Positions 1 to 58,994 of a DNA stretch of 58,994 bases are shown in pieces. Source of the DNA: a virus. Its lineage: Duplodnaviria > Caudoviricetes. Below the pieces are notes generated by a model. The model was not told the DNA's origin. It did not search any database and saw nothing but the letters and a program-made list of their open reading frames with translations. A program made the translations under genes and the position numbers. The DNA lies in the IMG/VR virus record IMGVR_UViG_3300033151_000226, positions 1 to 58,994 of that record. One strand, given 5' to 3'. Within the stretch, counting starts at the first letter, position 1, and each line of letters opens with the position of its first letter.

Positions 1-114
1 TGGTGGATAGTCCCTGCCGCATTTAGGGCAATGTATGTCTCTCTCTTTCATGTTGTTCCCCAAGGGTAAGGCGGGGCACACGGCCCCGCCTGTGGTGGTT
101 ACGGCTGGCCTTTT
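1..114. repeat. Terminal direct repeat, left copy (circular overlap)
   Basis: 1-114 is identical to 58881-58994. Confidence 0.97.
69..91 (-). terminator. GC-rich hairpin downstream of ORF 99..806
   Basis: AGGCGGGGC-acacg-GCCCCGCCT perfect 9-bp stem; no clear U-tract. Confidence 0.4.
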
Positions 115-806
115 ACAAACTTCGGCCGTACTACGTTCGGACCATCTTCGGCACGTCTGCGGGCCACATCAACCGCTTGCTCCATGCGCCGGATAACTTC
201 GGCCGGGAGTTTCTCGGTCATGTATTCTTTCCATAACGGGCTTCGCGGATCCACGGCATTACCCCAACCTACCGAACGGTGGTTCGCTACAGTCTCTCCG
301 CGATAGTTCGGGTTCCTGCGCCACTGGCGGCTATACCGCTGCTCTGGTGTAAGTTTGCTGGCTGTTTCGTCGGTGCGCGTGTTGTAGTAACGATCACCGT
401 ACATGGCAAACTGCCCAAGCCGCAAGCCAACATTCATAAGCCAAAGCCCCTGATTGTTTGCATACACGTTCTTGCGCTGCTCGTCGGTATATTCCCGATC
501 AGGCACAAGGATCCCGTAATGCTGGCTTGACTTCTCCGCGGCTTCCACCTGGAACACGTCGCCATTGGCCAGCCAGTCGGCAACATACTCGTCGATCGCA
601 CGGATCCTCACACAACCATACTGATCGTGATCGCTGAAACCGTACTCGTCATACGTCACAATGTTGAGATCCGTCACATTCTGGTTTCCGCTATTCAGGA
701 TCAAGATCCCGTCTACGCGCACAGTACCAGTAATGCGGCCGTCGTCGATCAGTGGTGATATCGCGTCAATGATATCGCCGGTTGAAATATCTTGTAGTTC
801 ATTCAT
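99..806 (-). CDS. Hypothetical protein, 235 aa
   Basis: Long ORF with GGAG upstream, in line with the leftward operon; no family recognised. Confidence 0.8.
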   Translation of the reverse strand: MNELQDISTGDIIDAISPLIDDGRITGTVRVDGILILNSGNQNVTDLNIVTYDEYGFSDHDQYGCVRIRAIDEYVADWLANGDVFQVEAAEKSSQHYGILVPDREYTDEQRKNVYANNQGLWLMNVGLRLGQFAMYGDRYYNTRTDETASKLTPEQRYSRQWRRNPNYRGETVANHRSVGWGNAVDPRSPLWKEYMTEKLPAEVIRRMEQAVDVARRRAEDGPNVVRPKFVKGQP

Positions 807-837
807 ACCTTTTACTCCATGGTTAAAAACAATTTAC

Positions 838-1680
838 TTACTTACACCGATATACCGGCACCTTGGTATCCTTGGCGATCTGCTTCTCGATATCGCCTGA
901 CATTGCTTCCAGGGCGTCACCAAGGCGATAAAACCGATAACCAAGTAATACAGGATCCCCGTCGGCCTTCGGTGCTTCGATGATGATATCAGCCGTAAGC
1001 GTGATTTCGGGCCCACCATAAAACGGCGTTACCTTGATCGTCATTTGCTTTGGCAACGTCAACACCTTCTCGGTGGTGCTGTCGCTGCGGGTTGATACCT
1101 TCATGCTGTAAAGCAGCTCGGCACTGCCAGTATGCAGATCCTTACTTTCTTTGAACTCGCCCTTTGATAACAGTCGCAAGGTTTGGATGATCTCAAGAAG
1201 CTCCGCGCCTGCGGGATCCATCACGTCTGCCATGTTCTGATAAATGAAATCGGCAAACGTGGACTGCTTGAACTTGCGATCGTTCCCATTGAACCACGCC
1301 ACCCAGGACGGTGTAGATCTCGTCTGGTAGATAGCAAGGTGCTGGCCCCACATGGGCCCGTTCTTTGCTGCGCCGTCACCTGGGGCTTGGTGGTAGTCGA
1401 TAATTGCGCGGGCCGTGAGATCCCCGTTACCAACCGCGTCAAACTTGATGATCGTGGATTGCTCTTTGTGCTTGAGCAAATACGCCACAAACGATTTGAG
1501 ACACGTAATCTGGATAGTCTCTTTAACGCGCCGGGGCTTCTCCATACAATCGTCAAGCTGCGTGGTGGTCCAGCCTGGGGGAGCCACAACTACCGGCACT
1601 TCGTTTACATGGCCCAGGTACGGCGTTTCTGCCGCCATGATAGGAAACTCTTGTCCTGGGTTCTGTGTTGTTTCATTCAT
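838..1680 (-). CDS. DUF2303 (YfdQ-like) phage protein
   Basis: 'SFVAYL..HK', 'AIIDYH', 'WGQHLA', 'KFKQSTFADFI', 'P.GAELLEI' pattern; preceded by its usual small partner gene. Confidence 0.8.
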   Translation of the reverse strand: MNETTQNPGQEFPIMAAETPYLGHVNEVPVVVAPPGWTTTQLDDCMEKPRRVKETIQITCLKSFVAYLLKHKEQSTIIKFDAVGNGDLTARAIIDYHQAPGDGAAKNGPMWGQHLAIYQTRSTPSWVAWFNGNDRKFKQSTFADFIYQNMADVMDPAGAELLEIIQTLRLLSKGEFKESKDLHTGSAELLYSMKVSTRSDSTTEKVLTLPKQMTIKVTPFYGGPEITLTADIIIEAPKADGDPVLLGYRFYRLGDALEAMSGDIEKQIAKDTKVPVYRCK

Positions 1681-2027
1681 TGGTTGTCGGTCCCTGTAGC
1701 TTCGGTGGCTTCAACAACACTTGCCATACCGGGCAGTGGGTTTTGAAGCGGATCGTCGCGCTGTAGGCCGTCGTCGCTATTCACGTAGAACAGTGAGATT
1801 GGCCGTCCGAGCTCTGGCGCCGTTCCCTTGATTGACGGCCGGATCTCCATTTGCTCGTTGCTTGGGCCGCGGGGGTGAAGGGCCAGTGTTACCGAGATCT
1901 TCCCGGCCCGGCCCGTTTTGCGAATAGCCGAGATCACTTCCGTCATTTCGTCGGTGAGCTCGTCAATCAGCCTTCCGTTATTGATTTCCCTCAATACATG
2001 ATCGAAGGGTCTGATAGCTTGTTTCAT
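1677..2027 (-). CDS. YfdP-like partner of DUF2303
   Basis: 'F..VLREINNG....EL......V..AIRKTGRAGKISVTL' and 'LFYVNSDDGLQRDDP.Q'; ATGA overlap with the next gene. Confidence 0.7.
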   Translation of the reverse strand: MKQAIRPFDHVLREINNGRLIDELTDEMTEVISAIRKTGRAGKISVTLALHPRGPSNEQMEIRPSIKGTAPELGRPISLFYVNSDDGLQRDDPLQNPLPGMASVVEATEATGTDNQ

Positions 2028-2374
2028 TGGTTTTCCTCTTTAAGTGCGGTGAGTATTTCTTCCCTCTTTGGAATGTCGGGAAGGTCGAGAATCGTTTGTG
2101 TAAAGGTTGTAGCCATGTGCATGGCGGTGGCATGGTTGCGCTTGAGTAGCGCGTCCATGGTTGGATCCCCGGTATCAGTTCGCATGATCCGAGCGCGTAA
2201 ATCTGTCAACATCTGGACGGGGCAACCGTAGTATGCAACGGCCCGCCATGGGCCCAGGCCGCTACCGTCTTTCTTTATTGCCCGCTGGTAAATGATCCAG
2301 TTCAGGGTATTGATTCCATAGGCCCAGTGATCGCCCAGGGTGAACATGGGTTTTACGTCGTATTTTTTGCTCAC
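2024..2374 (-). CDS. Hypothetical protein
   Basis: GTG start overlapping upstream stop (GTGA); ORF track starts at 2407. Confidence 0.65.
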   Translation of the reverse strand: MSKKYDVKPMFTLGDHWAYGINTLNWIIYQRAIKKDGSGLGPWRAVAYYGCPVQMLTDLRARIMRTDTGDPTMDALLKRNHATAMHMATTFTQTILDLPDIPKREEILTALKEENQ

Positions 2375-2568
2375 TTTCTTTTCCTGTGCTGGTTGACATT
2401 GGGGCAAGTGGCAAAATGTGAAATATGCCGTTTCGGATCGAAATCAGTCTCGTCCTCGTCGTCTACAGAATCAGGATCCACTGGGATATTTTTTCCTGCC
2501 GTTGTTTTCATCCATATAATGTAAGCGTGACAGGACCGGCATTGAGGAAGGTTTAATTTTCCGTTCAT
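2371..2568 (-). CDS. Small Zn-binding phage protein
   Basis: 'CRSC...IIW..T..GK..PVD ... SHFATCP' motif; ATGA-coupled start at 2568. Confidence 0.7.
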   Translation of the reverse strand: MNGKLNLPQCRSCHAYIIWMKTTAGKNIPVDPDSVDDEDETDFDPKRHISHFATCPNVNQHRKRK

Positions 2569-2672
2569 TGCTTGTACGCCATGAGTGCTTGAAGGAATCC
2601 GGCAATGTAGGCCCAAAAGACAATCATGGTAACGAACATTGCTTCGATTAACAGGTGTATGAATTTTTTCAC
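2565..2672 (-). CDS. 35-aa hydrophobic membrane peptide (not in ORF track)
   Basis: GTG-KKFIHLLIEAMFVTMIVFWAYIAGFLQALMAYKQ; AAGGA upstream; coupled to both neighbours by 4-nt overlaps. Confidence 0.6.
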   Translation of the reverse strand: MKKFIHLLIEAMFVTMIVFWAYIAGFLQALMAYKQ

Positions 2673-3034
2673 CACTTATATTCCTTTGGCTTTGAATCAA
2701 AGTCACTCGGCTTCAACTCTGGCAAGGTCACAACTTCCGTTCCCTTACTGATCTGGATCCTGGTGCGGAAGAAGCCCCGGTACTGCGGGTACTCCCGCAT
2801 AAACTGACGAGCCAAAAATGGCGCATGATTGTTGTTGATTTTGAAATCGTCCGGCCCAACTACTGCTTGGTCTGTTTCCCACCGGATCCGCTCGATAATA
2901 CTCTTGGCTGCTGCGTTCTGGAATCCCTGGTGTATTCTCTGAAAAGTGAATTTCAAGAATAGCTGATATACAAGTGGGTGCTTGGTGATGAAATTATCAT
3001 ACTGTTCCTGCATTTGATCGTGTCTGTTTTCCAT
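2669..3034 (-). CDS. Conserved phage hypothetical protein
   Basis: 'HP.VYQLF.KF', 'AKSIIERIRWET', 'FKINNNHAPFLARQFM', 'GFFRTR'; GGAG RBS. Confidence 0.75.
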   Translation of the reverse strand: MENRHDQMQEQYDNFITKHPLVYQLFLKFTFQRIHQGFQNAAAKSIIERIRWETDQAVVGPDDFKINNNHAPFLARQFMREYPQYRGFFRTRIQISKGTEVVTLPELKPSDFDSKPKEYKW

Positions 3035-3057
3035 GGTGCTCTCCGTTCGTTAAATTG

Positions 3058-3106
3058 CCCCGGCCGGAAGGGGCCGGGGACTTGTGCCCCACCCGAAGGC
3101 GGGGGC
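3058..3106 (-). terminator. Two tandem hairpins after ssb
   Basis: 3086-3106 stem with cUUCGg loop on the minus strand; 3058-3079 CCCCGGCC/GGCCGGGG stem. Confidence 0.5.
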
Positions 3107-3124
3107 TTGGTGGTGGCGACGTAT

Positions 3125-3574
3125 TCAGAAAGGTATGTCGTCGTCCTCGAAGTCACTGGCGTTCTGGACCGGCTGCGCTGGCTTGTTTGCCTGCTGGTTC
3201 CTAAACCCGCCCTGGCCCTGCTGCTGGCCGCCGTCGCCCCGGCTACCAAGCATCTGCATATCCTTCGCTACGATCTCAGTGGTATAACGATCAGCTCCGC
3301 TTTTATCCTGCCACTTGCGGGTCTGCAACTTGCCCTCGATGTAAACCTGGGATCCTTTACGCAAGTATTCGCCTATGATCTCGGCCAACCGCTGAAACGC
3401 TACGATCCGGTGCCATTCGGTCTTGGTTACTTTTTCCCCGGTCTGCTTGTCGTTCCAGCTTTCCGACGTGGCCACACTGATATTGGCAATGGCCGCCCCG
3501 GAAGCGGTGTACTTCATTTCCGGGTCTTGACCCAGGTTGCCTACGATAATTACTTTGTTTACGCCTTTACTCAT
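3125..3574 (-). CDS. ssb: Single-stranded DNA-binding protein
   Basis: '[15 protein letters not shown]', 'TEWHRIV', '[11 protein letters not shown]', C-terminal DDDIPF. Confidence 0.98.
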
Positions 3575-3831
3575 ATTTCTCTTACTCCGTTTCTTGATTC
3601 TATCCAGTTGATTATTTCTTTAACATCACCGACCACCCTGTACCCGGTTTCTTCGTCACCAACGCCCTCGGTTGTTGTAACCCAACACTCATCTTCACGA
3701 TCATACGAAGGATAAATGGCAACGATTTTATCCCTGTCGATGTAAAGTGGCTTGGTAGTAAAACGGGGGCCATCCAGCCCGGTACCATCAGTCACAACCA
3801 TTTCAAACTCAACAAACCACTTATCTTTCAT
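3571..3831 (-). CDS. Hypothetical protein (MKDKWFVEF...)
   Basis: ATGA overlaps at both ends; the longer track ORF runs back into the exonuclease gene. Confidence 0.65.
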
Positions 3832-4514
3832 GCTGCTTTCCTCTGTGGTATTTCGACGCCAAGGCTCTCGATCTCCTGCGCCATGCTTTCGGTGAACTGG
3901 TTTATAGCAGATCTGACCTTGACCGTGTATGCGTCGGCCTTCACCAGCACGTACAACGGGGGCAACTTGGGATGATGTGATTGGAAGTACCAGCGTTGCA
4001 GGCCGGTGATCGCCATGGACCAGTGACACTGTTGCTTGTACTTGGTCGGCAAGGCTTCGGCCGTGTAGAGCTCGAAACGCCCAAACTCCTTCATCAAGTA
4101 CGGCCGGGCCATGCGTCGATATCCGATATGCGTCCGGGCCTTCGGGCACTTAGTCTCCCATCCCATCCCGGCACCTGGCAGCTCGATCAATCCATCAGGT
4201 GAGCAACCAGCTGAACCGGCGTCATTGGTGATCCACGCAACTTCCCGGATCTCCATGCCGGTTTCCATTTCAAACAATCCCCTGGCTTCTGCTTCGTACT
4301 CGATACCGCGATCGAGATCCTCAGACTTAAACTTGTCTTTCTCGCTGGTGAGTCCGAGCATGGCTTCTATCAGCTCGTCACAGTACATTGCGGCCGAACT
4401 CTGTATCTTTCCGGCGACACTTACTACCTTGCTGGCGCCGGACGCACTGGGGATCCCTTTCTTGAGCTCGAACCATTCATCGGTCATTTGTGCAATGTGG
4501 TCGTAGATAATCAT
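3828..4514 (-). CDS. Lambda-exonuclease / YqaJ family nuclease
   Basis: 'Q.TDEWF..K.G..SAS', 'RG.E.E.EAR', 'GCSPDGL', 'ETKCP', 'Y.QQC..SM'. Confidence 0.92.
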   Translation of the reverse strand: MIIYDHIAQMTDEWFELKKGIPSASGASKVVSVAGKIQSSAAMYCDELIEAMLGLTSEKDKFKSEDLDRGIEYEAEARGLFEMETGMEIREVAWITNDAGSAGCSPDGLIELPGAGMGWETKCPKARTHIGYRRMARPYLMKEFGRFELYTAEALPTKYKQQCHWSMAITGLQRWYFQSHHPKLPPLYVLVKADAYTVKVRSAINQFTESMAQEIESLGVEIPQRKAA

Positions 4515-5440
4515 CAGTAGTTCACCTGCATGTGGGGGATCTTGCCAGTGATAACCAATGTAGCAACGTCTATGGCCTGTTCGTGATTAAACCCATGTTC
4601 CATAAAAGCCGCAACAATCTCATTGTTGATTTTGCGCTGGTGTTCCAGGTCGTCTGCGCGGGCTTTATCGCCAGCTGCGCGGGCTTCCTCAATCCCGGCC
4701 AGTCGCCTGCGCTCATGCTCGGCTTCGTCGGCCGCTTTCTGCTCGGCTTCCCGTCGTGCGTTCTCTGCACGTTCCTCGGCTTCGCGTTCAGCTGTTGCGG
4801 CCCGGTCCTCGGCTTCGCGTATTTTCTCAGCACTCTCAAGCCGCACCCGTTCCCGTTCATCCTCGCGGGCCTTTTCTTCCCGTTCTCTCGTTTCTTCCTC
4901 GGCAAGCCTGAGTCGTTCCTTTTCTTCGAGTTCGGCAATGCGGGCTTCCTGGGCCTTGACCTTTTCCTCACGCAACCAAAGCTCGTGCAGGGCGTAGGCT
5001 TCTTCCTCGTCTGCTACCAGCTTGTCGGCGTCGGCTTCGGCCTGGGCAATCTTTTCCTGCTCGGCTTCCCAGTCGGTAAGTGGCTTGCGAACTTCGTCCC
5101 GAAGCTCGTCCAGGTACTCGCGGGAATGTTTACGCCGGTTGTCGATCTCTTTAATGGCCGCCTTTTGTTCGGCTACCAGATCCTTACCAGCTTTGTCGAT
5201 CGTGGTCTTGGACCGAGCCACATTGTAAGCAGTGGCCGCGATAAACTTCCGGCCGTCTACTGTTGAGAGATCCGGCACAAACGACATTGCTTCTGTGCGA
5301 ATACCCACAAGCATACCGTCCAGAAACTTACCCTCTTTATCGAACAGCTGTAGTGCGTTGACGTTCTCGATAGGTACGAGTTGTGTGGGCTCGGTTACTT
5401 TCTTTGCCGCCCGTTTCTTGGTTACTTTTTTCTTAGTCAT
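4514..5440 (-). CDS. Coiled-coil phage protein of the recombination module
   Basis: 'PDLST..GRK.IA..AY.VARSKT.ID..GK.LV', E/R/A-rich helix, end 'GKIPH..VNY'. Confidence 0.8.
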   Translation of the reverse strand: MTKKKVTKKRAAKKVTEPTQLVPIENVNALQLFDKEGKFLDGMLVGIRTEAMSFVPDLSTVDGRKFIAATAYNVARSKTTIDKAGKDLVAEQKAAIKEIDNRRKHSREYLDELRDEVRKPLTDWEAEQEKIAQAEADADKLVADEEEAYALHELWLREEKVKAQEARIAELEEKERLRLAEEETREREEKAREDERERVRLESAEKIREAEDRAATAEREAEERAENARREAEQKAADEAEHERRRLAGIEEARAAGDKARADDLEHQRKINNEIVAAFMEHGFNHEQAIDVATLVITGKIPHMQVNY

Positions 5441-6299
5441 TACCGTTCTCCTGCATTGAGTATTTACGCATTATCAGGTTTTCAATCACTGTCCAGTTTT
5501 GCTCCCTGATATCCTCCAGGCAATCAACCCCCTGCCATTTAAGTAGGTGCGCTTCATCAGCTGCCCCGGCTTCGATCGCTTCTTTGATTACACATACCTG
5601 CTTATCGTCGATCGTCGCTACTGGGCCGGTGTTGCCGTCGTTATCAACGTCCTGCGTAGTAGTGAAGTTAAATATCAAGCCCATCAAAATTACTCTGGCA
5701 TACGTTATGGCTGATTTGGTTCCGTGAATAACGGTTTTATTGACGGTTCCTTGTGGCCCGCGAGTATCGGCCGGAAGGTCAACGTGATACGTCTTTGTGT
5801 ACCCACCAACATGATTGAGCTCGGCCAAGGTGCGGAACCAACCATCATCAATAAGTCTCTGGCTGGCACAGTCGCCAGTGCTAAATGAAAGCGAGAAACC
5901 CTCTTTCGTGTAGTGCGGAGCCAGCGCACTTACAATGGTTGTGAGTTTTGAGTAACGGCTACCTGTTTGGTCGTTCTCAGCATCAGCAATAACCGGCTCG
6001 ATACTTTCCTGCACCGTGGCCATGGCCACAACAAATGCGTGCTTGGCCTGCCGATCTTCCCAACGCTCCTGTAGATCCATCAGTTTTTCTAACTTCTCTA
6101 CATCAACGTCCTGGGCGGCCGCGACTGCGATCATCTGAACATACGGGTTCGCATCTACGATTGCCGGGGTCAGATCCTTTTTTATGGTGAGCCCGGTATT
6201 TTCAACGTTACCGTGTTCCGGGAAAGGTTCGATGTGTTTGCTTTTGGGGGGATCCCCGAAGGGTACTACCTGTTCGTGCTCTATCGTTCTTCCGTTCAT
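5433..6299 (-). CDS. erf: ERF-family ssDNA annealing protein
   Basis: 'DVEKLEKLMDLQERW', 'A..AF..AMA..Q', 'Y..L..IV', 'SAITYAR', 'D.DG'; start chosen by AAAGGA RBS. Confidence 0.85.
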   Translation of the reverse strand: MNGRTIEHEQVVPFGDPPKSKHIEPFPEHGNVENTGLTIKKDLTPAIVDANPYVQMIAVAAAQDVDVEKLEKLMDLQERWEDRQAKHAFVVAMATVQESIEPVIADAENDQTGSRYSKLTTIVSALAPHYTKEGFSLSFSTGDCASQRLIDDGWFRTLAELNHVGGYTKTYHVDLPADTRGPQGTVNKTVIHGTKSAITYARVILMGLIFNFTTTQDVDNDGNTGPVATIDDKQVCVIKEAIEAGAADEAHLLKWQGVDCLEDIREQNWTVIENLIMRKYSMQENGND

Positions 6300-6426
6300 G
6301 TGCTTTCCTTTGTTGGTAGATATCAAGACGCTCGGTTGCGTCCAGGGGTATTGTGCTTGGTGTGATTATCATTCTGCGCGAATGGTCACGGCCGATCTGG
6401 CGCCGGATCCAAGCGGATAGTTTCAT
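6208..6426 (-). CDS. Small basic hypothetical protein (MKLSAWIRR...)
   Basis: AGGA upstream of the ATG at 6426; overlaps the erf start. Confidence 0.35.
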   Translation of the reverse strand: MKLSAWIRRQIGRDHSRRMIITPSTIPLDATERLDIYQQRKAHERKNDRARTGSTLRGSPQKQTHRTFPGTR

Positions 6427-6548
6427 AACTGGAACTTCCTGTAGAGCCACACGCCAGCCATGGAAGCCAGTGTGCAGACCACAAAAAGGAGGAAATAAAA
6501 CATACATCTATTAAACCAAAAGATTGGCTATCAATCAACTATATATAA

Positions 6549-6599
6549 GGAGTAATGTCACATTTGTTATTGACCTACTCCATTCCTTTGGCTGATAAT
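6549..6599 (+). promoter_or_regulatory. Rightward sigma70-like promoter with overlapping inverted repeat
   Basis: TTGACC (6570-6575) N18 GATAAT (6594-6599); GGAGTAATGTCA/TGACCTACTCC imperfect inverted repeat; AT-rich divergent gap. Confidence 0.6.
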
Positions 6600-6606
6600 C
6601 AGAAAC

Positions 6607-6837
6607 ATGAAAGCAAAAGACGTGAAACACATAGCCCATTGCCGCCTTGTAGCCCTTACTGAACGTCTTGGGAACAAGATTGCGGCCGTGAACATGGTTA
6701 CAGAAAACAACGGTCCATCAGAGTCTTGGACGCGGAAGTTCTTAAATGAGGAGATCACCAACCCCACGGTTGATCGCCTGGATGAGCTGATCGCTGCACT
6801 GGACCTGATTGACAAAGCGGAAAAAGCCGCCGCATAA
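6607..6837 (+). CDS. Cro/XRE-like HTH regulator
   Basis: 'SESWTRKFLNEEITNPTVDRLDELIAAL' XRE-type helix-turn-helix; first gene of the divergent arm. Confidence 0.75.
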   Translation: MKAKDVKHIAHCRLVALTERLGNKIAAVNMVTENNGPSESWTRKFLNEEITNPTVDRLDELIAALDLIDKAEKAAA

Positions 6838-6910
6838 CCCAAGGTACAATAATTGTACCCAACACTTTACAGGGGATAAGCGTGCTACATATAGAAAGGG
6901 CCATAATGTA

Positions 6911-7636
6911 ATGGCCAGAATAAGAACGGTAAAGCCAGAAATGGCTCAGGACGAAGATTTAGCAGGATGCACATTTGCCGCCCAGTTGTTAGCAGTTAGG
7001 ATCCTCAACCACTCAGACGATGAAGGCTACTTCAAGGCCAATGAAATGCTGGTCCGGGCCGCCTGTTTCCCACTCATGGAACATTCACTGAACGTTCACG
7101 GATTACTCACTGAGCTTTCAAACATAGGTTATTTGCAGCTGGCAGAAGGCGCCGACAAGAAGTTATACGGGTTCGTCACGAAGTTTACGTCACATCAAAA
7201 GGTGAACCGTCCATACGATAGTAAAATCAAGCCCTTAGTATCATTCACTGAACATTCACTGAACGCTCACGAACCATTCACCCCCGGAACAGGGAACAGG
7301 GAACAGGTAACAGGTAACAGGGAGCAGGGAAAGGGTAAGGGAAAACAGCCGCGCAAAAAGCGCACGGCCCTGCCGCCTGACTGGATCCTTCCTGACGGCT
7401 ACCGCGAGTACGCTGTAAAGAAACGGCCGGAGCTCTGTCCTGATAAACTCGCAGCTAACTTTCTTGATTACCACATTGGTAATGGAAAGTTAATGATGGA
7501 CTGGAAGCGAACGTGGCAACGGTGGGTGCGAGAAGATCATGGACGAAATACCCGTAAAGGAACAGATAGCACTGGCCACCGCCCTGTATCAACTCCCGCC
7601 AGCAGAGGAAAGCAAGCCCTTGAACGTACAAGCTGA
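6911..7636 (+). CDS. Phage replication initiator (lambda O-like position)
   Basis: 'MARIRTVKPE', 'NHSDDEGYF', 'F..HQKVNRP..SKI', C-terminal 'F.DYH.......DW..TW..WV'; internal repeats. Confidence 0.85.
   Translation: MARIRTVKPEMAQDEDLAGCTFAAQLLAVRILNHSDDEGYFKANEMLVRAACFPLMEHSLNVHGLLTELSNIGYLQLAEGADKKLYGFVTKFTSHQKVNRPYDSKIKPLVSFTEHSLNAHEPFTPGTGNREQVTGNREQGKGKGKQPRKKRTALPPDWILPDGYREYAVKKRPELCPDKLAANFLDYHIGNGKLMMDWKRTWQRWVREDHGRNTRKGTDSTGHRPVSTPASRGKQALERTS
7082..7330 (+). repeat. Candidate origin iterons inside the initiator gene
   Basis: CATTCACTGAAC at 7082, 7242 and 7253; about six 7-mers G(G/T)AACAG at 7286-7330. Confidence 0.6.
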
Positions 7637-8141
7637 AAAGATTGCCCGGCGTTTCTGGCAGAAGATGTTAGCCATTTACGGCCGCCAGTGGGAAGCCAGT
7701 TACGGGCACGTTGATGGTGATGCGTACCCGGAATGGCGTGACGCCCTTGCAAGACTGGAAACCAATCAGATCCAACGCGGCCTACTGGCTGTCGAGAACG
7801 AAGGCAACGAACACCCGCCCAACCTGATTAAGTTCCTGCGGTTGTGTCGCACTGTTGAGCCATACAGCAACCACAACAAAGCACCAGCACTACCAAGGCC
7901 AAAGCCCAGGTACAGTGTCATGCGGATAGAAATGGCCAAGCAACGTGCACTCACCGGCAAAGCCTTCAAGGTTGCGGATATCCCGGATAGGATGGTCATG
8001 GATTGGAACAGCGACGACGAAGCGGAGCTACTGGGACTGGTTACACAGTGGGATGATTCCACCGGGCTTGACGGCCTGAACTACTTGATTAACGGATTCG
8101 AGTTTAGTCACGGATCCCAACGGGACAACACTGCGCTATGA
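7539..8141 (+). CDS. Replication protein P-like helicase loader
   Basis: 'FW..M.AIYG..W...YG', 'W...L..L...QI.RGL', 'PPNL..F..LCR'; follows the initiator. Confidence 0.7.
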   Translation: MDEIPVKEQIALATALYQLPPAEESKPLNVQAEKIARRFWQKMLAIYGRQWEASYGHVDGDAYPEWRDALARLETNQIQRGLLAVENEGNEHPPNLIKFLRLCRTVEPYSNHNKAPALPRPKPRYSVMRIEMAKQRALTGKAFKVADIPDRMVMDWNSDDEAELLGLVTQWDDSTGLDGLNYLINGFEFSHGSQRDNTAL

Positions 8142-8584
8142 AACGATCGCTGTTTGTTACCGACAAAGAACACATCGAAGCCGCGGCCCAGGCTGTAGAG
8201 GAAATGGCCCAGGACGTGCGGGATCTGGCCAGCAAGGACATACCGGAGTTTGGCTTTCATATCACCTTCGGGCTCAAAGCGGGCAAGCGTACAACCAAAC
8301 AACGCAACGCCATGGAGGTTTATTTCAGATTATTGGCCGAAACCCTGAATGACGCGGGCCTTGATATGAAACGGGTATTGCGGGAAGAAATAGATATCCC
8401 CTGGGTGCAGGCCAGCGTAAAAGAGCACTTGTGGCGCCCGATACAGCTTGCGCTCACTGACAAACCATCCACCGCGAATCTTGAGCGCGACGAAGTATCA
8501 AAAATCTACAAGGTTCTCGATAAGAACCTGGGCGAGAAGCTCAAAGTTCATGTGCCATTCCCACAAAACAGGTATCCAGAATGA
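8138..8584 (+). CDS. NinB-like recombination protein
   Basis: 'RT.KQ.N....YF..LAE.LN.AG', 'ST..L...E....Y..L', C-terminal 'VPFP'. Confidence 0.65.
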   Translation: MKRSLFVTDKEHIEAAAQAVEEMAQDVRDLASKDIPEFGFHITFGLKAGKRTTKQRNAMEVYFRLLAETLNDAGLDMKRVLREEIDIPWVQASVKEHLWRPIQLALTDKPSTANLERDEVSKIYKVLDKNLGEKLKVHVPFPQNRYPE

Positions 8585-8916
8585 CCATGGTAGCTGAAAA
8601 GAGAATTATCATTGATCGTAATTTGGCTTGGGGTGGGGAGCTCCAGCTGTACTACGCCGAGAGAGTCACCGGGGATCCGCAACAAACGTTTTATGCCAAG
8701 CCGATCGAAATGGGCACGCTGCCAAAAGGTTATGTGGTGCCGGGGCCAATGATGCAGCTGGATGATAACGCCAGCCAGCAACTCATGGATCAACTCTGGC
8801 TTATGGGTGTTCGGCCAAGGCCCGGCCTGCGGGATCCCCTGAACACTGAACACCTGGACGGGGAGATAGACTGGCTCCGGGGCGTAGCAGATCACCTAAT
8901 GAAGCGCGGCAAATGA
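8581..8916 (+). CDS. Hypothetical protein
   Basis: ATGA-coupled ORF; 'QQLMDQLW..GVRP'. Confidence 0.7.
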   Translation: MTMVAEKRIIIDRNLAWGGELQLYYAERVTGDPQQTFYAKPIEMGTLPKGYVVPGPMMQLDDNASQQLMDQLWLMGVRPRPGLRDPLNTEHLDGEIDWLRGVADHLMKRGK

Positions 8917-9242
8917 AAACAGGACTCCCGGCAATCACGGAGCCAGAATCGCGCCGTATTGATCGAATCAAACGTGAAGTCGGTTGTATCGCCTGTTTCT
9001 TGAACGGGCACCCACTGGGTACACCGGCCGACGCTCACCACCTGATAGACCCGGCCACCGGGAACAGGATTTCCCACTTGGCCACAATTCCACTTTGCAA
9101 GGCTCACCACCTGGGCCCGTACTCAATCCACAAACGCAAACTCTGGTTTGCTGGCCGCTATGGATCCGATCAGGATCTACTTGACGAAACAAACGCCCAG
9201 GTTTTAATTCTCGAAAACAACACCATCGGGGGTCCGATATGA
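8913..9242 (+). CDS. Ref-like HNH recombination-enhancement nuclease
   Basis: 'GCIAC', 'PADAHH', 'SHLATIPLC..HH', 'SIH', 'YGS..DLL'. Confidence 0.8.
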   Translation: MKTGLPAITEPESRRIDRIKREVGCIACFLNGHPLGTPADAHHLIDPATGNRISHLATIPLCKAHHLGPYSIHKRKLWFAGRYGSDQDLLDETNAQVLILENNTIGGPI

Positions 9243-9496
9243 AGTTTCTTAGTCACAGGGATGCGCTAACAGAAGCAATGGAGAAAACCGCTATACCGTA
9301 CCCGGCTCGGCCCGGCGTGCACACGGAATGGAGTTACGACGTAACCCGGTTGGCCTTGGTCCTCATGGGCCTTGCACCAAACAGGGCAAGCGACGTGGCT
9401 TTCATGTTCGGGGGAATCCCCAGGAAGCGGCTACAATCAGGAGTTGATTACGTGAACGATCACAAACGAATGTCATTTAAGGGATCCACCGAATGA
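9239..9496 (+). CDS. Hypothetical protein
   Basis: ATGA-coupled ORF. Confidence 0.6.
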   Translation: MKFLSHRDALTEAMEKTAIPYPARPGVHTEWSYDVTRLALVLMGLAPNRASDVAFMFGGIPRKRLQSGVDYVNDHKRMSFKGSTE

Positions 9497-9795
9497 GTAA
9501 GGGTATAAAGGTTCGCTGCATTGGCGGGCCAGCTGGCGGCCAAGAAATATTGGTGCTTCACGGTGAAACGTTCCGCGTTCCAGAACACCCGGATATGGTT
9601 ACTTGCCCATCGTGCGCTGGTGCTGATATTTACTCTGAACCAGAACCTATCCACTCAACGACATACAAAATACAAATGCAACATTTTGACTCTGGCCACA
9701 AACACGCATACGCAATACCGGAAAAGAACCAGCTGGTGTCGGCTTTCAACGAAATGTGGCACGAATATAAGGAAAGTATGAGGATGAAGAATTGA
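9493..9795 (+). CDS. Hypothetical protein with CxxC
   Basis: 'IGGP..G' N-terminus, CPSC; coupled ORF. Confidence 0.6.
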   Translation: MSKGIKVRCIGGPAGGQEILVLHGETFRVPEHPDMVTCPSCAGADIYSEPEPIHSTTYKIQMQHFDSGHKHAYAIPEKNQLVSAFNEMWHEYKESMRMKN

Positions 9796-10238
9796 GTAGA
9801 AAACGCCCGGTAGACTGGGAGCACAAAGAAGCCGTGTTATTGATGGAATGGCGCAGACTCCAGGTAGGCGCATACCCACAATTAAGGCAACTGTTTCATA
9901 TCCCTAATGGCGGGAAACGGAACAGGATCGCTGGCGCAAAACTCAAGGCCGAAGGCGTGCGGCCGGGCGTAAGTGACTACTTGCTGCCGGTTATGCGTAT
10001 GAATTGGGAGAATCACGAGATCGAGTATTGCGGGCTCTGGATCGAACTCAAGGTAAAGGGCAACTACCCTACGCCAGATCAACATGAGTTTATGAATGAT
10101 ATGCGGGACCAGTCTTACGCGGCCTACTGGTGCTTTGGATGGGAACAGGCCGTTTCAATCCTTATGCAATACATGACCGGGAAACCGATAACAGCTGGCA
10201 GGGATCCAAAGCCGCGGGGATCCTACCAACTAAAATGA
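9792..10238 (+). CDS. VRR-NUC domain nuclease
   Basis: 'E..E', 'LFHIPNGGKR', 'LKAEGV.PGVSD', 'GLWIELK', 'P.Q..F'. Confidence 0.92.
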   Translation: MSRKRPVDWEHKEAVLLMEWRRLQVGAYPQLRQLFHIPNGGKRNRIAGAKLKAEGVRPGVSDYLLPVMRMNWENHEIEYCGLWIELKVKGNYPTPDQHEFMNDMRDQSYAAYWCFGWEQAVSILMQYMTGKPITAGRDPKPRGSYQLK

Positions 10239-10726
10239 AAAAACGGGGCGAACGTCAACACCATCAGATAGAAGTTACGTTCGGCCGCCGTCGTCGCATG
10301 GGTGAGTTATCCAGGGTGGCAAAGATTCGCCTTTATTCCTGGGGATCTGTGATCCGGGCCGTAATCATTGCTCAAGGCCCGGCCGCCAATCCTTACAACG
10401 AACAACCATTCACCAAACAAAGGGTAGATCTCGAAACGGTGCACGCTGTAGGCCAGCTGGCCAACAAGTTTGACGAAGCAGAAGAAGTGGACGGGTGGTT
10501 GTTTCCGTTGCGCGATAGATCCCCGAACGCTTACCGGGCCACGGTCATTCGATACATTGAGCGTGAGCACGGTGGCCACCAGCTCTCCATGGCAGAACAG
10601 GTCAGACGCTACAGTTACGCCACCGGCCAAAGCAAAAGGACGTATTACAACAACCTGGACCGCGTGTTGCAGCACGTCTGCGCCGAGATCCTACTGAAAG
10701 AAAACCCGGAGTTGAAATATGAATGA
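10235..10726 (+). CDS. Putative Q-like late antiterminator
   Basis: 'RL.SWG' N-terminus and HTH-like 'S.RTYY..L.R....V' C-terminus; position after nin-like genes. Confidence 0.55.
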   Translation: MKKRGERQHHQIEVTFGRRRRMGELSRVAKIRLYSWGSVIRAVIIAQGPAANPYNEQPFTKQRVDLETVHAVGQLANKFDEAEEVDGWLFPLRDRSPNAYRATVIRYIEREHGGHQLSMAEQVRRYSYATGQSKRTYYNNLDRVLQHVCAEILLKENPELKYE

Positions 10727-10991
10727 GAATTGCGATCACCAAACAGTCAAGTTGTACGAGCCTGGCGTGTGGAAGTGTATGGTTTGTAGGGCGGTATTCA
10801 TCCCTGAGATCCCAGGGCGTGAACAGCTTGAGAAGCAAACAGAGATCGAGAGATCTGCCATTGAAGTGAAGTTTCGCAAGGACAACGGCCAAGATCCCGA
10901 AGGCCAGCTACCTGAATACCTGTTCTGGAAGCTGCAATGGATCGAAGCCAATGCCAAGATTGATACCGTATGCGAGTATTTAAGGAAGTAA
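10719..10991 (+). CDS. Hypothetical Zn-finger protein
   Basis: 'C.H ... WKCMVC'; GGAG RBS. Confidence 0.65.
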   Translation: MNENCDHQTVKLYEPGVWKCMVCRAVFIPEIPGREQLEKQTEIERSAIEVKFRKDNGQDPEGQLPEYLFWKLQWIEANAKIDTVCEYLRK

Positions 10992-11146
10992 CGGCTCCTT
11001 GCAATACCGGCCGGGCGTGGGGTCATTAGGTAATCTGTTGTGCTGGTCCGTTACTTTCAGGCGTGGTTTATTTCTTTCCCACGCCGGACATAGTTATAAC
11101 AGCCAAGAGAACCCGCTGCGTCACCTTTTAACGAACGGAGAACGAT

Positions 11147-11575
11147 ATGTATTTTGAAGAACCCAAGCACATTAGAACCGTGTGCCCGTATTGCGGCCAC
11201 ATCGAAGAAGCCCGGCATACCGGCGATAAATATAGTGGGGTTGCTGTCTGCGGAAAATGCGTTAGTGAGTATGCGTACAAGATCAGTTTGGAAGTAGTCT
11301 CTACATCTTCAAGGGTCGAGTGGCTTCCAACGCACAGCCTAACTCCCAAGACGAAGTTGGTAGTCTCGGATATACCAAAAACACCAATAAAAGGCATGTT
11401 CTCTCTCAGGGCCGTAAACACGCTTCTTAAAAATGAGGTAACAACACTGGAAATACTATTAACCTACTCGGAAGTCGGGCTCTTGAAAATGCCGCTTATG
11501 GGTAAGAAAGTTCTTACAGAAATAAAAGACGCACTCGCCATGAAAGACTTGTCTCTAAGATCAAACTCGGCTTAG
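11147..11575 (+). CDS. Zn-ribbon fused to an RNA polymerase alpha-CTD-like domain
   Basis: CPYC/CGKC at the N-terminus; 'SLRAVNTLLKNEVTTLEILLTYSEVGLLKMPLMGKKVLTEIKDALAMKDLSL' follows the RpoA CTD pattern. Confidence 0.8.
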   Translation: MYFEEPKHIRTVCPYCGHIEEARHTGDKYSGVAVCGKCVSEYAYKISLEVVSTSSRVEWLPTHSLTPKTKLVVSDIPKTPIKGMFSLRAVNTLLKNEVTTLEILLTYSEVGLLKMPLMGKKVLTEIKDALAMKDLSLRSNSA

Positions 11576-14500
11576 TTACTTCCTACCAAACATCGGTGAG
11601 AAGTATTTGTAAGCCTTCGCGTCCTGGGCGTTCCGTCGCTCAATGATCTTATTGATCTTTTCGCGCTTCGCCTTCGGGTCCATCTTCGGATCTCTGTAGA
11701 TCCGGTCAATGGCCTTCCGCATCTTAGAGCGATCGCGGGCCCACTTGCCAATACGCTTGCGGGCTTTCAGCTGTTTGCGGTTATCTTCATCCATCAATCC
11801 CTCAATGCTCTCCCGATCGCCCTGCTTCTCATACGCCTTAACTGTGCCATACAGCTCGGTTACTTCCCGGTGGATCTCGTACATTTCAGTACCGTACCGG
11901 GTATTCCAGGCCGGGCCGGATCCACGATAGAAGCCGCCCAGGACTGGCAGCTGTCGCGCTGTCATTGCTGGTACTGGCGCCCGGCCCATGATCTCGCGTG
12001 TAATCACGTCGGCCGCCATGAGTGAGTAGCTTCCCAAGGTACCCATGTAACCACGTACCAAGAACTCGCCTTGTTTCGGTGATAGTCCCATGAGCTCAAG
12101 GAATGGGCCCATTGCTACCATCGTTTCGCTTGTCGAAGCGTTGTACCTGGACCGCTTCATCTTGTTGCGATCGGCCATACCTTCAATCGGCCGGCCAGTG
12201 AACATAGATTCATTTGCGAACACTTCCATGGCAGGCCGCATGATCTGAGGAATGGGGTTAGCCGCCATGGTATCCATAAGGGCATGGCCCATACGCTCGA
12301 ACAGTTTTTCGGGGGTGTCCTTGCCAATGGCGGCCCGGTACATTCTTTCCGGGATCGTGCCGTACAAGACACCCACTTCAAACGGTTTCGGGATCCGTGT
12401 ATGGAACTTAGTGCCCGGCATTAAGTGCCAGTACGCATCCTTATCCCATTCTTCCAGTGCTTCGTAATCCTCGTCACCGGAGTTAAGAGCTGCCAGTGCG
12501 GTACTGGCCAACGCGATCCACATGCCGCGCATGGCGATCTCTTTGGCAATCAGGCCCGGTACCGGCACCGCACCGCTGCGGCCGAGTTTGTATAAGCCTT
12601 GTAACCTGGCATTGAAGAACGGGAGCATATCGTTAAACATTTGGATCCACGCCCAGGATCCGTGCATAGAGAAGTCCATCAGATCCTTGGCTTCAAAGAT
12701 CGCTTGCCTACGTTCCTTGCCATTCTTGGTGGCAGCTTCGTAAACAGCTTCACGGTTAGCGTTCTCAACCGCGTCACCAACACGCCGCCAGCGATCCCAC
12801 ACGCCAGCTGTCAGATCAATGACGGTATCAAGGTGCTCTTGTATGTATTCATTGTCGTAACCCTTCAACCGGAGCGCGACACGGATGCTCTTGCGGGATG
12901 CGTCCGGGTCGGTGCCGTTGATGTAGCCGCCCTGGAAGGATCCACCGGCAAACATCATATCGAGCATACCGCCTTCTTCTTTGGCCGACTTATACAGGCC
13001 GTGCACACTGTCGACGATCGGTATGAAGTGATCCTCGTTGATAACCCAGGCGTGCAATGTATCTCGCGTGAAGTTTCGCGCCATGAAGCCGGGCTCTGAC
13101 GTAATCATGGTGGTGAGTAGCGTCTTGGCCGCACGCATTGGTAGGAACAGGCCGCGCAAAGATTCGATATTCACGTTGGTAAGCGACTTGAGCAACATCG
13201 GATCATTGACCCGGTAATACTCAGGCTTGCCGTCGCGCATGACCTTGACTACTTCCTTCCCGGCTGGTTCGGCCATGGCCCATAGTTTCGCTATTCCGTC
13301 GAATACTCCGAGCTGGCCCATCATATCGAGTATTTCTTCGGGGATCCCATCTTGCAGCATCATTTTCTTAATGCCGCCCCTGGGTATCAGTTTCGGATTG
13401 AACTTAATGCCTTCCTTGTCGAGAGCTCCGGTGCCGTCGAGTGCGTCAACTGTCTCCAGGACGGCCAGATTCTTCATAGACGCTTCAATCAGGTGATTGA
13501 AGTTCATAACGATGTTACCAAGTGGGTCAGATAGTGCGCTCTCGCCGCCGACAAGCCTGCGGATCCCGCTTGTCTGGTGTGATAGGCCCATTCCCTTGCC
13601 AAACTTGATCCCGCCACGCTGCCGGGCGTTATCTACGCGGTAAAAGGGTATCCAATCGGCTTTATCCCACACTGGCCGGGTTTCTTCGTCGATCAGGCCA
13701 GCACGTTCCGCGAGATCAAGGATCCTGCCTTTGAACTCGGCAAAGTCCTCGGCCACTTTTTCGTAGAGATCCTTACGCTGTACTGTCACGCCGTTGCGTT
13801 CCAGGGTGCCATTGGCCAGTTCAAGCCCGGCCGCGATATCGGTATCGTCGAAGTTGCGCTCTTTTTCTTCTTCCATCAAACGCTCGGCCCGGCGTGCGAT
13901 CATCCAGCCAAGGAAATCATCAAGCTCTTGTTTGACTGGCTCGAACACGTCCAGGAGCCCGCGGCTGCCCGGTACCTTGCTGATAACTCCACCACGCCAC
14001 TCAGGAGCGCCGTGTAGCAGGATCCCGCGCATTACACTCGCGGATCCCGTTGATAGCCTTGCTGCAATGTAACCATCCATTGCCGGGGTTTCTGTTTCGT
14101 CCAGGTAGTCCCGGTACGCACGCTTGATCCCGTAGAATTTATCGAACAGGCCGTGCTGTATCGCGTCTGAAAGGTTGCGCTTGGATTCGCGCCACTGGAT
14201 ATCCATGTAACCGCGGAAGGTATCAATCAAAGATCTGCGCTGGACCTTCATGCCAGCTTTCTTCATAAACTCTTTTTGTTCTTCGGTGTACTTGCGGTTG
14301 AAGGCCGGTTCCTGGCTGGCCAGCTTGTTGCGTAACGCAATCTGTCTGTGCAGTCTCTCTCTGGCCTTTTCGGACACGGCCCTTGCCGATTCCATTTCGG
14401 CTTCCAGTCGATCAACGGCCGGATCCTTGATGATCTCCTGCATCAGCTTGACCTGGCGTAATGGTTCGACGGTCGTTCCATTCTCCCAGTCGGCTTCCAA

Positions 14501-17500
14501 CTCTTTAACCCGCCTGCGTAGTTTCAGGTTCATTGAGATCTGTTCTTTCTTCGGGGCGGCCATAAACATCTTGGCAAACCGCAAACGCTCACCGATCTGC
14601 GCTACCTTATCCCCTGCTACCTTGAGATCGTAGTTCGCATCAAGCATTTGCTTTTCGAGATCACCGGATCTCCGTTTAGTAAACTCAGACTGGAACATTG
14701 GATCTTGCCCGGCCGGGGGCGTTTCGGCTTGGCTTTCTTCATACTGCCCAAGGATCTCTTGAACGTCCGATATCATGGTGCCCAGGTCCGTGAAGTATTT
14801 ACCGGATCCCATACCGCGGGCTTTAACCTTCTTCTGGAAGGATTTGAGGATATCAATGATTGCATCCAGGATCCGCTGGAATAGGTTGCGGTCTTTCTTC
14901 GCCAGCTCCCGGATAAAGACAGGATCCATGAAGGCGTCACCAACCACGTTGGCTACCATTTCCCGGAACATCTGAGTTTCGTCGTCGGCTTCTTGCCGGG
15001 CAGTGTCCTCGGTGTCCTCTCGCATCTTGTCGGAAAACTTTTTCAGGCCGCCGAGCTGCACATGACGCATGGCCACGTTGACGATCTGATCCCACAATTC
15101 CGGGTGAGTCTGTTCCAGGGTATGCGCTAACTCATGGCCAGTGACGCCCAGGAATGGATTTTGATTATCAATGTTGACGTAGATTGTCTTGGGATCACTG
15201 GGAAGGGCCACGCCGTTGAACGGGTAGTTTAGGTGTTCATCCCCGGTAGCCTTGAAGAATACGACTTTCTTACCGTAAACCCGCTGGACCGCTTTGACAG
15301 CTCCCGAAACTTCCGTCGGTGCCGCTACTTGCCGGTACGTTCCAGTCTTGACCTTCACGCCCAGGAAGCGGGCCATTGCCTGTTCGAGCTGCTTTGTAGC
15401 CGGGGTGATCCGGCCGAGCCCAACAACCAACCGCTTAACCTTGGCGCCGAAGCCGAGATCGAGCCCGTTCTTTGCGAACATCGGGAAGCTGGCCATAGCC
15501 GCGTCGTACATATCTTCGGTAATGGTGAGTGCGTGTTGCTTTGATGTGCCGCCGTGCAACATCTTGTCCATTGCGGCTTCGGCTTCATCCTTGGTATTAA
15601 ACCCGCCTTCGTAGGTGTAGCCCTCGCCGTCGGTAACGGCCCAGTTATTCATTCCCATCAGCTGCACCGTTACTTGGTGCGGATCCAAGGCTACGCCTTC
15701 GTCCTCCATGCGTTCGTCCAACTCGATCATATCGGTGGACATATCGCGCAAAAACCCTTCTTGAGCCGGGGTTATGCTTATGGATTCATTGGTTAGAATG
15801 TCGTCCGGGTGGCTAAAATGATCGCCCTGGTGATCGAGCATCTGGTTTTCATCCATCCAGTTTTCAAAGCGCGTTTCCAGATCCCCTCTCTCGCTGCGCC
15901 CTGGTTGTTTCGGGATCTCGATCTCACCTACCCGGCCGCCCCACTTCTTAACGAACTTGTTGGTTTCTTTGACAAGGATATTGTCGTAAAAGCCCTTCAT
16001 GCCCTCGCCGCCGACTTTCAGATCCAGGCCGGAGAACATATGGCCGTTGGTTCCGAGATCTATTTGCTCGGCCAACTCGTCTGTGACCTTGTTCACTCTG
16101 GTAAAACTCGCGCCAGCCTGCTCCATATCCGTAAGTTTTGATGATAGTTCTTTTTTCTTGGCCCGGCGTGCTGCTTCCGCTTCGAGTATCTTTTCAGCCA
16201 GTTCTTTGCCGACGTGATCTTCTAATGTTTCATCAGTCGGGTATATATTCTCAATACCGCCTTTCATCAGGCCGATCTCAAGCTCCCACTCGCGGTGCTT
16301 GTCGAGCCGCAACGCGCTACCTTCCGGTAGGTTCGACTGGACACGGCCCGGCCCGGAGCCCGGCTTGTACTTCGGTTTCGCGGTGATCCATTTGACGTGC
16401 TTGCTCAGATCGTAGCGTTCGGCCTGCTGCTGCCCGGTTGTCCAGGCAATCGTATCGTAGCCATTTTCAGCTGCATAACGGATCATCCGTTTCATGGCCA
16501 GCATATTCCAGCCTTTCTTGAATGGTGCGTCCGGTACGCCGCTGCGCTTGTTTATTGATCTGTAATATGTGTTTGCCAACTCTCTGGTGGAAAACGCTAC
16601 AGAAGGATCATGTACTGCACGCAATCGCCATTTTCCATTAGCTTCGTACACCATCCCGTCTGGTATTTCTTGTGATTTATACCCTTTCTTACGCCCGGCC
16701 TGGTGCCAGTCGCTCTGGATCTCCTCAATGAAAAGGATCGTTTCGCCGTTGGGCCCGGTGCGAGTATTGAAACGAATATGAACAATGATGTTCCTTTCGT
16801 CAAAGTGCTGTCCCTTGTAGGCGTCTTTCTCAACATCAACGGTCGTAGCTTCTGGTTTGGTAAGGTGCTTCTCGGCTTCTTCCCTTGTCGGGTAGCCTTG
16901 TTCGGACCATTCGCCATGTGCGGTTATCAGGAAATAATCAACTTCGCCGGTTTCATACCCACCACGAACAGGATCAAAGTCCCTGATCTTGTGCTCTCTC
17001 ACTTCCACGAAACCCTTTTGGGTTGTCCGGGTAACGGTTTCTTTCTGTACGGGGATCCGCAATATGAGCTCTTTGTATTTATCGCCGCCCGGTAGCTGCC
17101 AGTTTGCGTACTTCGTTGGAAAGCCGGTGTTTAGAATGTTCTCGTCGTTAAGTACCTGGGTGATAGCTTCTTCTTCGGTGGAATAGCTATCGGTAACGAT
17201 ATCCATTTCCTCGTCCTGGACATAAAACCCGTCCGGGCCTTCCACGACGCCAGCGCCAGTTGGCAGCATATCAATGGAAACAGTGTCAATCGTGTAGCTG
17301 ACCGCGCCCGCATTTTTGTAAGCCAACTTTGCGAACTCACGGTAAACGTGGTGCGGAAGGTTCTTGAAGATTACCTTGTCGCCTTCATGCCGGTAGTTGT
17401 AGTCCTCGTAACCTTCGGCACCCAAGTCTGTAAGATAGTTCTCTGCCGCGTCCGGGCCGTGTGGGGAGTGCTTGAAGTTGGCTTCGCCGGATACGGTAAG

Positions 17501-20500
17501 GAGACTTTCGCCCTTTTGGTCCTCGATCAACTCAAGCTGGTTTTCAGCTACAAAGTCCTGCAACTCTTTCCGGGTAGTGGATCCTTGCTCGTCGAGCCAT
17601 TCATCCAGGCCCATCCACTCGCGTTCCTCGGCTTTGAACTTGCCACCAGTCTGTACCATTTCGCCGGTTTTCTTACTGCGCTTCAATCCCTGCTGGCCGT
17701 TGAGCCACGTTTTATACAGTTCGGCCGTGCCTTTCTTCGGCATACCCTCGGCCTGGTTGACGGTTTCCACCAGTGCGGAGAAGAATGGATCCGTACCAGC
17801 TGGCACCTTCCTATGAAACTGGGGATCCTGCTCGGTATCAGCTGCCGGGGTCTTATCACTGTCGGCACTAAGCAGATTCATTACTACTTTGTACCGGGCC
17901 CGCGCCGTTTTCAGTTCCTCGGCCTGGGCGTATGGCTTCTTAATTGCTTCACGCTTAACGGCTAACGTTTCGGTATCTTCTTTCAGACTGTGCTTGGCAT
18001 AGGGGTTTTCTTCGTCATAGGAACTTACCCGGTTCTTAATTCTGGTAAGTGCGCCTTCGCCACTGAAACTATCAATGTGGGTGTATGATTTTACGTTCTC
18101 TACCGTCTTGCCTTCGATAGACATATACATCTCTAAGTTGCCCCACATGCTATGGGCCATGGACACATCAAAGCCGCGGTAGCTGAACAGCTTAACGGGC
18201 ATTGTGCCTGGATCTCGTTTCTTGTTGGCGACGTAACCCTTAACTACACTCTCGATCGCGGTAGCGGCCTTACCAACCTTCGTATAGTTGTTTGCGCCAA
18301 CCTGGAGAGAGAATTTATCTGGTAGTGGATTGGCTTCTCTTACAGCAACAAGCCTTTTCATACGATCTACTCTTTCTTCGTATCGGCCCTGTGGCCCGCC
18401 GTCTTTCTCAAGGCGCATGATTTCTTCTTCATCGTCAAATCGGCGTCTTGTGTGTGCGGTTTCACCCAAAGAGAGTTGATTGATCTTTTGGGATAACTCT
18501 ACTTGTTCCAGCATATAAGGATTGCCGGACGCTGCCGCTTTCATTTCTGCTGCGTTGGCTGCTTCCCCGCCGATATCTTCCATTACCCGGCCTGGGTTCT
18601 CTACGTACAGCTGCATGATGTACCGGGCTTTGGTTTCCTGTACTTGCCACATGCGAGAGTCATAGGTTGATTCTGTGGCGTATCGCTTGATCTCGATCTC
18701 GAACCCGTCTGGATCCTTGGCAAAGAAACTATTGCCGCGTCGAATGATCCGGCCTTCGCGCTGAGTTATATCAGCTGGCTTCCAAGGCGCGTCCAGGTGG
18801 TGAAGTGCGACAAGCCTTTCTTGCACGTTCATACCGGCGCCCATCTTGAAGGTGGACCCAAGCAGGATTCTGATTTTCCCGCTTCTTACTTGCTCAAATA
18901 GAAGTTGCTTACGAACGTCAGTGTTGTAATCGTGAATAAACGCGATTTCATTGTCCGGTATTCCCTGGACGGCTAACTTGGCCCGCATATCGTCATAGAC
19001 GGAAAACTGGGAAGTCAGTGCCGCAACGTCGTCTGGACTGTACCTGTCGAGCTTCTTCTGTGCTGGCTTGCTTATCGTCTGGTTCGGGCTATCTGCTTTA
19101 ACCAGTAGTTCACGATACTCCCGCTGCTCTTTCTTTTGGGTTCCCTTCGGGGTTGAGAGATCAATAAACACCAACTGGGTGCCCTTATCAGCGTTCCATT
19201 TGTCGTATGTCTTTTTGATGTTGCGAACAGCAACGTTCGTTTTACTGTCTGGATTGTCCGGTAACGATGGATCAATGAGTCGCATATCCAGCGCGGCCAA
19301 CCGTGCGTGGTATGTGATCGTAAGCATGTTGTCGTCGCCCTTGCCCGGCCTGGTGGGTAGGTTCTCGGCCCGGTGGACGATCTGTGCCATAAATTCGGCT
19401 TGCTCTGCGGATCTTTCAACAATTACGTTTTCAGGTTTGCCGCCCTTGATCTTCGGTATTGGCCAACGCTTGCCCGCTTCTGCGTGGGCCTTCATCAACT
19501 GTTCGTTGGTCATTTGGTCGGCAAAGGTTCGATAGATCCCTAACAACTCTGGCAGATTCTTGAACGATCTGAATCGTTCCTTCATCTTGTAGCCTTGCGC
19601 GGTTGAGTCGAGCTCTGCTTCCGATACGATATCGGCAAACAGGGCGGCCCAACCGTCGAACATATCCATGTTCCTTTCACGTAACAGGTTCGGGGCCACA
19701 TACCTGAACATGGTGTAGAGCTCGGCCACGGTATTACTTACCGGGGTGCCAGTTAAGAACGTAACCCCGCGCTGGCTACCGTTTATTTCCCTTGTGATCT
19801 CTGTCTTGAGATACAAGTCAGAAGCCTTTTGTGAGCCCTTGGTGTCGCCCAGGCCCGCAATGCGTGTGTGTTGGGTGGTGTAAAACAGGTTCTTGAACTC
19901 ATGCGCTTCGTCAACAACCAGATCATCAACGCCCAGTTCGCGCCAATCCATGAAGTCGTCAGTCTTAATCATGGACTGGTGGGCTTCTAACTTGGCCTGT
20001 AGTGATTCCTTCTTCTTTTGAAGCTCTTTGTATGACTTGTCGGACTTACCGGCCGCCACTTCTACCGCGGCTTGGCTTATTTCGAGATCCCGGATCTGCT
20101 TCGCGGTTTGCTTGGCCTTGTCCTCTGGTGACGTGTCTATCCGGCTAAAACTCGAATGAGCAACGATTACCGCGTCCCAGTCGCCCGTCGCTATCCTGGC
20201 AAAGAACTTCCGGCGATTGTCTTTCTGGAAGTCCTGTTTAGTCGCGGCCAGTACGTTCGCGTTCGGATAAAGGAAAGCAACATCTTCGGCCCACTGGGTT
20301 ACAAGGTGGTTCGGAACAACAATCATGGGCTTATTGACCAAGCCCATGCGTTTCTTTTCCATGATCGCGGCAATCGCTAAGAAGGTTTTGCCAGCTCCGA
20401 CAACATGATCTATCAGTCCGTACCCGTCTGATATCAGTCTCCAAGCACCATTCGCTTGGTGAGGATCCAGCGTGATCGAGTTGTTCATCCCAGGGAAGGT

Positions 20501-23500
20501 TAAAAAGGATCCATCAAATTTCTTTTTAGCCTGGGTGTTGAAGTTGTCGTTGTAATGCCGTACCAGCATTGACCGGCGTTCCGGTGTTTTCCACAACCAT
20601 TCCTGGAAGTGCTCTTGCAGTTCTTTCCGCTTTGCGTTTGCTTCCTGTGTGGCCACCGCGTCAACGGACGTAGATCCGTCGTCATTCTTGAATGTGACCT
20701 TTACTTCTTTGCCCCGTATGGCGTGGTCAATAATGCGCTGCAACGATACTGCCTGTGTAGCGTATTCACGCGCTGCAGGCTTCGCTTGGGCCCATGCCTT
20801 TTGTGAACCTTCCCACCTACCCAGGGCAGGAATGTAGGCATATGACGTATTCCATCCAGTGAGATCTTTAAGATACTCGTTCATAGTGTCCGGTGGGATC
20901 CATGGCGAGTGCATATCACTACTAATCTCGATCGCCGGGATATCCGCGGGCTGTACTTCGGCCAGTGCTTTGATGTTTTCCATCATGTTCGAGTCGGTTT
21001 CTGACTCTGCGCGGGCTTCGGCCAGCTTGCGCTTGACGTTTCCTGACAGGTATTCAGATCGGATTACATACCCGTCCTTCGGATCCCGGAACAGTTCGCC
21101 GCCCTCTAACAGTTCCTCGGCTACTTCTTCTTCCGTATTGCCGGTCAATTCAGCAATGCGTTCAAGATTGGCCCGGCCAGTCTCGTTAAGTGAAATCAGA
21201 AGGCCGTCACTGGCGCTGTCGGCGTGGTTCGGTGGTGTTTGGGGTATCGCTACTGCTTTCTTGAAGATATCCGCTTTCCCGGCCTTCGACGCGGCTACCT
21301 GTTGGCCGGTGTTCTTCGCTACCGTTGCGCTAACTGGTTTTGAGTAATCAGTTTCAAGTGCCAACAACCTGGGGAAGTCTGGATCGTCACGCAAAGCCAG
21401 CTTGTTCTGTTGGTCGTGGAAATATCCATGCGCTTTCTGAAATGCGTTGTAATGCTTGTTGAGTTGGGCACGCAAGAGTTTGAGCGCGGCCGGGGGTGAG
21501 TTTGGATTGATCTCGGCTTTGAGTAGGTTGTTAAGCGAATCACGCACGCGGATCCCGCTAATCATCCGGTCCCTGGCTTTCTTGTTCCGCAGGGTTGCTG
21601 GTTCGGATCTGAATGTCGTATTCCCGTCCGGGTCAACTACGTCGGGTAAACGCTGGTACACATTGCCCTTGCTTTCAAAGTAACCATGCACCTTGGCCGT
21701 TGTATCTACTTGCAGTTCAGCGTCGGGAATGGGTTTTTCGAGTCGCTTCCTGGCCTTCGTGTCTACCTTGTAGATCCTGACTGGCAGCATTTCGACTGCA
21801 CTCTTGATCTGGTTCGGAAGGGTTCTCTTTTCGTTCGGGGCCAGTGTGGGCTCGTCCTCACGATACATGGATCCAGAACGTTGCCACGTACCGAGCATCA
21901 TTTCGGGATATCTCGCAAAATACTCGTTTGTCACGATATCTTCGCCGCCCAGGGCGTCGGGGATCTCTGCAACGTTCGTCCAGTTCAGGCTTTTACTGGG
22001 TTCACCTGGGATGCGTTTCTGCAAAAAGATGATATCCGTAACCACTTCGGTTAAGGCATTTTCCTTGAAGGCCGTGTTTGGTAGGCGGATCGCGCCCAGG
22101 AAGTCTGCTTCGCTTTCAAGGTACTTCCGGGTTTTCGCTACCTTCTTGTCCATCAGGTGACGCGAGATAACCATTGCCACCAAGCCACCAGGCCGAACCT
22201 TCTTAATGGCTTTGCCAAAGAAGTAGTTATGAATTGACCAGCCGGAGATATCACGATTGGCCATATCTGTGATCGGGTAATTGCCGAATGGCGGGTTGCC
22301 GATAACCAGATCGAAGGTGTTGTCCTGGAAGGGGATCTCTTGGAAGCCCTTTTCCGCGTGGACCGTAGCTTGTGGGTACAGCTGTTGAGCGATCCGGCCG
22401 GTGATACTGTCGAGCTCTACACCTACCAGTCGGGACTTGGCCCGCATAGTTTCAGGCAATAGGCCAAAGAAGTTACCAGTGCCTACCGCTGGCTCAAGGA
22501 TCCGGCCGCCCCGGAAGCCAAGGCGCCTTATACCCGCGTAGATCCCTTCGATAACGTCAGTGCTTGTAAAGTGAGCATTGGTTGTAGATCGGCCGGCCGC
22601 TTCCAGTTCTGATTCAGTGAGCACGGCTTCAAGCTCTGGAACTTCTGATTCCCAACCTTTTGTAATGCCCTTGCTTGGGTGCCTGAACGCTTGCGGGATC
22701 CCGCCCCAACCAACATACCGGGCAAGGGTTCTCTGTTCTTCTGGCGTGGCCATTCGTTCGGTCTGCTCAAGATCCTTGAGAAGCTCGATAGCCTTGATAT
22801 TGTCTTTGTACTTGGTTTTTGCCCCACCGGATCCGAGCTCGTCGGATGGTGTTATGACATAGTTTGACCCGGCATTGGCTCCGGTCGTTCGATCTGTACT
22901 GTCCCCAGTTCGTCCAGGTACTCGTTCGTTTCCTGCTGGAGATCCTGTAGTTCCTGCATCAACTTCTGGCCTTCCGTCAGTGGTTCCTCGTCCTCGCTCT
23001 CCGGTGGCAGTATCAGGTAGTTGTTCCGTACTTCCATCCACGCTTCTTGGTGGCTGTACCCGCCCTCCATCAGCTCGTCGATCTCCCTCGCTGTCTGGTT
23101 CGCTGCGTCCTGTAGTGCCTGTTCCAGATCCTTCGACTTCTTGAGTTCCAGGTACATCGTCGGCCGGTGCTCCTTCCAGTGCGCCCTTGCCTTCGCTACC
23201 CAACCTCTCAGCTGTCTTTTCATTTTCCGTTTCCTCTGTATTAAGTATAGCACCTAAACCCTCTTTTATGTCCCCAAACAGCTCACCTTGGTCGGTGGTG
23301 GTTGGTTGTTCGGTTTGTGCTACTGCTTCGGCTCTGGCTTCGCCGCGGCTCTGGTATTCGGCTTCTCTGTGCAACGCACGCCACGCGGCCATTACCGCAC
23401 TGTCCTCAAGGATATCGTGCCTGTCCCACATCTCCTGGACGGTGCCTTGCTTGATCGCTACTTTGAGCTCTGCAAGTGGCACGCCGATATACCCGGCATA

Positions 23501-26500
23501 TTCTTTGAGTTGCTTCGGGGTCCAGCCATGGCCGATATCGTCTGCGCCCATTTGCTCGGTATCGTCAAACTCGGCCGTGCCCATCTTTTCTTCGGTAATC
23601 CGATCGCGTATTGCCGGTACTGCTTCGCCAATGCGTTTCGAGTTGGCCCGGAGCCGGTTTGCGTCACTGGTAATGACCGGGGCTTCGTTGCCCGGCCAGT
23701 ATTCTTCGATAACCTTTTTGAGATCCAAGAGCTTCTTACGATTGGCTGCGATACCAAGCAAGTGCACGGCCTTCGGTGTTGGGCCATGCCAGTTACGAAA
23801 CAGGTTTTCGATATCTTGCGGGCTCATGGCTTCGGCTTGACTGGGGAGCCCAAGCACGTAATTACCATCACCAAACAATGCGCCCAGGTGCTTAACCGCT
23901 TCAAAGAAGCCGCCGTCACCCTTCTGGACCGGCATTATCAGATTGGTTTTCTTGGCCAGTCGCATGAGTGCGCTCATGTGTTCTTTCTGGAGCTCGATCG
24001 TGCGGGCCTGCTTGCCAACAACATCGGGAGCAACGATCCATAGTGTTTCTTTGCTGCCTGTTCCAACCGATTCTACAATAGCTTCGTACCTGGCTAATAG
24101 TTCGTCAAAGGGTAGCTCTGCCAAAGCCGTTGCAGCGTCCTTCTCGGCCTTGGTAGTGGCCTTATCGTAAGCTGCCAAGGACTGTTTGAACGCGCTGTAT
24201 GCACCGGAATCAATAAATACCGGGTGTCCATCCTTCGCCATTTCAATAACCTGGCTGGTCGCGGATCCTTGCAACTCTGGAAGTGCCACGCCTACTGCCT
24301 TGCCTGCTTTCTGGTAGCCGCTAAGATCTCCGGGCCTGCTGGCGCCGGAACGGAACGAGTACACGCCCTGGACAAACTGCGAGTCGTTGAGGATCCGTTG
24401 GGTAGTTGATACGTCCGGCTCGGCCGGGGCGGGCACCTTGAACAGATCCGCAACATCAACGACGTTGAACAGGTATAGGCTCATGCCTTCGCGCTCTGCG
24501 ATCGTTACGTTGTTTAAGCTGATACCGGCCATTGTTACCCGGTTCATGTTGTCGCCGCGGATCCGCGCTTCTTCAACGGCCGCATCAATCAACCAACGAT
24601 CGAGTTTATTGCGATCGTTCTTGGCCTTCTGGCCAACGCCAAAGCCACTATCGTTCTCGGCATTGAATAACAGGCCACGCACGTCCGGGAAGGTGAGCGT
24701 CTGCCCGCTGCGGGTTGTTACGGTGTCGGCTGTTACCTTCGGCGTGAACTCGCCTGAAACGTTGTCACCCTCGCGCATGGTGCCGGTGTAGCCTTCGACG
24801 GGTTCTACGTCCCTGGCCGTACTGTTGGCCATGAAGAACGCATACGCAAAGCCTTCCGGGGTCTGCGATCGCCGGGCCTTATCTTCTTCCACGTCACCGC
24901 GGAGTTTGTGCATTAAGGATCCGAGCGTTGCTTCGACGTTCGCGGTCGGCAATGCGGGATTGAACTCGCCCCATAACTGGGTAGTCTTGGTGTACGGGTC
25001 GCCGTAATGGTGGGGCTGGAACACCAGCAATGGTTTTGGTAGGTTCGCTTCTGTCGCTATCCGGCCAATGGGGTTCTCAAGCACGTAAAACGTGGGATCT
25101 GTGAACTCGATAATGACTTTGGTTACATCAACCAGGGTTGTGGCGTACTCAAGCGGAGTGTCGAAGTAGTCAGTAGCCCATAGGCCGTACTTCTTCTCTA
25201 CCATTGCCGAGCTCTTGAGATCGTGTTGTGTTTTCCACCACCGGGCACCGGATACCGCAAACGACGTGCAAGGGCACGCGGCCAGTATGCCTACAACCTT
25301 TTTACCAGCTTCGTGGATATCTAAAATATCCCCTGTTGGCATGAACCGGACCAGATCATCACCGTCTTTGATATCGTAACGGATCACGTCATACCCGGCG
25401 TCTACATACGGTTGACTCCATGCACCAGTGGTATCAAATAGGCTGAGTATCACTTCTCTGCTGTGATCTTCTTCCCGGCCGATCCGCTTGGCTTCACGTT
25501 TCCAGGCTTCCAGCTGTGCTGCTGCCTGCTGGCTGGTAAGTAGCTGGTCGCCAATATGTTTCTTTGCAAAGTGCTTTTCTTCGTGTGCCGGGAATATAAC
25601 GTCCTTGGTCTTGTACCCTTCTGCCTGAGTCTGAGCCAGTTCCGGCGTGATCTTCTGATCCGCACGATCCCGCAAGGTGCCGTTATACATGATCTTGACG
25701 TAAAGGTTGCCGTTTTCGTCGGTAATCTTGGCCGTACCGAGATCCCTTGAGCCCGCACCAGTCTGTTGCCGAAAATCATTCCACTTGTCAATCGCGTCCT
25801 GGACTGATTTAACTTTGAACCTGTGTGGGTTGTCGCCTTCCTTGGGGCCACCCCACTCAACAAAGAATTGCGGGCGATACGCAATCGCGCTATCCGGCGC
25901 CGTGTCGAACGATTCCAGCTGTTCCTTGATGGTTCCCGCTTCCGTTTCTGCTTCTGGTACTGGTTCTGTTGCTGGTTCCGGTTCTGCTTCTGGTTTCGGC
26001 AATACAGATTCGGCCCATTCCTCTAACCTGGAGTCGCCCCAATTCTCGGCCCGGTCGCGCCATTGAAGGTGCCCGGTTACTTCCCGGCCGTCTGCTGATC
26101 GAACTACAGTCTTGTTGGCACCACCGCGGGTATCCTTGAGCTGCATCTTGATTGCCGTACCGTTTGGTAGCTTGATAGTCCTCGTTACGTTCGATTCTTC
26201 CCACAGTGCTTCGTCGGATTGTCTCGCTTTCTTCCAACGCTTCTCGCCTTTAAGGTGGCCTTCGAGTAGTTCAACTTCCTCGAACATGCCGCCATGCTGT
26301 TCCTCGATCTTGCCGGTGAACTCTGCCAGATCTCCCTTGAAGTAGGTTTCTTCCCGCGTGGCCGCCTGCTTGAGCTCTTTCTGTTTGCCCTGGTTGAGTT
26401 TCTTACGAACCGCAAGCCAATACTCCGTCCAAGTCGGGGATCTGCCGAGATCCTTTTCAAGCCTGTTCCAAAGTTGCGTAGCCCGGCTTTCCTGCATACT

Positions 26501-29500
26501 GGTGAAGTTGGCCGTACTGATCGACGCCATTTTCTTTGGAATAGCCCGGTCCATGGCTCCCGCTTCTTCTTTACTCCAAGCCTTTAAGAAACTATCCGGG
26601 ATCGGTGAGTCGTTCGGTTGCCCAAGGAACTCGGCCATAGACGATCGGTACTCGCTTGTTATGCCGTCCTCTTTTGGTGGGGCCGGTGGCATTTTCGCGC
26701 CTTCAAACAGATTGAAGTCGAAATTGCCAAACGGTTTGCTTTGGTTGCCATTTTCTAACCACTCTTTCAGGGCGGGTAGCGTGGTCATTGTGTGACCGGC
26801 GTATACCTGGGTGTCCTCAAAGCCTTCGCTGTAGTTGCGGAAGTAGGTTTCTTTTTCTTTGAATTGCTCGGCACCAATAATTATCTTGTGCTCGTCAAAC
26901 CTGCCAGTCTCGATATCTCGCTGGTCAACGATTGCAACACGCGGCCTGTCACTTGCCGCTTCCGGGCCCAGGAACACATCTACATGATCGCCGTCGTTGC
27001 CTTCGGTGCGTTTGATGTATCCGTAGTGGTCGACCATCGTTACTTGCCAGTCTTTGCCCTCGCGAGTGCTGCCGGACGGGTTCTCGATAGTGATATCAAA
27101 ACCGTGAAGGTTTACGTGGCCCTTCTTATAATTTCCTGCGTCCTTCTGGCCTTCGGTGGGTTCGGGTAGGTCATTGGTAGGCGACGTTGCCGCTTCGTGG
27201 GCCGCTTCGTTTAGATTTTCTTCGCCGTCACCAATTACGGGCGGGGATTTCTCCCCGCCTTCATTGACGAGATCTACTTCGGCTTGTTGCTGATCCCGTG
27301 TACGTGGTTGCTCCCTTCCTTCGCGCACTTGCCGCCGCTGTTCTTGCCCTGGTTCGCGTCCTGGACCCGGTGGTCGTTGTTCACCTTCCGGGATGGGGTC
27401 TTGCCGCCCTTCCTCTTGATCGGGTAGCCCGCTGTATTGTTGTCCATCATCTGTATCCTCTTGTGTTGCCACATCTTCAAGGGTTGTAGCGGAGCCCTGT
27501 TCTGTTGCCGGATCCCCGGTAAGATTTACCGTCTTACCTTCTTCGAGATCTTGGCCTTGTTTCTCTCTGGCACGCTGTTCAATAACGCGCCGCGCTTCTT
27601 TCGCAAGCTCCTCATGCGGGGAACGTTTCAGTTGTTCGAGTACGTGATCCGGGGCGATATCCATGGTATCGAGCAATTCATCATGGAGCCACTTGCGGGC
27701 ATTGACGCCGCGCTCTTTCAGGATATCCCAGGCTACTTGCCGGGCATTGTCGGATCTGGTTGGATCTGCCCACTCGTCGATAAGCTGCCGATCTTCCTGC
27801 TTCTCCAGGGAAGGCCGGATCTTCTTCATTCGTTTAGCGTCTGTCTCGCCGGTTATGCCACTTTCATTCGGTGAGAAGTTCTTAACATCACGATCGCGGA
27901 ACGTGTCTGCGATCATACCTGGCACTGACGCCGGGCCACCCATCATCATACCAACGCCAAAGGCCCAACCGATCCGGCCAAAGCCTTCACCAAACGTGGG
28001 GGCGTTCATTGTTTCGTCAATGTCGCCGCCAATGTGGGCCAGTTCTGTAACGGCTTCTGAACCACCTTCGGCCAAGGTGTTGATACCCAGTCCCTTCAAT
28101 CCCTTGATACCAATGGCCGCACGCTGGAACACGCCAAAGATGCGCTCTGGCACCACTTCGGCCAATGTCCTGAATACCATTTCTCTGGTTGCTTGTACGG
28201 GATCCTTACCGTCGTCGATCCGGGCCTTTACGTACTCGCCTGGTGCAACCATGGCGGCCATAACTGCTTCACCGGCCCATGGCAGCTTCGATACCGCACT
28301 GGCAAACATACCACTGGCCAGATATGGCAGGGAGTCCATTGCATCGGATCCCATTCGTAGAATGATATTCTCAGGACGTGAGAATCCCGCATGACGCATG
28401 TTGGTTGTTGCGGCTTCGTACAGATCCTTTGCAACCTGTTCGAGTGCCGGGTTCATGTTGTCCGGGTGATCGGCCGCCATTTGTGTGACGCCAGCTGCCC
28501 ACTCTTTGCCCATACCGGCATACTGCTGTACCCGGCCAAAGATCCAGTCCTTACCGTTTTTGAAGTCGGCCAATACTTCTTTTTGGAAGGCTTCTTCGTT
28601 CTCAACGCCGCGCTTACGCATTTCGAGCTTGCCCAGGTAGTCGGCCCACTGTTCATCTGAGAACATTGCCAGCATAGGATTACCGGCCATTTGCGGGGTT
28701 ATGTACTTGGTGAGATCGTTGAGCTGCGTTACGCGGGTTGCATACCGGGTAAATTCTTCGTCAGAGATCCGGCCAAGGTCCGGGTGTGAATAAATGGTAT
28801 CAGGGGCGAGTCCACGATCGACAAGAGCTTTCAATCCCTTGTGTCGCTTCTCCATGAGAGCGAAGGTTTCTGGTGTTTGTGTGACAGTGCCCTGGAACGG
28901 ACGGTCTACGCTGTAATCGTTCGGGCCGTCCAGTGCCGGGTTATCAGCACCATGGCGACGGGCGAAACGACTACGCGCCTGCGTGTCTGGTGTTGATGGG
29001 TTGATGGTAGTTTCTTGGCTGGCCGGCCACTTGATGCGATCGCCGTTATCGTCGAACTGTTCAATGCTTCCGGGCTCGTTGTCACCTTCCAGGAAGGCGT
29101 CGATTGCGGCTTCCTCGTTGTCGTATCCTGCGGTATTGACCATGTAACGCTGGCCATTATGGTCAAACGGGATGGTATCGCGCATTTCCACCCCTCGCGG
29201 GGCTGCGGTTGGCTGTTCTCGTTGGGCCGGTGCCTGCGGTGTGTTCAGATCGTAACTGTTGGCAATACCGGCGATATCCGGTTGTTCTAACTCTACGTGT
29301 TCTTCTTCTGCGGCCCTTACTGCTTCATCGGCCGTTGAATACGGATTTACCTTGCCAGCTTGTATATCAGATAGCGCGGCTTCAATCGCTTCATCGTCTG
29401 ATCCATAATCAATGCCGGTGTCTCTATCGAACCCAGGAACGTTGTACCACTTCCCATCTGGCCCTTGGGCCGTTTTGCTGAGTACCGTCGTGGTGGATCC

Positions 29501-29878
29501 ATCCTCGTTGGTTCGCTGCTTACCCTGCCTTACGGTTTCATCGTTATATTGCTGAGTGTAGCTCCGGTCCGGCTTCGGCTCCGCTGGCGTTACCTGGGAT
29601 CCAACATAGTCGGCAAAGCGTTCGCGGGAGTCTGTTGGGGGCTTGAACTCAAACCCTTGGCCTTCTGGTACCGTGCTCGGATCGTGCACAGGAATACCCG
29701 AATCCAAGATGTTGGTACGCTCATTGAACATATTGCGAAGCTCGGTTTCCCTTTCAGGTGTACCGGCCTTCGGTTTTAACTCCCGGTCATAGAAGCGATC
29801 CCGGACCGCTATTTTCTGATCGTAAGTTAAACCTTCCCAACGTTCGTCCTCTTGGATCTCCCGCCACGTACTCGCCAT
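11576..29878 (-). CDS. Giant (6100 aa) polyvalent DarB-like internal virion protein
   Basis: InPase-like 'NYKKGH...YGY......DGDHVDVF'; C5-MTase 'LSLFD..G/PCT.F..SG/ENP'; TGT-like 'IDSGAYS/APDVVG/PVQ/HLLG'; N6-MTase 'LEPAVGTG/GNPPF'; SNF2 'HVVGAGKT/VDEAH/QREGRIIR'; HELAH peptidase; LPD38-like 'RIPKPFE.G'. Confidence 0.93.
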   Translation of the reverse strand: MASTWREIQEDERWEGLTYDQKIAVRDRFYDRELKPKAGTPERETELRNMFNERTNILDSGIPVHDPSTVPEGQGFEFKPPTDSRERFADYVGSQVTPAEPKPDRSYTQQYNDETVRQGKQRTNEDGSTTTVLSKTAQGPDGKWYNVPGFDRDTGIDYGSDDEAIEAALSDIQAGKVNPYSTADEAVRAAEEEHVELEQPDIAGIANSYDLNTPQAPAQREQPTAAPRGVEMRDTIPFDHNGQRYMVNTAGYDNEEAAIDAFLEGDNEPGSIEQFDDNGDRIKWPASQETTINPSTPDTQARSRFARRHGADNPALDGPNDYSVDRPFQGTVTQTPETFALMEKRHKGLKALVDRGLAPDTIYSHPDLGRISDEEFTRYATRVTQLNDLTKYITPQMAGNPMLAMFSDEQWADYLGKLEMRKRGVENEEAFQKEVLADFKNGKDWIFGRVQQYAGMGKEWAAGVTQMAADHPDNMNPALEQVAKDLYEAATTNMRHAGFSRPENIILRMGSDAMDSLPYLASGMFASAVSKLPWAGEAVMAAMVAPGEYVKARIDDGKDPVQATREMVFRTLAEVVPERIFGVFQRAAIGIKGLKGLGINTLAEGGSEAVTELAHIGGDIDETMNAPTFGEGFGRIGWAFGVGMMMGGPASVPGMIADTFRDRDVKNFSPNESGITGETDAKRMKKIRPSLEKQEDRQLIDEWADPTRSDNARQVAWDILKERGVNARKWLHDELLDTMDIAPDHVLEQLKRSPHEELAKEARRVIEQRAREKQGQDLEEGKTVNLTGDPATEQGSATTLEDVATQEDTDDGQQYSGLPDQEEGRQDPIPEGEQRPPGPGREPGQEQRRQVREGREQPRTRDQQQAEVDLVNEGGEKSPPVIGDGEENLNEAAHEAATSPTNDLPEPTEGQKDAGNYKKGHVNLHGFDITIENPSGSTREGKDWQVTMVDHYGYIKRTEGNDGDHVDVFLGPEAASDRPRVAIVDQRDIETGRFDEHKIIIGAEQFKEKETYFRNYSEGFEDTQVYAGHTMTTLPALKEWLENGNQSKPFGNFDFNLFEGAKMPPAPPKEDGITSEYRSSMAEFLGQPNDSPIPDSFLKAWSKEEAGAMDRAIPKKMASISTANFTSMQESRATQLWNRLEKDLGRSPTWTEYWLAVRKKLNQGKQKELKQAATREETYFKGDLAEFTGKIEEQHGGMFEEVELLEGHLKGEKRWKKARQSDEALWEESNVTRTIKLPNGTAIKMQLKDTRGGANKTVVRSADGREVTGHLQWRDRAENWGDSRLEEWAESVLPKPEAEPEPATEPVPEAETEAGTIKEQLESFDTAPDSAIAYRPQFFVEWGGPKEGDNPHRFKVKSVQDAIDKWNDFRQQTGAGSRDLGTAKITDENGNLYVKIMYNGTLRDRADQKITPELAQTQAEGYKTKDVIFPAHEEKHFAKKHIGDQLLTSQQAAAQLEAWKREAKRIGREEDHSREVILSLFDTTGAWSQPYVDAGYDVIRYDIKDGDDLVRFMPTGDILDIHEAGKKVVGILAACPCTSFAVSGARWWKTQHDLKSSAMVEKKYGLWATDYFDTPLEYATTLVDVTKVIIEFTDPTFYVLENPIGRIATEANLPKPLLVFQPHHYGDPYTKTTQLWGEFNPALPTANVEATLGSLMHKLRGDVEEDKARRSQTPEGFAYAFFMANSTARDVEPVEGYTGTMREGDNVSGEFTPKVTADTVTTRSGQTLTFPDVRGLLFNAENDSGFGVGQKAKNDRNKLDRWLIDAAVEEARIRGDNMNRVTMAGISLNNVTIAEREGMSLYLFNVVDVADLFKVPAPAEPDVSTTQRILNDSQFVQGVYSFRSGASRPGDLSGYQKAGKAVGVALPELQGSATSQVIEMAKDGHPVFIDSGAYSAFKQSLAAYDKATTKAEKDAATALAELPFDELLARYEAIVESVGTGSKETLWIVAPDVVGKQARTIELQKEHMSALMRLAKKTNLIMPVQKGDGGFFEAVKHLGALFGDGNYVLGLPSQAEAMSPQDIENLFRNWHGPTPKAVHLLGIAANRKKLLDLKKVIEEYWPGNEAPVITSDANRLRANSKRIGEAVPAIRDRITEEKMGTAEFDDTEQMGADDIGHGWTPKQLKEYAGYIGVPLAELKVAIKQGTVQEMWDRHDILEDSAVMAAWRALHREAEYQSRGEARAEAVAQTEQPTTTDQGELFGDIKEGLGAILNTEETENEKTAERLGSEGKGALEGAPADDVPGTQEVEGSGTGTTGRSEPDSEGDRRADGGRVQPPRSVDGSTEQLPDTATGERGRGTTDGRPEVDAGTTGSPAGNERVPGRTGDSTDRTTGANAGSNYVITPSDELGSGGAKTKYKDNIKAIELLKDLEQTERMATPEEQRTLARYVGWGGIPQAFRHPSKGITKGWESEVPELEAVLTESELEAAGRSTTNAHFTSTDVIEGIYAGIRRLGFRGGRILEPAVGTGNFFGLLPETMRAKSRLVGVELDSITGRIAQQLYPQATVHAEKGFQEIPFQDNTFDLVIGNPPFGNYPITDMANRDISGWSIHNYFFGKAIKKVRPGGLVAMVISRHLMDKKVAKTRKYLESEADFLGAIRLPNTAFKENALTEVVTDIIFLQKRIPGEPSKSLNWTNVAEIPDALGGEDIVTNEYFARYPEMMLGTWQRSGSMYREDEPTLAPNEKRTLPNQIKSAVEMLPVRIYKVDTKARKRLEKPIPDAELQVDTTAKVHGYFESKGNVYQRLPDVVDPDGNTTFRSEPATLRNKKARDRMISGIRVRDSLNNLLKAEINPNSPPAALKLLRAQLNKHYNAFQKAHGYFHDQQNKLALRDDPDFPRLLALETDYSKPVSATVAKNTGQQVAASKAGKADIFKKAVAIPQTPPNHADSASDGLLISLNETGRANLERIAELTGNTEEEVAEELLEGGELFRDPKDGYVIRSEYLSGNVKRKLAEARAESETDSNMMENIKALAEVQPADIPAIEISSDMHSPWIPPDTMNEYLKDLTGWNTSYAYIPALGRWEGSQKAWAQAKPAAREYATQAVSLQRIIDHAIRGKEVKVTFKNDDGSTSVDAVATQEANAKRKELQEHFQEWLWKTPERRSMLVRHYNDNFNTQAKKKFDGSFLTFPGMNNSITLDPHQANGAWRLISDGYGLIDHVVGAGKTFLAIAAIMEKKRMGLVNKPMIVVPNHLVTQWAEDVAFLYPNANVLAATKQDFQKDNRRKFFARIATGDWDAVIVAHSSFSRIDTSPEDKAKQTAKQIRDLEISQAAVEVAAGKSDKSYKELQKKKESLQAKLEAHQSMIKTDDFMDWRELGVDDLVVDEAHEFKNLFYTTQHTRIAGLGDTKGSQKASDLYLKTEITREINGSQRGVTFLTGTPVSNTVAELYTMFRYVAPNLLRERNMDMFDGWAALFADIVSEAELDSTAQGYKMKERFRSFKNLPELLGIYRTFADQMTNEQLMKAHAEAGKRWPIPKIKGGKPENVIVERSAEQAEFMAQIVHRAENLPTRPGKGDDNMLTITYHARLAALDMRLIDPSLPDNPDSKTNVAVRNIKKTYDKWNADKGTQLVFIDLSTPKGTQKKEQREYRELLVKADSPNQTISKPAQKKLDRYSPDDVAALTSQFSVYDDMRAKLAVQGIPDNEIAFIHDYNTDVRKQLLFEQVRSGKIRILLGSTFKMGAGMNVQERLVALHHLDAPWKPADITQREGRIIRRGNSFFAKDPDGFEIEIKRYATESTYDSRMWQVQETKARYIMQLYVENPGRVMEDIGGEAANAAEMKAAASGNPYMLEQVELSQKINQLSLGETAHTRRRFDDEEEIMRLEKDGGPQGRYEERVDRMKRLVAVREANPLPDKFSLQVGANNYTKVGKAATAIESVVKGYVANKKRDPGTMPVKLFSYRGFDVSMAHSMWGNLEMYMSIEGKTVENVKSYTHIDSFSGEGALTRIKNRVSSYDEENPYAKHSLKEDTETLAVKREAIKKPYAQAEELKTARARYKVVMNLLSADSDKTPAADTEQDPQFHRKVPAGTDPFFSALVETVNQAEGMPKKGTAELYKTWLNGQQGLKRSKKTGEMVQTGGKFKAEEREWMGLDEWLDEQGSTTRKELQDFVAENQLELIEDQKGESLLTVSGEANFKHSPHGPDAAENYLTDLGAEGYEDYNYRHEGDKVIFKNLPHHVYREFAKLAYKNAGAVSYTIDTVSIDMLPTGAGVVEGPDGFYVQDEEMDIVTDSYSTEEEAITQVLNDENILNTGFPTKYANWQLPGGDKYKELILRIPVQKETVTRTTQKGFVEVREHKIRDFDPVRGGYETGEVDYFLITAHGEWSEQGYPTREEAEKHLTKPEATTVDVEKDAYKGQHFDERNIIVHIRFNTRTGPNGETILFIEEIQSDWHQAGRKKGYKSQEIPDGMVYEANGKWRLRAVHDPSVAFSTRELANTYYRSINKRSGVPDAPFKKGWNMLAMKRMIRYAAENGYDTIAWTTGQQQAERYDLSKHVKWITAKPKYKPGSGPGRVQSNLPEGSALRLDKHREWELEIGLMKGGIENIYPTDETLEDHVGKELAEKILEAEAARRAKKKELSSKLTDMEQAGASFTRVNKVTDELAEQIDLGTNGHMFSGLDLKVGGEGMKGFYDNILVKETNKFVKKWGGRVGEIEIPKQPGRSERGDLETRFENWMDENQMLDHQGDHFSHPDDILTNESISITPAQEGFLRDMSTDMIELDERMEDEGVALDPHQVTVQLMGMNNWAVTDGEGYTYEGGFNTKDEAEAAMDKMLHGGTSKQHALTITEDMYDAAMASFPMFAKNGLDLGFGAKVKRLVVGLGRITPATKQLEQAMARFLGVKVKTGTYRQVAAPTEVSGAVKAVQRVYGKKVVFFKATGDEHLNYPFNGVALPSDPKTIYVNIDNQNPFLGVTGHELAHTLEQTHPELWDQIVNVAMRHVQLGGLKKFSDKMREDTEDTARQEADDETQMFREMVANVVGDAFMDPVFIRELAKKDRNLFQRILDAIIDILKSFQKKVKARGMGSGKYFTDLGTMISDVQEILGQYEESQAETPPAGQDPMFQSEFTKRRSGDLEKQMLDANYDLKVAGDKVAQIGERLRFAKMFMAAPKKEQISMNLKLRRRVKELEADWENGTTVEPLRQVKLMQEIIKDPAVDRLEAEMESARAVSEKARERLHRQIALRNKLASQEPAFNRKYTEEQKEFMKKAGMKVQRRSLIDTFRGYMDIQWRESKRNLSDAIQHGLFDKFYGIKRAYRDYLDETETPAMDGYIAARLSTGSASVMRGILLHGAPEWRGGVISKVPGSRGLLDVFEPVKQELDDFLGWMIARRAERLMEEEKERNFDDTDIAAGLELANGTLERNGVTVQRKDLYEKVAEDFAEFKGRILDLAERAGLIDEETRPVWDKADWIPFYRVDNARQRGGIKFGKGMGLSHQTSGIRRLVGGESALSDPLGNIVMNFNHLIEASMKNLAVLETVDALDGTGALDKEGIKFNPKLIPRGGIKKMMLQDGIPEEILDMMGQLGVFDGIAKLWAMAEPAGKEVVKVMRDGKPEYYRVNDPMLLKSLTNVNIESLRGLFLPMRAAKTLLTTMITSEPGFMARNFTRDTLHAWVINEDHFIPIVDSVHGLYKSAKEEGGMLDMMFAGGSFQGGYINGTDPDASRKSIRVALRLKGYDNEYIQEHLDTVIDLTAGVWDRWRRVGDAVENANREAVYEAATKNGKERRQAIFEAKDLMDFSMHGSWAWIQMFNDMLPFFNARLQGLYKLGRSGAVPVPGLIAKEIAMRGMWIALASTALAALNSGDEDYEALEEWDKDAYWHLMPGTKFHTRIPKPFEVGVLYGTIPERMYRAAIGKDTPEKLFERMGHALMDTMAANPIPQIMRPAMEVFANESMFTGRPIEGMADRNKMKRSRYNASTSETMVAMGPFLELMGLSPKQGEFLVRGYMGTLGSYSLMAADVITREIMGRAPVPAMTARQLPVLGGFYRGSGPAWNTRYGTEMYEIHREVTELYGTVKAYEKQGDRESIEGLMDEDNRKQLKARKRIGKWARDRSKMRKAIDRIYRDPKMDPKAKREKINKIIERRNAQDAKAYKYFSPMFGRK
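22852..23223 (-). CDS. Overprinted TnpV-like protein (123 aa) inside the giant gene
   Basis: AGAGGA-N8-ATG; 'AHWKEHRPTMY.EL...K.L...L' and 'EA...V....LILPPE'; the giant frame is disordered here. Confidence 0.75.
   Translation of the reverse strand: MKRQLRGWVAKARAHWKEHRPTMYLELKKSKDLEQALQDAANQTAREIDELMEGGYSHQEAWMEVRNNYLILPPESEDEEPLTEGQKLMQELQDLQQETNEYLDELGTVQIERPEPMPGQTMS
23232..23252 (-). promoter_or_regulatory. Internal extended -10 promoter plus RBS
   Basis: TGcTATACT (23252-23244) then AGAGGA (23237-23232). Confidence 0.55.
27274..27450 (-). CDS. Overprinted 58-aa K/G/N-rich basic peptide inside the giant gene
   Basis: GAGGA-N5-ATGATG; 51 of 56 non-Met codons end in G/C by hand count. 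Confidence 0.55.
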   Translation of the reverse strand: MMDNNTAGYPIKRKGGKTPSRKVNNDHRVQDANQGKNSGGKCAKEGSNHVHGISNKPK

Positions 29879-29884
29879 TACCGC

Positions 29885-31051
29885 TTACCCCTCACCCATT
29901 GCAGCATCAAGTATCGCACCTATATCGTCGTTGTTTCCACCACCGCGCATTAACTCGCGTGCGTCGTCTTTGGCCCGCTGCATAGAGGAGTCTCTATCCT
30001 CGTCGTCGTATGAGTTTTCTGCATAGATCTTATACAGCTCCGCGGCAACCTTTCTCTCTGCTACAACCGGGTCAATGGCTCCGCGCTGTACCGCTATCTG
30101 ATAGGCTTCGAGTCGAACTTCGGCCGGGTTACGGCCTTCGTTCTCTGGCATTTGCAACAAGAGCTGGTTGATATCATCTACCGTGCGTTCTTTCTCGGTT
30201 GAAGGCGCTGGACCACCACGATAACCACTGCTGCGGCTTCCACGGACCCCGCCATAGCCACCACGGTTCTGGCCAATGTTGCCGTAACCGCTTAACCGAT
30301 TCACGATCTCTGGATTGGTAAAGGTTTGCATGAAGCCCTGGCGTAGCTGCTCCATGCTCTCAGCCTTGTGCACCTGCCCATCATCCATGGTAATGATGTA
30401 CCCGCCCGGTACGTCTGGATCCTCAGTCGTTGTGGTTCCAGGTGTGTTCGGGAAAAACTCGTCGTAGAAATCATCAAAGGCTTGCGGGCTGCCTGATATC
30501 TCTACCAGCTGATCTGCGTCTTGTGCACCACGAATCTTCTGTTGATCGTCGTACTGCTGTTCCTGCTGATTGGCAACCATACCGCCGATCTTGTCTCTGC
30601 GTTCGGCTGCCCGGTCGTTGTAGTCAACCGCTTTCATGCGCCCAGGGTGTTCCCTGTTGGCTATTTCTTCGTCACGACGGATCCCGGATATCCTGCCCGG
30701 CTGTGAAACTATGTCGGCTTGTTCGTCACGAGCGGCCCCGGATTCCTGTCTATCAATAACGTTCCGGTCGTTTTTCTTTGCATACTCGGAGCTCTCATCG
30801 TTACGGATCCCGCGCCTTGCCTTTTGCTCCCGCGCCCGCTGGTCGAAGTCCACGTTAGCTTGATCGTTCGGCCGTTCCATTTCTGACTGTTCATCCCGGC
30901 GTTCGGCTGAACGGATCTCGATCGGATCCAAGATCTCGTCAAGCATCTTGTCTCGATCAAAGGTGTAATCAGTCTGCCTGCTTTGATCGCGCATCTGTTT
31001 ACCGTTGTAGTAACCCCTGATTCCCAGTCCTGCGCCTGTTCCTGCACCCAT
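29885..31051 (-). CDS. Putative internal virion / DNA ejection protein
   Basis: Gly-rich N-terminus, Q/R/D-rich helices, directly upstream of the giant gene. Confidence 0.7.
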   Translation of the reverse strand: MGAGTGAGLGIRGYYNGKQMRDQSRQTDYTFDRDKMLDEILDPIEIRSAERRDEQSEMERPNDQANVDFDQRAREQKARRGIRNDESSEYAKKNDRNVIDRQESGAARDEQADIVSQPGRISGIRRDEEIANREHPGRMKAVDYNDRAAERRDKIGGMVANQQEQQYDDQQKIRGAQDADQLVEISGSPQAFDDFYDEFFPNTPGTTTTEDPDVPGGYIITMDDGQVHKAESMEQLRQGFMQTFTNPEIVNRLSGYGNIGQNRGGYGGVRGSRSSGYRGGPAPSTEKERTVDDINQLLLQMPENEGRNPAEVRLEAYQIAVQRGAIDPVVAERKVAAELYKIYAENSYDDEDRDSSMQRAKDDARELMRGGGNNDDIGAILDAAMGEG

Positions 31052-31938
31052 TACGCTACCCTCCGTGACGATCCAAACAGGCCGTCATAATCTACATACA
31101 AGAACCCGTTTTCAGCTTCGTGGACGAATCCTGAATCAAGGTGTTCTTGGGCAATAACGCCAGTGGTTAAGCCCTTAATTCCGTGCTTCCTGGCCAGATC
31201 GTTCCAATCCCATGAATAAAGGTTGATACCGTTCCAGCTGCCAGTTTTAACAATGTTGTCTTTAAGGCGCCTGTCACTAAAAAAGCCAGCCGCCTTGCCC
31301 CAGGCACCTGCCCAGTCAATACCGCCAATAGTTTCACCCCAACCAGCTGCGTCTGAGGATCCGGTACCCCGCGTTCCAGCTGATTGCTTGAAGCGTGAAC
31401 CGGCCATATCTTGCATTGAGTTGCCAACTTGCCCGTATGAAGCCCTAACCCCCTGGCCGAGTGATGATTGAACACCCAACAATGAGTTATGAACACCAGA
31501 AAGCCGAGAGTATTTAAGCCCGGCCGAGTCTTGCCGGGCCTTGTTGCGGATCCCGGAATGTGCAGCTGATCGTTTGATAGCGTAGTCGCGTTCACTGTGG
31601 CCATAGGCACCATCGGTAGGTTTAATGCCATATCGCTTCATTTCGCGGCGCTCCATCCCTTGAGCTGAATCAAACGACGTGTTTATGTCCCCGGCGATCG
31701 CGTTGTAGTCCGGGGTAATGCCGTCGTCGATGTGACTCATCATATCGTCGTACACCGGATCGTAGCGCCCTTGCCAGTCGGCATACTGCTCTTTCGAGAA
31801 GTCCAGTCCCTCGCGTTGCAGGGCCAGTTCATCCTCCTGGATCCCGTAACCTTTCTTCCACTGCTTGTCGGCCCGCTTATCGGACTTGTGTTTCATTATG
31901 CCGCCGACTACGGCCGCGCCAATTGCTATCCATGGCAT
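31051..31938 (-). CDS. Putative ejection (pilot) protein with C-terminal peptidase S74 chaperone domain
   Basis: 'MPWIAIGAAVVGG' start; 'SDRRLKDNI ... LYSWDW ... GVIAQE ... G..YVDY'. Confidence 0.8.
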   Translation of the reverse strand: MPWIAIGAAVVGGIMKHKSDKRADKQWKKGYGIQEDELALQREGLDFSKEQYADWQGRYDPVYDDMMSHIDDGITPDYNAIAGDINTSFDSAQGMERREMKRYGIKPTDGAYGHSERDYAIKRSAAHSGIRNKARQDSAGLKYSRLSGVHNSLLGVQSSLGQGVRASYGQVGNSMQDMAGSRFKQSAGTRGTGSSDAAGWGETIGGIDWAGAWGKAAGFFSDRRLKDNIVKTGSWNGINLYSWDWNDLARKHGIKGLTTGVIAQEHLDSGFVHEAENGFLYVDYDGLFGSSRRVA

Positions 31939-31949
31939 GATTTCATCTC

Positions 31950-33758
31950 CTACCTAATTCCCATTAAAAGACCGCGAAGGCTGTTTACTGTTGGCCGGTG
32001 CCCGTCAAAACCAGCCGCACTAAATCTAAACCACGTTTTTCCGTCCCTTCTCTCAAAAGGAAGGACTGCCGAGACATTCCTCGAACCGCCGTACTGTGCA
32101 ATATCGTGAACGGTGTAATGCACAGGTATCCAAGCACCTTCCACGGTTATTTTGTATTCAAGCCGTGTGGATCCTGCTTTCTCTCCGTCGCCGTACATCA
32201 AAAAACCAATATCGGCGTATGGTATGTGTCCGGTGTCAAAGGGCGGTTCTGGCAGTTCCCATACACCCAGTTCCAGCCAAAAGCGTTCTTCCCATGTGGA
32301 TATATCGCCTTTACCTAACTTGCCCCCTGGTGGCTTTGGAACTTGCCGGGGGCCGTCATGGTAAATGATCGCCGTCCGGCTGATCTCCCCGGATACGAAC
32401 TCCGCTTCAACCGTGCCCCGGAATACTGCGTTACCCATGTTGTCAATAAAGAATACGGGTTTACTGTCTAATGTTGGATCTTCCTCATGGGGAATATCAC
32501 CAACACCTGTAAGGCCGCTACCGGCCCACACCAAGAAGTCTGTATTTGGCCCGCCGATCTCGATACGCATGGCCCTGTAATCGGGCTCACCATGGCCGTC
32601 CTCGTCAAACAGGACGTTCCCGGCAAAGAATTTGCCAATGCCTGTGACGTACAACTCCCCGGACAGGAACATTGAGGACGTGTAGAGGGAGTTGCCCTCG
32701 TCGTCCTTGGTCAGATATCGCTGGATCCAGAACAGGCCACCGTCGCCGCCTGTTTCTTCCCGGCCGTACCATAGCGGGAAGCTCTCGTATGTTGTTCCCT
32801 CGCCATTGATCTCAAGACGCCAGTCCGGGTAGGGCCGCGTGGTAAATGTCGAAGTAATGATGTTGTTGGCCGTCATTAGCCCGGCCCAAATTGACTGTGC
32901 GTAGATCTCTCGCGCTCCGATCGTTCCGGCCTGGATAGCCTTGGCCGTGATCGTTCCATTAACGAGAAAGTGACCATCAAGGCCAATGGCCAGTGTCGTG
33001 ATCGGTTCCCCATCCTCGTTTAAGCTGTCGATCTCACCAACGATAAACGGGGCGATACTTCCGTATTCCGGGTGCTCACTGCTTGCAAGCCGGAATGTTT
33101 CAATAAAGAAATCAATATCAGTGGCCGTTTCGCCGCGTACACCATCTTGGTATTCATACGGGGACCACTCGGTAACTTCGAGCTCCCCGGTAGTAGGATT
33201 GTTCCACTCGAAGCGTACCCAGTAATATCGAACACCTGGCGATACTTCGTCTGGATCCCCGGTGGGATCACTAAAACCAATGTTTGAGTGCACGAATACA
33301 TCTGTTGCCGAGTAACCGACGATATTACCATCATCAAACAAGGTCGTTGCCGACGAATGTACCGCGGCCCGGTCCCAAGTGATATTTGGATCCCCTTGAT
33401 CTGGCCAATCCCACAAGACCATGATTCCATCCCATACGGCCTGTGTTCTTACGTTTGTCGGCCGTCCAGGTAGGTAATTGTCGCCGGGATCCACTCCGGG
33501 CGGGAATGGGCCGCCGGGTGGTGGTCGGGGGCCACCTGGGTTCGCTGGCGCTCCAATGATTGCGCCTTCAAGGTTATGATCCAAGCCGGTATTACCGTCG
33601 CGGATATCCCGGAAGGTTACGTATGCGTCCAGTGTGTCGCCGCGGTCGATATCGCGGATCCCCACTTCTACGATCTCTTTCAGTGCATTAAGCACGTCAA
33701 GGTGGTTATCTGGTGTTGGTACTGGAACCGACGGTAGCTTTGTCTTGCGTACACCCAT
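31950..33758 (-). CDS. Tail tip / host-specificity-like protein
   Basis: FN3-like 'P.RPTNV....W.W ... YYWVRF', 'GTITAKAIQAGTI' repeat; TAATG-coupled start. Confidence 0.65.
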   Translation of the reverse strand: MGVRKTKLPSVPVPTPDNHLDVLNALKEIVEVGIRDIDRGDTLDAYVTFRDIRDGNTGLDHNLEGAIIGAPANPGGPRPPPGGPFPPGVDPGDNYLPGRPTNVRTQAVWDGIMVLWDWPDQGDPNITWDRAAVHSSATTLFDDGNIVGYSATDVFVHSNIGFSDPTGDPDEVSPGVRYYWVRFEWNNPTTGELEVTEWSPYEYQDGVRGETATDIDFFIETFRLASSEHPEYGSIAPFIVGEIDSLNEDGEPITTLAIGLDGHFLVNGTITAKAIQAGTIGAREIYAQSIWAGLMTANNIITSTFTTRPYPDWRLEINGEGTTYESFPLWYGREETGGDGGLFWIQRYLTKDDEGNSLYTSSMFLSGELYVTGIGKFFAGNVLFDEDGHGEPDYRAMRIEIGGPNTDFLVWAGSGLTGVGDIPHEEDPTLDSKPVFFIDNMGNAVFRGTVEAEFVSGEISRTAIIYHDGPRQVPKPPGGKLGKGDISTWEERFWLELGVWELPEPPFDTGHIPYADIGFLMYGDGEKAGSTRLEYKITVEGAWIPVHYTVHDIAQYGGSRNVSAVLPFERRDGKTWFRFSAAGFDGHRPTVNSLRGLLMGIR

Positions 33759-34384
33759 TACATGACTGCCTTCGGTTCGTATGCTGGCCGCAAGTGTGGC
33801 GGCATGTAGGCTTCTGTTACCAGCTGGCCAAACATTTCCTTCGCTTCTTCGCAACCTTCGTCAGTTGCGAACCGGCCAAAGCCCTTTATCCGGCCGTCCT
33901 CTACCAAGATCTCGCGCAACATTTCAAGACGCTGGACCGGGAAAGGCGCCGGGATCTCCAAGTATTGCCACAAGGCCCGCAACGTATCGTGCTGGAATAG
34001 ATGTTTGTATTGGATCACCGGGACGTTTGGTACGTTCTTTACCAACCAGTGCAGGCCCGCCCACACAGCTGGCATTGATTCGTCACTACAGGATATGGTT
34101 TTAAGCGATTTGCGTACATCGTCTGCCGGTCGCAGTACCACAAAAAACCTATATCCAAGCGGCCGGAGTTGTGCCGCCAGTGTTGGCGCTATCACTCCTG
34201 CGGCTGTATCAATGCTGCCCTTAACCGGCGTATCCAGACTGTCTATTGAACTGATAAACCCATTGATACTGTCACAACCATACAGGGCTTCATGCCTGCA
34301 AAATGACGATTCCCCATGACAAAGGAAGTTTGATAACCAAGCAGTTCCGCTACGTGGAGTCGCAAAACCGAGAAACTTCATCAC
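33758..34384 (-). CDS. Sulfotransferase-fold P-loop protein
   Basis: 'PRSGTAWLSNFL', 'C.HE', 'VVLR...DV..SL', 'IQY..L'. Confidence 0.7.
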   Translation of the reverse strand: MMKFLGFATPRSGTAWLSNFLCHGESSFCRHEALYGCDSINGFISSIDSLDTPVKGSIDTAAGVIAPTLAAQLRPLGYRFFVVLRPADDVRKSLKTISCSDESMPAVWAGLHWLVKNVPNVPVIQYKHLFQHDTLRALWQYLEIPAPFPVQRLEMLREILVEDGRIKGFGRFATDEGCEEAKEMFGQLVTEAYMPPHLRPAYEPKAVM

Positions 34385-36435
34385 CTGGACATTGCCCCGC
34401 GCAACCCTTCGACTGTTTCAGATACGAACACGGCCTGAATAGGCTTTGTTGTTTTGATTCTTATCTGCCATTGCCAACCCAGGAAGCCGCCCGGTAGCCT
34501 GATTGGTTCCGCGGTATCCACGTCGATCGTGTATTGGCTTACGCCGTCCACAACGAACTCGATACTTATGGTCGCTTCTGGATCTGGCCAAGCTGTGTCG
34601 TACAACACTTGCATGATCCCCAGGTTCGATTCAAATGGCATTACGAACACCTGTGACCACCATTCAGCCTGCAGGCTTTCAGGATCAAGGTCGGGGTTCC
34701 ATTCAAGTACGACGGGCCTGCGCGGGAGATCCGTGCGATCGGCCAGCCAGTAAAGCCGGTCCTCGTCACGATCAACCAACATGCCAGAACAACGATCGGG
34801 AGTTACTTCACTGATCCGTAATAACTGAGCTTCCGGGTCGAAGATAAACGTCTTTGATACCATCGTCGGCTCATTGAAGAACGTCAGATAGTATTTGCCG
34901 TCGTGAACAACCGCGAACGAATCACTGTAGTTCCTGAACCATGCCCGCCAGTCCTTTTCGTCCCACACGTCTTTCAAAACGTTCTTTGTGCCGCCCGGCA
35001 AGGCCAGTTGCAGGCCGTTTGGACTGGGATACATGACGCCATAGCCCAGGGACTTCATAGCCCGCTTAGATATGCACGGTTCTACCGTTGGCAGCTTTGA
35101 AAAGGTCATGCTGAGTGGATCGCTGGCCGTGCCGATATACGGGTTTTCTTCCGTGCCGACTACCAGCTGTTGCCCGAAGGCCGCAAGGCCGACAATAGGA
35201 TTGTCCATGTTCTTTGTGTACGCGGCTGGCCATGCGTGCGGTTGGTACGGTTCGCACAGATAGAGTGTCCTATCAACAAAACCGGCCATAACACCGTTGG
35301 GCAGGACCACAAGCCCGCGTAATTCAGCTGGTGGTGGATACCATTCGAGTGATTGCAGTTCCTCTCCGAGCCCGATTACTTCTATGCTGTCCTCGTAGAG
35401 CTCTTGGCTGATCTCGATTTCAGCTACAAAGTAGTACCTGGCTTCCCCGGTGGACGTTGGGACCGTGCGATAGATCCTCTTGTGTGTGTAGATCGCGCCG
35501 GGATCGTCAATGCTGGTCGGTGTCTGCACTCGAACCGTTTGACCGAAGCCAACCGATACCAGAACCGACGGTAGCGACGGTGGGCCTTCCTCTCCGAGCT
35601 CCGTGACCAGGGTATAAACATAAAACCGATCTTCAACTTGGGAGATCTCAAACTCTTGCTGCCAGTTCACTGAATCAGAAAAGAACAGCTGTAGCGGTTG
35701 CGGTGCATCAGGATTGAGTAGATCTGTTGCAGTGTCGTACCCTTCCGGCACCAAATCGCTGGTATCCAGTGCTTTTAGCGTAAGGAAACTAAGGTGCCCG
35801 TACTCTCCGGGCTCTGCACGCTCTATGAGATAAACCTGATTGTTTACCCGGTCCCATCCTTCATTTTCCGCGGCCGAGATCTTAATGCGGGTTCCAGTGA
35901 CAACCGAATCACCTGGGCCCGGCGTGTAGCTAAGTGGGCCGCTTGCATCAAGCTGCAGTACCGTCGGGGATCCTGCAACCAAGTGGCCTATGCCGTTCAA
36001 TGCTTCCGGCACTGAGACTATCGGCTTTACTGGCCCTGGGATCACGCCGAGCTTGCGCCAGTTGATCGGTGCACCGTAGTAAGTGGCGTCGGCATTTGGC
36101 AGGCCCAGTCGTTTCGTGCTGTAGGTTGGGAACTCTTGGAAGCCATACGAAAGGAATACGCGGTTGTCGATTTCTTCTTCTGCCCGGACGGGCCCGTATG
36201 TCGCGTCCACGTCCTGATTGAAGATAAACATCTGCTGATCGTTGAACACAAAGCCGGATCGGTGCACGAATAACGTTGAGGTTATGTAAGCAAGCTCAGA
36301 CAGGGGTGAGAATGTTCTTAGGTCCGTACCCTGCAAGTCAGAGTTAATGGCCTGCTCCGCGCTACCATCAAGTAACTTCTTTGGATCCTGTATTGGTAGG
36401 ATCCCGCCAAAGTTTGTTACGGCAAAGCCCTTCAT
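34381..36435 (-). CDS. Podovirus tail nozzle / DNA stabilisation protein
   Basis: 'F.GI.P', 'R.YVYTLVT..GEEGPPS', 'RIYRT', 'LPNGVMAGF', 'EPY.PHAWP', 'YPSPNGL', 'RLP.GF'. Confidence 0.8.
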   Translation of the reverse strand: MKGFAVTNFGGILPIQDPKKLLDGSAEQAINSDLQGTDLRTFSPLSELAYITSTLFVHRSGFVFNDQQMFIFNQDVDATYGPVRAEEEIDNRVFLSYGFQEFPTYSTKRLGLPNADATYYGAPINWRKLGVIPGPVKPIVSVPEALNGIGHLVAGSPTVLQLDASGPLSYTPGPGDSVVTGTRIKISAAENEGWDRVNNQVYLIERAEPGEYGHLSFLTLKALDTSDLVPEGYDTATDLLNPDAPQPLQLFFSDSVNWQQEFEISQVEDRFYVYTLVTELGEEGPPSLPSVLVSVGFGQTVRVQTPTSIDDPGAIYTHKRIYRTVPTSTGEARYYFVAEIEISQELYEDSIEVIGLGEELQSLEWYPPPAELRGLVVLPNGVMAGFVDRTLYLCEPYQPHAWPAAYTKNMDNPIVGLAAFGQQLVVGTEENPYIGTASDPLSMTFSKLPTVEPCISKRAMKSLGYGVMYPSPNGLQLALPGGTKNVLKDVWDEKDWRAWFRNYSDSFAVVHDGKYYLTFFNEPTMVSKTFIFDPEAQLLRISEVTPDRCSGMLVDRDEDRLYWLADRTDLPRRPVVLEWNPDLDPESLQAEWWSQVFVMPFESNLGIMQVLYDTAWPDPEATISIEFVVDGVSQYTIDVDTAEPIRLPGGFLGWQWQIRIKTTKPIQAVFVSETVEGLRGAMSR

Positions 36436-36614
36436 TTCTTTTTACCTTCCTTTTCGGGCTCGTCTTGTGTGGCCGCCACAATAGTCCTCATGTGGATGCT
36501 GGCCACGTCTGCGACTGGCTTTCTGGCTACCGGATCCAACGTGTTCACGTAAGACGCGATCGCTTCTGCCATGAAGTTCAATGCTTCTTTCAAAACCTTT
36601 TGGTCATTGCTCAT
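36432..36614 (-). CDS. Hypothetical protein
   Basis: ATGA-coupled 60-aa ORF. Confidence 0.6.
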   Translation of the reverse strand: MSNDQKVLKEALNFMAEAIASYVNTLDPVARKPVADVASIHMRTIVAATQDEPEKEGKKK

Positions 36615-36943
36615 GGCGTTTCCCTTACCCGGATCTTGAACTCAAGTTCTTCCTGGCGCCCCAAGAATGTCGTGATTTTACAGGTGATAATATAGTCAAT
36701 CTTGTCCAGGCCACCACCGATCCATACCTTGCCGCGACGAAGCAGACCACCCCGGCCCGGTAGAAACTGCGTATCGGGTAAAGGATCCGGGCCAAGTTCA
36801 ATCTCTGGCAGTGCTCCAAAGGGCGGTACACTGGTGGCCGCGATATCTACGAGATAGTCCTGATCGTCGCGTTCATCGAAGTAATCTTCGAGCTCAATGT
36901 CGTAGTCGAACAGTTCCCACGGCTGTTTTGTAAAGGTTCTCAT
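36611..36943 (-). CDS. Small tail/fibre adaptor-like protein
   Basis: 'FTKQP.E..DYDI', 'KVWI.GG.....Y.ITC..TT..GR..E.EF.I.V'. Confidence 0.7.
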   Translation of the reverse strand: MRTFTKQPWELFDYDIELEDYFDERDDQDYLVDIAATSVPPFGALPEIELGPDPLPDTQFLPGRGGLLRRGKVWIGGGLDKIDYIITCKITTFLGRQEELEFKIRVRETP

Positions 36944-38418
36944 AATAAACTGGTGTCCTTTCGGCATAAAGCGATTGATCGGTCTACCGGGCACATGAAT
37001 ATCGTGCGTTCATCCGGTGCCGGTTCACCATACCGTGAACGGAGATCGGCTCTTGGTATGCTGAATACGATTACTGGTTGTGCAAGCTGCTCTTGCAGTC
37101 GGGATAGATTGTCTACGCCGCCCAAGGTGAAGAAAAGAGTTGGGTTGGATTCAAGGTGTCGAGAATAGCCGATATCAGCTTCAATGCTGAACTCAATACA
37201 CATTCCATCCAATGTATCGTCGCAGTCGGCCATGAAGTTAATATCACCTTCAAGGGCCGGGGGTTGCATACTGAGCACCATGAACGGAACTGCGCCCAGG
37301 TCGTATCTCAGCACCAGTGCCGGACTCGGCATTGTGAGGTGTAACCAATCTACATCTTGATTAACAGCCAGATTCAGTATGTGCTCAAACTCATGGAACA
37401 GGCTTAAAGTAAAGCCCGGAGCCGCGGCCATATCGGTTCTTGTTCCGGCGCCATAGGCCACCATGCTGAACTCAAGAAGGAGCTCGGCTTCGATATCAAT
37501 GTGTTTGATTAACTCAAAGCCGGTATCGTCAAGCGTGATCTCAAGCAACGGGAACGCGGTGCTATCAATATAGGTGGTGCCTTCGCTGATATCGTTTGGC
37601 GTGCTGAAAACGATTTCGGGGGCGGCTTCCAGGTTCGTTATACCGCCGAGTACCGCTTCCATCGAGAACGAAACAAGCGGGCCTGCTTCCAATCCCAGGA
37701 CCGGCACAAGTTCGATCGGTGATTCAATCGTAAATGCCTTGGTTGGATCCGCTTCAAGGTCAATATCTGTGGTCGGAATATCATAATGGATCTTCATTTC
37801 CACATATTGAAGATAAATTGACGCTTCAACGTAAGGGTATTCTTCACCGCCCCGATAATTAAGAAGCGTATGGAACGCACCATCAGGATTAACAAGTGAT
37901 GCGTGAGTAAAGAATTCAGATACCAACTTGTCGGTAGCCAAGCCAAACAGCTGCCCAGGCCCACCAACAACGACATTGTGCGTGGGTGGATCTGTTCTTA
38001 GTGGCCCAGTTGAACCGCCCGGAAGGTCGTTTGGATCTTCTACAAGGTAAGGTGTCGTTGCTGGATTCCCCGGCGCTTCATCAATAATGGTTCGCTGTCC
38101 AGATAGCATATTAACTGGATTTAGGCTGACGTTAGGTGGGGTGACTCCAGCTTGATATTGGTAGGCCCAAATACGGTATTCAAGCCCGGTGATAATAGCA
38201 TTGTTGGGATAAGCGCCTACCGGAACTACCCAGTTCCATGCAATCGTATCCGTTACAGGTGGGAACCGTGAATCATTCGACGCGCACCAGCTACTTGCGC
38301 CAAAGTTCTGCCACAATGCCAACCATTCAGTGTAATACCACGGATTCCCCCCCTCGCCTGGAGGGGGAGAAGTCGATATCTCACTTGCTGCCGGTTTTAA
38401 CCACCCAGTATCAGCCAT
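36940..38418 (-). CDS. Putative virion fibre/structural protein
   Basis: 492-aa acidic, beta-rich ORF in the tail module. Confidence 0.6.
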   Translation of the reverse strand: MADTGWLKPAASEISTSPPPGEGGNPWYYTEWLALWQNFGASSWCASNDSRFPPVTDTIAWNWVVPVGAYPNNAIITGLEYRIWAYQYQAGVTPPNVSLNPVNMLSGQRTIIDEAPGNPATTPYLVEDPNDLPGGSTGPLRTDPPTHNVVVGGPGQLFGLATDKLVSEFFTHASLVNPDGAFHTLLNYRGGEEYPYVEASIYLQYVEMKIHYDIPTTDIDLEADPTKAFTIESPIELVPVLGLEAGPLVSFSMEAVLGGITNLEAAPEIVFSTPNDISEGTTYIDSTAFPLLEITLDDTGFELIKHIDIEAELLLEFSMVAYGAGTRTDMAAAPGFTLSLFHEFEHILNLAVNQDVDWLHLTMPSPALVLRYDLGAVPFMVLSMQPPALEGDINFMADCDDTLDGMCIEFSIEADIGYSRHLESNPTLFFTLGGVDNLSRLQEQLAQPVIVFSIPRADLRSRYGEPAPDERTIFMCPVDRSIALCRKDTSLL

Positions 38419-38428
38419 GGTGTGCTAC

Positions 38429-38821
38429 TTACGCAGCTTTCGGCGTAAGGGATCCCGTTGGGAACCTTGGCACGTCATTCTGACTGAACACCTTGGACGT
38501 TGATAATGGCGCGTATTCAAGCAAGTTACCGCCTGATACTGCATCCCATATACCAACATGGGTAATGGTGAACGGTCCGGCGTCTGCAATGGCAGCAAAC
38601 TCGATAGCCGCGCTATTACTTACAGTGCCAGCACCCATGATCGGGGCACTCCAGGCAGCAACAATACGGGCATAACCAGCATCGGTAAGCTCGGTATCGG
38701 CCGCGGCGTCGGTCGGGTCAGCTGTGTGAAGTGACACGTATGTAGCGGCCACTGAAAAGGGTTCGTTAAGGAAAATGGCACGTTGTACCTTATCTTCCAG
38801 ATAATCTGTTGCAGCAGTCAT
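38429..38821 (-). CDS. Small tail-fibre-associated structural protein
   Basis: 'DYLE', 'YVSLHTADP', 'GYAR', 'ITHVGIWDA..GGNLL', 'F..GSL'. Confidence 0.8.
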   Translation of the reverse strand: MTAATDYLEDKVQRAIFLNEPFSVAATYVSLHTADPTDAAADTELTDAGYARIVAAWSAPIMGAGTVSNSAAIEFAAIADAGPFTITHVGIWDAVSGGNLLEYAPLSTSKVFSQNDVPRFPTGSLTPKAA

Positions 38822-38887
38822 TAAAATGATCTCCTAATTGCGGTTATGGATAACAAAAGAGGACCATGGCTGGCCCGGTTAGAACTC

Positions 38888-39535
38888 TTACCAGAACTTG
38901 CGTAGCGCGACTTTCAAATCGGCTACGGATTCATCCTTGTTCGTGTTTGCATTGATCTTGGATATCTCTACTTGGAACTCGATTTCTCTGTCGGTTGCCG
39001 CGGCACGGTCATACCAAGCCATATTTTTGATTCGTAACAGCTTGGCCAAGGTACCGGCAACGATCGCTTCCTTGTAGTAGTAAAAGAAACGATCATCTAT
39101 GCGTGGTGTGCGCGGATCCGGCACAAAGGCCACATGCGCGGTAAAACCATCCTCTATGGCCTTTGTCGGGCCTGGGATCAGCTGTATTGTGCTGGCGTCT
39201 ATGTTGATAAACGAGTACGCGGCTTCCCCGGTATCCTGTTCCCAGTCTTTGTTTTCTGAGATCAGGTTACGCCGGGCGGCCTGCGTCAATATCCGGCCTT
39301 GTGATTTCACCCACAACACCCGCCAGATCCTCAAGCATGAGCTCGGAGTCTCCAGCCTGTAGATTGATACGCCGTCCTCGATTTCTACGGGATCCAAGGT
39401 GGCATTGGATATCATGGTACGTTTGCACACTTCGGCCGTGGCCATGATGATTCGATGTTTTACCAGTGGCTTCGGTGCACCGGGCACTTCAAGCAAGATA
39501 TCGTCATACCATTTATCTACGCCCATAAGGTTCAT
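38888..39535 (-). CDS. Head-tail adaptor-like protein
   Basis: 'VPGAP', 'P.P', 'Y.EAI..G.LA.L......W'; paired with the next adaptor gene. Confidence 0.7.
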   Translation of the reverse strand: MNLMGVDKWYDDILLEVPGAPKPLVKHRIIMATAEVCKRTMISNATLDPVEIEDGVSIYRLETPSSCLRIWRVLWVKSQGRILTQAARRNLISENKDWEQDTGEAAYSFINIDASTIQLIPGPTKAIEDGFTAHVAFVPDPRTPRIDDRFFYYYKEAIVAGTLAKLLRIKNMAWYDRAAATDREIEFQVEISKINANTNKDESVADLKVALRKFW

Positions 39536-40206
39536 TAGGCTGTCTCCTCGGTTTCACGTATCTGTTGGGTTTGTTTCTCGCCTTCTGTCTTGGCGCCGAC
39601 AACCAGGCCAAACTTAGTAAGGAACATTTCGGCTTGTGGGGATCCTGCAAACTTCTCGTCTTTCTCAAGCAGTCGCATCATGGCGAAGTAATACACGCCG
39701 TTGATACCTTCGTCAGTAACGCCGAGCTCTGTACCTGGGCCGGAGATAATGCCGGGCCTGCGGGCATAACGCATTTCCACCCACCCTGGCTGGCTTGTTT
39801 CTGGATCCTCACCGACTGGCGGGTAAACCCAAAAGAACTCACGTTCACGCTCTGATTGCATCCAGTGGTCTACTTGGGTATCGCTCGGCTCACTCATCCA
39901 GTGTGTAACGGCCCGGTCCATCAATGGTCGCTCAACCTTTGTCACTGTCGAGATCGGATCCATATCCGCACTCAGGTTATAGGCCAGATCAAACAGTGAA
40001 TAGCAATCGGCCGGCACTGGCTGTTTCGGCCCCAGGATCATCTGGACCGGCTCGGTTACTTCAAACATATCCGGCCGGGCTTCGAGTAGGGCTTTCTGTG
40101 CATCATCAATGCTTTCGTACATTTCATCTTCCGGCCAACGCACCTTGGTTATATCGTGCAGTGTTCGGGCCAGTCGCTTAGTCAGATCTGATGCAAGAAT
40201 TGTCAT
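39535..40206 (-). CDS. DUF6682-like head-tail adaptor
   Basis: 'L.D....RW...E.......AQ......RPD', 'FWVYPP', 'KD..FAG'. Confidence 0.75.
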   Translation of the reverse strand: MTILASDLTKRLARTLHDITKVRWPEDEMYESIDDAQKALLEARPDMFEVTEPVQMILGPKQPVPADCYSLFDLAYNLSADMDPISTVTKVERPLMDRAVTHWMSEPSDTQVDHWMQSEREREFFWVYPPVGEDPETSQPGWVEMRYARRPGIISGPGTELGVTDEGINGVYYFAMMRLLEKDEKFAGSPQAEMFLTKFGLVVGAKTEGEKQTQQIRETEETA

Positions 40207-40210
40207 TCGT

Positions 40211-40561
40211 TTACCCTGCTACGGCCGTGGCGCTAATGTGTGACGCAACCCACCCGATAAAAGGCGGTACGCTCAATATGCAAACAGCAATTATCAGACT
40301 GAGACTGATCCTGTTTGTGTGTACTTGCTTTTCGAGATCTTCCACCTTCTGAGGAGGAACCAGTTTTTCCCTGATAGCGGATAACTGTTTTTGAATACAT
40401 ATCGTGTCCCGATTGTTCGATTCGATATGTTCATCAATCTTCTTGTTTAGAACCGTGTCCTTACGGTCTAACTTGTGGTGAATATCACGTATATCCTGGC
40501 GCATTTCGCGCAACATTTCCGAATCACTCATTCCCTTAGTATCCTTACATTCAGTTCCCAT
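40211..40561 (-). CDS. Coiled-coil protein with a C-terminal TM helix (holin/haemolysin-like)
   Basis: Coiled coil then 'ISLSLIIAVCILSVPPFIGWV'; GGAGG RBS. Confidence 0.6.
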   Translation of the reverse strand: MGTECKDTKGMSDSEMLREMRQDIRDIHHKLDRKDTVLNKKIDEHIESNNRDTICIQKQLSAIREKLVPPQKVEDLEKQVHTNRISLSLIIAVCILSVPPFIGWVASHISATAVAG

Positions 40562-40572
40562 GATTCCCTCCC

Positions 40573-40980
40573 TCACAATGCAGCTGGTATAAGTTTGGCA
40601 AGTCGAAGGATCTCGGCTTGCGAAGTGTTCCCCGCTGAATTACTTGGTACGACTGCTACCCCAGTAGCGACCAACACATCGACAATGTTGTTATTGGATC
40701 CGATTAGATCTACTCGCTCGGCTGCTCCAGAAAACTGGATCGTGTAATTATTTATGATTTCATCAAAACCTGCGTAATCAACGCCTGCGAAATCGAACCG
40801 AGTATTTGAATGTACGAGTATTTGCGGAGCCCAAAGACCGTCGGCCGGATTCCATTCCAGCCTGCGAATCTCTTGCATAAAGTCCGTCATATCGAGTCGG
40901 TAATGCGTGCCCGATACCAACGTCAAGTCAGACGTTGGTATCGTGACAGCTTTATTAACCCAATCGACGGTATAAGCCAT
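40573..40980 (-). CDS. Putative virion protein
   Basis: 135-aa ORF in the structural operon. Confidence 0.7.
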   Translation of the reverse strand: MAYTVDWVNKAVTIPTSDLTLVSGTHYRLDMTDFMQEIRRLEWNPADGLWAPQILVHSNTRFDFAGVDYAGFDEIINNYTIQFSGAAERVDLIGSNNNIVDVLVATGVAVVPSNSAGNTSQAEILRLAKLIPAAL

Positions 40981-40983
40981 TGG

Positions 40984-42741
40984 TTAGCTCTCAGTATCGA
41001 GAACTACGGTCAATGACAACCCGTTTGACGTAACCGTACCTGAGATCGGTACTGGCTTGTCCGGGGCGGCCGGATCGCCATGGCGTACCCAACCAATAAC
41101 GTCCATGTCTGCGTTGTAGACATAAGTATTACTGATTGTCTTGGTAGTGCCACCACCTGTTGCGGAGTCGTACAAGATCGCTTCAAAGGCCGGATCGCCA
41201 CTCGTGAGAGTTTCATCCAGGCCGCCTGCGTGATCTGTTATATCCAAGGTATAGGTTGAGCCAGTCCATGAGGAATGGTGATACGCCTTGTACGTTGTGG
41301 CGCCACCAGTCGTATCAAGCACCATGATCCAACCATCCTGCGGAACGTCAGAAGCAATGGCTGTTGTCATTACAAGATCTGGATCCGCGGCCGTGTTGCC
41401 CACGCCAATGGTGTTGGTCGTGTAGTCCGGGGCGTTGAGTCCACCATCCTTTTCGGCTAAGAACACATGCGGATCGTGGCCAGAAGCATTGGCTTCAACC
41501 GTGATAAGCACCGTAACGTTCTGCGGAACGACTGGGCTCACACCATCAAGCGACGTAACCGCATCACCAAAGGTCAGTTCGTTTGCGATAATGCCGATAC
41601 CATACGCACCGATCCAATTAGAGCCGGTGTAAAGGCCCAGGTGGTTCGGGTCCGTGGTGAGTTTGGCCGGTGTGCCTGAAATAACGCCTGTTGCCGATCC
41701 TAAACCCGTTACCGTCAATGCGGCTTCCGGGAACACGCCGGTATTCAAGTGGAGCACCAAGCGGGCCGTTGTTGTGCCGTCGGTATCATCAACGGCCATG
41801 AGATTGCCGGTGCCAGCTGTGGCGCCGGATCCCCATGACAGTGTTTCATTCTGTGCCCAGGTGCCCGTACCAGATCCGATAACGCAGTCATATACCCGGC
41901 CGGTCCACAAGTTGCCGTCTACGCCATAAAGCGTTTCTACTGTTCCATCAACCAGTAGTGATTTGACGAACTCGGACAATGCTTTCTTGCCAAGCGCGTT
42001 GTGACTCCACTCACCCAGGAAGGGCTCGTCGCCATTACCGTCAACATCAATCAGCTTGTAGCCTTCCGACGGGGTAATTGCATACGCTTCAACCGTGACT
42101 TGCGCGGTATCATTCTGCGGATCGTTCGCGGTAATGATCGCGGCCGTTTTCTCGCCAACACCCAGGATAACGCCCCAAACTGCGTAAGTGTCAAACCACT
42201 TACTCGCTTTTACGTGAACCTGTTTGTTATCAATGTCTGCCCCGGCCGTGCGACATTTGACCATGATGCGAAGCAGGGTGTTTGAATCGGTCTGGTTCTT
42301 GCCTGTTCCCCAGTGAGAAGTAAGCTCCCCATGGTCCTGGATGATCTTCAATGGCGTGGCCGTGGCTGTTTGCCCCTGCACCCAAAGGCCGTAATAACCT
42401 TCGTCGCCGCCGTCAGTTTCAACGGATCCACCGAAATGCTGCTCCATGACCGTATCAGTTACCGTGTAGTTCACACTGAAATCGGTTGTGTGGTCCAGCA
42501 AGGTAATGATCGTGCCCAAGGCTTCCGACGTGCTTGGGTTCGGCTTGGTCAGATTGATACCATCATCACCCGATATGGTGAAGTCCCACGCGATCTTCTG
42601 TAAGGATCTGTGAAGCCACCAAACATGGAACGTGTCTGTTCCGGTGTTGAAGGTAATAGTGCCGTCGGCGTCTACTGTGTATTGTGCTAACCAGGCTGCT
42701 ACGGCTGTGGCAGCGTCAGCTGATCTATCATAAATAGCCAT
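40984..42741 (-). CDS. Putative virion appendage protein (T/G/D-rich)
   Basis: 585 aa, AGGAG RBS, beta-rich composition. Confidence 0.7.
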   Translation of the reverse strand: MAIYDRSADAATAVAAWLAQYTVDADGTITFNTGTDTFHVWWLHRSLQKIAWDFTISGDDGINLTKPNPSTSEALGTIITLLDHTTDFSVNYTVTDTVMEQHFGGSVETDGGDEGYYGLWVQGQTATATPLKIIQDHGELTSHWGTGKNQTDSNTLLRIMVKCRTAGADIDNKQVHVKASKWFDTYAVWGVILGVGEKTAAIITANDPQNDTAQVTVEAYAITPSEGYKLIDVDGNGDEPFLGEWSHNALGKKALSEFVKSLLVDGTVETLYGVDGNLWTGRVYDCVIGSGTGTWAQNETLSWGSGATAGTGNLMAVDDTDGTTTARLVLHLNTGVFPEAALTVTGLGSATGVISGTPAKLTTDPNHLGLYTGSNWIGAYGIGIIANELTFGDAVTSLDGVSPVVPQNVTVLITVEANASGHDPHVFLAEKDGGLNAPDYTTNTIGVGNTAADPDLVMTTAIASDVPQDGWIMVLDTTGGATTYKAYHHSSWTGSTYTLDITDHAGGLDETLTSGDPAFEAILYDSATGGGTTKTISNTYVYNADMDVIGWVRHGDPAAPDKPVPISGTVTSNGLSLTVVLDTES

Positions 42742-42753
42742 GGGTAAATCTCC

Positions 42754-44382
42754 TTATGAAATTGGCTCAAGTCGAATGGTTAATGAAAAACCAGCGTCGG
42801 TTATAGTGCCGCTGAAATCTTTTTGTACGTAATCGGTGCCTGACAAGTCCATCTGCCTGGCCCAACCAACGATATCGAGATCCGCGACATACGTGTACTG
42901 GAACGTTACTTCGCCATTAACGTCAGTGGCGTCGTTTAGTAATTCGCTCTTATCGGAATCTTTACCAATCCACACATGAGCGAATTGGAGGGCAAGGCCG
43001 GTAGAATCATCGAGAACCTTGATCGTTACTGTTACCGGGGCGATAACCACGTCGATCGTCGCGCCGTCGCTTCGGTATGAGAACTCTCCAGTACAACCAA
43101 TAAGGTTGATTGTGATTGTCCCGCCAGTGTCCTTGAAATGGAATGTGCTGTCGTCTTGGGTATCAGAAGCGTTGTAGCCGCTGAATATGCAATTCCTCAA
43201 TGTGATATCGGCCGGGATATCTACACCGAACTCGATCGCGTGCGTGGCCGCGGCACCCTTGGTTATCGTGAGCCCGTCAAACTCGCCGTCTGGATCCGCG
43301 CTGTTGTTGTAAACGATCGCACTGGTATTGTCGGTACCCTCATACCCCGATACCGTGCTGCCGCGTATATCCGCGCCGTCTGGTGTGATCTGTTCGCACC
43401 CAACATAGGTAATGTTCTTGCAGTCCTGCCCGGTAACGTAAAGGAACTCGCCCAGGTTAAGCATGGTTCCGTTGAAAAGGACGGTTCCAATATCGGGATC
43501 CGTCCAATCAACATGCGGGCCGAAAGGACCATCATTGCTCCATATCGCGCCTTGGATATCAATGTCAGTGGTGGCCGTGGCCGAAGCAACTGCCCTTATC
43601 TCGTAGAAACCATCCCTGATATTGTTGTTTTGGAATACGATCTGTTCATTGAGCGATACCAGATTGCACGTTGCAGATCCGGTATCGTCACCCAGGATCA
43701 TGCCGCCCTGGGCCGCAAGGATCCCTGTTACCTTTTGAATGACCGTGTAGTAGTTTGCTACCAACACATCATCCTCTGCGATATCCAAGAAATTGAAGGC
43801 TTCTGTCGTTGCGGATTCGATTTGCAGGCCGTCGCCATATCGAACGCAATCAATCCAGGTGTTATCAACGATCCTGATATTGCCGGAATTACTCGCGTCC
43901 GTGTAGAACGTAATGATATCCACGTCGGCCAGCGACAAAGTACCAGATGAAGTATGCACGTCGGCCGTGTTGGTCAGATCAAGTACAAAGTTACGCCAGC
44001 CACCATCCCACTGATCGGCCCCGGTTACATGCCATTGCGTCCAGTTGCCCGAACCGTCCGTCACGCGAACCATAAGGCCGGAGTTGGTTGTGCTTGTGTT
44101 CAGATCCTCGCAGAACGGGAACACGTCACAACGCATCACCCAGTAAAGGTGGGGATACGTGTAATTGCTCGTCATGTCCTCATTGGTCGGTAGCGTGAGT
44201 ATCGCTGTTGCCAATGTGTTCTTGCCGGTCTGGTAGTTGTAGGATCCGTCCGTACCGATCGAGCCAGCCTGCTTATAGACTTCGGTATCAATCGCTTCCG
44301 AAGATGCGTCCCAGTCGCCCAGGGACGTATTGCCAGTAGTGGTAAGGGAAATGTCAATCAGGTTTTTTGTGACTGCAACCAT
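42754..44382 (-). CDS. Putative virion appendage protein with beta-helix-like segment
   Basis: 542 aa; 'HAIEF...ITLRNCIFSGY' and Ig-like C-terminus. Confidence 0.7.
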   Translation of the reverse strand: MVAVTKNLIDISLTTTGNTSLGDWDASSEAIDTEVYKQAGSIGTDGSYNYQTGKNTLATAILTLPTNEDMTSNYTYPHLYWVMRCDVFPFCEDLNTSTTNSGLMVRVTDGSGNWTQWHVTGADQWDGGWRNFVLDLTNTADVHTSSGTLSLADVDIITFYTDASNSGNIRIVDNTWIDCVRYGDGLQIESATTEAFNFLDIAEDDVLVANYYTVIQKVTGILAAQGGMILGDDTGSATCNLVSLNEQIVFQNNNIRDGFYEIRAVASATATTDIDIQGAIWSNDGPFGPHVDWTDPDIGTVLFNGTMLNLGEFLYVTGQDCKNITYVGCEQITPDGADIRGSTVSGYEGTDNTSAIVYNNSADPDGEFDGLTITKGAAATHAIEFGVDIPADITLRNCIFSGYNASDTQDDSTFHFKDTGGTITINLIGCTGEFSYRSDGATIDVVIAPVTVTIKVLDDSTGLALQFAHVWIGKDSDKSELLNDATDVNGEVTFQYTYVADLDIVGWARQMDLSGTDYVQKDFSGTITDAGFSLTIRLEPIS

Positions 44383-44387
44383 TACCG

Positions 44388-44663
44388 TTATCCGTAAGTG
44401 TAGGTGAGCCGGTTGATCCAGCTCTTGTCAAAGTTTGCGTTACTGTCGGCCCACTCGATCACGATATCGTCACCCCACTGGTCCGTATCTACCTGAGTGA
44501 TCCGTTTAATGCGCCATGTTGAATCTGTGTCCAAGGATCCCGGTACCGCTTCACCGACGTAACAGACGGTATCTGACGCCAGTTCCACCAGTTTCGCGTA
44601 GTTCCCGGACGTTCCACCAGATTCGCCACCGGGGGGCCAGCGAGATAAGCCGCCACCCGTCAC
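44388..44663 (-). CDS. Conserved small phage protein
   Basis: 'YVGEA.PGS......WRIKRI ... WAD....F...W.NR....Y'. Confidence 0.75.
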   Translation of the reverse strand: MTGGGLSRWPPGGESGGTSGNYAKLVELASDTVCYVGEAVPGSLDTDSTWRIKRITQVDTDQWGDDIVIEWADSNANFDKSWINRLTYTYG

Positions 44664-45037
44664 GCTTGGCCCCTCGTTGACGAAAGCACTATTGTTAGAA
44701 TTGCGTCCGGTCCGAAGCTCTCAAGCTCAACCAACTCGATACCGCGTAGCACCCCGGAGAATGTAGCGATCGCTGATTTGTTGTTATCCAGGGTAAGCAC
44801 CTGGCCGATATCTACCGAGTCCAGTATCACGGATCCTATTGTGTCCGGGATGATCCTCGCATTGACGGATCCACTAACAGGCACCGGGGAAGTAATTGTC
44901 AGCTGGTGTTGCGTCATGTGCCGGTGGCCGTCGGTCAGTCGTCGCATGGTGGCCGAGTGCCACACTTGGTTAAGAAACAGTACCGTCGTTGATACGTTGC
45001 CGTCTGTAAGAAAGTCGCCACTCGGTTTCTCAGACAT
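44660..45037 (-). CDS. Hypothetical protein
   Basis: TAATG-coupled start; track ORF begins at 45061. Confidence 0.6.
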   Translation of the reverse strand: MSEKPSGDFLTDGNVSTTVLFLNQVWHSATMRRLTDGHRHMTQHQLTITSPVPVSGSVNARIIPDTIGSVILDSVDIGQVLTLDNNKSAIATFSGVLRGIELVELESFGPDAILTIVLSSTRGQA

Positions 45038-45381
45038 TAGCACTGATCCCGGCGTATGCACTCGATCGTCTTTTCATTCTTCTTGATCTGTTTGTTTATG
45101 AAATCAATTTGTGATTTCGTAAGGCCGCCACTTAACAGCTGGAAATCATAATCGGTATTCCGCTGTTCCAGATCAGCAATCCGCGTGTTCTTTTCCTTCG
45201 TGGCCTGGGTAGCAACGTGCTGATCCCGCCACTCGGCCGCTTCCGCGTCGAACTGGATAAGGCCATAGCCGGTAATGATGGAAGCAAGCATCCCGAACAC
45301 AAGTACAAGAGCACCGACGATAACCGTCACTGCCCGCGCCTTCTTCTCGCACTGCTCCCACCACTCCTTAACCATGGCCAT
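45037..45381 (-). CDS. Single-TM plus coiled-coil membrane protein
   Basis: 'AVTVIVGALVLVFGMLASIITGYGLI'; AAGGA upstream. Confidence 0.65.
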   Translation of the reverse strand: MAMVKEWWEQCEKKARAVTVIVGALVLVFGMLASIITGYGLIQFDAEAAEWRDQHVATQATKEKNTRIADLEQRNTDYDFQLLSGGLTKSQIDFINKQIKKNEKTIECIRRDQC

Positions 45382-45394
45382 ATTCCTTCTGGAT

Positions 45395-46075
45395 TTACCG
45401 CGAAACGGTACAGCTGAGTTTCGTTTTATTCCCGGCACTTGCGATCTCGGCCATGGCAAACTCATTGTCACCACTACCCAGGTCGATCGTACCAATGAAG
45501 TCAGCTGTCTTGCTGGCTGCGACAAGCCACGTTACGCCGTCCTCGGCTCTGACCAGAATGTTGACGGTTGCACCATCCCAACCAATACTCTTGCGAACAA
45601 CGGATATGCCCGATATGTCACCATCGAAGTCCAGATCGGCCCTAATATCAATATCAGTACCGGCGCCAGCAGTAATTTCCTCGATGTAAACACCATCAGC
45701 CGCACGATCAGTGCCTTCCTGGTCGCCAACAACCGGAGTTACGTTACCAGCAGTCTGACCCGTTATAGCGAAAGTAACTTCGTACACTTCACCATCCACC
45801 AATGCAACGGCCGGGGTCTGAGTGAGATCCGAATCGCCGGTCTGTGAAGCATCACTTGACGCAAGATCATTGGCAATCGTCCAGCCTGTGCCTTTGATCC
45901 AGTCCGTATCAGTGGCGAAAAGGCCATTGAGGACATAATTCACGCTATCAGTTATTACACCCCATACCTTTACGTGCAATTTACCTTCGTGCACTTCGAT
46001 AGTTCGTGCTCCAGCACCATCAACAATCTGGTCTTGAAGCAACCACTCAAAAAACTTCTGTCCAATCCTCGGCAT
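45395..46075 (-). CDS. Putative decoration protein with carbohydrate-binding-like insert
   Basis: GAGGA RBS; 'NG.F.TDTDW.KG.GW.I' module. Confidence 0.65.
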   Translation of the reverse strand: MPRIGQKFFEWLLQDQIVDGAGARTIEVHEGKLHVKVWGVITDSVNYVLNGLFATDTDWIKGTGWTIANDLASSDASQTGDSDLTQTPAVALVDGEVYEVTFAITGQTAGNVTPVVGDQEGTDRAADGVYIEEITAGAGTDIDIRADLDFDGDISGISVVRKSIGWDGATVNILVRAEDGVTWLVAASKTADFIGTIDLGSGDNEFAMAEIASAGNKTKLSCTVSR

Positions 46076-46096
46076 ATCATTATCCTCTCGTAGTTA

Positions 46097-46495
46097 CTAT
46101 TTCAATGCCGCCAGCTCTTGAAGCCGAACAGACAACTTGGCCTGCATCGTTGAAGGCTTCATTGCCTTTGACAGTTTGATATCGAGCTGCTTGCCAAACT
46201 TGACGAGCTCGTCCTTGTCCTCGGTGGACATAATCGCAGTCAAGAGATCCGAGCTTCCTGGGGTCTTGGCTGCGGGTTCATCAGCTGCCGGGGCTTCCAC
46301 CATGGGAGCTGCTTCTTTTGCGGCTACAGATACCTTCGCGGGCTCCGGGCCAGCTGCCGTTGCACATGGAACGAAGTACGGTTCCCCGTTTTCGTCTTTG
46401 CGTGCAAGTTTCGCTTCTGTGGCCACCATAACGCGGCCATTTCGTAAGTTAATCAGGTAGGGCAATGCGCCCTTGGGTGTTTTATTGCGTGACAT
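46097..46495 (-). CDS. Hypothetical capsid-adjacent protein
   Basis: A/P-rich linker and 'KDELVKFGKQLDIKL' helical C-terminus. Confidence 0.7.
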   Translation of the reverse strand: MSRNKTPKGALPYLINLRNGRVMVATEAKLARKDENGEPYFVPCATAAGPEPAKVSVAAKEAAPMVEAPAADEPAAKTPGSSDLLTAIMSTEDKDELVKFGKQLDIKLSKAMKPSTMQAKLSVRLQELAALK

Positions 46496-46529
46496 GCGTA
46501 GATCCTCTCATTGAATAAAACACCGATAT

Positions 46530-46554
46530 AAGAGAAAGCCCCCCGAAGGGGGCT
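46530..46554 (-). terminator. Intrinsic terminator after the capsid gene
   Basis: AGCCCCC-TTCG-GGGGGCT followed by TTCTCTT on the minus strand. Confidence 0.7.
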
Positions 46555-46570
46555 AACTCAGACTGGTCGC

Positions 46571-47491
46571 TTAGGTTTGTGCTGCGTACAACACGCCCAT
46601 AGCTTCTGGCTTGACTACCTTGTAGCCGTACACGTTCAGGCCGCGGAAAAGCGTACCGAAGGTGGTCGGGGAAGGCAGGCTTTCGTTCTTCACGAACTGA
46701 CCGGCAAAGGTCAAAGCCGTCTTGTGACCAAACAGGCAGCTGGTAACGTTCGTGCCGCCGTCGTTAGTTACCTCAAGCAAATTGCTGCGGTAAATCTCGT
46801 AGCGGTCGATCATACCAATACGGCCGTTGCGGAGGATGGAAGTGCCGTCGCCCGCGAGACTTGCGTCTTGCAGATCGGACTTCTTAATCATTCCGCACAT
46901 CCAGACTGGGAGTACCATCCAACGATCCGATTCAGGAACGTCTTGCTCATCGAGCACGGAACCAGTGTCAACGATGTAATCGAGAACATTGGTCTTGGAT
47001 ACAACTTCCCAGGCACCGGCCGCGCCAAGGTCAAACGATGCGGTGCGTACACCGGCCGTAGCCCCTGCGTTGCTGGCGTGAACATCGGCGTCGATATCAG
47101 CAAGGATTTCCGTATCAACGGTAATCTTCATCTGCTCGGCCGCGTCACTGGTCCAATCTTCGGTCATGCCGTAATCCGCTTGCTTGACGTCAACATCATC
47201 AGCTACGAACGCCCAATACTTGCCCTGGTCGATATTCAGGGAGATCTTGGTCGGAGTTGGCTGCTCGTAAGTGAGGGCCAATCCCTTCGTGTAGTTGTTG
47301 ATGGTGATATCCGGCGTGGTGCGGATCTCTACCTTATCACCGTAATCTGAGATTTCACCCTCGTAATCGGTGTTACTGATTGCCGGAATTACGCTGGCTT
47401 CATAAAACTTTACCAACAATTTACCGGACCATATTGTAGGGATTGTGATCCCTGACAGTTGGGGTGTTGCCCCGTCTACTGGAAAAGGCAT
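46571..47491 (-). CDS. Major capsid protein
   Basis: 'IPTIWSGKL..KFY', 'N.DYEGEI...GD.V.I', 'LDEQDVP...RW', 'RNG.IG.IDR', 'RGL.VYG.KV..PE'; follows the scaffold gene. Confidence 0.92.
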   Translation of the reverse strand: MPFPVDGATPQLSGITIPTIWSGKLLVKFYEASVIPAISNTDYEGEISDYGDKVEIRTTPDITINNYTKGLALTYEQPTPTKISLNIDQGKYWAFVADDVDVKQADYGMTEDWTSDAAEQMKITVDTEILADIDADVHASNAGATAGVRTASFDLGAAGAWEVVSKTNVLDYIVDTGSVLDEQDVPESDRWMVLPVWMCGMIKKSDLQDASLAGDGTSILRNGRIGMIDRYEIYRSNLLEVTNDGGTNVTSCLFGHKTALTFAGQFVKNESLPSPTTFGTLFRGLNVYGYKVVKPEAMGVLYAAQT

Positions 47492-47568
47492 TATCCTTAT
47501 CCTCCATGGTTGTAAATGACAATAGAGCCGTCACGCCAACACATTGAAGGTGCCTTCAACCGATAGAG

Positions 47569-48528
47569 TTACTTGCCTAAATTCACCCTATCGCTATTAA
47601 CAGCATCAATGTACAGGCGTTCCATACGCTCTGCTTCTTTGGTGTTGCCTTTGAACTTGCCGTTTGGATTGGCCCACTCCTTGTAAAACGCCTGAATGGT
47701 CGATTCGTTATATCGAACATCAGATGTATCTACAGGTTTGGCATTCCCACCGCCGTCTGCGGGCACCACATGACGTTGTTTTTCGGTATCAGGCTTTGCT
47801 CGTTCTTTGAACGCGGTAAGCTGGTTGATGATTGGCTTCGGATCTCCACGCTGAACCGCACGATCAACAATCTCTTGTCGTGTCACTCCCAGGTCCGGGA
47901 GTTCTTCATTCAAGAAGTTGATAAAGGCCGTGGTCGTGTCGATCTGTTCCCAGTCGGAGTGTGCCGCTTTGATCGAGTCAAAGAACACGTCGCGTTTGTC
48001 CGTCTGGTCACGTTTCGTCAGATCCTCAACCTTGTTGGTTAAGCTGTCGATTTTGTCCTGGGCCTTCTTATCCCGGCTCCGCATGAAGTCAGTAAACTCA
48101 GTACCGAACATTTCTTCGATATCAGCAGGAATCTCGTCCGTGCCTGATTCGGAATTGTTGGTAGTGGTTCCAGCTGCGATATCGTCTGGTTTGACGGTCT
48201 TCAACTGTCTAACTTCTTCTTGGAGCCTGGGGATCTCGGCGTTGTACTTGCCTTGAAGCGTACTGTATTGATGCTTGAGCGCGTTATTTTGCTCCTGCAA
48301 CAACTTGTACTCTTTCTCCCAGTCGAGCTTTGTATCATCATCTGGCTTGGCTGCTTCGGCCGGTTTCCCGGTTTCTTCTACCTCGCCAGCAGGCTTCCCA
48401 GTTTCCTCGATATCCGGGTTCGGGGTAATAATCCCACCATCCGGGTCAAGTCCCTGTTCTTCCTGTAAAGCCTTTATCGCGTCGTCAGACCGTTGGCCTG
48501 CTTCAATTACCTGTTTAGGTAAACCCAT
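47569..48528 (-). CDS. Scaffolding protein
   Basis: 'MGLP.QV', 'Y..LQGKYNAE.PRL', acidic coiled coil; AGGAG RBS. Confidence 0.8.
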   Translation of the reverse strand: MGLPKQVIEAGQRSDDAIKALQEEQGLDPDGGIITPNPDIEETGKPAGEVEETGKPAEAAKPDDDTKLDWEKEYKLLQEQNNALKHQYSTLQGKYNAEIPRLQEEVRQLKTVKPDDIAAGTTTNNSESGTDEIPADIEEMFGTEFTDFMRSRDKKAQDKIDSLTNKVEDLTKRDQTDKRDVFFDSIKAAHSDWEQIDTTTAFINFLNEELPDLGVTRQEIVDRAVQRGDPKPIINQLTAFKERAKPDTEKQRHVVPADGGGNAKPVDTSDVRYNESTIQAFYKEWANPNGKFKGNTKEAERMERLYIDAVNSDRVNLGK

Positions 48529-48739
48529 AACAATGTCTCTCCTGGCCGGTCGCTTGCGCGGTATCGGCACGTCATTTACGGAGTCGGTTAGTTCCGGTGT
48601 TCCGCTGGTAAAAACCTACTGCCTTCCATATCTTCATAGCAGTAGGTCCGAGTCACCAGCTGCGCGGCCGGTAGTATTCGGATCTACTGAGAAGGTAGAA
48701 AGTAGTAGGGCGTTTTGCTCCCTGGACGGAGATCCAGGG

Positions 48740-48991
48740 TTACAAACTTTGGCTCATGCGATTCACATGGCCTGACCGTTGTCGGTGTGCTTCTCGCGCA
48801 CCATCAACGGTTTTAATCAATTCAATAAATGCTTGTGCCCGGCCTTGGTGCCGAGCCGGGTTATCTTCTTCAATACACATTGCAATCGCTTCGGCCTGTT
48901 GCTTACGAACCAGATCCATGAATATCTCAAAGTCTTGGTTCTGCGACAACCGGGCGATCGCCATAAGTATCTTTTCGTCTTGGATCCTCAC
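48740..48991 (-). CDS. Small portal-adjacent protein (Bbp19-like)
   Basis: 'QGRAQ...EL' motif; position between portal and scaffold. Confidence 0.7.
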   Translation of the reverse strand: MRIQDEKILMAIARLSQNQDFEIFMDLVRKQQAEAIAMCIEEDNPARHQGRAQAFIELIKTVDGAREAHRQRSGHVNRMSQSL

Positions 48992-49410
48992 AGCACGGCT
49001 ACTGCTTTGTGCACCGCTTCTGCGATCTTCTTCCGTTTCGGCGTCAAGCCTGCTCGAATGTGCATTTCCTCACGCTTGAATATCTTTTTCATTTCACGAA
49101 CAGTCCTAACGCACGTCTTGGCCAGCTGTTCGGCAATCTGTGTGTCCTGGGCTTCGGTGAGCCCGGCTTCCATCTGGAAATCGAACACACGGCCATTCTC
49201 GCCGTCGAGACTTAAAAAGCCATGTACCACAAGGATACCTTTGGTTTGTGCCAGCGCATCTGCTTCCGCGGCCGTCGTAGGTATGTATGGCTTGATCTCT
49301 ATCGCCCGCAATACCTGTGCATCTTCTCGGAGTGCATCACGCACGGTTCTTTCAAGCTGGAGCTCGTAATCGTCCAGGCCCATACGGGCTATTTGTATCA
49401 ATCCACTCAT
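48988..49410 (-). CDS. Hypothetical protein
   Basis: Coupled at both ends by 4-nt overlaps. Confidence 0.65.
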   Translation of the reverse strand: MSGLIQIARMGLDDYELQLERTVRDALREDAQVLRAIEIKPYIPTTAAEADALAQTKGILVVHGFLSLDGENGRVFDFQMEAGLTEAQDTQIAEQLAKTCVRTVREMKKIFKREEMHIRAGLTPKRKKIAEAVHKAVAVL

Positions 49411-51440
49411 GCTGCCATTCCCGATACTGCTTCCTGCGGTTGCTGCGCGGGTTCCGTACCCGGCTGTTCGCCTTCTGGCGGTGGCGCCATGCTTTGTGAC
49501 ATAGCGGCCAGTAATAACTTGTCGTCGCTTGGTAACACCTTATCAACATTCACTGCATCGAGCCCACGCATTGAAGCGCGTAGCAGTTCGAGCCGTCCTT
49601 CCGGGCCCATGAGTTGAAAGTCCACCGGGTTATTGGTTGACGTGAGCATTTCATTGACGCGCATCTGTTGGGTTTCCCGGTGAATCAATGCCTGGGAAGC
49701 CTTCGCCACTACCTCAACGTCACCTTTCTCGGCAAACTCATCGTCATACAGCATGATCTCCCGGTGAGTGCGCTTGGTGCTACCAATGATTACGGAGTCC
49801 ACATTGCGGATAACCAGCTTGAACAGCCTGCTTGAAGCGTTCATCAGCATTGATAGGCCGCTGGCCGTGGATCCGGCGCCACTCATCTTGGTATCGCCGT
49901 ACTGGTACTTCGGTATGCCGGTGTACTCGTCGCTTAGTTGCGAGAAGAACTCGAACACGCCGATAAGCACCTGGGCGTGACTGTCCGGTTGATGGAAGCG
50001 TATGGCCGGGGATCCAGCTCCCTTCTTGTTCGCAGTGGTTTGAAAGATCTTCCATGGGTATATCTGCGTTACCTTCTCGCCGTCGGCCAGTCGGTCTACT
50101 TCCATTTCCACCAGTGGCCCGGATGATATGCCCATGTTGTTACTGATAGCGCGGGCCGCTGAATCACACATATCCTGTAGATCCGTCATTATCTCCGGTA
50201 CGCCCCGGCCCCAGGGCGAGTTGCGGATCCTTACGAATGAATCACTGTAGTAGGGACGTTCCCCCAGTGGATCATCATTGAGCGTGGCCCGAATAACAAA
50301 AGTACCAACCAGCCACACATTAGCTTCGTACCACTTCTCGTTGTCCTCGATCCCTTCCATGCCCCATTCTTTGAGCCATTTACCTTGGACCTTCACCCAA
50401 CATGAAAGCACGTCAATCAGGTTGCCTGAGTCGTACACGCTATCGTATGGACGGCCTTCGAGCGTGGATCTCTCCTGGTCGGCCCACAACCAATCACTGT
50501 GACCGGACCGGCCGTACTGGTCGATCGCCTTGCGGATCTCTGTCTCGTCAAAGCCGGGGATCCCAATCATTGAATAGAGTGAATCCGGGGCCATGCGGCG
50601 ACGGTGAATAAATGTTCCCTCTTGGAAAGATCGTGATTCTGGTGCCGGATAGCAATCGAATGGACTGACAGCTGAATACTTGCGCCTGGGTTCCTCGGTG
50701 ACTACGGCCTTCGCTGCGTTCGGCTTGGCTGGATCCTCGGCGCTTGCCCATGCCAGTTGCTTGGTCATGTTGATTTCCGGGCCCATAAGAACACCGGCCT
50801 TGAGTGTTATCAGATCCTCGATAACTTCTTCCATGGCTTCATACCAGCCACCCTGCTTGTATTCATCGTCAATGTGATCTTCCATGCGCTCGGCTTTCTT
50901 ATCCATTGAGTCTTTGGCTTTCTTGCGAACCATATCCTCGTACTGCTCGATACGGTCCCGGAGCTCGGCCGGAGTCGGCAAACCTGGCATGACCGCACGC
51001 ATTTCCTCGTATGCTTCTTTTGCGATCGCAGACTTGATATCTTCCGGCATTTCCGGGAGATCTGTAGATTCGGTACTGAATGGACGTTCGCCGGATCCAA
51101 ACAGAATGTCATGTAACACTGATTCGGCTGCCCGGCACTTCACGTCGGTAAGCATCATCTTGATCTCGGAGCCGCCACTATCCTTAATGGCCTGTAACTT
51201 GTTCGCGGTGTACCGGCCCTCACGTTGACGCAATGAATCAAGCATTTCACGCTCGATCGGTTGCTTCGCATCCCGGCACCTTACCCATTCAGTTCGGCAA
51301 AACCCGGCCAGATTACTTATGACGGGTGATTTGCCGTCCTCATGCTCCTGGTTCTCCTGGGCAACCTGGCGATCTTCTGCCATGAGCTGCTCATTCGTCG
51401 TGAAGCCGATCATTCCGGCTGAGTTCGCTATTCCTGCCAT
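49407..51440 (-). CDS. Portal protein
   Basis: 677 aa after TerL; 'VSPFD.YP.P', 'WGRGVPE', 'TASGLSMLM..S'. Confidence 0.92.
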   Translation of the reverse strand: MAGIANSAGMIGFTTNEQLMAEDRQVAQENQEHEDGKSPVISNLAGFCRTEWVRCRDAKQPIEREMLDSLRQREGRYTANKLQAIKDSGGSEIKMMLTDVKCRAAESVLHDILFGSGERPFSTESTDLPEMPEDIKSAIAKEAYEEMRAVMPGLPTPAELRDRIEQYEDMVRKKAKDSMDKKAERMEDHIDDEYKQGGWYEAMEEVIEDLITLKAGVLMGPEINMTKQLAWASAEDPAKPNAAKAVVTEEPRRKYSAVSPFDCYPAPESRSFQEGTFIHRRRMAPDSLYSMIGIPGFDETEIRKAIDQYGRSGHSDWLWADQERSTLEGRPYDSVYDSGNLIDVLSCWVKVQGKWLKEWGMEGIEDNEKWYEANVWLVGTFVIRATLNDDPLGERPYYSDSFVRIRNSPWGRGVPEIMTDLQDMCDSAARAISNNMGISSGPLVEMEVDRLADGEKVTQIYPWKIFQTTANKKGAGSPAIRFHQPDSHAQVLIGVFEFFSQLSDEYTGIPKYQYGDTKMSGAGSTASGLSMLMNASSRLFKLVIRNVDSVIIGSTKRTHREIMLYDDEFAEKGDVEVVAKASQALIHRETQQMRVNEMLTSTNNPVDFQLMGPEGRLELLRASMRGLDAVNVDKVLPSDDKLLLAAMSQSMAPPPEGEQPGTEPAQQPQEAVSGMAA

Positions 51441-51442
51441 GG

Positions 51443-52930
51443 TTAGTATCCTGCTGCTGCTGCTGGCGCCTTCTCAACCGGCCGGGCCTTGGCTTTGTGC
51501 ACAACCTTCGTCGTGCCATGCCTTGCCAGATCCGCGAGATACTGAGCCCCGTCATGTGGGTGGCTGTACCTGTTCTTCATAGGTATGTCCTTATAGCGGG
51601 CTTCGCCTGCTAACTCCATTCGTTCGTATTGATAGCCACCGAGAAAGCCTTTCCGCAATACCCGGCACTGTCGGTCCATGATGAAACCCGGCTCACCGTC
51701 GACCATGGCTTCCAGGAAGTATTCGATGTTGCCAAGCCGGAACGCTATCACGTTGCTGCCTGCCGGTTCAGCTGGCATACCCTCCTGACCCATAACGTCG
51801 AATACCGATTCCTCATTATCGTTGAGTGTGACCCCGGAAGGATCTCCCCACACCATGATTGATTCAACTCCTGGGTACTTCTCGGCAAGGTGCGGTCGTA
51901 GCACAGAGCGCGTGAACTTACGCATACCCATGCCCTTGCCTTCGGTATCCACTACAACTTCGTCAAGGATCCGCAGTTGTCCCCTGGGTGACAGCTGGCC
52001 AATGATCGCGGCCGGTGTCCTACCAAAGTCTACGCCGATCAATAACGGGATCCCTTTGTAAACCACCAAACGCTCTGCACTTGAATGGATCGTATCATTG
52101 TATCCAGGGTAGCAAGGCCGCCCGGCGTGACTGGATCCATACTTTCCAAGTATGAAGTTGGCTATCCACTCGGTTGACTTACCCGCTACCTGACGCATCC
52201 AGTACGTGTAGCCAAGCGGTTGATGCTTGACGTTCTCACACCTTGGGTTCGGCAAATACACGTTGCCGTCGTCTGTTTCGATCTTGAGCAAGGCCGGTGG
52301 TTGCTTGAACAACACGTAATCGTCCGGCCTTTCTTCCTCGAATAGCTTGTACCACCAGTGATCGTCGTCCGGGGGGTTCGTATCCATGGTCACACATGAT
52401 CTTGTTGGCCCGCCGTCCTTCTTGGCCGGGTAACGTCCAACTCTGCCGGTGCCCATATCGAGCACGTCCTTCGGCACTTCCTTCGCTTCATTGATCCAAA
52501 GCGTAGTCAACTCCAGGGAGAGCAACTTCTTAACGTCCTTCGGCTTATCCATGGCCAGAAAGATAAACTCCATGCGATACGCATCAATGCCGCGCTCTTT
52601 GTCGCTTGCGTCACCTTCCAGTTCTATTACGGCTTCAATCGGGGATCCAAACGTAATGTTTGAGATCTGACCAAACCAATCCTGAAATGATTTGATCGTT
52701 GTCGATTTCAGTTCCGGGTAGGTATTACGCACTACACCATGGCGGCTGCGGGAGATCCCGTCCGGCCCTGGTTCTTGTTCAAGGCCAATCTTGAACTGAT
52801 CCTGAATACACCCTACTGACTTGCCGGACCCGATCGGACCCATGACCCCGCGCACAAAGCACTGTGAATTATGGAAAGCCGATAGTGTGGGTTCAGCTTC
52901 GTATCCAATGTCAATACGCGCCTGTTCCAT
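51443..52930 (-). CDS. terL: Terminase large subunit
   Basis: Walker A 'GPIGSGKS', 'RNTYPEL', 'WINEA', 'DTNPP', nuclease 'GVDFGRTPA', 'SHPHD..QY'. Confidence 0.97.
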   Translation of the reverse strand: MEQARIDIGYEAEPTLSAFHNSQCFVRGVMGPIGSGKSVGCIQDQFKIGLEQEPGPDGISRSRHGVVRNTYPELKSTTIKSFQDWFGQISNITFGSPIEAVIELEGDASDKERGIDAYRMEFIFLAMDKPKDVKKLLSLELTTLWINEAKEVPKDVLDMGTGRVGRYPAKKDGGPTRSCVTMDTNPPDDDHWWYKLFEEERPDDYVLFKQPPALLKIETDDGNVYLPNPRCENVKHQPLGYTYWMRQVAGKSTEWIANFILGKYGSSHAGRPCYPGYNDTIHSSAERLVVYKGIPLLIGVDFGRTPAAIIGQLSPRGQLRILDEVVVDTEGKGMGMRKFTRSVLRPHLAEKYPGVESIMVWGDPSGVTLNDNEESVFDVMGQEGMPAEPAGSNVIAFRLGNIEYFLEAMVDGEPGFIMDRQCRVLRKGFLGGYQYERMELAGEARYKDIPMKNRYSHPHDGAQYLADLARHGTTKVVHKAKARPVEKAPAAAAGY

Positions 52931-53496
52931 TACTCTGCGGCGTCCACGGTTACGCCCTGTGGAAGCTGCCTACCATCCGGGGGGCCATAGTTCATCGTGA
53001 TATGAACACCGCCCGGCGTTGTCGTTGAAGTGTCGTTATACAGGCCCAGGTGCTTGAATAGCATATCCAAGGATGCACGCTTATCAACGAGCCGGATCTT
53101 GTGTACGTGTTCTACTTCCCGATTGCCGTCCTCGTCTGTCTCGCCAGTGGCCCGGACCACAACTTCAACTGACTGCACGGCTGCGGCAATAGCGTCCGGT
53201 AATGAACGGATATCAATCAGCTGGCCTGCTTCGGTGAACAACTCCCGGATATCAGCGAAGCTCATGTACTGGCATTGTCGAAGCACGCTCTCGGCTGTAA
53301 CGCCTGTCTCCTTGGCCCTTGCATCCATGGCCTTTTTAAGAGCCACCTGGATTACAAGTTTTGACAAGTTCTGTGGACCAATGCGATTAGCTGTCTTTTT
53401 ACTATACCCGGCCCTTATCGCCGCCTGAGTTGCACACAGATCCACAAGGTACTCTTGAACGAAGGCCGCTTGTTTGGGTGTTAGTTTGCTATTCAT
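52930..53496 (-). CDS. terS: Terminase small subunit
   Basis: 'LTPKQAAFVQEYLVD..ATQAAIRAGYS.KTA', 'L..L.KHLG'. Confidence 0.97.
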   Translation of the reverse strand: MNSKLTPKQAAFVQEYLVDLCATQAAIRAGYSKKTANRIGPQNLSKLVIQVALKKAMDARAKETGVTAESVLRQCQYMSFADIRELFTEAGQLIDIRSLPDAIAAAVQSVEVVVRATGETDEDGNREVEHVHKIRLVDKRASLDMLFKHLGLYNDTSTTTPGGVHITMNYGPPDGRQLPQGVTVDAAE

Positions 53497-54716
53497 GGCG
53501 CGGCTATAACAACCGAAGCATACCCGTCATAGCCTGACGTTCCGAACAGTGGGCTAAATGGCCCAACATTACCATCCGCGGATAACAACCTGTACCCCAT
53601 CATCATGCTTGTCCAGTTTGGCACGTTTATTACTGAATTCGCTAAATCCAATCCAGTTACGCCAGCACTCATATCCAATGGTGGGTTCTTGAAGGTGCTA
53701 AAAGCCATTCCGACATAGACGCCACCATTCACGCCTGTCCGGGCCGGGATTGGTGGTGCCGACGAGCTTCCCGCATCAGCAACCAAGGAGGTGTTCGTGA
53801 ACGATGCGGCTATCGCAGACAGTCCGTTACCACTCCGGGACAGTGTAAATGTGTATGTTTCTGGCTCGTCACTTGATGCAACCTTAGTAAGAATGTAGCA
53901 CCTTGATTCAGCCAATCCTGTAGCGCGGCTTACGTCTGCCGTAAATGGATCATGGGCACTTACAATACAGTTTCTTGTCACTATGCCAATGACAATCATA
54001 TCGCCCTCGTTGGTGGGCGGCATATTTATAACCGCAGTCAACCCGTTGGTTACTAATGATATTACACTACCAATATAGAACCCCTTGCTGGTCTGCGGCC
54101 TGCCTGGATCGTAAGGGCCGCTACCAACAAGACTTTTGAAACTGTACTGCAACCGATTATGGATATTCATTCCAACGGTGTCGAGCCAACCAGGGGGGCC
54201 GTCTACAGGCCACTCCCAAAGCGGCCACTCAACCTCATACCTGTCTCTTTGTTCGCGGTAGTACAGATTGTCACCGCGCAAATAAACAATATGAATGTCG
54301 GATTGGCTAACCAATGCAAAACGCTTATCGTCCATGCAGCATCGGGGATTAACCACGTCTGCTGCCATTTGTTGATGAACGTACCCTGGGAGGGTCGGAT
54401 CATACCAATAATAATAGGCTTGCTCATTGACCACATAAACAACAAAAGGATCCATGTTTTGATCGAAGGCTATACTTGCTTCGGTTATTCCAGCAAGCGT
54501 GAATAGTGTTGTTGGTGCACCTGTCGTTTGGGGGGTTACGATTATATCATCGTTACTGTAGCTCAGGATCCACTCTTGTACTTGTAGCCCTTGTGACGGG
54601 TCATTCAGGGCCACTCCACCCAGTTCGTAATCTTTCACGCCGGATCTTTCCTTTCCATCAGGAAAAAGAAAGTCCCCGGATATTACTGTACTGGATAATT
54701 TCGGTGACGGCATCAT
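53493..54716 (-). CDS. Tail/fibre-type structural protein
   Basis: 'DYE.GG..LNDPSQGL', 'AFDQNM.P', 'YWYD', 'R.QRDRY'. Confidence 0.65.
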   Translation of the reverse strand: MMPSPKLSSTVISGDFLFPDGKERSGVKDYELGGVALNDPSQGLQVQEWILSYSNDDIIVTPQTTGAPTTLFTLAGITEASIAFDQNMDPFVVYVVNEQAYYYWYDPTLPGYVHQQMAADVVNPRCCMDDKRFALVSQSDIHIVYLRGDNLYYREQRDRYEVEWPLWEWPVDGPPGWLDTVGMNIHNRLQYSFKSLVGSGPYDPGRPQTSKGFYIGSVISLVTNGLTAVINMPPTNEGDMIVIGIVTRNCIVSAHDPFTADVSRATGLAESRCYILTKVASSDEPETYTFTLSRSGNGLSAIAASFTNTSLVADAGSSSAPPIPARTGVNGGVYVGMAFSTFKNPPLDMSAGVTGLDLANSVINVPNWTSMMMGYRLLSADGNVGPFSPLFGTSGYDGYASVVIAAP

Positions 54717-55711
54717 GGCGGTGTATATCTATCCCACGTAATCCGTCCCTTGAATGTGAAGTTCGTAGTGTTGTTGTGCAAAACACCCTTACCTGTGCCT
54801 TGATTGATTAAGCTAATCTGCCAGTTCCCAGAAGGAGTATCCCATCTGAGGGCTCTTATCCCTTCTGGACCAATGTTTTCGTGGGCATTTATGTCAAAAA
54901 ACAATGTATTCTCATTATAGTGATTACCATTCACATAGGGTAAATAGGTCGGGAAAGAACCAACTCCTTCGTCCTGAAGCGTCGGGGATCCAGTAACCAG
55001 TCCTAAATCCCCCGAATACACATAAAAACCCACGCACCGCCCAAGCGGACCAGTAGAGCCCGCTACTGATAGATACCCAACAACCGCGGGCCGAATCACC
55101 CAATCAAACGTCTGGCTGTCGATAACGATAGTGCCAGTTACGTCTGTTAATACTGGCTGGTAAAACCGGAACTCATAGGTAACGTCCAAAATCTCATCAA
55201 ACAACACGGTGACTGTAATTGGATCTCCGTTACCATCCTTAATCAGAGATCGCGTTGTCAGATCTCCTGTTCCAAGAGCCATACCTGCCCCAACTTCTGC
55301 CAGAATACCCTCTGCGATCCCAATCCCGAACCTGTATGTTCTCCGAGAAAACTTATAGTACGGATCACCTGCAGAACCATCACCGCCAACACCCCTTTCT
55401 TCAAATTGAAGGGCACCAGCTTCCGCTACGTGAGCAACCAAAGCCGCATCGCCAACCGCAGGCACCGGCACCGCACCAGTACCAACACGACAATAGCCAC
55501 TGTACTGTGGCGGGAGTGACGTTGTGGCGCCACTATTACCGAAATTATCCATCCCTGTATCAGTTATTAAATTATTCTGCCACGGCGCTACCGTTCGCCT
55601 GGTTCCGTCCGGCCTGGTAATCCCCATCTTAAAGAGTCCAGCTACGCCTACATGGGCGTTAAGCATTGGCTTTCTTTTTGGTGCTGCTTTCATTTCTGTT
55701 TTCCTATACAT
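54713..55711 (-). CDS. Tail-associated structural protein
   Basis: 'NLITD.G', 'C.VGTG...P...D.AL', 'G.L.EVG', 'R.LIKD..G.P....V...E.LDV.YE'. Confidence 0.65.
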   Translation of the reverse strand: MYRKTEMKAAPKRKPMLNAHVGVAGLFKMGITRPDGTRRTVAPWQNNLITDTGMDNFGNSGATTSLPPQYSGYCRVGTGAVPVPAVGDAALVAHVAEAGALQFEERGVGGDGSAGDPYYKFSRRTYRFGIGIAEGILAEVGAGMALGTGDLTTRSLIKDGNGDPITVTVLFDEILDVTYEFRFYQPVLTDVTGTIVIDSQTFDWVIRPAVVGYLSVAGSTGPLGRCVGFYVYSGDLGLVTGSPTLQDEGVGSFPTYLPYVNGNHYNENTLFFDINAHENIGPEGIRALRWDTPSGNWQISLINQGTGKGVLHNNTTNFTFKGRITWDRYTPP

Positions 55712-56201
55712 GAATCAAGGTTGCATCCTCTATGCTGAACTCTGTAGTCGCCGTGTCTGCTGGCTGATCGTGAGCAAGGTAGCTAACAACAATGATCAAC
55801 GAAACATCTTCTACGCTGAACTCGGTCTGAGCGTTTTCATCCGGTGCTACAAAATCAACATAGCCAACAACAATGACCAGATCGGCTGAAACTGGACTAA
55901 ACGCCGACTGCGCGTATTCAGTTGGTGCGATAAAATCAATGTAATCGACAACAATCTCTAAGGACGCATCCTCAATAGAAAACGCTGTATCTGCTGTATC
56001 AACACTGATTGACCTGTTGTACGCATCGGTCAATGAAAACGCGGTTGATGCGTGATCTTCCGCATAGACCGGATACGGGACACTGGTAAGGTACACGAAC
56101 TCATAACAATGAAGCGGCAATAATGGATCTTTGGCTTCCGCGATCATTGCCGGGGTAATGGCATAAACCGGCCCAACCGAAGGGCGAATCACGTTGACCA
56201 T
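55704..56201 (-). CDS. Acidic repeat-containing structural protein
   Basis: 'YLTS.PYPV' and internal approximately 27-aa repeats 'FS.EDA.L...V.Y'. Confidence 0.6.
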   Translation of the reverse strand: MVNVIRPSVGPVYAITPAMIAEAKDPLLPLHCYEFVYLTSVPYPVYAEDHASTAFSLTDAYNRSISVDTADTAFSIEDASLEIVVDYIDFIAPTEYAQSAFSPVSADLVIVVGYVDFVAPDENAQTEFSVEDVSLIIVVSYLAHDQPADTATTEFSIEDATLIHV

Positions 56202-56204
56202 GGC

Positions 56205-56354
56205 TTATCCCGTAATGTTTTTTACAAATCGTTTCAGTGCTGCCCTTGCACGTAAACAGCCTTCGCAGGGCTCAATCAGCTTGCGGATCCTCTCAATGGG
56301 GCTCCTACGTTGAATAGTTTTGGGCGGGGTGGGGGTGAACCTTCTTCTATTCAA
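56205..56354 (-). CDS. 49-aa basic peptide with CxxC (not in ORF track)
   Basis: TTG start overlapping upstream TGA; 'PCEGCLRARAALK'. Confidence 0.45.
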   Translation of the reverse strand: MNRRRFTPTPPKTIQRRSPIERIRKLIEPCEGCLRARAALKRFVKNITG

Positions 56355-56623
56355 CGTGGTGGCTGGACAAGTGGCGCAATGCTTAGAATGATATCCCGGA
56401 CCGCTTCAACGTCCCCGCCGTTGGATACTTCGCCCGCTTCCAGGTCGAAAGTGCCGGTGGATCTGTTGTACCTGATCTTGATACCGCCATTGAACTCACG
56501 GTATGAGTGCACCTTCATTTTGGTCAAGGTGCCGGTATCCGGGTTTACCCGTTCGGCTTCGTAAGTAGTTACGCACCCGGACAGGGCGAAGATGATTGTA
56601 AGTAAGAGGAATAGCGGCTTCAT
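56351..56623 (-). CDS. Lipoprotein (possible o-spanin-like)
   Basis: MKPLFLLLTIIFALSG-C lipobox; lysis region. Confidence 0.7.
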   Translation of the reverse strand: MKPLFLLLTIIFALSGCVTTYEAERVNPDTGTLTKMKVHSYREFNGGIKIRYNRSTGTFDLEAGEVSNGGDVEAVRDIILSIAPLVQPPR

Positions 56624-57204
56624 TTGGTGTGCTCCAGTATAAAAGTTTGGCAATACTTCCATGTGGTTCGTTTCCACCGGGGGTTAAACCAAGCTGAGTG
56701 GCCGGGGATCCTGTTGTCCTTAACGTTCGTGTTGCGGTTGTCATTGCCTTGATAGCCAACCGCGCCCATGCGTCCCCAGGGGTGCTTGAAAGGAATGAAC
56801 GTAGCCAGCTTCACCCAAAAATCATGTTTGGTGTGCAATACCAGCTGGCGCCGAACAGCTCCGGGGATCTGCGTCTTGTAGTTGAGAGCCGGGCTTATAT
56901 GGATCACAAGGATCTTGTTGTTGTAGTCCGGGCCCATCATATCGAGAGCTTGCGTTGTGAAGTTTCCACCGTTGCTGTGGTCAAGGATCACGTCAGCTGT
57001 CTCGAAGGCTTTGGCCAGTCGATACAGTACCCGGCTTTTCCGATACGCCTTGAACATGCGGATCATCCAGATATTGAAATACCCGTAATCGCCTTCGTCC
57101 TCGTCAACATCGTGGCCCCCGGCTCGTATGTAGGGTATCAGCTGGTCCGTGGTGTTTCTTCCACCGTCCCGGACATTGAAGCCGTGCACTATTACGAAAC
57201 GCAT
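56620..57204 (-). CDS. Alpha/beta hydrolase (esterase/lipase-like)
   Basis: 'VIVHGF', nucleophile elbow 'HSNGG', 'D..V', 'GHS.WF'. Confidence 0.75.
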   Translation of the reverse strand: MRFVIVHGFNVRDGGRNTTDQLIPYIRAGGHDVDEDEGDYGYFNIWMIRMFKAYRKSRVLYRLAKAFETADVILDHSNGGNFTTQALDMMGPDYNNKILVIHISPALNYKTQIPGAVRRQLVLHTKHDFWVKLATFIPFKHPWGRMGAVGYQGNDNRNTNVKDNRIPGHSAWFNPRWKRTTWKYCQTFILEHTK

Positions 57205-57207
57205 AAT

Positions 57208-57480
57208 CTACTTCCTTTTCTTTGCGGCCTGGTACTCACCAACACGCTTAACAGCTTGCCGGCCCTTTGTCCGGTTGACGGATCTGCCTGGCGTAACAGC
57301 TGCCTTTATGTTCTCTTTGGCTCCGCGCATATCCTGGAGGATCATGCCGTGCTCACCCATGATTTCCTTGCGCTTCTTTTTCCGGCTCTGTACCCGGTCA
57401 ATGCGCTTGTTCAATTTCTTCACGGTATGCGTGATGAAACCGTCTTTGCCAGTCTTGCTCTCGTATCTGCTGTCAGTCAT
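57208..57480 (-). CDS. K/R-rich basic protein
   Basis: 90-aa ATGA-coupled ORF. Confidence 0.6.
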   Translation of the reverse strand: MTDSRYESKTGKDGFITHTVKKLNKRIDRVQSRKKKRKEIMGEHGMILQDMRGAKENIKAAVTPGRSVNRTKGRQAVKRVGEYQAAKKRK

Positions 57481-57566
57481 TTGCGGGATCTCCGGCGTTG
57501 TTTGCGGGCCTGTGCGTGCTTAGAAACCCTTTTGCGTGGGTTGGATCCTTCACCGTCAGTTGGCAT
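57477..57566 (-). CDS. 29-aa R/K-rich peptide (not in ORF track)
   Basis: AAGGAG RBS; MPTDGEGSNPRKRVSKHAQARKQRRRSRK; ATGA overlap. Confidence 0.55.
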   Translation of the reverse strand: MPTDGEGSNPRKRVSKHAQARKQRRRSRK

Positions 57567-57578
57567 AACATCTCTCCT

Positions 57579-58046
57579 TCATCCCATTACCCACTGGCCC
57601 TGCCAGTCAGTGTTTGCGATCGCTTCCGCGAGAGCCCTTGCGGGCCTGGGTGTTTGGTGCCACCACCGGGAATCTTTCATTTCCATTACCCAACCATCCA
57701 CGTCACCGATCATTACAGCTTCGCGCATACGAAGGAACCTGGACAGCTTGCGTATCCCCAGTTGGAAACCCATGTGAATTAACACTTCCTGCTCAACACC
57801 ATGCAAGATATCAAAACGGCCAGCATATAGAGCTTGGCACCCGGCTATTGCTTCGAGTAGATCCGATCGCACTTCAACCAGGGCGGCTACTTTGGTGACT
57901 GCTGGTGTATCAGCTGTTACTCGCTCCCCGGCCCATATCGTTGAACCGAAGCCTATGGTCCACACGCCAAGGGTGTCGAGATATGCCGCTGGCCTAAAAC
58001 CCTCGAACATACATTGGCGGCTTATCAGGTGCGATACAGTGAACAT
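57579..58046 (-). CDS. Endolysin, T4-lysozyme-like muramidase (GH24)
   Basis: 'FEG.....Y.DTLG.WTIGFG' E-X8-D-X5-T triad; 'M.FQLG', 'DSRW..QTP'. Confidence 0.92.
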   Translation of the reverse strand: MFTVSHLISRQCMFEGFRPAAYLDTLGVWTIGFGSTIWAGERVTADTPAVTKVAALVEVRSDLLEAIAGCQALYAGRFDILHGVEQEVLIHMGFQLGIRKLSRFLRMREAVMIGDVDGWVMEMKDSRWWHQTPRPARALAEAIANTDWQGQWVMG

Positions 58047-58057
58047 AATTTTTATCC

Positions 58058-58092
58058 AAAAAAAACCCCGGCAAGGGGGGGAGCCGGGGTTT
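58058..58092 (-). terminator. Intrinsic terminator upstream of the late operon
   Basis: AAACCCCGGC-loop-GCCGGGG followed by T8 on the minus strand. Confidence 0.8.
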
Positions 58093-58151
58093 GAGTATTA
58101 CACCACGAACGGTAAATGATGTAATGGCACTTAATATCAGGGATCTATTTC

Positions 58152-58192
58152 AAGATACACTGATTCTCAGGTATTGGTGCAAGTCGTGTCAA
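58152..58192 (-). promoter_or_regulatory. Candidate late promoter (pR'-like)
   Basis: TTGACA (58192-58187) N18 GAGAAT (58168-58163), then -10-like TATCTT (58157-58152). Confidence 0.5.
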
Positions 58193-58198
58193 ATAATT

Positions 58199-58381
58199 TT
58201 ACCGGCCACCCCCGCCAATGTTTATAAATGGATCCTCGTTTAGATTCCGCGTAGTAGGCCAGCTCACTTCCCCGGTTGATTCATCCTTGTACTGGCCGTT
58301 CGGTAGTCTCCTGGTTATCGGATAGGTTTGTTTCTGCTCGGTGCTTTTCTCTTTATCGTCCTTCACTTTCTGTTCTCCCAT
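58199..58381 (-). CDS. Hypothetical protein (start may be GTG at 58366)
   Basis: Last ORF of the leftward operon; GGAG before the GTG. Confidence 0.55.
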   Translation of the reverse strand: MGEQKVKDDKEKSTEQKQTYPITRRLPNGQYKDESTGEVSWPTTRNLNEDPFINIGGGGR

Positions 58382-58464
58382 ATTGAGTTAAGTATCCAGC
58401 CAAGGCCCACAAGGAGCCCGGCCACTATTGCTAACAATGAATAGATCCACCAGTCGTCAGTCAT
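58363..58464 (-). CDS. 33-aa single-TM peptide (not in ORF track)
   Basis: MTDDWWIYSLLAIVAGLLVGLGWILNSIWENRK; fills the gap between neighbours. Confidence 0.55.
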   Translation of the reverse strand: MTDDWWIYSLLAIVAGLLVGLGWILNSIWENRK

Positions 58465-58467
58465 GCT

Positions 58468-58719
58468 TCACCACCTTTGAGCTTCTTGCTCTGCTGCCAG
58501 TTCGCTCTCCAGATCGTCTATACGGCTTTCCAACTCAACAATGCGCCGGGCCAAGGCCACTTCATAAGGAAGGTTCTTGTCTACCACGATCGGCGTATTG
58601 AACTGCAAGATTTCGTGATCCCCTTCGGGCCCAGGTATTCCGATCCCAACTTCTGTAATGGCGCGATCTGAGTTTGGTGCCATGCTTCGTGCGAATTTAT
58701 ACTTCATGGAGCTGGCCAC
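58468..58719 (-). CDS. Hypothetical protein with coiled-coil C-terminus
   Basis: 'RIVELESRIDDLESEL'. Confidence 0.6.
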   Translation of the reverse strand: MASSMKYKFARSMAPNSDRAITEVGIGIPGPEGDHEILQFNTPIVVDKNLPYEVALARRIVELESRIDDLESELAAEQEAQRW

Positions 58720-58961
58720 GCAAGCAACCGATTGAGCTCACTATTCACTGTGATTTCGTGACTTCTTCGATCGTGGTTAGCCTGGGAGCCGTTTCGAGCC
58801 CGGCACTTCGCCCGGCAAAAGCTACACGACTTGGCTTGCTCGGTAAATCCGCGGGCCTTCATATCTTTGACAAACTCCGCTGGTGGATAGTCCCTGCCGC
58901 ATTTAGGGCAATGTATGTCTCTCTCTTTCATGTTGTTCCCCAAGGGTAAGGCGGGGCACAC
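58704..58961 (-). CDS. Small Zn-finger protein
   Basis: CPKC ... CSFC; likely start MKERD at 58931. Confidence 0.6.
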   Translation of the reverse strand: MCPALPLGNNMKERDIHCPKCGRDYPPAEFVKDMKARGFTEQAKSCSFCRAKCRARNGSQANHDRRSHEITVNSELNRLLAWPAP

Positions 58962-58994
58962 GGCCCCGCCTGTGGTGGTTACGGCTGGCCTTTT
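58881..58994. repeat. Terminal direct repeat, right copy
   Basis: Identical to 1-114. Confidence 0.97.

Follow-up and report, generated by a model that had tools for sequence, protein, structure and literature searches.

GGATCC occurs 114 times (1.93 per kb) in a 58,994-bp phage genome in which base composition expects 15.4, an excess of about 7.2- to 7.4-fold whose unit is the complete 6-bp palindrome in double-stranded DNA and which is not a codon or protein effect. The excess as a whole may be explained by three layers, a reading to which a probability of roughly 0.4 is given. The first would be a host-like background of tetranucleotides, with much GATC, GGCC, and CCGG and no CTAG; the second, a very broad purge of restriction-type words, pushing some sequence into the words that remain; and the third, a further positive, clade-specific pressure raising the unpurged palindromic hexamers, with GGATCC the strongest at about twofold beyond the other two layers. 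The background matches the chromosome of a sediment MAG labeled Desulfobacterium, the purge is broad, and the additional pressure exists, while its agent is one that we infer.

Genome and Host-Like Background

The window (the whole stretch of DNA analyzed, 1..58994) is a complete podophage genome of the IMG/VR class “direct terminal repeats”. Comparison of its ends, in agreement with that class, reveals an exact direct terminal repeat of 114 bp (left copy 1..114, plus strand; right copy 58881-58994). The phage is present in sediment and marine runs. No close relative of the window was found, and its capsid relatives at 55–60% identity are spread over many phyla. The correlation of the window's 4-mer signature is 0.77–0.80 for phage-like regions of three Desulfobacter-type MAGs and 0.36–0.62 for five loci taken from genomes of other proteobacteria.

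As a candidate host-type chromosome, a 362-kb sample of G004, a MAG titled Desulfobacterium sp., was used; a close capsid relative occurs in only 2 of 301 genomes of its phylum. The zero-order ratios in this sample are 1.72 for GATC, 1.68 for GGCC, 1.94 for CCGG, and 0.06 for CTAG, and those of the window are 2.59, 1.95, 1.86, and 0, respectively. Ordinary host-like composition appears sufficient for the raised GGCC and CCGG and the missing CTAG, and because GGCC stands at a similar level in the candidate chromosome, its excess in the window needs no special mechanism. The background accounts for the GGCC and CCGG part and for some of the GATC excess. The signature that the preliminary description proposed to seek in candidate hosts is found in part: the GGCC/CCGG-rich, CTAG-poor background is there, but GGATCC stands at 0.95 of its trinucleotide-halves expectation, with no palindrome-level excess.

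GGATCC Excess and Its Specificity

All nine GGATCC sites that had been reported for the first 3 kb (247, 509, 602, 953, 1214, 2163, 2474, 2755, and 2884) are present. The similar density that had been suspected at 41–45 kb and in the giant gene is also real, with 10 copies in the former and 38 in the latter (18.3 kb), a density equal to that of the rest of the genome. The sites are distributed genome-wide at 0–7 per 2-kb bin and have no preference for flanking bases. The longest gap between GGATCC sites (4115 bp, 44867..48982) spans the major capsid and scaffold-like genes, where the other enriched palindromes occur at normal density.

Counts were compared with 300 synonymous shuffles in which proteins and codon usage are kept. 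GGATCC is expected 29.5 ± 4.7 times (maximum 44), so that the 114 observed copies give a z of 18. The corresponding values are 249 against 90 for RGATCY (z 21), 584 against 347 for GATC (z 19), 540 against 389 for GGCC (z 10.6), and 515 against 423 for CCGG (z 7). The most conservative model, a Markov model that conditions on GGATC and GATCC, still expects only 78.8 GGATCC (z 6.3). The original claim that GGATCC/RGATCY and GGCC exceed expectation thus withstands both raw counting and the codon-preserving shuffle. The GGCC enrichment, first noticed in the opening kilobase (8 observed, 4.8 expected), is 1.95-fold over composition across the whole genome. The RGATCY enrichment is uneven, at 3.9-fold for GGATCC, 2.7-fold for AGATCC, 2.15-fold for GGATCT, and 1.8-fold for AGATCT, the last of which is not significant after purged words are capped.

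GGATCC is equally frequent in the three reading frames (37/39/37), and a context-dependent synonymous choice is visible in all of them. Among the 106 Gly-Ser pairs, 37 (35%) are spelled GGA-TCC, one of 24 possible spellings, where 3.1 are expected. GGATCC and CGATCG are raised while their hybrids GGATCG and CGATCC are not (odds ratio of 12.9 versus 1.2 in the nulls); the hybrids number 22 and 19, against 43 and 44 expected under the caps and floors described below. Outer one-letter neighbors of GGATCC (AGATCC/GGATCT) stand at 2.39-fold and inner neighbors at 0.34- to 0.89-fold.

The spacing of GGATCC is random (CV of 1.14 versus 0.99 ± 0.09 for random placement), and quasi-periodic spacing of the HIP1 kind was looked for in the window and not found. 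In the one pair of sister phages compared (G001A and G001B), the aligned GGATCC sites that are kept number 8 of 19 and 8 of 34, against a baseline of 23.5% for all hexamers, consistent with turnover of the sites. Nothing in the spacing and turnover points to a position-specific function. The palindromes might nevertheless serve as functional sites, bound by a dimeric phage protein, acting as recombination hot spots for the Erf-like and YqaJ-like proteins that the phage encodes, or used in packaging. The specificity for the whole palindrome would fit such a role. It is very unlikely, however, given that no fewer than five palindromes show an excess, that these differ among sister phages, and that the sites appear to turn over, are randomly spaced, and lie inside genes in every frame.

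Purged and Spared Palindromes

Palindromic restriction-type words lie far below codon-preserving expectation in the window. The tendency of phages to avoid palindromes, mentioned in the preliminary description, is strong here: out of 64 possible palindromic hexamers, 29 have no copy and 10 have one or two, for a total of 39 purged words. Among hexamers with an expectation of at least 8, 30 of 50 palindromic but only 102 of 3389 non-palindromic words fall below 0.15-fold (Fisher p = 3e-31). The purge extends to interrupted palindromes (GAANNNNTTC, 1 versus 27 expected; GCCNNNNNGGC, 1 versus 29; GGTNACC, 0 versus 18; CAGNNNCTG, 0 versus 17) and to many asymmetric words. The loss of most short palindromes probably reflects evasion of bacterial restriction enzymes. 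The 17 spared palindromic hexamers together reach 1.94 times their synonymous-shuffle expectation, with CAGCTG, GTGCAC, GAGCTC, and GATATC ranking after GGATCC.

The excess could in principle be a pure by-product, in which a GATC-rich host-like background and an exceptionally broad purge, including degenerate, interrupted, or longer motifs outside the nulls used, leave GGATCC and similar words as passively filled safe spellings. Every extra constraint indeed lifts the expected GGATCC: capping all purged words raises it from 29.5 to 42–48 (and GATC from 347 to 472–485), and the richest null, which adds floors keeping GATC, GGCC, CCGG, AGCT, and CATG at observed counts, raises it to 54.9 ± 6.4. 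CGATCG, CGGCCG, TGGCCA, and AGATCT are not significant once caps and floors are applied, and many purged interrupted sites lie outside the caps. Yet GGATCC retains a z of 9.3 and CAGCTG a z of 8 in the richest null, the hybrid contrast is not reproduced by the nulls, and passive filling sits poorly with one spelling taking more than a third of the Gly-Ser pairs. Since the richest null still expects only 54.9 copies, an approximately twofold palindrome-specific excess of GGATCC remains.

Related phages bear on the same question from both sides. Against synonymous shuffles, the sums of spared palindromes are 1.41 in G001A, 1.52 in G001B, 1.55 in L003, and 1.31 in L007. The excess within the clade climbs with the extent of the purge, from 1.07 in G004:C174 (obtained with an order-2 Markov null, unlike the other values) through the two G001 phages to the window, the trend expected of a by-product. 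In contrast, six heavy-purging relatives with 11–26 purged palindromes have spared sums of 0.88–1.20, without inflation. The combination of purged and raised palindromes is common to four sequences from sister phages and is not seen in the six related heavy purgers. Which palindromes are raised varies: CAGCTG has 61 copies in the window and none in G001, and GCCGGC has 5 in the window versus 59 in G001A and 64 in G001B. On this evidence, passive filling as the entire explanation is possible but on the unlikely side.

Candidate Enzymes

The giant gene (11576..29878, minus strand) encodes a polyvalent virion-type protein of 6100 aa that combines several conflict-related domains, including an LPD, in one frame. 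An inorganic pyrophosphatase (InPase) domain (aa 910–1041; 26756..27151, minus strand) is also found in the G001 sister phages. An N6-adenine DNA methylase domain of the N6_Mtase/Eco57I type (22013..22570, minus strand) is the sole methylase-like domain found in the window; among solved structures, the M.TaqI catalytic domain is nearest to it. The methylase domain is followed by a SNF2-type helicase region (SNF2/Helicase_C, aa about 3154–3715; 18734..20419, minus strand) and by a large polyvalent protein associated domain 38 (LPD38; 11939..12475, minus strand). The latter belongs to a C-terminal part common to G001, G002, G003, and G004:C174.

Selection could favor sites used or modified by a phage-borne enzyme, either the methylase domain of this protein, which would be injected, or an unrecognized enzyme among the many unannotated genes. 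The co-occurrence of methylase and SNF2 helicase is consistent with this idea, as are the lack of a family match for about half of the window genes and the C-terminal part itself, which is present in all enriched sisters and had no match in five control records. Nonetheless, a counterpart of the methylase domain was sought in G001–G003 and not found, and the two G001 phages have the GGATCC excess with no match to the methylase-helicase part or to five methylase families. G004:C174 carries the giant protein without the excess. The window and G001 have in common only the capsid, portal, scaffold-like protein, and parts of the giant protein (tblastn, E ≤ 1e-5), and several enriched palindromes (CGGCCG, CCGCGG) contain no adenine. 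In the window, PF02384 matches only the giant-protein domain, a putative methylase; PF01555, PF02086 (D12/Dam), and PF00145 (C5) have no match in the window or three sister records. The TGT/DpdA family (PF01702) was found in none of these four records, whereas the control matched in 14 of 14 genomes. The parallel once drawn to phage CAjan DpdA is without basis here. Selection for the phage's own modifying enzymes, proposed at the same time, is improbable: no TGT/DpdA, D12/Dam, C5, or N4/N6 family was found in the window or the three sister records, apart from the lone N6 domain that the excess-sharing G001 lacks. The agent of the third layer is not a recognizable phage enzyme.

Very-short-patch repair of the Vsr type, tied to host cytosine-5 methylation, could instead convert near-cognate words to GGATCC and GGCC, as Dcm/Vsr acts on CCWGG in E. 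coli. The missing CTAG, the raised CCAG/CTGG and CCWGG, and the low levels of GGTC/GACC (0.59), the deamination neighbors of GGCC, and of GAATCC/GGATTC (0.51) are as such conversion would predict, but GGTC/GACC and GAATC-type words are also among the purged restriction-type words. For the nine enriched hexamers, transition neighbors stand at an O/E of 1.08 (992/921) and transversion neighbors at 1.03 (1930/1875), and transition at the outer C of GGATCC gives words that are enriched 2.4-fold. The hexamer-level excess is missing from the candidate host chromosome, and the Vsr family (PF03852) was sought in the window and G001–G003 and not found. Vsr-type conversion, an early proposal, is therefore very improbable. 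The one-mismatch variants uphold one expectation, with inner variants depleted and outer ones enriched as in HIP1, and fail the other, as transition neighbors are not depleted. Of the initial interpretation, the DNA-level palindrome effect and the HIP1-like variant pattern are supported, and Vsr, phage-borne enzymes, and DpdA are not.

Possible Origin of the Positive Pressure

To our knowledge, complete 6-bp palindromes are naturally read only by dimeric DNA enzymes. Our best guess for the agent of the third layer, on that ground, is that methyltransferases widespread among the pool of hosts would methylate the spared palindromes. Such sites would escape restriction and be favored or maintained in a manner reminiscent of cyanobacterial highly iterated palindromes (HIP); the link to methylation is conjectural throughout. 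At rather less than even odds, this clade of sediment phages may be under a positive force that recognizes 6-bp palindromes as a whole and raises whichever ones the local restriction systems leave unpunished, so that each palindrome would be either erased or amplified. If so, an HIP-like process would operate inside viruses and outside cyanobacteria, and it may be the same one as in B3 mycobacteriophages. It would imply either an unrecognized benefit of host-methylated sites (e.g., as a “self” mark) or a novel palindrome-directed repair or conversion activity.

Comparison with Known Systems

CTAG loss with raised CCWGG, CCAG, and CTGG is reportedly the classical VSP signature of Dcm/Vsr in E. 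coli (Bhagwat and McClelland, 1992). The window shares these features; however, it has no general depletion of transition neighbors, and the Vsr gene was not found in the phage. Restriction-site avoidance in phages was reportedly described by Sharp (1986) and Rocha et al. (2001). Classical avoidance of this kind covers the purge seen here, which removes palindromic hexamers along with interrupted palindromes and asymmetric words, but its extent (39/64) is unusual, and avoidance does not predict an excess of spared palindromes. Avoidance is also treated in the excerpts used here of Rusinov et al. (2018, PMC6286503).

The polyvalent proteins that phages and conjugative elements encode, as excerpted from Iyer et al. 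(2017, PMC5512222), resemble the 6100-aa protein in its combination of InPase, N6-methylase, SNF2 helicase, and LPD38. This likeness bears on the giant gene and not on the word bias, and the methylase part is missing in the bias-sharing G001. P1 DarB is a further known system close to the giant protein.

HIP1 (GCGATCGC) and the alternate HIPs of cyanobacteria are described in the portions consulted of Elhai (2015, PMC4390886) and Xu et al. (2018, PMC5861425) as iterated palindromes, HIP1 being a quasi-periodic 8-mer over-represented 15- to 300-fold. According to the former, one-letter variants are commoner than expected when the change lies at an outer position and rarer when it lies further in. 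As far as these excerpts go, HIP1 and the GGATCC of the window are both GC-rich, GATC-based palindromes over-represented genome-wide inside genes, with one-letter variants gathering at outer positions and a proposed methyltransferase link. The window differs in that its word is a 6-mer raised only 2- to 7-fold, far under the magnitude of HIP1, with random spacing and several palindromes raised together. Moreover, HIP1 resides in a cellular genome encoding cognate methylases, whereas the window is a phage with none recognizable.

The nearest precedent is the GATC/GGATCC excess of subcluster B3 mycobacteriophages, which runs contrary to the usual palindrome avoidance and is left unexplained in the excerpts used of Siranosian et al. 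(2015, F1000Res, PMC4841201). On that account, a genome-wide GATC and GGATCC excess of fourfold or more is common to these phages and the window, which is likewise a phage with both words raised several-fold throughout. In the first 50 kb of the B3 phage Pipefish, counted here, GGATCC occurs 84 times (4.9-fold), GATC stands at 4.0-fold, the palindrome-versus-hybrid contrast has an odds ratio of 4.1, and the purge covers 16 of the 42 palindromic hexamers that can be tested. Pipefish differs in being an unrelated siphovirus of an actinobacterium with 67% GC. Its excess is limited to the GATC core (GGATCC, AGATCT, and TGATCA), with TGATCA enriched in Pipefish and purged in the window, and its spared palindromes as a class reach 1.38-fold, compared with the higher level in the window.

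Excess of GGATCC

GGATCC occurs 114 times in the window (1.93 per kb), including all nine positions listed in the preliminary description, against an expectation of 15.4 from base composition and 78.8 from a maximal-order Markov model (z 6.3). The sites are scattered genome-wide without preference for any flanking base, and they fall evenly across the reading frames (37, 39, and 37 sites), with one more outside genes. The excess survives a synonymous shuffle in which every protein and the codon usage of each gene are kept (n = 300; mean 29.5, sd 4.7, maximum 44), the very comparison that had been named beforehand as able to refute it. The claimed over-representation of RGATCY (249 observed, shuffle mean 90) and GGCC (540 observed, mean 389) likewise holds, and GATC (584 vs. 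347) and CCGG (515 vs. 423) are raised against the same null. CCNGG (504 vs. 352, z 12) and CANTG (344 vs. 244, z 9) are also over-represented.

Codon choice is context-dependent in every frame. The spelling GGA-TCC is used in 37 of 106 Gly-Ser pairs (3.1 expected), GAT in 75 of 88 Asp-Pro pairs (54% overall), and ATC in 39 of 42 xGG-Ile-Cxx triplets (51% overall). The GGATCC excess is real, resides at the DNA level, and is specific to the palindrome.

Purged and Spared Palindromes

A census of all words in the window, compared with the synonymous shuffle, shows that avoidance has shaped the genome. CTAG (63 expected) does not occur, nor do GCCTC and GAGGC (80 and 37 expected), and dozens of asymmetric hexamers, e.g., CTCTTC, GGTCTC, and GAAGAC, have 0–1 copies on either strand; CCCAGC, CTGAAG, and GGCGGA are also held at 0–1 copies on both strands. 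Of the 64 palindromic hexamers, 29 are missing altogether and another 10 persist in only one or two copies. With a second shuffle set, 39 of the 64 lie below 0.15 of expectation, the level below which a palindrome is here termed purged. Interrupted palindromes are purged as well, with single copies of GAANNNNTTC (27 expected) and GCCNNNNNGGC (29) and none of CCANNNNNTGG (19), GGTNACC (18), or CAGNNNCTG (17). We take the purged words to be sites that familiar type II enzymes recognize. This restriction-type purge is unusually broad and would stem from restriction systems present across a varied pool of hosts. As Dam methylation protects TGATCA from BclI-type cleavage, the scarcity of this word in the window (1 vs. 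16 expected) speaks against GATC being uniformly adenine-methylated on the phage DNA.

Some words are missing in one orientation but common in the other: CGAGG (0) and CCTCG (67), CAACAG (0) and CTGTTG (33), GCCAGG (0) and CCTGGC (28), CGGCGG (0) and CCGCCG (22), CGGCAG (0) and CTGCCG (23), and CAGCGG (0) and CCGCTG (25). For CGAGG, CAACAG, GCCAGG, CGGCGG, CGGCAG, and GCAGCC, the synonymous shuffle predicts 9–38 copies of the missing orientation. Phage T7 escapes the type III enzyme EcoP15I via single-orientation sites, and by analogy these words may reflect evasion of type III systems.

The surviving palindromes are few and mostly enriched over the synonymous shuffle, namely GGATCC (3.87-fold), GAGCTC (2.72), CAGCTG (2.54), CGGCCG (2.30), GATATC (2.13), GTGCAC (2.06), CGATCG (2.05), AGATCT (1.80), and TGGCCA (1.76). 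When the comparison is limited to words expected at least 8 times and observed at no less than 0.5 of expectation, more than twofold enrichment is found in 7 of 15 palindromes vs. 49 of 3009 non-palindromes (Fisher p 3e-9), such that GGATCC is the top of a class and not an isolated oddity.

Two regions depart from the genome-wide distribution. Across the capsid and scaffold-like genes, a 4.1-kb stretch (44867–48982) contains no GGATCC but a normal density of the other enriched palindromes, while the two tail-fiber genes (53493–55711) carry 2–2.5 enriched palindromes per kb vs. ~8 elsewhere. Either region could be a recently exchanged module.

Contribution of the Purge

The excess could be purely a by-product of the purge. 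When codons are rearranged synonymously with every purged 4- to 6-mer limited to at most its observed count (171 or 360 words, 12 chains each), these caps alone raise the GATC expectation from 347 to 472–485; roughly half of the GATC excess is thus attributable to the purge. The GGATCC expectation rises merely to 42.2 or 48.4 (sd 4.3). When GATC, GGCC, CCGG, AGCT, and CATG are additionally held at their observed counts, CGATCG, CGGCCG, TGGCCA, and AGATCT are accounted for, as a pure by-product would have it. However, this strictest null yields 54.9 ± 6.4 GGATCC (maximum 62) against the 114 observed (z 9.3), lowering the apparent enrichment from 3.9-fold under the codon shuffle to 2.1-fold and leaving CAGCTG at 1.9-fold, GTGCAC at 2.4-fold, GAGCTC at 1.5-fold, and GATATC at 1.4-fold. 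The hybrids GGATCG and CGATCC stand at half of their expectation under the same null, and the odds ratio (GGATCC × CGATCG)/(GGATCG × CGATCC) is 12.9 in the window vs. 1.2 in the null. The analogous ratio for the AGCT core, from hexamer counts, is 8.3 in the window vs. 1.6 in the null.

Six sequences of the same capsid family have 11–26 palindromes purged, and their spared palindromes are still at 0.88–1.20 of expectation, which agrees with an excess beyond a by-product. The GGATCC excess is partly a by-product of the purge, and it is unlikely to be wholly one. If it were, the result would serve as a caution that genomes under a heavy purge look more enriched than they are when judged by simple codon-shuffle nulls.

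Genome Content and Phage Enzymes

The genome is the whole IMG/VR virus record (58,994 bp, 52.4% GC), with exact direct terminal repeats of 114 bp. Genes lie on the minus strand over ~50 kb and on the plus strand over 7 kb, and a search for tRNAs in the window found none. Family searches indicate a podophage with small and large terminase, an SU10-type portal, capsid, GP4-type fiber and adaptor proteins, tail fibers, a lysozyme, Erf-like and YqaJ-like recombination proteins, and a replication initiator. Among cultured phages, the nearest relatives belong to the RHph_TM27A group of Rhizobium phages, with 47% identity in the capsid and 30% in the portal. A 6100-aa protein encoded on the minus strand (11576–29878) harbors InPase, N6-methylase (Eco57I/N6_Mtase), SNF2 helicase, and LPD38 domains and fits a polyvalent protein as the term is used by Iyer et al. 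2017 (PMC5512222). Adjoining its gene, a small protein at 11147–11575 (+) matches the RNA polymerase alpha C-terminal domain (PF03118, E 4e-8).

Selection for sites modified by the phage’s own enzymes had been proposed, with a CAjan-type DpdA as a parallel, and repair conversion of the Vsr or HIP1 kind as the other possibility. Six-frame searches of the whole records of the window and three sister-phage records (G001–G003), with matching positive controls, found neither the N6_N4, D12/Dam, and C5 methylase families nor the TGT (DpdA) family, leaving the CAjan parallel without a counterpart. Within these four records, N6_Mtase matches are confined to the domain in the giant protein. Its catalytic core resembles M.TaqI; the match is restricted to this core, so the target specificity is unreadable.

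The two polyvalent proteins of G001 (2988 and 3117 aa) have the InPase and C-terminal parts alone in common with the 6100-aa protein. Across the sister phages, relatives of the giant protein are about 3000–3900 aa long and retain only these two parts. The C-terminal part also occurs in G002, in G003, and on contig C174 of G004, a MAG titled Desulfobacterium sp., while a query with it against five control records found no match. C174 has no GGATCC excess. Because the searched families were not found, the methylase part is missing in G001, and C174 lacks the excess, a phage-encoded cause appears unlikely, even allowing for unannotated genes.

Vsr-type repair would deplete near-cognate sites. For the nine enriched hexamers, transition neighbors are at 1.08 and transversion neighbors at 1.03 of expectation; since the former are not lowered, the data do not fit a deamination-repair drive. 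The Vsr family was likewise not found in the window or G001–G003, for which the controls matched.

Host-Like Composition

Capsid relatives borne by genomes include MAGs titled Desulfobacterium, Desulfobacula, Desulfobacteraceae, and Desulfosarcinaceae. The capsid loci of the Desulfobacter-type MAGs have no CTAG and high GGCC and CCGG, as in the window. With first-order normalization, the 4-mer correlation of the window is 0.77–0.80 with phage-like regions of those MAGs, 0.63 with the G004 chromosome, and 0.36–0.62 with loci from Pseudomonas, Bradyrhizobium, Halomonas, Marinomonas, and Aliikangiella. Tetranucleotide z-scores under a maximal-order Markov model correlate too weakly for host ranking, and the first-order normalization performs better. 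Compositional likeness of this kind points to Desulfobacterium-type bacteria as putative hosts.

Capsid relatives as such were rejected as a guide to the host, as the closest in genomes are just 55–60% identical and spread over many phyla. Among 301 genomes of the G004 phylum, the capsid search gave nine matches, two of them close, and neither close genome is GGATCC-rich. Comparison of the tail fiber and an internal virion protein with cultured phages was set aside as a host clue at only ~30% identity. Two sediment runs and one marine run carry the phage, as contigs that show no sequence variants, and no RNA run is listed as carrying it.

The G004 chromosome (362 kb) has GATC at 1.72-fold, GGCC at 1.68-fold, CCGG at 1.94-fold, CTAG at 0.06-fold, and CCWGG at ~2.9-fold. 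Given this background, the GGCC and CCGG excess, the CTAG loss, and a sizeable share of the GATC excess are expected for a phage of such a host. The GGCC excess is explained by host-like tetramer composition.

The GGATCC signature sought in the candidate host is not seen in G004 (0.95 of the trinucleotide-halves expectation). The densest of the 301 same-phylum genomes reach ~1 GGATCC per kb (e.g., 4597 in 4.1 Mb). Some, including G203, G277, and G144, have 0.75–1.1 per kb, and in such GGATCC-dense genomes AGATCC is often raised and CGATCG often low. In 19 sampled same-phylum genomes (33–80 kb from G277, G203, G144, and G264; 20 kb from the other 15), the palindrome-versus-hybrid odds ratio is 0.04–1.6. 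Host mirroring of GGATCC is rejected, as the excess in the sampled genomes arises from GATC and half-site usage and not from the palindrome.

Sister Phages

Most of the 80 IMG/VR loci found through the capsid have no GGATCC at all. Four of them (L003, L007, L002, and L012) show a 2.3- to 4-fold GGATCC excess and lack CTAG; the records containing L003 and L002 are G001 and G003. G001 (L082–L087, 1–103145), rated 100% complete in IMG/VR, holds two related phage genomes head to tail, A (~60 kb) and B (~43 kb), and G003 nearly copies part of it. This arrangement in G001 probably reflects either an assembly join or a tandem pair. Homologous blocks of A and B are 74–90% identical (76.8% overall).

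Palindromes enriched over the synonymous shuffle at z of at least 3 number 13 in A and 11 in B, GGATCC included (30 vs. 17 and 41 vs. 21, respectively), while 11–12 in A and 17–21 in B are purged (two shuffle runs). The enriched and purged sets are unlike those of the window: neither A nor B contains CAGCTG, while two words purged from the window, GCCGGC and TCCGGA, exceed the synonymous shuffle ~2.1- to 2.6-fold in A/B and the trinucleotide-halves null 3.1- to 3.7-fold. Summed over spared palindromes, the ratio to expectation is 1.94 in the window, 1.41 in A, 1.52 in B, 1.55 in L003, and 1.31 in L007. Two-class palindrome usage, purged or spared, is common to the window and its sister phages.

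Alignment of A with B shows only weak retention of GGATCC sites (8 of 19 and 8 of 34, vs. 23.5% for all hexamers), suggesting that the pressure acts on the number of sites and not on their position. The best metagenome capsid matches (63–68%) lie on contigs of 2.7–5.2 kb with 1, 0, and 0 GGATCC; these contigs correspond to the region that also lacks GGATCC in the window.

Proposed Origin and Significance

A layered origin is proposed, in which a host-like tetramer background and the broad purge are overlaid by a further, host-linked positive pressure on the spared palindromes. The residual excess would be tied to host methylation of these palindromes. This reading is tentative, with a probability of roughly two in five. 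A pure by-product is the next most probable reading, and the remaining probability is divided among a phage enzyme, Vsr-type repair, and functional sites.

To our knowledge, phage-restriction theory predicts the loss of palindromes and never their gain. What drives a palindrome up across a genome is the long-open question posed by HIP1. A phage genome that has erased most palindromes and amplified the survivors makes this question more testable, as 59 kb offer several raised palindromes at once, along with sister phages in which the same word meets the opposite fate. Which words are purged and which are spared also provides a fingerprint of how an uncultured pool of sediment hosts restricts and methylates DNA, and this fingerprint could be used for matching phages to hosts.

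Comparison with Known Systems

Around GGATCC, outer-position neighbors are raised (AGATCC/GGATCT 2.39-fold) and inner-position neighbors are lowered (0.34–0.89), the pattern stated for HIP1 by Elhai 2015. The HIP1-like character proposed earlier is paralleled in the one-letter variants at outer positions but not in the spacing of GGATCC, for which no periodicity was found in the window. The same neighbor pattern is also expected from a raised tetramer core.

A literature search on palindrome over-representation in phages found one paper alone, on mycobacteriophages, and no published description of palindromes that are either erased or amplified. That paper (Siranosian et al. 2015, PMC4841201) describes GATC and GGATCC exceeding four times their expectation genome-wide in subcluster B3, an excess that it leaves unexplained. 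Over its first 50 kb, phage Pipefish carries 84 GGATCC (4.9-fold), with GATC at 4.0-fold, and 16 of 42 testable palindromes are purged. Like the window, Pipefish exhibits the palindrome-versus-hybrid contrast (odds ratio 4.1). The two phages are unrelated, yet both are heavy purgers, and GGATCC is the most enriched palindrome in each.

What the first reader, a model, noticed from the sequence alone, without database searches (positions are those of the whole stretch)
11576..29878. A 6100-aa ejected polyprotein that appears to carry three DNA-modifying enzymes in tandem
Seen, in N-to-C order: InPase-like domain (~27210-26725), C5-cytosine MTase motifs (~25455-24825), TGT/DpdA-like domain (~24365-23640), N6-adenine MTase plus SNF2 helicase (~22865-17870), an 'EEIQSDWHQ' domain (~16730), an HExxH peptidase (~15130) and an LPD38-like end. 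Known: P1 DarB (MTase + SNF2) is packaged, injected and protects DNA from restriction in cis, and polyvalent proteins accrete such domains. Inference: this protein could modify A, C and G of the incoming genome before transcription starts. I do not know of a described DarB with both a C5-MTase and a TGT-fold domain.
Basis: partly seen in the sequence, partly recalled or inferred. Interest (0 to 1): 0.9.

Follow-up and report, generated by a model that had tools for sequence, protein, structure and literature searches.

The report
Giant phage protein with DNA-modifying modules
One 6,100-residue gene fills a third of a small phage genome and strings together an adenine methylase with a motor, a minimal cytosine-methylase-like module and an uncatalogued relative of the enzymes that swap guanine for 7-deazaguanine; it is an elaborate version of a known kind of virion-carried anti-restriction protein.

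Summary
The ORF is real: 11576-29878 (-), 6100 aa, 31% of a complete 58,994-bp phage genome with terminal repeats. It lies last in the virion gene module.

- **Well supported:** InPase, N6-adenine MTase with NPPF, SNF2 and LPD38 (Pfam).
- **C5 module:** the C5-cytosine-MTase reading is supported by fold. Every listed PDB match to rank 24 is a C5 DNA MTase. Pro-Cys and E-N-P are invariant. The protein's only two cysteines sit in that motif.
- **TGT/DpdA module:** only partly supported. It is a clean TIM barrel. Pfam TGT/DpdA models, PADLOC and Foldseek do not recognise it. A family profile does hit the DpdA genes of phages 9g, CAjan and Rosebush, and HHalign gives 95.8% (controls ≤0.4%).
- **No preQ0 genes:** this genome has none. 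QueC passes its cut-off in 1 of 79 viral records carrying the barrel. The substrate is therefore open.
- **Virion delivery:** inferred. A homologue (phage JC1 gp69) was found in virions by mass spectrometry.
- **Not unique:** the same domain order recurs in metagenomic giants.

Earlier notes of this scan found the DpdA-like module on other DNA. Verdict: a new variant of a known kind.

The parts
11576..29878 (-). Giant ORF, 6100 aa, 31% of the complete genome; polyvalent DarB-type protein
   Evidence: Precomputed Pfam set: SNF2, Eco57I, LPD38, InPase, PF28553/4/5.
26756..27151 (-). InPase domain (aa 910-1041)
   Evidence: Pfam PF18823, E 1.6e-39, covers profile positions 2-134 of 135.
24812..25477 (-). 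Minimal C5-cytosine-MTase-like module (aa 1468-1689). Catalytic Pro-Cys at aa 1536-1537 (nt 25268-25273); E-N-P at aa 1601-1603.
   Evidence: phrog_757 E 8.9e-39. 1216 stand-alone relatives; 14 of the 120 listed carry PF00145. Invariant motifs. AF2 pLDDT 92.7. Foldseek: all listed PDB matches to rank 24 are C5 DNA MTases. The only two Cys of the protein are here.
23624..24373 (-). Uncatalogued, cysteine-free (beta/alpha)8 barrel related to phage DpdA (aa ~1836-2085). Candidate active-site residues: D1890, Y1894, D1952, Q1985, H2039, D2072.
   Evidence: AF2 pLDDT 89, eight strands. 714 cluster representatives at E<=1e-3. Family profile hits only the DpdA genes in 3 of 5 phage genomes. HHalign 95.8%, E 7e-9; controls <=0.4%. 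Residue positions.
22013..22570 (-). N6-adenine DNA MTase (aa 2437-2622), NPPF at aa 2528
   Evidence: Pfam Eco57I E 7.9e-8 and N6_Mtase E 8.3e-5. phrog_10089 'DarB-like antirestriction'. Motif.
18734..20419 (-). SNF2 ATPase (aa 3154-3330, DEAH at 3323) and Helicase_C (aa 3645-3715)
   Evidence: Pfam SNF2-rel_dom E 1e-9, ResIII, Helicase_C. 42-45% identity over ~97% to 'DarB-like antirestriction' genes of cultured podophages.
18413..23095 (-). Block homologous to the virion-detected JC1 gp69 (DarB-like)
   Evidence: tblastn 33.6% identity over 1611 columns, E 0. Virion MS in PMC9144972 Table 6.
15929..16831 (-). 'EEIQSDWHQ' module (aa ~4350-4650); function unknown; very common in giant polyvalent proteins
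   Evidence: 1248 proteins of 3355-10675 aa match aa 4300-5250 at E<=1e-3. Coverage peaks at aa 4350-4500 and 4600-4650. No Pfam or NCBIfam family.
14729..15301 (-). HExxH module (aa 4860-5050, HELAH at 4915); possible zincin-type processing peptidase
   Evidence: Motif. Shared by 32 of 119 giants. No Pfam hit at E<=5. Atlas lead to LPD23 on 18-20% of members only.
11939..12475 (-). LPD38 domain (aa 5802-5980)
   Evidence: Pfam PF18857, E 4.6e-44. Listed as phage-only in PMC5512222 section 33.
29885..36435 (-). Upstream virion-internal/ejection genes, probably co-transcribed with the giant gene (6-nt gap): ORF 29885-31051, 'DNA ejection protein' 31051-31938, ORF 31950-33854, 'internal virion protein' 34381-36435
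   Evidence: PHROG hits. 34477-35637 matches JC1 gp61, a virion protein. The first three ORFs have 0 Cys in 1317 aa.

Best explanation
This is a phage-type polyvalent protein of the DarB kind. It is a single giant late-gene product that is most likely packed into the capsid with the internal/ejection proteins and leaves it with the DNA.

It carries a string of enzymes that act on the phage's own DNA to blunt restriction:
1. An N6-adenine methylase coupled to an SNF2 translocase (the DarB dyad). This would track along DNA and methylate adenines.
2. A minimal C5-cytosine-methylase-like module with an intact catalytic Cys and Glu but almost no target-recognition domain. It is therefore probably of low sequence specificity, or is guided by the rest of the protein.
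3. A cysteine-free TIM barrel related to phage DpdA that keeps the aspartates used for glycosidic-bond exchange. I take it to perform base exchange or related N-glycosidic chemistry on DNA guanines. If so, it must use a base made by the host (preQ0 or preQ1), because the phage encodes no synthesis pathway.

InPase, the EEIQSDWHQ module, an HExxH module (possible self-processing) and LPD38 are accessory modules typical of such proteins.

Shown: the ORF, the domain identities, the folds, the motif conservation, the synteny, and homology to a virion-detected protein.

Inferred: packaging and ejection of this particular protein, all enzymatic activities, the barrel's substrate, and the timing of action.
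For: **ORF and genome**
- ORF and complete genome with terminal repeats.

**Domains and the DarB block**
- Pfam InPase, N6-MTase, SNF2 and LPD38.
- phrog_10089 'DarB-like antirestriction' up to E 6e-143.
- The DarB block is 42-45% identical over ~97% to giant genes of cultured ~60-kb podophages.

**Virion context**
- The gene is last in the structural module, after ejection and internal virion protein homologues.
- JC1 gp69 is homologous. It was detected in CsCl-purified virions with 51 unique peptides (PMC9144972, Table 6).

**C5 module**
- AF2 pLDDT 92.7.
- All listed Foldseek PDB matches to rank 24 are C5 DNA MTases.
- P-C, E-N-P and R-S-x-T-P-x-G-F are invariant in 36 sequences.
- Cysteine is 2 of 6100 residues, against 49 of 7681 in 19 other ORFs, and both lie in A-C-P-C-T.

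**Barrel**
- Eight-stranded barrel.
- The family profile finds only the DpdA genes in 3 of 5 deazaguanine phage genomes.
- HHalign 95.8%, E 7e-9 over 135 columns. It pairs D1890 and D1952 with DpdA aspartates. Shuffled, reversed and unrelated controls give <=0.4%.
- The DpdA paper names three aspartates as invariant, plus an aromatic residue at +4 (PMC10164549, section 30).

**Precedent for host-supplied base**
- 9g DpdA alone put dPreQ0 into plasmids in E. coli, and 'singleton DpdA' phages exist (PMC6884629, sections 7, 9, 10).
Against: **Barrel not recognised by standard tools**
- No match to Pfam TGT or DpdA: window piece at E<=5, 0 of 35 family members at E<=0.1, genome-wide at E<=1 and E<=10.
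- No match to PADLOC Dpd models.
- No PDB sequence or profile match.
- Foldseek gives 0 PDB matches at E<=0.001 and no TGT or DpdA in the listed rows, which run to rank 50; only generic TIM barrels appear.

**Other weaknesses for the barrel**
- The third aspartate (D2072) aligns with DpdA's only in a low-confidence tail.
- The profile found nothing in phages Dp-1 and 7-11.
- QueC, QueD and FolE are absent from this complete genome.
- QueC passes its cut-off in 1 of 79 barrel-bearing viral records.
- Bacterial DpdA needs the DpdB ATPase (PMC10164549).

**C5 module**
- It does not reach Pfam PF00145 itself.
- TM-scores to solved C5 MTases are only ~0.4.
- Its motif I is atypical.

**Virion delivery**
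- No virion proteomics or DNA chemistry exists for this phage.
- JC1 gp69 and phage 8P's giant protein lack the barrel. Virion presence is therefore shown only for the DarB core of a relative.
Confidence: 0.7

Rival explanations
1. The barrel is a diverged DpdA relative that no longer exchanges guanine in DNA. It may act on another substrate: a nucleotide or nucleoside, a host signalling nucleotide, or tRNA. Or it may do another kind of glycosidic chemistry. On this view the protein modifies only A and C.
For: - No preQ0 genes here.
- QueC passes its cut-off in only 1 of 79 barrel-bearing viral records.
- 25 of 150 barrel-bearing representatives also carry InPase, which PMC5512222 section 23 links to nucleotide-like substrates.
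- One of 35 stand-alone members is fused to a nucleoside 2-deoxyribosyltransferase.
- Not recognised by the TGT/DpdA Pfam models or by Foldseek.
- Hutinet et al. note that singleton DpdAs may have diverged in function (PMC6884629, section 9).
Against: - The aspartates and the +4 aromatic residue that TGT/DpdA use are conserved.
- In this protein the module sits between two DNA methylases.
- In one locus a stand-alone copy lies next to an SNF2-type helicase.
- 9g DpdA works with host preQ0 alone.
Confidence: 0.35
2. The enzymes act mainly late in the producing cell, on progeny DNA before packaging, as ordinary phage methylases and DpdAs do. Virion carriage of the protein would then be secondary or structural. 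Protection would be inherited with the DNA rather than applied after injection.
For: - The gene is a late, structural-module gene. The protein is therefore present when progeny DNA accumulates.
- Canonical phage DpdAs lie among replication and preQ0 genes and modify DNA in the cell.
- Base exchange that depends on a scarce host base seems slow for the short window after injection (inference).
Against: - P1 DarB, the archetype, is described as prepackaged and acting on infection (PMC5512222 section 14; PMC6630229 section 3.11).
- JC1 gp69 is abundant in virions.
- Near-total cysteine avoidance is shared with the three ORFs directly upstream, one of them the ejection-protein homologue. This suggests a protein built to leave the capsid (inference).
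Confidence: 0.3
3. The extra modules are decayed passengers without activity, and the giant protein serves only as an internal or ejection scaffold plus a DarB core.
For: - The C5 module lacks a normal target-recognition domain and has an atypical motif I.
- The barrel lacks the Zn subdomain I recall for TGT.
- Close relatives manage without either module.
Against: - Catalytic residues are invariant across 36 and 35 diverse sequences.
- The only two cysteines retained in 6100 residues are in the catalytic motif.
- Both modules also exist as widespread stand-alone genes.
Confidence: 0.05
4. The 6100-aa ORF is a chimeric metagenome assembly.
For: No single public contig spans the whole gene.
Against: - Run X1 covers 30 of 30 bins with identical contigs. 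One of them (22504-24637) spans the barrel and continues toward the N6-MTase.
- No joints were reported. X1 may be the source sample.
- Runs from two other studies hold identical fragments.
- GC is even at 0.51-0.55.
- The same domain order is seen in P0250 and P0176.
Confidence: 0.02

Closest known systems
P1 DarB and the giant DarB-like proteins of Bcep22-, PBC5- and PEp14-like podophages (e.g. JC1 gp69, 4515 aa; Atu_ph08 gp21, 4877 aa; Parlo, 3764 aa)
   Same: - N6-adenine MTase followed by an SNF2 ATPase.
- 33.6% identity over 1611 columns to JC1 gp69, and 42-45% to the VvAW1/PEp14/SopranoGao group.
- Last gene of the virion module, and a fifth to a third of the genome.
- JC1 gp69 found in virions.
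   Different: - JC1 gp69 has neither the C5-like module nor the barrel at E<=1.
- The papers I read describe helicase, methylase, transglycosylase or peptidase domains only (PMC6630229 section 3.11; PMC9144972).
- No DarA homologue was looked for here.
Phage-type polyvalent proteins (Iyer, Burroughs, Anand, de Souza, Aravind 2017, PMC5512222)
   Same: - Many enzymatic domains in one polypeptide, in a virion gene context.
- InPase, LPD38, the MTase-helicase dyad and a possible HExxH processing module.
   Different: - The paper's main text has no occurrence of 'TGT', 'TIM barrel' or 'queuine'. 'Cytosine' occurs only in a reference title.
- Only adenine methylases are described in the passages shown.
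- Its supplementary files could not be seen.
Phage DpdA (9g gp03, CAjan gp35, Rosebush gp2) and bacterial DpdA (S. Montevideo, PDB 7UI4)
   Same: - TIM barrel.
- F-x-D-S-G-A-F-S, x-x-D-x-x-G-D and H-x-x-G motifs align at HHalign 95.8%.
- Candidate equivalents of Asp95, Phe99, Asp130 and Asp256 are present.
   Different: - Not matched by Pfam TGT or DpdA models, nor by Foldseek.
- No cysteine, hence no Cys-based Zn site.
- Embedded in a giant virion protein.
- Not accompanied by FolE, QueD, QueE or QueC.
- No DpdB.
Small stand-alone phage 'Dcm-like' DNA methyltransferases (phrog_757); by fold, DNMT3A/B and M.HhaI
   Same: - Fold.
- Pro-Cys motif IV and an ENV-like motif VI.
- 14 of the 120 listed relatives carry PF00145.
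   Different: - Only ~30 residues lie between the T-K-x-T-x-L-W-G block and the R-S-x-T-P-x-G-F block, where larger enzymes carry a target-recognition domain. That placement is my reading.
- TM only ~0.4.
- Here it is fused inside a polyvalent protein.
- No activity data were found.
Pseudomonas phage 8P gene 8P_023 ('structural protein', 5145 aa, MT152150.1)
   Same: - C5-like module (E 8.8e-90) plus N6-MTase-SNF2 (~40% identity) in one giant gene at the end of the structural module.
   Different: - No barrel at E<=1.
- No paper on this phage was found in the library.

Membership tests
Phage-type polyvalent protein (Iyer et al. 2017) | Several unrelated enzymatic or binding domains in one polypeptide | tested here: met
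   At least seven modules.
Phage-type polyvalent protein (Iyer et al. 2017) | Encoded among virion/packaging (late) genes | tested here: met
   Terminase, portal, capsid, internal virion and ejection protein homologues lie directly upstream.
Phage-type polyvalent protein (Iyer et al. 2017) | Marker domains found only in the phage type (InPase, LPD38) | tested here: met
   Pfam E 1.6e-39 and 4.6e-44. Paper section 33.
Phage-type polyvalent protein (Iyer et al. 2017) | Delivered into the host with the DNA | not testable with these tools
   Only by analogy: homologue JC1 gp69 is in virions.
DarB-like MTase-helicase dyad | EcoKI/TaqI-like N6-adenine MTase with NPP(Y/F) | tested here: met
   NPPF at aa 2528. 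Pfam Eco57I and N6_Mtase.
DarB-like MTase-helicase dyad | SF2/SNF2 ATPase fused C-terminal to the MTase | tested here: met
   SNF2-rel_dom, ResIII and Helicase_C at aa 3154-3715. DEAH at aa 3323.
DarB-like MTase-helicase dyad | LPD36 domain N-terminal to the MTase | tested here: inconclusive
   No Pfam hit for aa 2100-2450 at E<=5. That stretch does match phrog_10089 'DarB-like antirestriction', E 2.2e-40.
DarB-like MTase-helicase dyad | Protects incoming DNA from type I restriction in cis | not testable with these tools
   Needs phage genetics.
C5-cytosine DNA methyltransferase | Fold closest to solved C5 DNA MTases | tested here: met
   All listed Foldseek PDB matches to rank 24 are C5 DNA MTases, E 3e-6 to 2e-3, but TM is only ~0.4.
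C5-cytosine DNA methyltransferase | Motif IV Pro-Cys nucleophile and motif VI Glu (ENV) | tested here: met
   P77-C78 and E142-N143-P144 are invariant in 36 sequences. Window aa 1536-1537 and 1601-1603. The motif names are recalled.
C5-cytosine DNA methyltransferase | Motif I F-x-G-x-G SAM loop | tested here: inconclusive
   The family has L-F-D-x-x-G-x-W, with one conserved Gly. From memory this resembles the DNMT3 form.
C5-cytosine DNA methyltransferase | Target-recognition domain between motifs VIII and IX | tested here: not met
   Only ~30 residues lie between the conserved blocks. Stand-alone relatives are as short as 178-190 aa.
C5-cytosine DNA methyltransferase | Match to Pfam PF00145 | tested here: not met
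   No hit for the window's segment at E<=5. 14 of the 120 listed relatives carry it.
TGT/DpdA superfamily | (beta/alpha)8 barrel | tested here: met
   AF2 model with eight strands alternating with helices, pLDDT 89.
TGT/DpdA superfamily | Significant profile similarity to accepted members | tested here: met
   HHalign against three phage DpdAs: 95.8%, E 7e-9. Controls <=0.4%. The only genome-wide hits were in DpdA genes, in 3 of 5 phages. Against a single E. coli Tgt only 5.6%, but true DpdAs score 1.0% in the same test.
TGT/DpdA superfamily | Three invariant active-site aspartates and an aromatic gate at +4 (PMC10164549, section 30) | tested here: inconclusive
   D1890 (+Y1894) and D1952 are invariant and confidently aligned. 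D2072 is conserved in >=90% of members but aligns only in a low-confidence tail.
TGT/DpdA superfamily | Match to Pfam PF01702 (TGT) or PF23859 (DpdA), or to PADLOC DpdA | tested here: not met
   PF23859 also misses all five phage records that I chose from memory as 7-deazaguanine phages; DpdA genes were confirmed in three of them.
TGT/DpdA superfamily | Solved TGT/DpdA structures among the best fold matches | tested here: not met
   None in the listed rows, which run to rank 50. No PDB match at E<=0.001.
TGT/DpdA superfamily | Cys-based Zn-binding subdomain (recalled for TGT) | tested here: not met
   The segment has no cysteine; the protein's only two are in the C5 module.
TGT/DpdA superfamily | Genomic association with 7-deazaguanine synthesis genes | tested here: not met
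   QueC, PTPS (QueD) and FolE absent at E<=1. QueC over its cut-off in 1 of 79 related viral records. 'Singleton DpdA' phages are a known exception.
TGT/DpdA superfamily | Base-exchange activity on DNA or tRNA | not testable with these tools
   Needs biochemistry.

The most novel reading that the evidence does not exclude
The barrel is a new, Zn-free branch of DNA guanine transglycosylases that travels inside the virion. Riding on the SNF2 motor in place of DpdB, it would replace guanines in the phage genome with a 7-deazaguanine scavenged from the host's queuosine pathway. The neighbouring modules would methylate C and A. A single injected protein would then mark three of the four bases without any phage-encoded precursor pathway. 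The family has 714 cluster representatives at 50% identity, many of them inside giant proteins. This would make it a widespread, overlooked anti-restriction device.
Probability: 0.2. Interest if true: 0.85.

Novelty: new variant of a known kind. Interest (0 to 1): 0.6.

Why it matters
Giant DarB-like virion proteins are known, but they have been described as adenine methylase plus helicase. This case shows the scaffold also recruits a minimal C5-methylase-like module. It further recruits a large family of DpdA-related barrels that has no Pfam family and no informative name.

If the barrel exchanges bases, 7-deazaguanine-type DNA modification would be far more common in phages than counts of preQ0 gene clusters suggest. 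It could also be delivered as protein cargo.

The near-absence of cysteine, with the only two residues kept at the catalytic motif, gives a simple sequence signature for ejected enzymatic cargo that could be tested more widely.

Tried and rejected
**Searches that found nothing useful**
- NCBIfam on ten pieces: nothing meaningful.
- PDB sequence searches with both segments and with profile A2: nothing.
- Profile A1 gave only E~0.1 hits to three cytosine MTases, among coiled-coil noise.
- PADLOC on the barrel family: no Dpd model.

**Leads that stayed leads**
- Atlas hints of DpdA on 17% of one cluster, a 'T4 beta protein' cluster, and LPD23 on 18-20%.

**Guilt by association for stand-alone barrels**
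- No neighbour family recurs in more than 3 of 25 loci.
- 8 of 10 immediate neighbours have no PHROG match. One is a small terminase subunit and one an SNF2-type helicase.

**Uninformative test**
- HHalign of the barrel profile against a single E. coli Tgt gave 5.6%. True DpdAs give 1.0% in the same test, so it has no power.

**Literature**
- Nothing found on phage 8P.
- 'PLxRFG' and 'DarB + mass spectrometry + virion + giant' gave nothing relevant.
- The BASEL paper has no data on the small C5 enzymes.
- Gill et al. 2011 (PMC3187461) is not held. Its Bcep22 proteomics is known to me only through PMC9144972.
The domain tables of Iyer et al. 2017 and the Supplementary Figure S2 of PMC6630229 might list further domains.

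**Other**
- No membrane-like segments in the giant protein.
- Runs X2-X4 cover only 20, 17 and 4 of 30 bins. Their gaps say nothing.

Full report
**What is there.** The window is a complete virus genome of 58,994 bp with direct terminal repeats. On the minus strand, one ATG-to-stop frame runs from 29878 to 11576 and encodes 6100 residues. That is 18,303 nt, or 31% of the genome. GC content is even across it at 0.51-0.55. Contigs of public run X1 cover all 30 bins of the gene with identical sequence. One 2134-nt contig (22504-24637) spans the whole barrel and continues toward the N6-methylase. Runs from two other studies hold identical fragments, and no joints were reported. X1 may be the sample the genome was assembled from, and no single contig spans the gene. 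Even so, nothing points to a chimera.

**Context.** The genes upstream on the same strand are:
- tail fibre homologues (53493-55711);
- small and large terminase subunits (52930-53496 and 51443-52930);
- portal (49407-51440);
- major head protein (46571-47491);
- structural proteins (38888-40206);
- an 'internal virion protein' (34381-36435);
- a 'DNA ejection protein' (31051-31938).

The giant gene starts 6 nt after the preceding ORF. Three JC1 virion proteins (gp51, gp53, gp61) have homologues in this module.

**Domains confirmed by curated models.** Pfam finds InPase (aa 910-1041, E 1.6e-39), Eco57I/N6_Mtase (aa 2437-2622), SNF2, ResIII and Helicase_C (aa 3154-3715), and LPD38 (aa 5802-5980, E 4.6e-44). 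NPPF is at aa 2528 and DEAH at aa 3323. PHROG family 10089, 'DarB-like antirestriction', matches three pieces with E down to 6e-143. The methylase-SNF2 block is 42-45% identical over about 97% of its length to giant genes of cultured ~58-62-kb phages (VvAW1, PEp14, Pavtok, SopranoGao, LASTA, Itty13, POI1126, Atu_ph08, PBC5). RefSeq labels these genes 'DarB-like antirestriction'.

**The C5-like module (aa 1468-1689).**
- Pfam and NCBIfam are silent. phrog_757 'DNA methyltransferase' matches at E 8.9e-39.
- 1216 proteins of 132-422 aa match at E <= 0.001. Of the 120 listed, 14 carry PF00145 and one is named a DNA cytosine methyltransferase.
- In an alignment of 36 sequences, P-C, E-N-P and R-S-x-T-P-x-G-F are invariant.
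- The AlphaFold model is confident, with mean pLDDT 92.7.
- Every listed Foldseek match in the PDB down to rank 24 is a C5-cytosine DNA methyltransferase (DNMT3A/B, M.HhaI, DNMT1, DIM2, MET1), with E from 3e-6 to 2e-3.
- TM-scores are only about 0.4. I attribute that to the missing target-recognition domain. Only about 30 residues separate the conserved blocks that flank it in larger enzymes, and stand-alone relatives are as short as 178-190 aa.
- A profile search of PDB sequences gave only E~0.1 to three cytosine methylases.
- The 6100-residue protein contains two cysteines, both in A-C-P-C-T of this module. Nineteen other ORFs of the genome have 49 cysteines in 7681 residues. At that rate about 39 would be expected here (my arithmetic). 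The retained catalytic cysteine argues that this module is active.

**The barrel (aa ~1836-2085): evidence against a TGT/DpdA assignment.**
- No Pfam family matches the window's piece at E <= 5.
- None of 35 family members matches TGT or DpdA at E <= 0.1.
- No PADLOC Dpd model matches.
- PF23859 (DpdA) and PF01702 (TGT) find nothing anywhere in the genome.
- There is no PDB sequence or profile match.
- The confident eight-stranded barrel model (pLDDT 89) has no PDB fold match at E <= 0.001. Its best matches are generic TIM barrels (aldolases, OMP decarboxylase, UVDE, RuBisCO), with no TGT or DpdA in the listed rows, which run to rank 50.
- Among viral predicted structures, the only strong match is the same module in another polyvalent protein (E 4e-15, TM 0.71). 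The rest are uncharacterised.

**The barrel: evidence for a DpdA relationship.**
- A profile of the family (A2, 35 sequences) was searched in six frames over five whole phage genomes that I chose from memory as 7-deazaguanine phages. It gave exactly one hit in each of three of them, at E 2e-5 to 4e-3.
- All three hits lie inside the genes annotated 'queuine tRNA-ribosyltransferase', next to FolE, QueD or QueC, in phages 9g, CAjan and Rosebush. Dp-1 and 7-11 gave nothing.
- HHalign of A2 against those three DpdAs gives 95.8% probability, E 7e-9, over 135 columns. It pairs F-I-D-S-G-A-Y-S with F-L-D-S-G-A-F-S, A-P-D-V-V-G with L-D-G-I-G-D, and H-L-L-G with H-G-F-G.
- Eight column-shuffled copies, a reversed copy and two unrelated profile pairs give at most 0.4%.
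- The DpdA structure paper states that Asp95 (acid/base), Asp130 (base recognition) and Asp256 (nucleophile) are invariant in TGT and DpdA, and that Phe99 gates the pocket (PMC10164549, passages of section 30).
- The family has an invariant D with F/Y at +4 (window D1890, Y1894), an invariant D1952, and D2072 in at least 90% of members.
- D2072 lines up with DpdA's S-C-D-S-S only in a low-confidence tail of a forced alignment.
- Against a single E. coli Tgt the profile matches only the D-S-G motif (5.6%). Genuine DpdAs reach 1.0% in the same test, so that test is uninformative.

I conclude that the barrel is a diverged, uncatalogued relative of phage DpdA. Its fold-level and model-level membership in TGT/DpdA is not shown.

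**What the barrel might use.** The complete genome has no QueC, QueD (PTPS) or FolE at E <= 1. Among 79 viral records that encode the barrel, QueC passes its Pfam cut-off in one, and in 1 of the 38 records that are at least 90% complete. The family is therefore not tied to a phage-made base. There is precedent for host supply. Expression of 9g dpdA alone in E. coli put dPreQ0 into plasmid DNA. 'Singleton DpdA' phages exist whose hosts mostly make queuosine. The authors also note that such DpdAs may have diverged in function (PMC6884629, passages of sections 7, 9, 10). Bacterial DpdA needs the DpdB ATPase. Whether the SNF2 motor could play that part here is speculation.

**Distribution.**
- The barrel has 714 representatives (clusters at 50% identity) at E <= 0.001. 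They occur both stand-alone and inside giants.
- Of the best 150, 13 also carry the C5-like module, 25 an InPase and 9 the window-type N6-methylase region. P0250 (5599 aa) and P0176 (7099 aa) show InPase, C5, barrel, N6-MTase and SNF2 in the same order.
- In 80 viral loci the barrel lies in ORFs of at least 1500 aa in 46, of 500-1500 aa in 14 and of under 500 aa in 20. Nine have the C5-like module in the same ORF. Loci are cut at 10 kb on each side, so these are lower bounds.
- In a set of 119 giants chosen independently, because they share aa 4300-5250, the C5-like module occurs in 4, the barrel in 0 and the N6 region in 13. None combines two of them. The combination is uncommon but not unique.
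- Sixty-five of 66 stand-alone relatives have no precomputed Pfam family, and no source gives an informative name.
- Cultured Pseudomonas phage 8P has a 5145-aa 'structural protein' with the C5-like module (E 8.8e-90) and the DarB block, but no barrel.

**Other modules.**
- The EEIQSDWHQ motif is at aa 4385. The surrounding region matches 1248 proteins of 3355-10675 aa, with conservation peaking at aa 4350-4500 and 4600-4650. It has no named family.
- HELAH is at aa 4915. That module is shared by 32 of the 119 giants, has no Pfam match, and has only an atlas lead to LPD23.
- Iyer et al. describe zincin-like HExxH domains as the commonest polyvalent-protein domain, with a probable self-processing role (PMC5512222, section 8). 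I did not test whether this module belongs to them.

**Virion delivery.** This is inferred. In the Bcep22-like podovirus JC1, the 4515-aa DarB-like gp69 was detected in CsCl-purified virions with 51 unique peptides, the second-highest score after the capsid protein. It is also the last gene of the morphogenesis module (PMC9144972, sections 3.3, 3.5, 3.8 and Table 6). The window's protein aligns with gp69 at 33.6% identity over 1611 columns. Published notes also mention giant DarB homologues in Atu_ph08 (4877 aa; PMC6630229, section 3.11) and Parlo (3764 aa; abstract in the listing). Cysteine avoidance extends to the three genes directly upstream, which have 0 in 1317 residues. That would fit proteins that must pass out of the capsid, but this is my inference. 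No hydrophobic membrane-like segment was found.

**Comparison with what is known, and novelty.**
- The protein is a member of the phage-type polyvalent proteins and carries the DarB dyad.
- In the main text of Iyer et al. 2017 I found no 'TGT', 'TIM barrel' or 'queuine', and 'cytosine' only in a reference. The methylases described in the passages shown are adenine methylases. Its supplements could not be seen.
- Full-text searches for DpdA with 'polyvalent' and DpdA with 'DarB' returned nothing relevant.
- Earlier notes of this scan (e1-5351023, e1-3282989) reported a DpdA-like module in giant phage proteins on other DNA, and e1-6199596 a cysteine-free giant. My tests agree with them but are not independent discoveries.

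I rate this a new variant of a known kind. The scaffold and two of the three chemistries are familiar. The barrel family, and its pairing with C5 and N6 methylases in a virion protein, appear undescribed in print.

**Verdict.** Confidence is 0.7 for the overall reading, and about 0.2-0.3 that the barrel really replaces guanine in DNA. Interest is 0.6.

Noticed in passing
window 11576-33854 (-): Cysteine is almost absent from the giant protein (2 of 6100). It is wholly absent from the three ORFs directly upstream, including the ejection-protein homologue (0 of 1317). Nineteen other ORFs have 0.64%. This may be a signature of proteins that leave the capsid.
   Followed up: partly
protein P0167 (stand-alone barrel relative, 411 aa): Its C-terminal half matches nucleoside 2-deoxyribosyltransferase families (PF05014 E 2.5e-8, PF15891 E 3.4e-9). 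This is a fusion of the barrel with another base-exchange enzyme.
   Followed up: no
L085:9968-13849: In a complete 153-kb phage genome, a stand-alone barrel gene lies directly upstream of a 903-aa SNF2-type helicase. That helicase matches the same PHROGs as the window's SNF2 block.
   Followed up: no
phage records NC_024146, NC_028776, NC_004684, NC_015274, NC_015938: Pfam PF23859 'DpdA' finds nothing at E<=1 in any of five phage genomes that I chose from memory as 7-deazaguanine phages; DpdA genes were confirmed in three of them. It seems to model only the bacterial DpdA.
   Followed up: no
L089 (Pseudomonas phage 8P) 359-571 and 36348-36899; L090 (JC1) 5468-5662: Both cultured relatives carry a CsrA-like regulator gene inside the structural module. 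Phage 8P also has an 'N-(deoxy)ribosyltransferase-like protein' and a separate adenine methyltransferase.
   Followed up: no
window 12964-12968: Two contigs of run X2 show one base left out at 12964 and a G put in behind 12968. This is a compensated shift of one codon's neighbourhood within the giant gene, and probably a strain variant.
   Followed up: no
window 53493-55711 (-): Two tail-fibre homologues lie upstream of the small terminase subunit, ahead of the packaging genes rather than after the head genes.
   Followed up: no
window aa 1432 of the giant protein (about nt 25583-25585): A second HE..H match lies just before the C5-like module. It is probably a chance motif.
   Followed up: no
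window 4514-6326 (-): An Erf-like single-strand annealing protein (5433-6326) and a phrog_1376 protein lie in the early region. No DNA polymerase was looked for.
   Followed up: no

Follow-up and report, generated by a model that had tools for sequence, protein, structure and literature searches.

Does the giant late protein of this virus carry a base-exchange domain of the TGT/DpdA kind, and what could such an enzyme do in a genome without the genes for making the base that it would insert? The window, which is the whole stretch of DNA analysed, is a viral genome of 58,994 bp with direct terminal repeats and a completeness rating of 100%. An earlier note had placed a TGT/DpdA-like domain at 23640-24365 of the window, within a virion protein.

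The giant ORF and its genomic setting

The domain is carried by a single ORF of 6100 aa (11576..29878), which lies on the minus strand like all features given below. It closes the late/structural operon, and according to PHROG matches it directly follows homologues of an internal virion protein (34381..36435; phrog_511, E 2.3e-104) and of a DNA ejection protein (31051..31938; phrog_4287, E 1e-16 and phrog_21132, E 3.3e-13). Within the ORF we found the polyvalent-protein inorganic pyrophosphatase domain InPase (26756..27151; PF18823, E 3.9e-40), an N6-adenine DNA methyltransferase-like domain of N6-MTase/Eco57I type (22013..22570; PF07669, E 1.9e-08 and PF02384, E 1.7e-05) with NPPFGN at 22280-22297, the N- and C-lobes of a SNF2-type helicase/ATPase (18734..20419; PF00176, E 3.6e-11, PF04851, E 1.3e-06 and PF00271, E 3.7e-05) and the C-terminal polyvalent-protein domain LPD38 (11939..12475; PF18857, E 6.3e-45). 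With InPase, N6-MTase, SNF2/Helicase_C and LPD38 in one polypeptide of 6100 aa, the product is a polyvalent protein. The part at aa 1400-1800, which shows C5-methyltransferase-like motifs, gave no matches in Pfam, PDB sequences or NCBIfam.

Large polyvalent proteins of phages and conjugative elements (Iyer et al. 2017), such as those with P1 DarB-type MTase-helicase modules, offer the closest comparison for the ORF as a whole. One further motif, HELAHT at 15119..15136, was located by its HExxH form, a mark of zincins, and stands as a candidate metallopeptidase without a family match. Like those proteins the ORF product is giant and multi-domain, combining InPase, LPD38, N6-MTase, a SNF2 helicase and HExxH, with ejection-protein genes next to it, and the idea of DNA-modifying activities delivered together with the DNA is common to both. 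A self-processing role for HELAHT is possible by analogy with that work. The words 'tgt', 'queuine' and 'deazaguanine' do not occur in its main text. The giant protein is made late. Gene order and domain content, the latter in the light of the statement of Iyer et al. 2017 on InPase and LPD38, suggest that it is probably carried in the capsid and leaves it together with the genome on ejection.

Fold of the barrel domain

The six motifs quoted in the earlier note were all recovered in the claimed order inside this one ORF: VFIDSGAYSAF (aa 1887-1897; 24188-24220), IVAPDVVG (24014-24037), IMPVQKG (23918-23938), LGLPS (23840-23854), VHLLG (23753-23767) and ITSDA (23660-23674). The span 23640-24365 corresponds to the predicted strands b1 to b8 of a (beta/alpha)8 barrel. 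Strand b1 begins at V1839 (24362-24364) and the last helix extends to about 23576, which places the barrel at aa 1839-2101 of the ORF (23576..24364) as judged by an AlphaFold2 model, fold searches and hhalign alignment to phage DpdA. A conserved C-terminal extension follows at aa ~2102-2182 (23333..23575); in the family alignment it begins with a DxTE motif and closes with an Arg that is nearly invariant, and the alignment of 72 of 151 relatives reaches into this stretch of the family profile.

The AlphaFold2 model of the domain (pLDDT 85.8, pTM 0.82) has eight strand-helix units. In an unbiased VIA-align search of 48,161 PDB representatives the top five were all members of the TGT superfamily, led by arcTGT (1iq8_A; Z 14.4, rmsd 4.4, 219 aligned residues) and followed by DpdA (7ui4_A; Z 13.8), TGT (3unt_A; Z 13.4), Cap10 (9ntn_B; Z 12.1) and QTRT2 (6fv5_A; Z 11.9). 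Foldseek gave the same picture, with TGT-family chains making up all 50 of the 50 best PDB matches at TM scores of only ~0.4. TGT-family chains also took every one of the first 50 places among 999 re-aligned chains. The named matches within the BFVD top 20 included phage 'queuine tRNA-ribosyltransferases' at ranks 4, 13, 14, 19 and 20, an ART-PolyVal polyvalent protein (E 1.4e-14, TMq 0.64) and, at rank 17, a megavirus UV-endonuclease fragment. The TGT-like TIM barrel of the earlier note is thus supported, as the TGT superfamily tops every fold search of the model against PDB chains.

Generic TIM-barrel enzymes (PdxJ, OMP decarboxylase, DERA and class II aldolases) reached Z 11-11.8, below all five TGT-superfamily representatives. 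The margin is small (Z 11.9-14.4 versus 11.8 for PdxJ), and we rejected a generic identity because these enzymes rank lower and leave the conserved motifs unexplained.

Predicted active site

To describe the putative active site we counted residue conservation across 151 relatives. Within DSGAY, where b3 ends, Asp1890 (24209..24211) is the predicted general acid/base and corresponds to Asp95 of bDpdA; it is Asp in 150 of 151 relatives and aligns by hhalign with the Asp of DSGGF in E. coli TGT and with D72 of 9g DpdA, in DSGAF. Four residues further on, an aromatic F/Y is kept in 148/151. Asp1952 of APD, after b4 (24023..24025), is invariant (151/151) and would bind the base in the manner of bDpdA Asp130; it aligns with D114 of 9g DpdA within the significant hhalign stretch, as does Gln1985 after b5 (23924..23926; Q in 143/151, H in 5/151) with H141. 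In b7, His2039 of VHLLG (23762..23764; H in 150/151) is predicted to hydrogen-bond the nucleophile, as H226 does D248 in Cap10, and the covalent nucleophile itself would be Asp2072 of ITSDAN in b8 (23663..23665; ~ bDpdA Asp256), which is Asp in 148/151 with gaps in the other three. For His2039 and Asp2072, the alignment with H196 and D215 of 9g DpdA is confined to the low-confidence hhalign extension.

Catalytic or binding roles in bDpdA belong to Asp95, Asp130, His181, Asp256 and Phe99, all of which have counterparts here, and those in Cap10 are D73 and S74, D122, K154 and the pair D248-H226. Fold searches, comparison with the DpdA profile, PHROG matches and conservation among the 151 relatives all speak for a TGT/DpdA-type set of two predicted catalytic Asp residues and one that binds the base. 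On this evidence from sequence and model the base-exchange domain is apparently intact and would be catalytically competent.

Two differences stand out. The position in b6 is Pro-Ser (P in 150/151 relatives) against Gly-Gly in TGT and DpdA1, and the pocket near the 7-substituent, where we assume this site to lie, may differ as a consequence. The CxCxxC...H zinc site of TGT and bDpdA is missing, aa 1836-2185 of the ORF containing no Cys at all.

Relationship to TGT and DpdA

No family was found for the domain by Pfam at E<=10 or by NCBIfam. PF01702 (TGT) matched none of 58 relatives at E<=0.1 and nowhere in the six-frame genome. For PF20314 (DUF6610, assigned to DpdA4 in the literature covered) there was no match to the query and one among the 58 relatives, at E 0.028. 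Searches of PDB sequences with phmmer and the family profile returned only chance matches, to fatty-acid-binding proteins at E ~0.5.

Profile comparison was more informative. With hhalign the family profile matched single 9g DpdA at 87.5% probability and a 12-sequence DpdA1 profile at 91.5% (E 8.5e-7), the significant stretch comprising only 88-89 columns that cover DSGAF, D-x-x-G-D and the Q/H position. Against single E. coli TGT there was only a 24-column match around DSGGF at 1.6% probability, and the family HMM scored DpdA1 sequences at up to 20.5 bits versus 0.5 bits for E. coli TGT. As the hhalign match to E. coli TGT is minimal, it is structure that connects the domain with TGT proper, and the link in sequence is to phage DpdA. 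The query's own match to phrog_887 ('queuine tRNA-ribosyltransferase') spanned just 26 residues, at E 0.086; 18 of 58 relatives matched phrog_887 at E<=0.01 (best 2.3e-8), and 27 of 58 matched phrog_15826, which has no function assigned in PHROG. These comparisons indicate a domain family that is related to, but separate from, phage DpdA1 (phrog_887).

Phage DpdA1 and the present domain are both small, zinc-less TGT-fold barrels, 9g DpdA also being without CxCxxC, and in both of them DSGAF, D-x-x-G-D and H-x-x-G come in this order, followed by a late, presumably catalytic Asp. They differ in the residue after b5 (Gln here, His in DpdA1) and in b6 (Pro-Ser here, Gly-Gly in DpdA1). The family also differs in being often located inside giant polyvalent proteins and away from preQ0/G+ genes in 46 of 46 loci.

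Resemblance to bDpdA of the S. Montevideo Dpd restriction-modification system (PDB 7UI4) lies in the TIM barrel, at Z 13.8 and, on re-alignment, an rmsd of 3.2 across 197 residues. Four insertions and a CXCX2CX22H zinc site, a type of site described as conserved in TGTs and the bDpdA family, set bDpdA apart from the domain here, and it is encoded in a host defence island and not by invading elements. The TGTs (bacterial TGT, arcTGT and QTRT1; PF01702) provide the best structural matches (Z 13.4-14.8), with an alignable DSG[GA][FY] motif and a common catalytic logic, but lack the support of a PF01702 match to the domain. We rejected membership in TGT (PF01702) or in bacterial DpdA proper, for which both the structural zinc site and a match to a curated model are missing. 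Of the original interpretation, the TGT/DpdA-type barrel, its catalytic Asp residues and the lack of preQ0 genes are supported. The domain belongs to a separate, previously unnamed family, in our reading a zinc-less DpdA-like subfamily of the TGT superfamily that is closest to phage DpdA1.

Distribution of the family

Among 1.84 billion representatives searched with phmmer, 710 proteins reached E<=1e-3 and 295 were still found at E<=1e-10, the family amounting to 710 clusters at 50% identity. Judged by these relatives, and by the near-invariance of the motif residues in 151 of them, the six-motif domain is far beyond chance. Members are either solo proteins or embedded in polyvalent giants of phages and plasmids, and many are carried by conjugative plasmids. 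Three family members used in tblastn against 50,697 cultured-phage records gave no match. Every named member is annotated 'hypothetical protein' in its source record.

Among the relatives we found fusions to Mom, DNA_methylase, methyltransferases and DUF6884, and LPD1, LPD38, InPase, ART-PolyVal, SLT and RadC also occur. Pfam detected DUF6884 in 2 of 25 mid-size relatives; this is a DNA-binding, base-flipping fold and a distant relative of YaaA (PF03883), the Pfam family of DpdC. On a Cupriavidus plasmid, solo relatives are located near a relaxase gene and a SprT-like gene. When 47 loci were searched with phmmer, a phosphoribosyltransferase-like gene and DUF6884 turned up only at the loci of first sighting, and we regard these linkages as anecdotes.

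The preQ0 pathway

The earlier note had recognised no preQ0 pathway in the genome, and this was confirmed. Six-frame searches gave no match to PF06508 (QueC), PF01242 (PTPS/QueD), PF01227 (GTP cyclohydrolase I, FolE) or PF04055 (radical SAM), nor to PF01702, in a record rated 100% complete; the same searches were positive in 10-14 of 14 control genomes. QueC and QueD were likewise absent from all 20 further viral records in which the family occurs; of these records 8 are at least 90% complete. FolE, QueD, QueC and QueE of the 9g type were found in none of 46 loci, leaving aside the canonical DpdA locus that served as positive control and has the operon QueE-QueC-QueD-FolE-DpdA.

A DpdA without the preQ0 pathway is already known. 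Hutinet et al. 2019 list phages with dpdA as the sole pathway gene, and 9g dpdA alone inserts host-derived dPreQ0 into plasmids in E. coli. As dpdA-only phages are known, the missing synthesis genes leave membership in a DpdA subfamily possible. The absence fits a base supplied by the host and, equally, a different substrate.

Possible functions

We tentatively favour the reading that the family is a new DpdA-like subfamily and replaces guanine in the element's own DNA by a host-made 7-deazaguanine, and would give this a little under an even chance. For the mechanism we argue by homology. The barrel would receive a guanine nucleotide flipped out of the element's double-stranded DNA; its Watson-Crick edge would be read by Asp1952 and Gln1985, and the DSGA[FY] aromatic residue would stack on the base. 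Asp2072, oriented by His2039, would attack C1' to give an intermediate in which enzyme and DNA are covalently joined, while Asp1890 would protonate the leaving guanine, and preQ0 or preQ1 from the host queuosine pathway would resolve the intermediate. The incoming base must in that case be made by the host, because the phage has no synthesis genes; DpdA1, too, is able to use host-made preQ0 according to the literature covered. The resulting marks of dPreQ0/dPreQ1 type might blunt restriction of progeny DNA, incoming DNA or both, and the N6-methyltransferase and SNF2 modules of the same polypeptide would act alongside. A DNA context is in line with the shared polypeptide and with relatives fused to Mom, DNA_methylase, methyltransferases and DUF6884. 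Against this reading we count the small structural margin over generic TIM barrels, the shortness of the significant hhalign stretch, the b6 Pro-Ser, the dependence of bDpdA on the ATPase DpdB and the entry of conjugative plasmid DNA as ssDNA (Iyer et al. 2017, as far as covered).

The same covalent chemistry might instead serve to remove a base with no 7-deazaguanine installed, by returning a modified purine to guanine, by stripping the dPreQ0/dADG self-marks of a host Dpd system or by simple base excision. No base-synthesis gene is linked to the family in 46 loci, delivery alongside invading DNA suits an anti-defence effector, and exchange with free guanine is known for TGT and is what the bDpdA assay measures. 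One relative is fused to DUF6884 with its YaaA/DpdC-related base-flipping fold, and the neighbourhood of relaxase and SprT-like genes on the Cupriavidus plasmid would also agree with removal. The guanine-type recognition residues together with the acid/base and nucleophile set are, however, those of inserting enzymes. To our knowledge no member of the TGT superfamily is a pure glycosylase, and we consider a DNA eraser unlikely.

There is a rather small chance that some other host purine or deazapurine, such as CDG, ADG or an analogue, is inserted, which would give an undescribed DNA modification. The replacement of Gly-Gly by Pro-Ser in b6 and the distinctness of the family from all curated models would be consistent with this, and in the literature covered DpdA subfamilies already vary in substrate, DpdA3 being proposed to act with CDG, DG or ADG. 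The conserved Asp and Gln, as readers of a 2-amino-6-oxo edge, nevertheless restrict the choice to guanine-like bases, and the genome has no genes for a host-independent supply of an unusual one.

Host tRNA as the target we regard as improbable. The ejected domain would then exchange G34/Q34 or another position and reprogram or cripple early translation. It speaks for this that the superfamily's ancestral substrate is tRNA, that arcTGT and bacterial TGT are among the top structural matches and that no tRNA gene was found in the phage genome. The sequence likeness is, on the other hand, to DpdA1 (up to 20.5 bits) rather than to E. coli TGT (0.5 bits; hhalign 1.6%), the zinc subdomain is missing, and the fusion partners (N6-MTase/SNF2, Mom, DNA_methylase and DUF6884) are directed at DNA.

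Cap10 of type IV CBASS (PDB 9NTN), which holds a deazaguanylated protein N-terminus and is the fourth-best structural match, raises the question whether the domain might bind or process 7-deazaguanine-protein conjugates of Cap9/Cap10 or QatABCD, or soak up the precursor. Both have the TGT fold, and the catalytic Asp/His pair of Cap10, like the Asp-Ser/Asp with which it reads a 7-deazaguanine, has predicted counterparts here; polyvalent proteins are proposed in Iyer et al. 2017 as carriers of early anti-defence functions. Cap10, unlike the domain here, belongs to host defence, where its ligand is a deazaguanylated CD-NTase and its partner the QueC-like Cap9, and no Cap9/QueC was found in the phage genome. 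Since a His/Asp pair is also present in the DNA-modifying 9g DpdA, no link to Cap10 was found at the sequence level and the fusion partners are DNA-related, we think such a counter-defence role quite improbable.

A generic or inactive TIM barrel, acting as structural spacer or unrelated enzyme and like TGT in its common fold only, is scarcely credible: many unrelated TIM barrels do reach Z 10-11.8 and no curated family model matches, but the top five representatives are all of the TGT superfamily, the profile similarity to DpdA1 is significant and the TGT-type catalytic residues are kept in 148-151 of 151 relatives.

In a wider form, we speculate that such TGT-fold enzymes may constitute an unrecognised class of delivered effectors, devoid of base-synthesis genes and acting before the invader is expressed, although we find this unlikely. 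They would enter within phage polyvalent proteins or be encoded early on conjugative plasmids. In the boldest form they would be erasers or hijackers and not writers, and might strip the dPreQ0/dADG self-marks of Dpd or intercept deazaguanine conjugates in type IV CBASS and Qat immunity.

Implications

DpdA is treated as a signature of DNA modification with 7-deazaguanines, and the literature covered names five subfamilies so far (bDpdA and DpdA1-4). The present family, invisible to Pfam, NCBIfam and source annotation, would add another. Its deployment as a module of giant virion-type polyvalent proteins and on plasmids, conjugative ones among them, in each case without the base pathway, is undescribed in the literature searched. 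If host-made deazaguanines are indeed written into DNA, surveys for dpdA beside queC, queD and queE underestimate how frequent the modification is, and the host queuosine pathway would be a resource for invaders at entry. If the function differs, a fold that has been well studied would gain a further activity. In either case the size of the domain, and of solo homologues with their 250-400 aa, is suited to direct biochemistry.

The polyvalent protein and its genome

The phage genome has direct terminal repeats and a completeness rating of 100%, and the TGT/DpdA-like domain lies within a single ORF of 6100 aa at 11576..29878 (-). Pfam searches of this ORF, run as nine overlapping pieces, gave InPase (E 3.9e-40), an Eco57I/N6-methylase domain (E 1.9e-08), SNF2 (E 3.6e-11), Helicase_C (E 3.7e-05) and LPD38 (E 6.3e-45), all on the minus strand, hence the ORF is a 'large polyvalent protein' as defined by Iyer et al. 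2017. The piece carrying the TGT-like domain had no Pfam match.

The ORF closes the minus-strand late operon as its last gene. In order, the genes before it encode tail fibres, terminase, the portal, the major head protein and structural proteins; these are followed by homologues of an internal virion protein (34381-36435, (-)) and of a DNA ejection protein (31051-31938, (-)). The portal protein (49407-51440, (-)) shows at most 29.6% identity to any cultured phage; it comes closest to Rhizobium phages RHph_TM3_14A and TM27A/B, then to the Roseobacter CRP and Puniceispirillum HMO-2011 podophages, the phage itself being an uncultured, distant relative.

Conserved motifs

All six motifs quoted in the earlier note as those of a TGT barrel were found on the minus strand of this one ORF and in the order given there: VFIDSGAYSAF (24188-24220), IVAPDVVG (24014-24037), IMPVQKG (23918-23938), LGLPS (23840-23854), VHLLG (23753-23767) and ITSDA (23660-23674). 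The surrounding 321 aa (P0001, ORF aa 1800-2120) matched no Pfam model at E<=10, no NCBIfam family and no PDB sequence, while phmmer against 1.84 billion cluster representatives returned 710 proteins at E<=1e-3, of which 295 reach E<=1e-10. The relatives are named 'hypothetical protein' or nothing at source, and none carries a precomputed Pfam domain.

Conservation was counted in an alignment of the query and the 150 best of the 710 relatives (n=151). The Asp of DSGA is kept in 150/151 and is followed four positions later by an aromatic residue in 148/151; the Asp of APD is invariant (151/151), the Gln of PxQxG is found in 143/151 (His in 5/151), both the His and the Gly of HLLG in 150/151, and the last Asp in 148/151, the remaining three being gaps. 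These key residues are almost invariant: the family is one of enzymes under strong selection, and its motifs are no chance set.

Predicted fold

An AlphaFold2 model of P0001, built with a 58-sequence alignment, has a mean pLDDT of 85.8 and a pTM of 0.82. It consists of eight strand-helix units, with predicted strands (P0001 numbering) b1 40-44, b2 63-66, b3 88-91, b4 147-150, b5 180-184, b6 209-213, b7 238-242 and b8 269-274. The active sites of TIM barrels lie at the C-terminal strand ends, and in the model these ends of b3, b4, b5, b6, b7 and b8 carry the conserved residues, either at the end itself or directly beyond it.

Foldseek against the PDB gave 106 matches at E<=0.001 (best E 2.7e-05), the best 50 of which were all Z. 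mobilis TGT entries, with TM scores of only 0.34-0.43. A second, independent aligner, run on 48,161 PDB representatives, placed archaeosine TGT first (1iq8_A, Z 14.4, rmsd 4.4, 219 aligned), followed by the DNA preQ0 insertase DpdA (7ui4_A, Z 13.8), bacterial TGT (3unt_A, Z 13.4), Cap10 (9ntn_B, Z 12.1) and QTRT2 (6fv5_A, Z 11.9). Thus the structure prediction that the note had proposed as a check bears out its TGT-like TIM barrel, the top five all being of the TGT superfamily; generic barrels come below them by a small Z margin (PdxJ, Z 11.8). When Foldseek's 999 best chains were re-aligned, the best 50 rows were all TGT-family (50/50), with DpdA at an rmsd of 3.2 over 197 residues. Among viral predicted structures the best match was a protein of 877 aa named 'ART-PolyVal-like domain-containing protein' (E 1.4e-14, TMq 0.64), itself a member of the same TGT-like family, and phage 'queuine tRNA-ribosyltransferases' came at ranks 4, 13, 14, 19, 20 and 29.

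Relation to DpdA and the predicted active site

The family profile was aligned by hhalign to the phage 9g DpdA sequence with a probability of 87.5% (E 3.6e-06, 88 columns) and to a 12-sequence DpdA1 alignment with 91.5% (E 8.5e-07, 89 columns), the latter stretch taking in DSGAF, D-x-x-G-D and the Gln/His position. Against E. coli TGT only 24 columns around DSGGF were aligned. A greedy setting placed, with low confidence, H2039-x-x-G on 9g DpdA H196-x-x-G and D2072 on D215. The PHROG family phrog_887, 'queuine tRNA-ribosyltransferase', was matched at E<=0.01 by 18/58 relatives (best 2.3e-08), the query itself reaching E 0.086 only, and phrog_15826, of no assigned function, by 27/58. In a local comparison using per-sequence E-values the family HMM gave DpdA1 proteins up to 20.5 bits versus 0.5 bits for E. 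coli TGT. By sequence the domain is thus closer to phage DpdA than to the tRNA enzymes, yet forms a separate family.

Bacterial DpdA is described as using Asp95 as general acid/base and Asp256 as nucleophile, with the Watson-Crick edge read by Asp130 and His181 and Phe99 stacking on the base; changing either catalytic Asp to Ala abolishes guanine exchange. For Cap10 the reported readers are D73, S74, D122 and K154, with D248/H226 as catalytic pair. In the present domain the predicted equivalents are D1890-S1891, Y1894 (replaced by Phe in most of the relatives), D1952, Q1985, H2039 and D2072. The CxCxxC...H zinc site reported as conserved in TGTs and bacterial DpdA is lacking in this module, which has zero cysteines, as the motif likewise is in 9g DpdA. 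At b6 the domain has Pro-Ser (Pro in 150/151) in place of the Gly-Gly of E. coli TGT and 9g DpdA.

Distribution and fusion partners

By length, the 150 best of the 710 relatives comprise 70 below 500 aa, 41 of 500-2000 aa and 39 of 2000-7235 aa. Among the short ones, some may be gene pieces taken from short contigs, and there are also complete solo genes, for instance a 265-aa CDS annotated on a plasmid of Pseudomonas. A sub-alignment search found 21 viral contigs, with the domain in frames of at least 3223 aa in 13 and of 278-593 aa in 8, three pairs of these loci being apparent near-duplicates. By tblastn, 48 plasmid records matched the query (genera including Pseudomonas 31, Shewanella 5 and Cupriavidus 4), of which 17 are predicted conjugative, 4 mobilizable and 27 non-mobilizable; on one plasmid a 2174-aa LPD1 protein with the TGT-like domain adjoins traW. 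Bacterial genomes and MAGs added 23 loci, and 50,697 cultured phage records gave no tblastn match with three different family members as queries. Among nearest neighbours the domains of solo and fused proteins are intermixed.

InPase is fused in 5/25 mid-size and 2/12 giant relatives, and the 12 giants carry LPD1 in 5 and LPD38 in 4. Further partners are ART-PolyVal, SLT, ResIII, Mom, DNA_methylase, methyltransferases, RadC and GGDEF, the last a diguanylate-cyclase domain (E 2.1e-15) at residues 1060-1204 of P0012, a giant relative of 3541 aa that also holds the TGT-like domain, InPase, LPD5, LPD1 and RadC. DUF6884, described as distantly related to YaaA/DUF328 (PF03883), the Pfam family of DpdC, occurs in 2/25 mid-size relatives. 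A 582-aa protein in which DUF6884 (PF21818, E 2.3e-13) is fused with the TGT-like domain is encoded on Cupriavidus basilensis plasmid pRK1-3 (L047:5851-7599 (+)), 3.5 kb from a TraI relaxase gene and adjoining SprT-like and thermonuclease genes. On Pseudomonas aeruginosa plasmid pPALA50 (L048:6001-7688 (+)) the gene directly after that of a solo 265-aa member encodes a phosphoribosyltransferase-like protein of 266 aa (PF00156 at E 2.7e-4, which does not reach the Pfam cut-off), a pairing that phmmer did not find in the other 46 loci.

Base synthesis and proposed function

The absence of a preQ0 pathway from the genome was confirmed, with zero matches to QueC, QueD/PTPS, GTP cyclohydrolase I or radical SAM; nor were tRNA genes or, by family-model search, a TGT found in the 58,994 bp. 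The phage carries a conserved barrel of the TGT superfamily in which the predicted catalytic and base-reading residues are all present, in a polyvalent protein and without base-synthesis genes. Among the 47 loci the four 9g synthesis proteins were found by phmmer only in L023, a viral contig with a canonical QueE-QueC-QueD-FolE-DpdA operon (6922-10750 (+)) whose DpdA matches that of 9g (E 4e-94); it was caught by the pattern G[GS]x[VIL]F[VIL]DSGA common to the family and served as positive control. QueC and QueD were found in none of the other 20 viral records, including the 8 at least 90% complete. Such absence is not unprecedented for DpdA, since Hutinet et al. 2019 describe dpdA-only phages, with hosts that mostly make queuosine, and show that in E. 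coli 9g dpdA suffices by itself to put dPreQ0 into plasmid DNA; the unusual part is a whole family without the linkage.

The likeliest reading, which we put at slightly under an even chance, is that the domain swaps guanine in DNA for a host-made 7-deazaguanine. It would do so by double-displacement base exchange, installing preQ0 or preQ1 in progeny DNA before packaging, in the ejected genome, or both. It would work alongside the N6-methyltransferase/SNF2 module that shares its polypeptide, and we speculate that the SNF2 ATPase may take the role that DpdB has for bacterial DpdA. Rival readings keep the barrel active as an eraser or glycosylase, or have it insert another base. A third rival makes tRNA the substrate; DNA is favoured because the family is more closely akin to DpdA1, because its fusion partners are DNA-directed and because it is found fused to DUF6884. 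An anti-CBASS/Qat role is a further rival, and an inert barrel has to be set against the near-invariant residues.

Relation to described families

In the literature searched the named DpdA subfamilies are bDpdA and DpdA1-4, and the term 'DpdA5' is absent. The main text of the polyvalent-protein paper (Iyer et al. 2017) has 0 occurrences of 'tgt', 'queuine' or 'deazaguanine', and the leading-region paper has 0 of 'deazaguanine'. In the text searched of a jumbo-phage survey, deazaguanine systems figure as separate genes only. The one paper found with both 'polyvalent proteins' and 'DpdA' is about host systems related to BREX, and it refers to the polyvalent paper on the subject of GNATs. We rate the family as a further DpdA-like subfamily in a new mode of deployment, with probably familiar chemistry; what would surprise specialists is how large the family is, that annotation misses it, the delivery context, and that it does not depend on base-synthesis genes.

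Other regions of the polyvalent protein

PCTSFAVSG and LENPIG stand at ORF aa 1536-1605 (25064-25273 (-)), upstream of the TGT-like domain by about 300 aa, and presumably correspond to motifs IV and VI of C5-cytosine DNA methyltransferases. No Pfam or NCBIfam family and no PDB sequence matched ORF aa 1400-1800; PF00145 is hit weakly (E 5.4e-4) in one of the giant relatives. Between the TGT-like module and the N6-methyltransferase lies a long acidic, Gly/Thr/Arg-rich low-complexity stretch (22900-23330 (-), ORF aa about 2185-2330), which by its composition looks like the disordered linker expected between independently acting modules. Finally, HELAHT at 15119-15136 (-) (ORF aa 4915-4920) is an HExxH zincin-type motif, in a region without match in family searches. 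It may belong to the self-processing metallopeptidase proposed for polyvalent proteins by Iyer et al. 2017.
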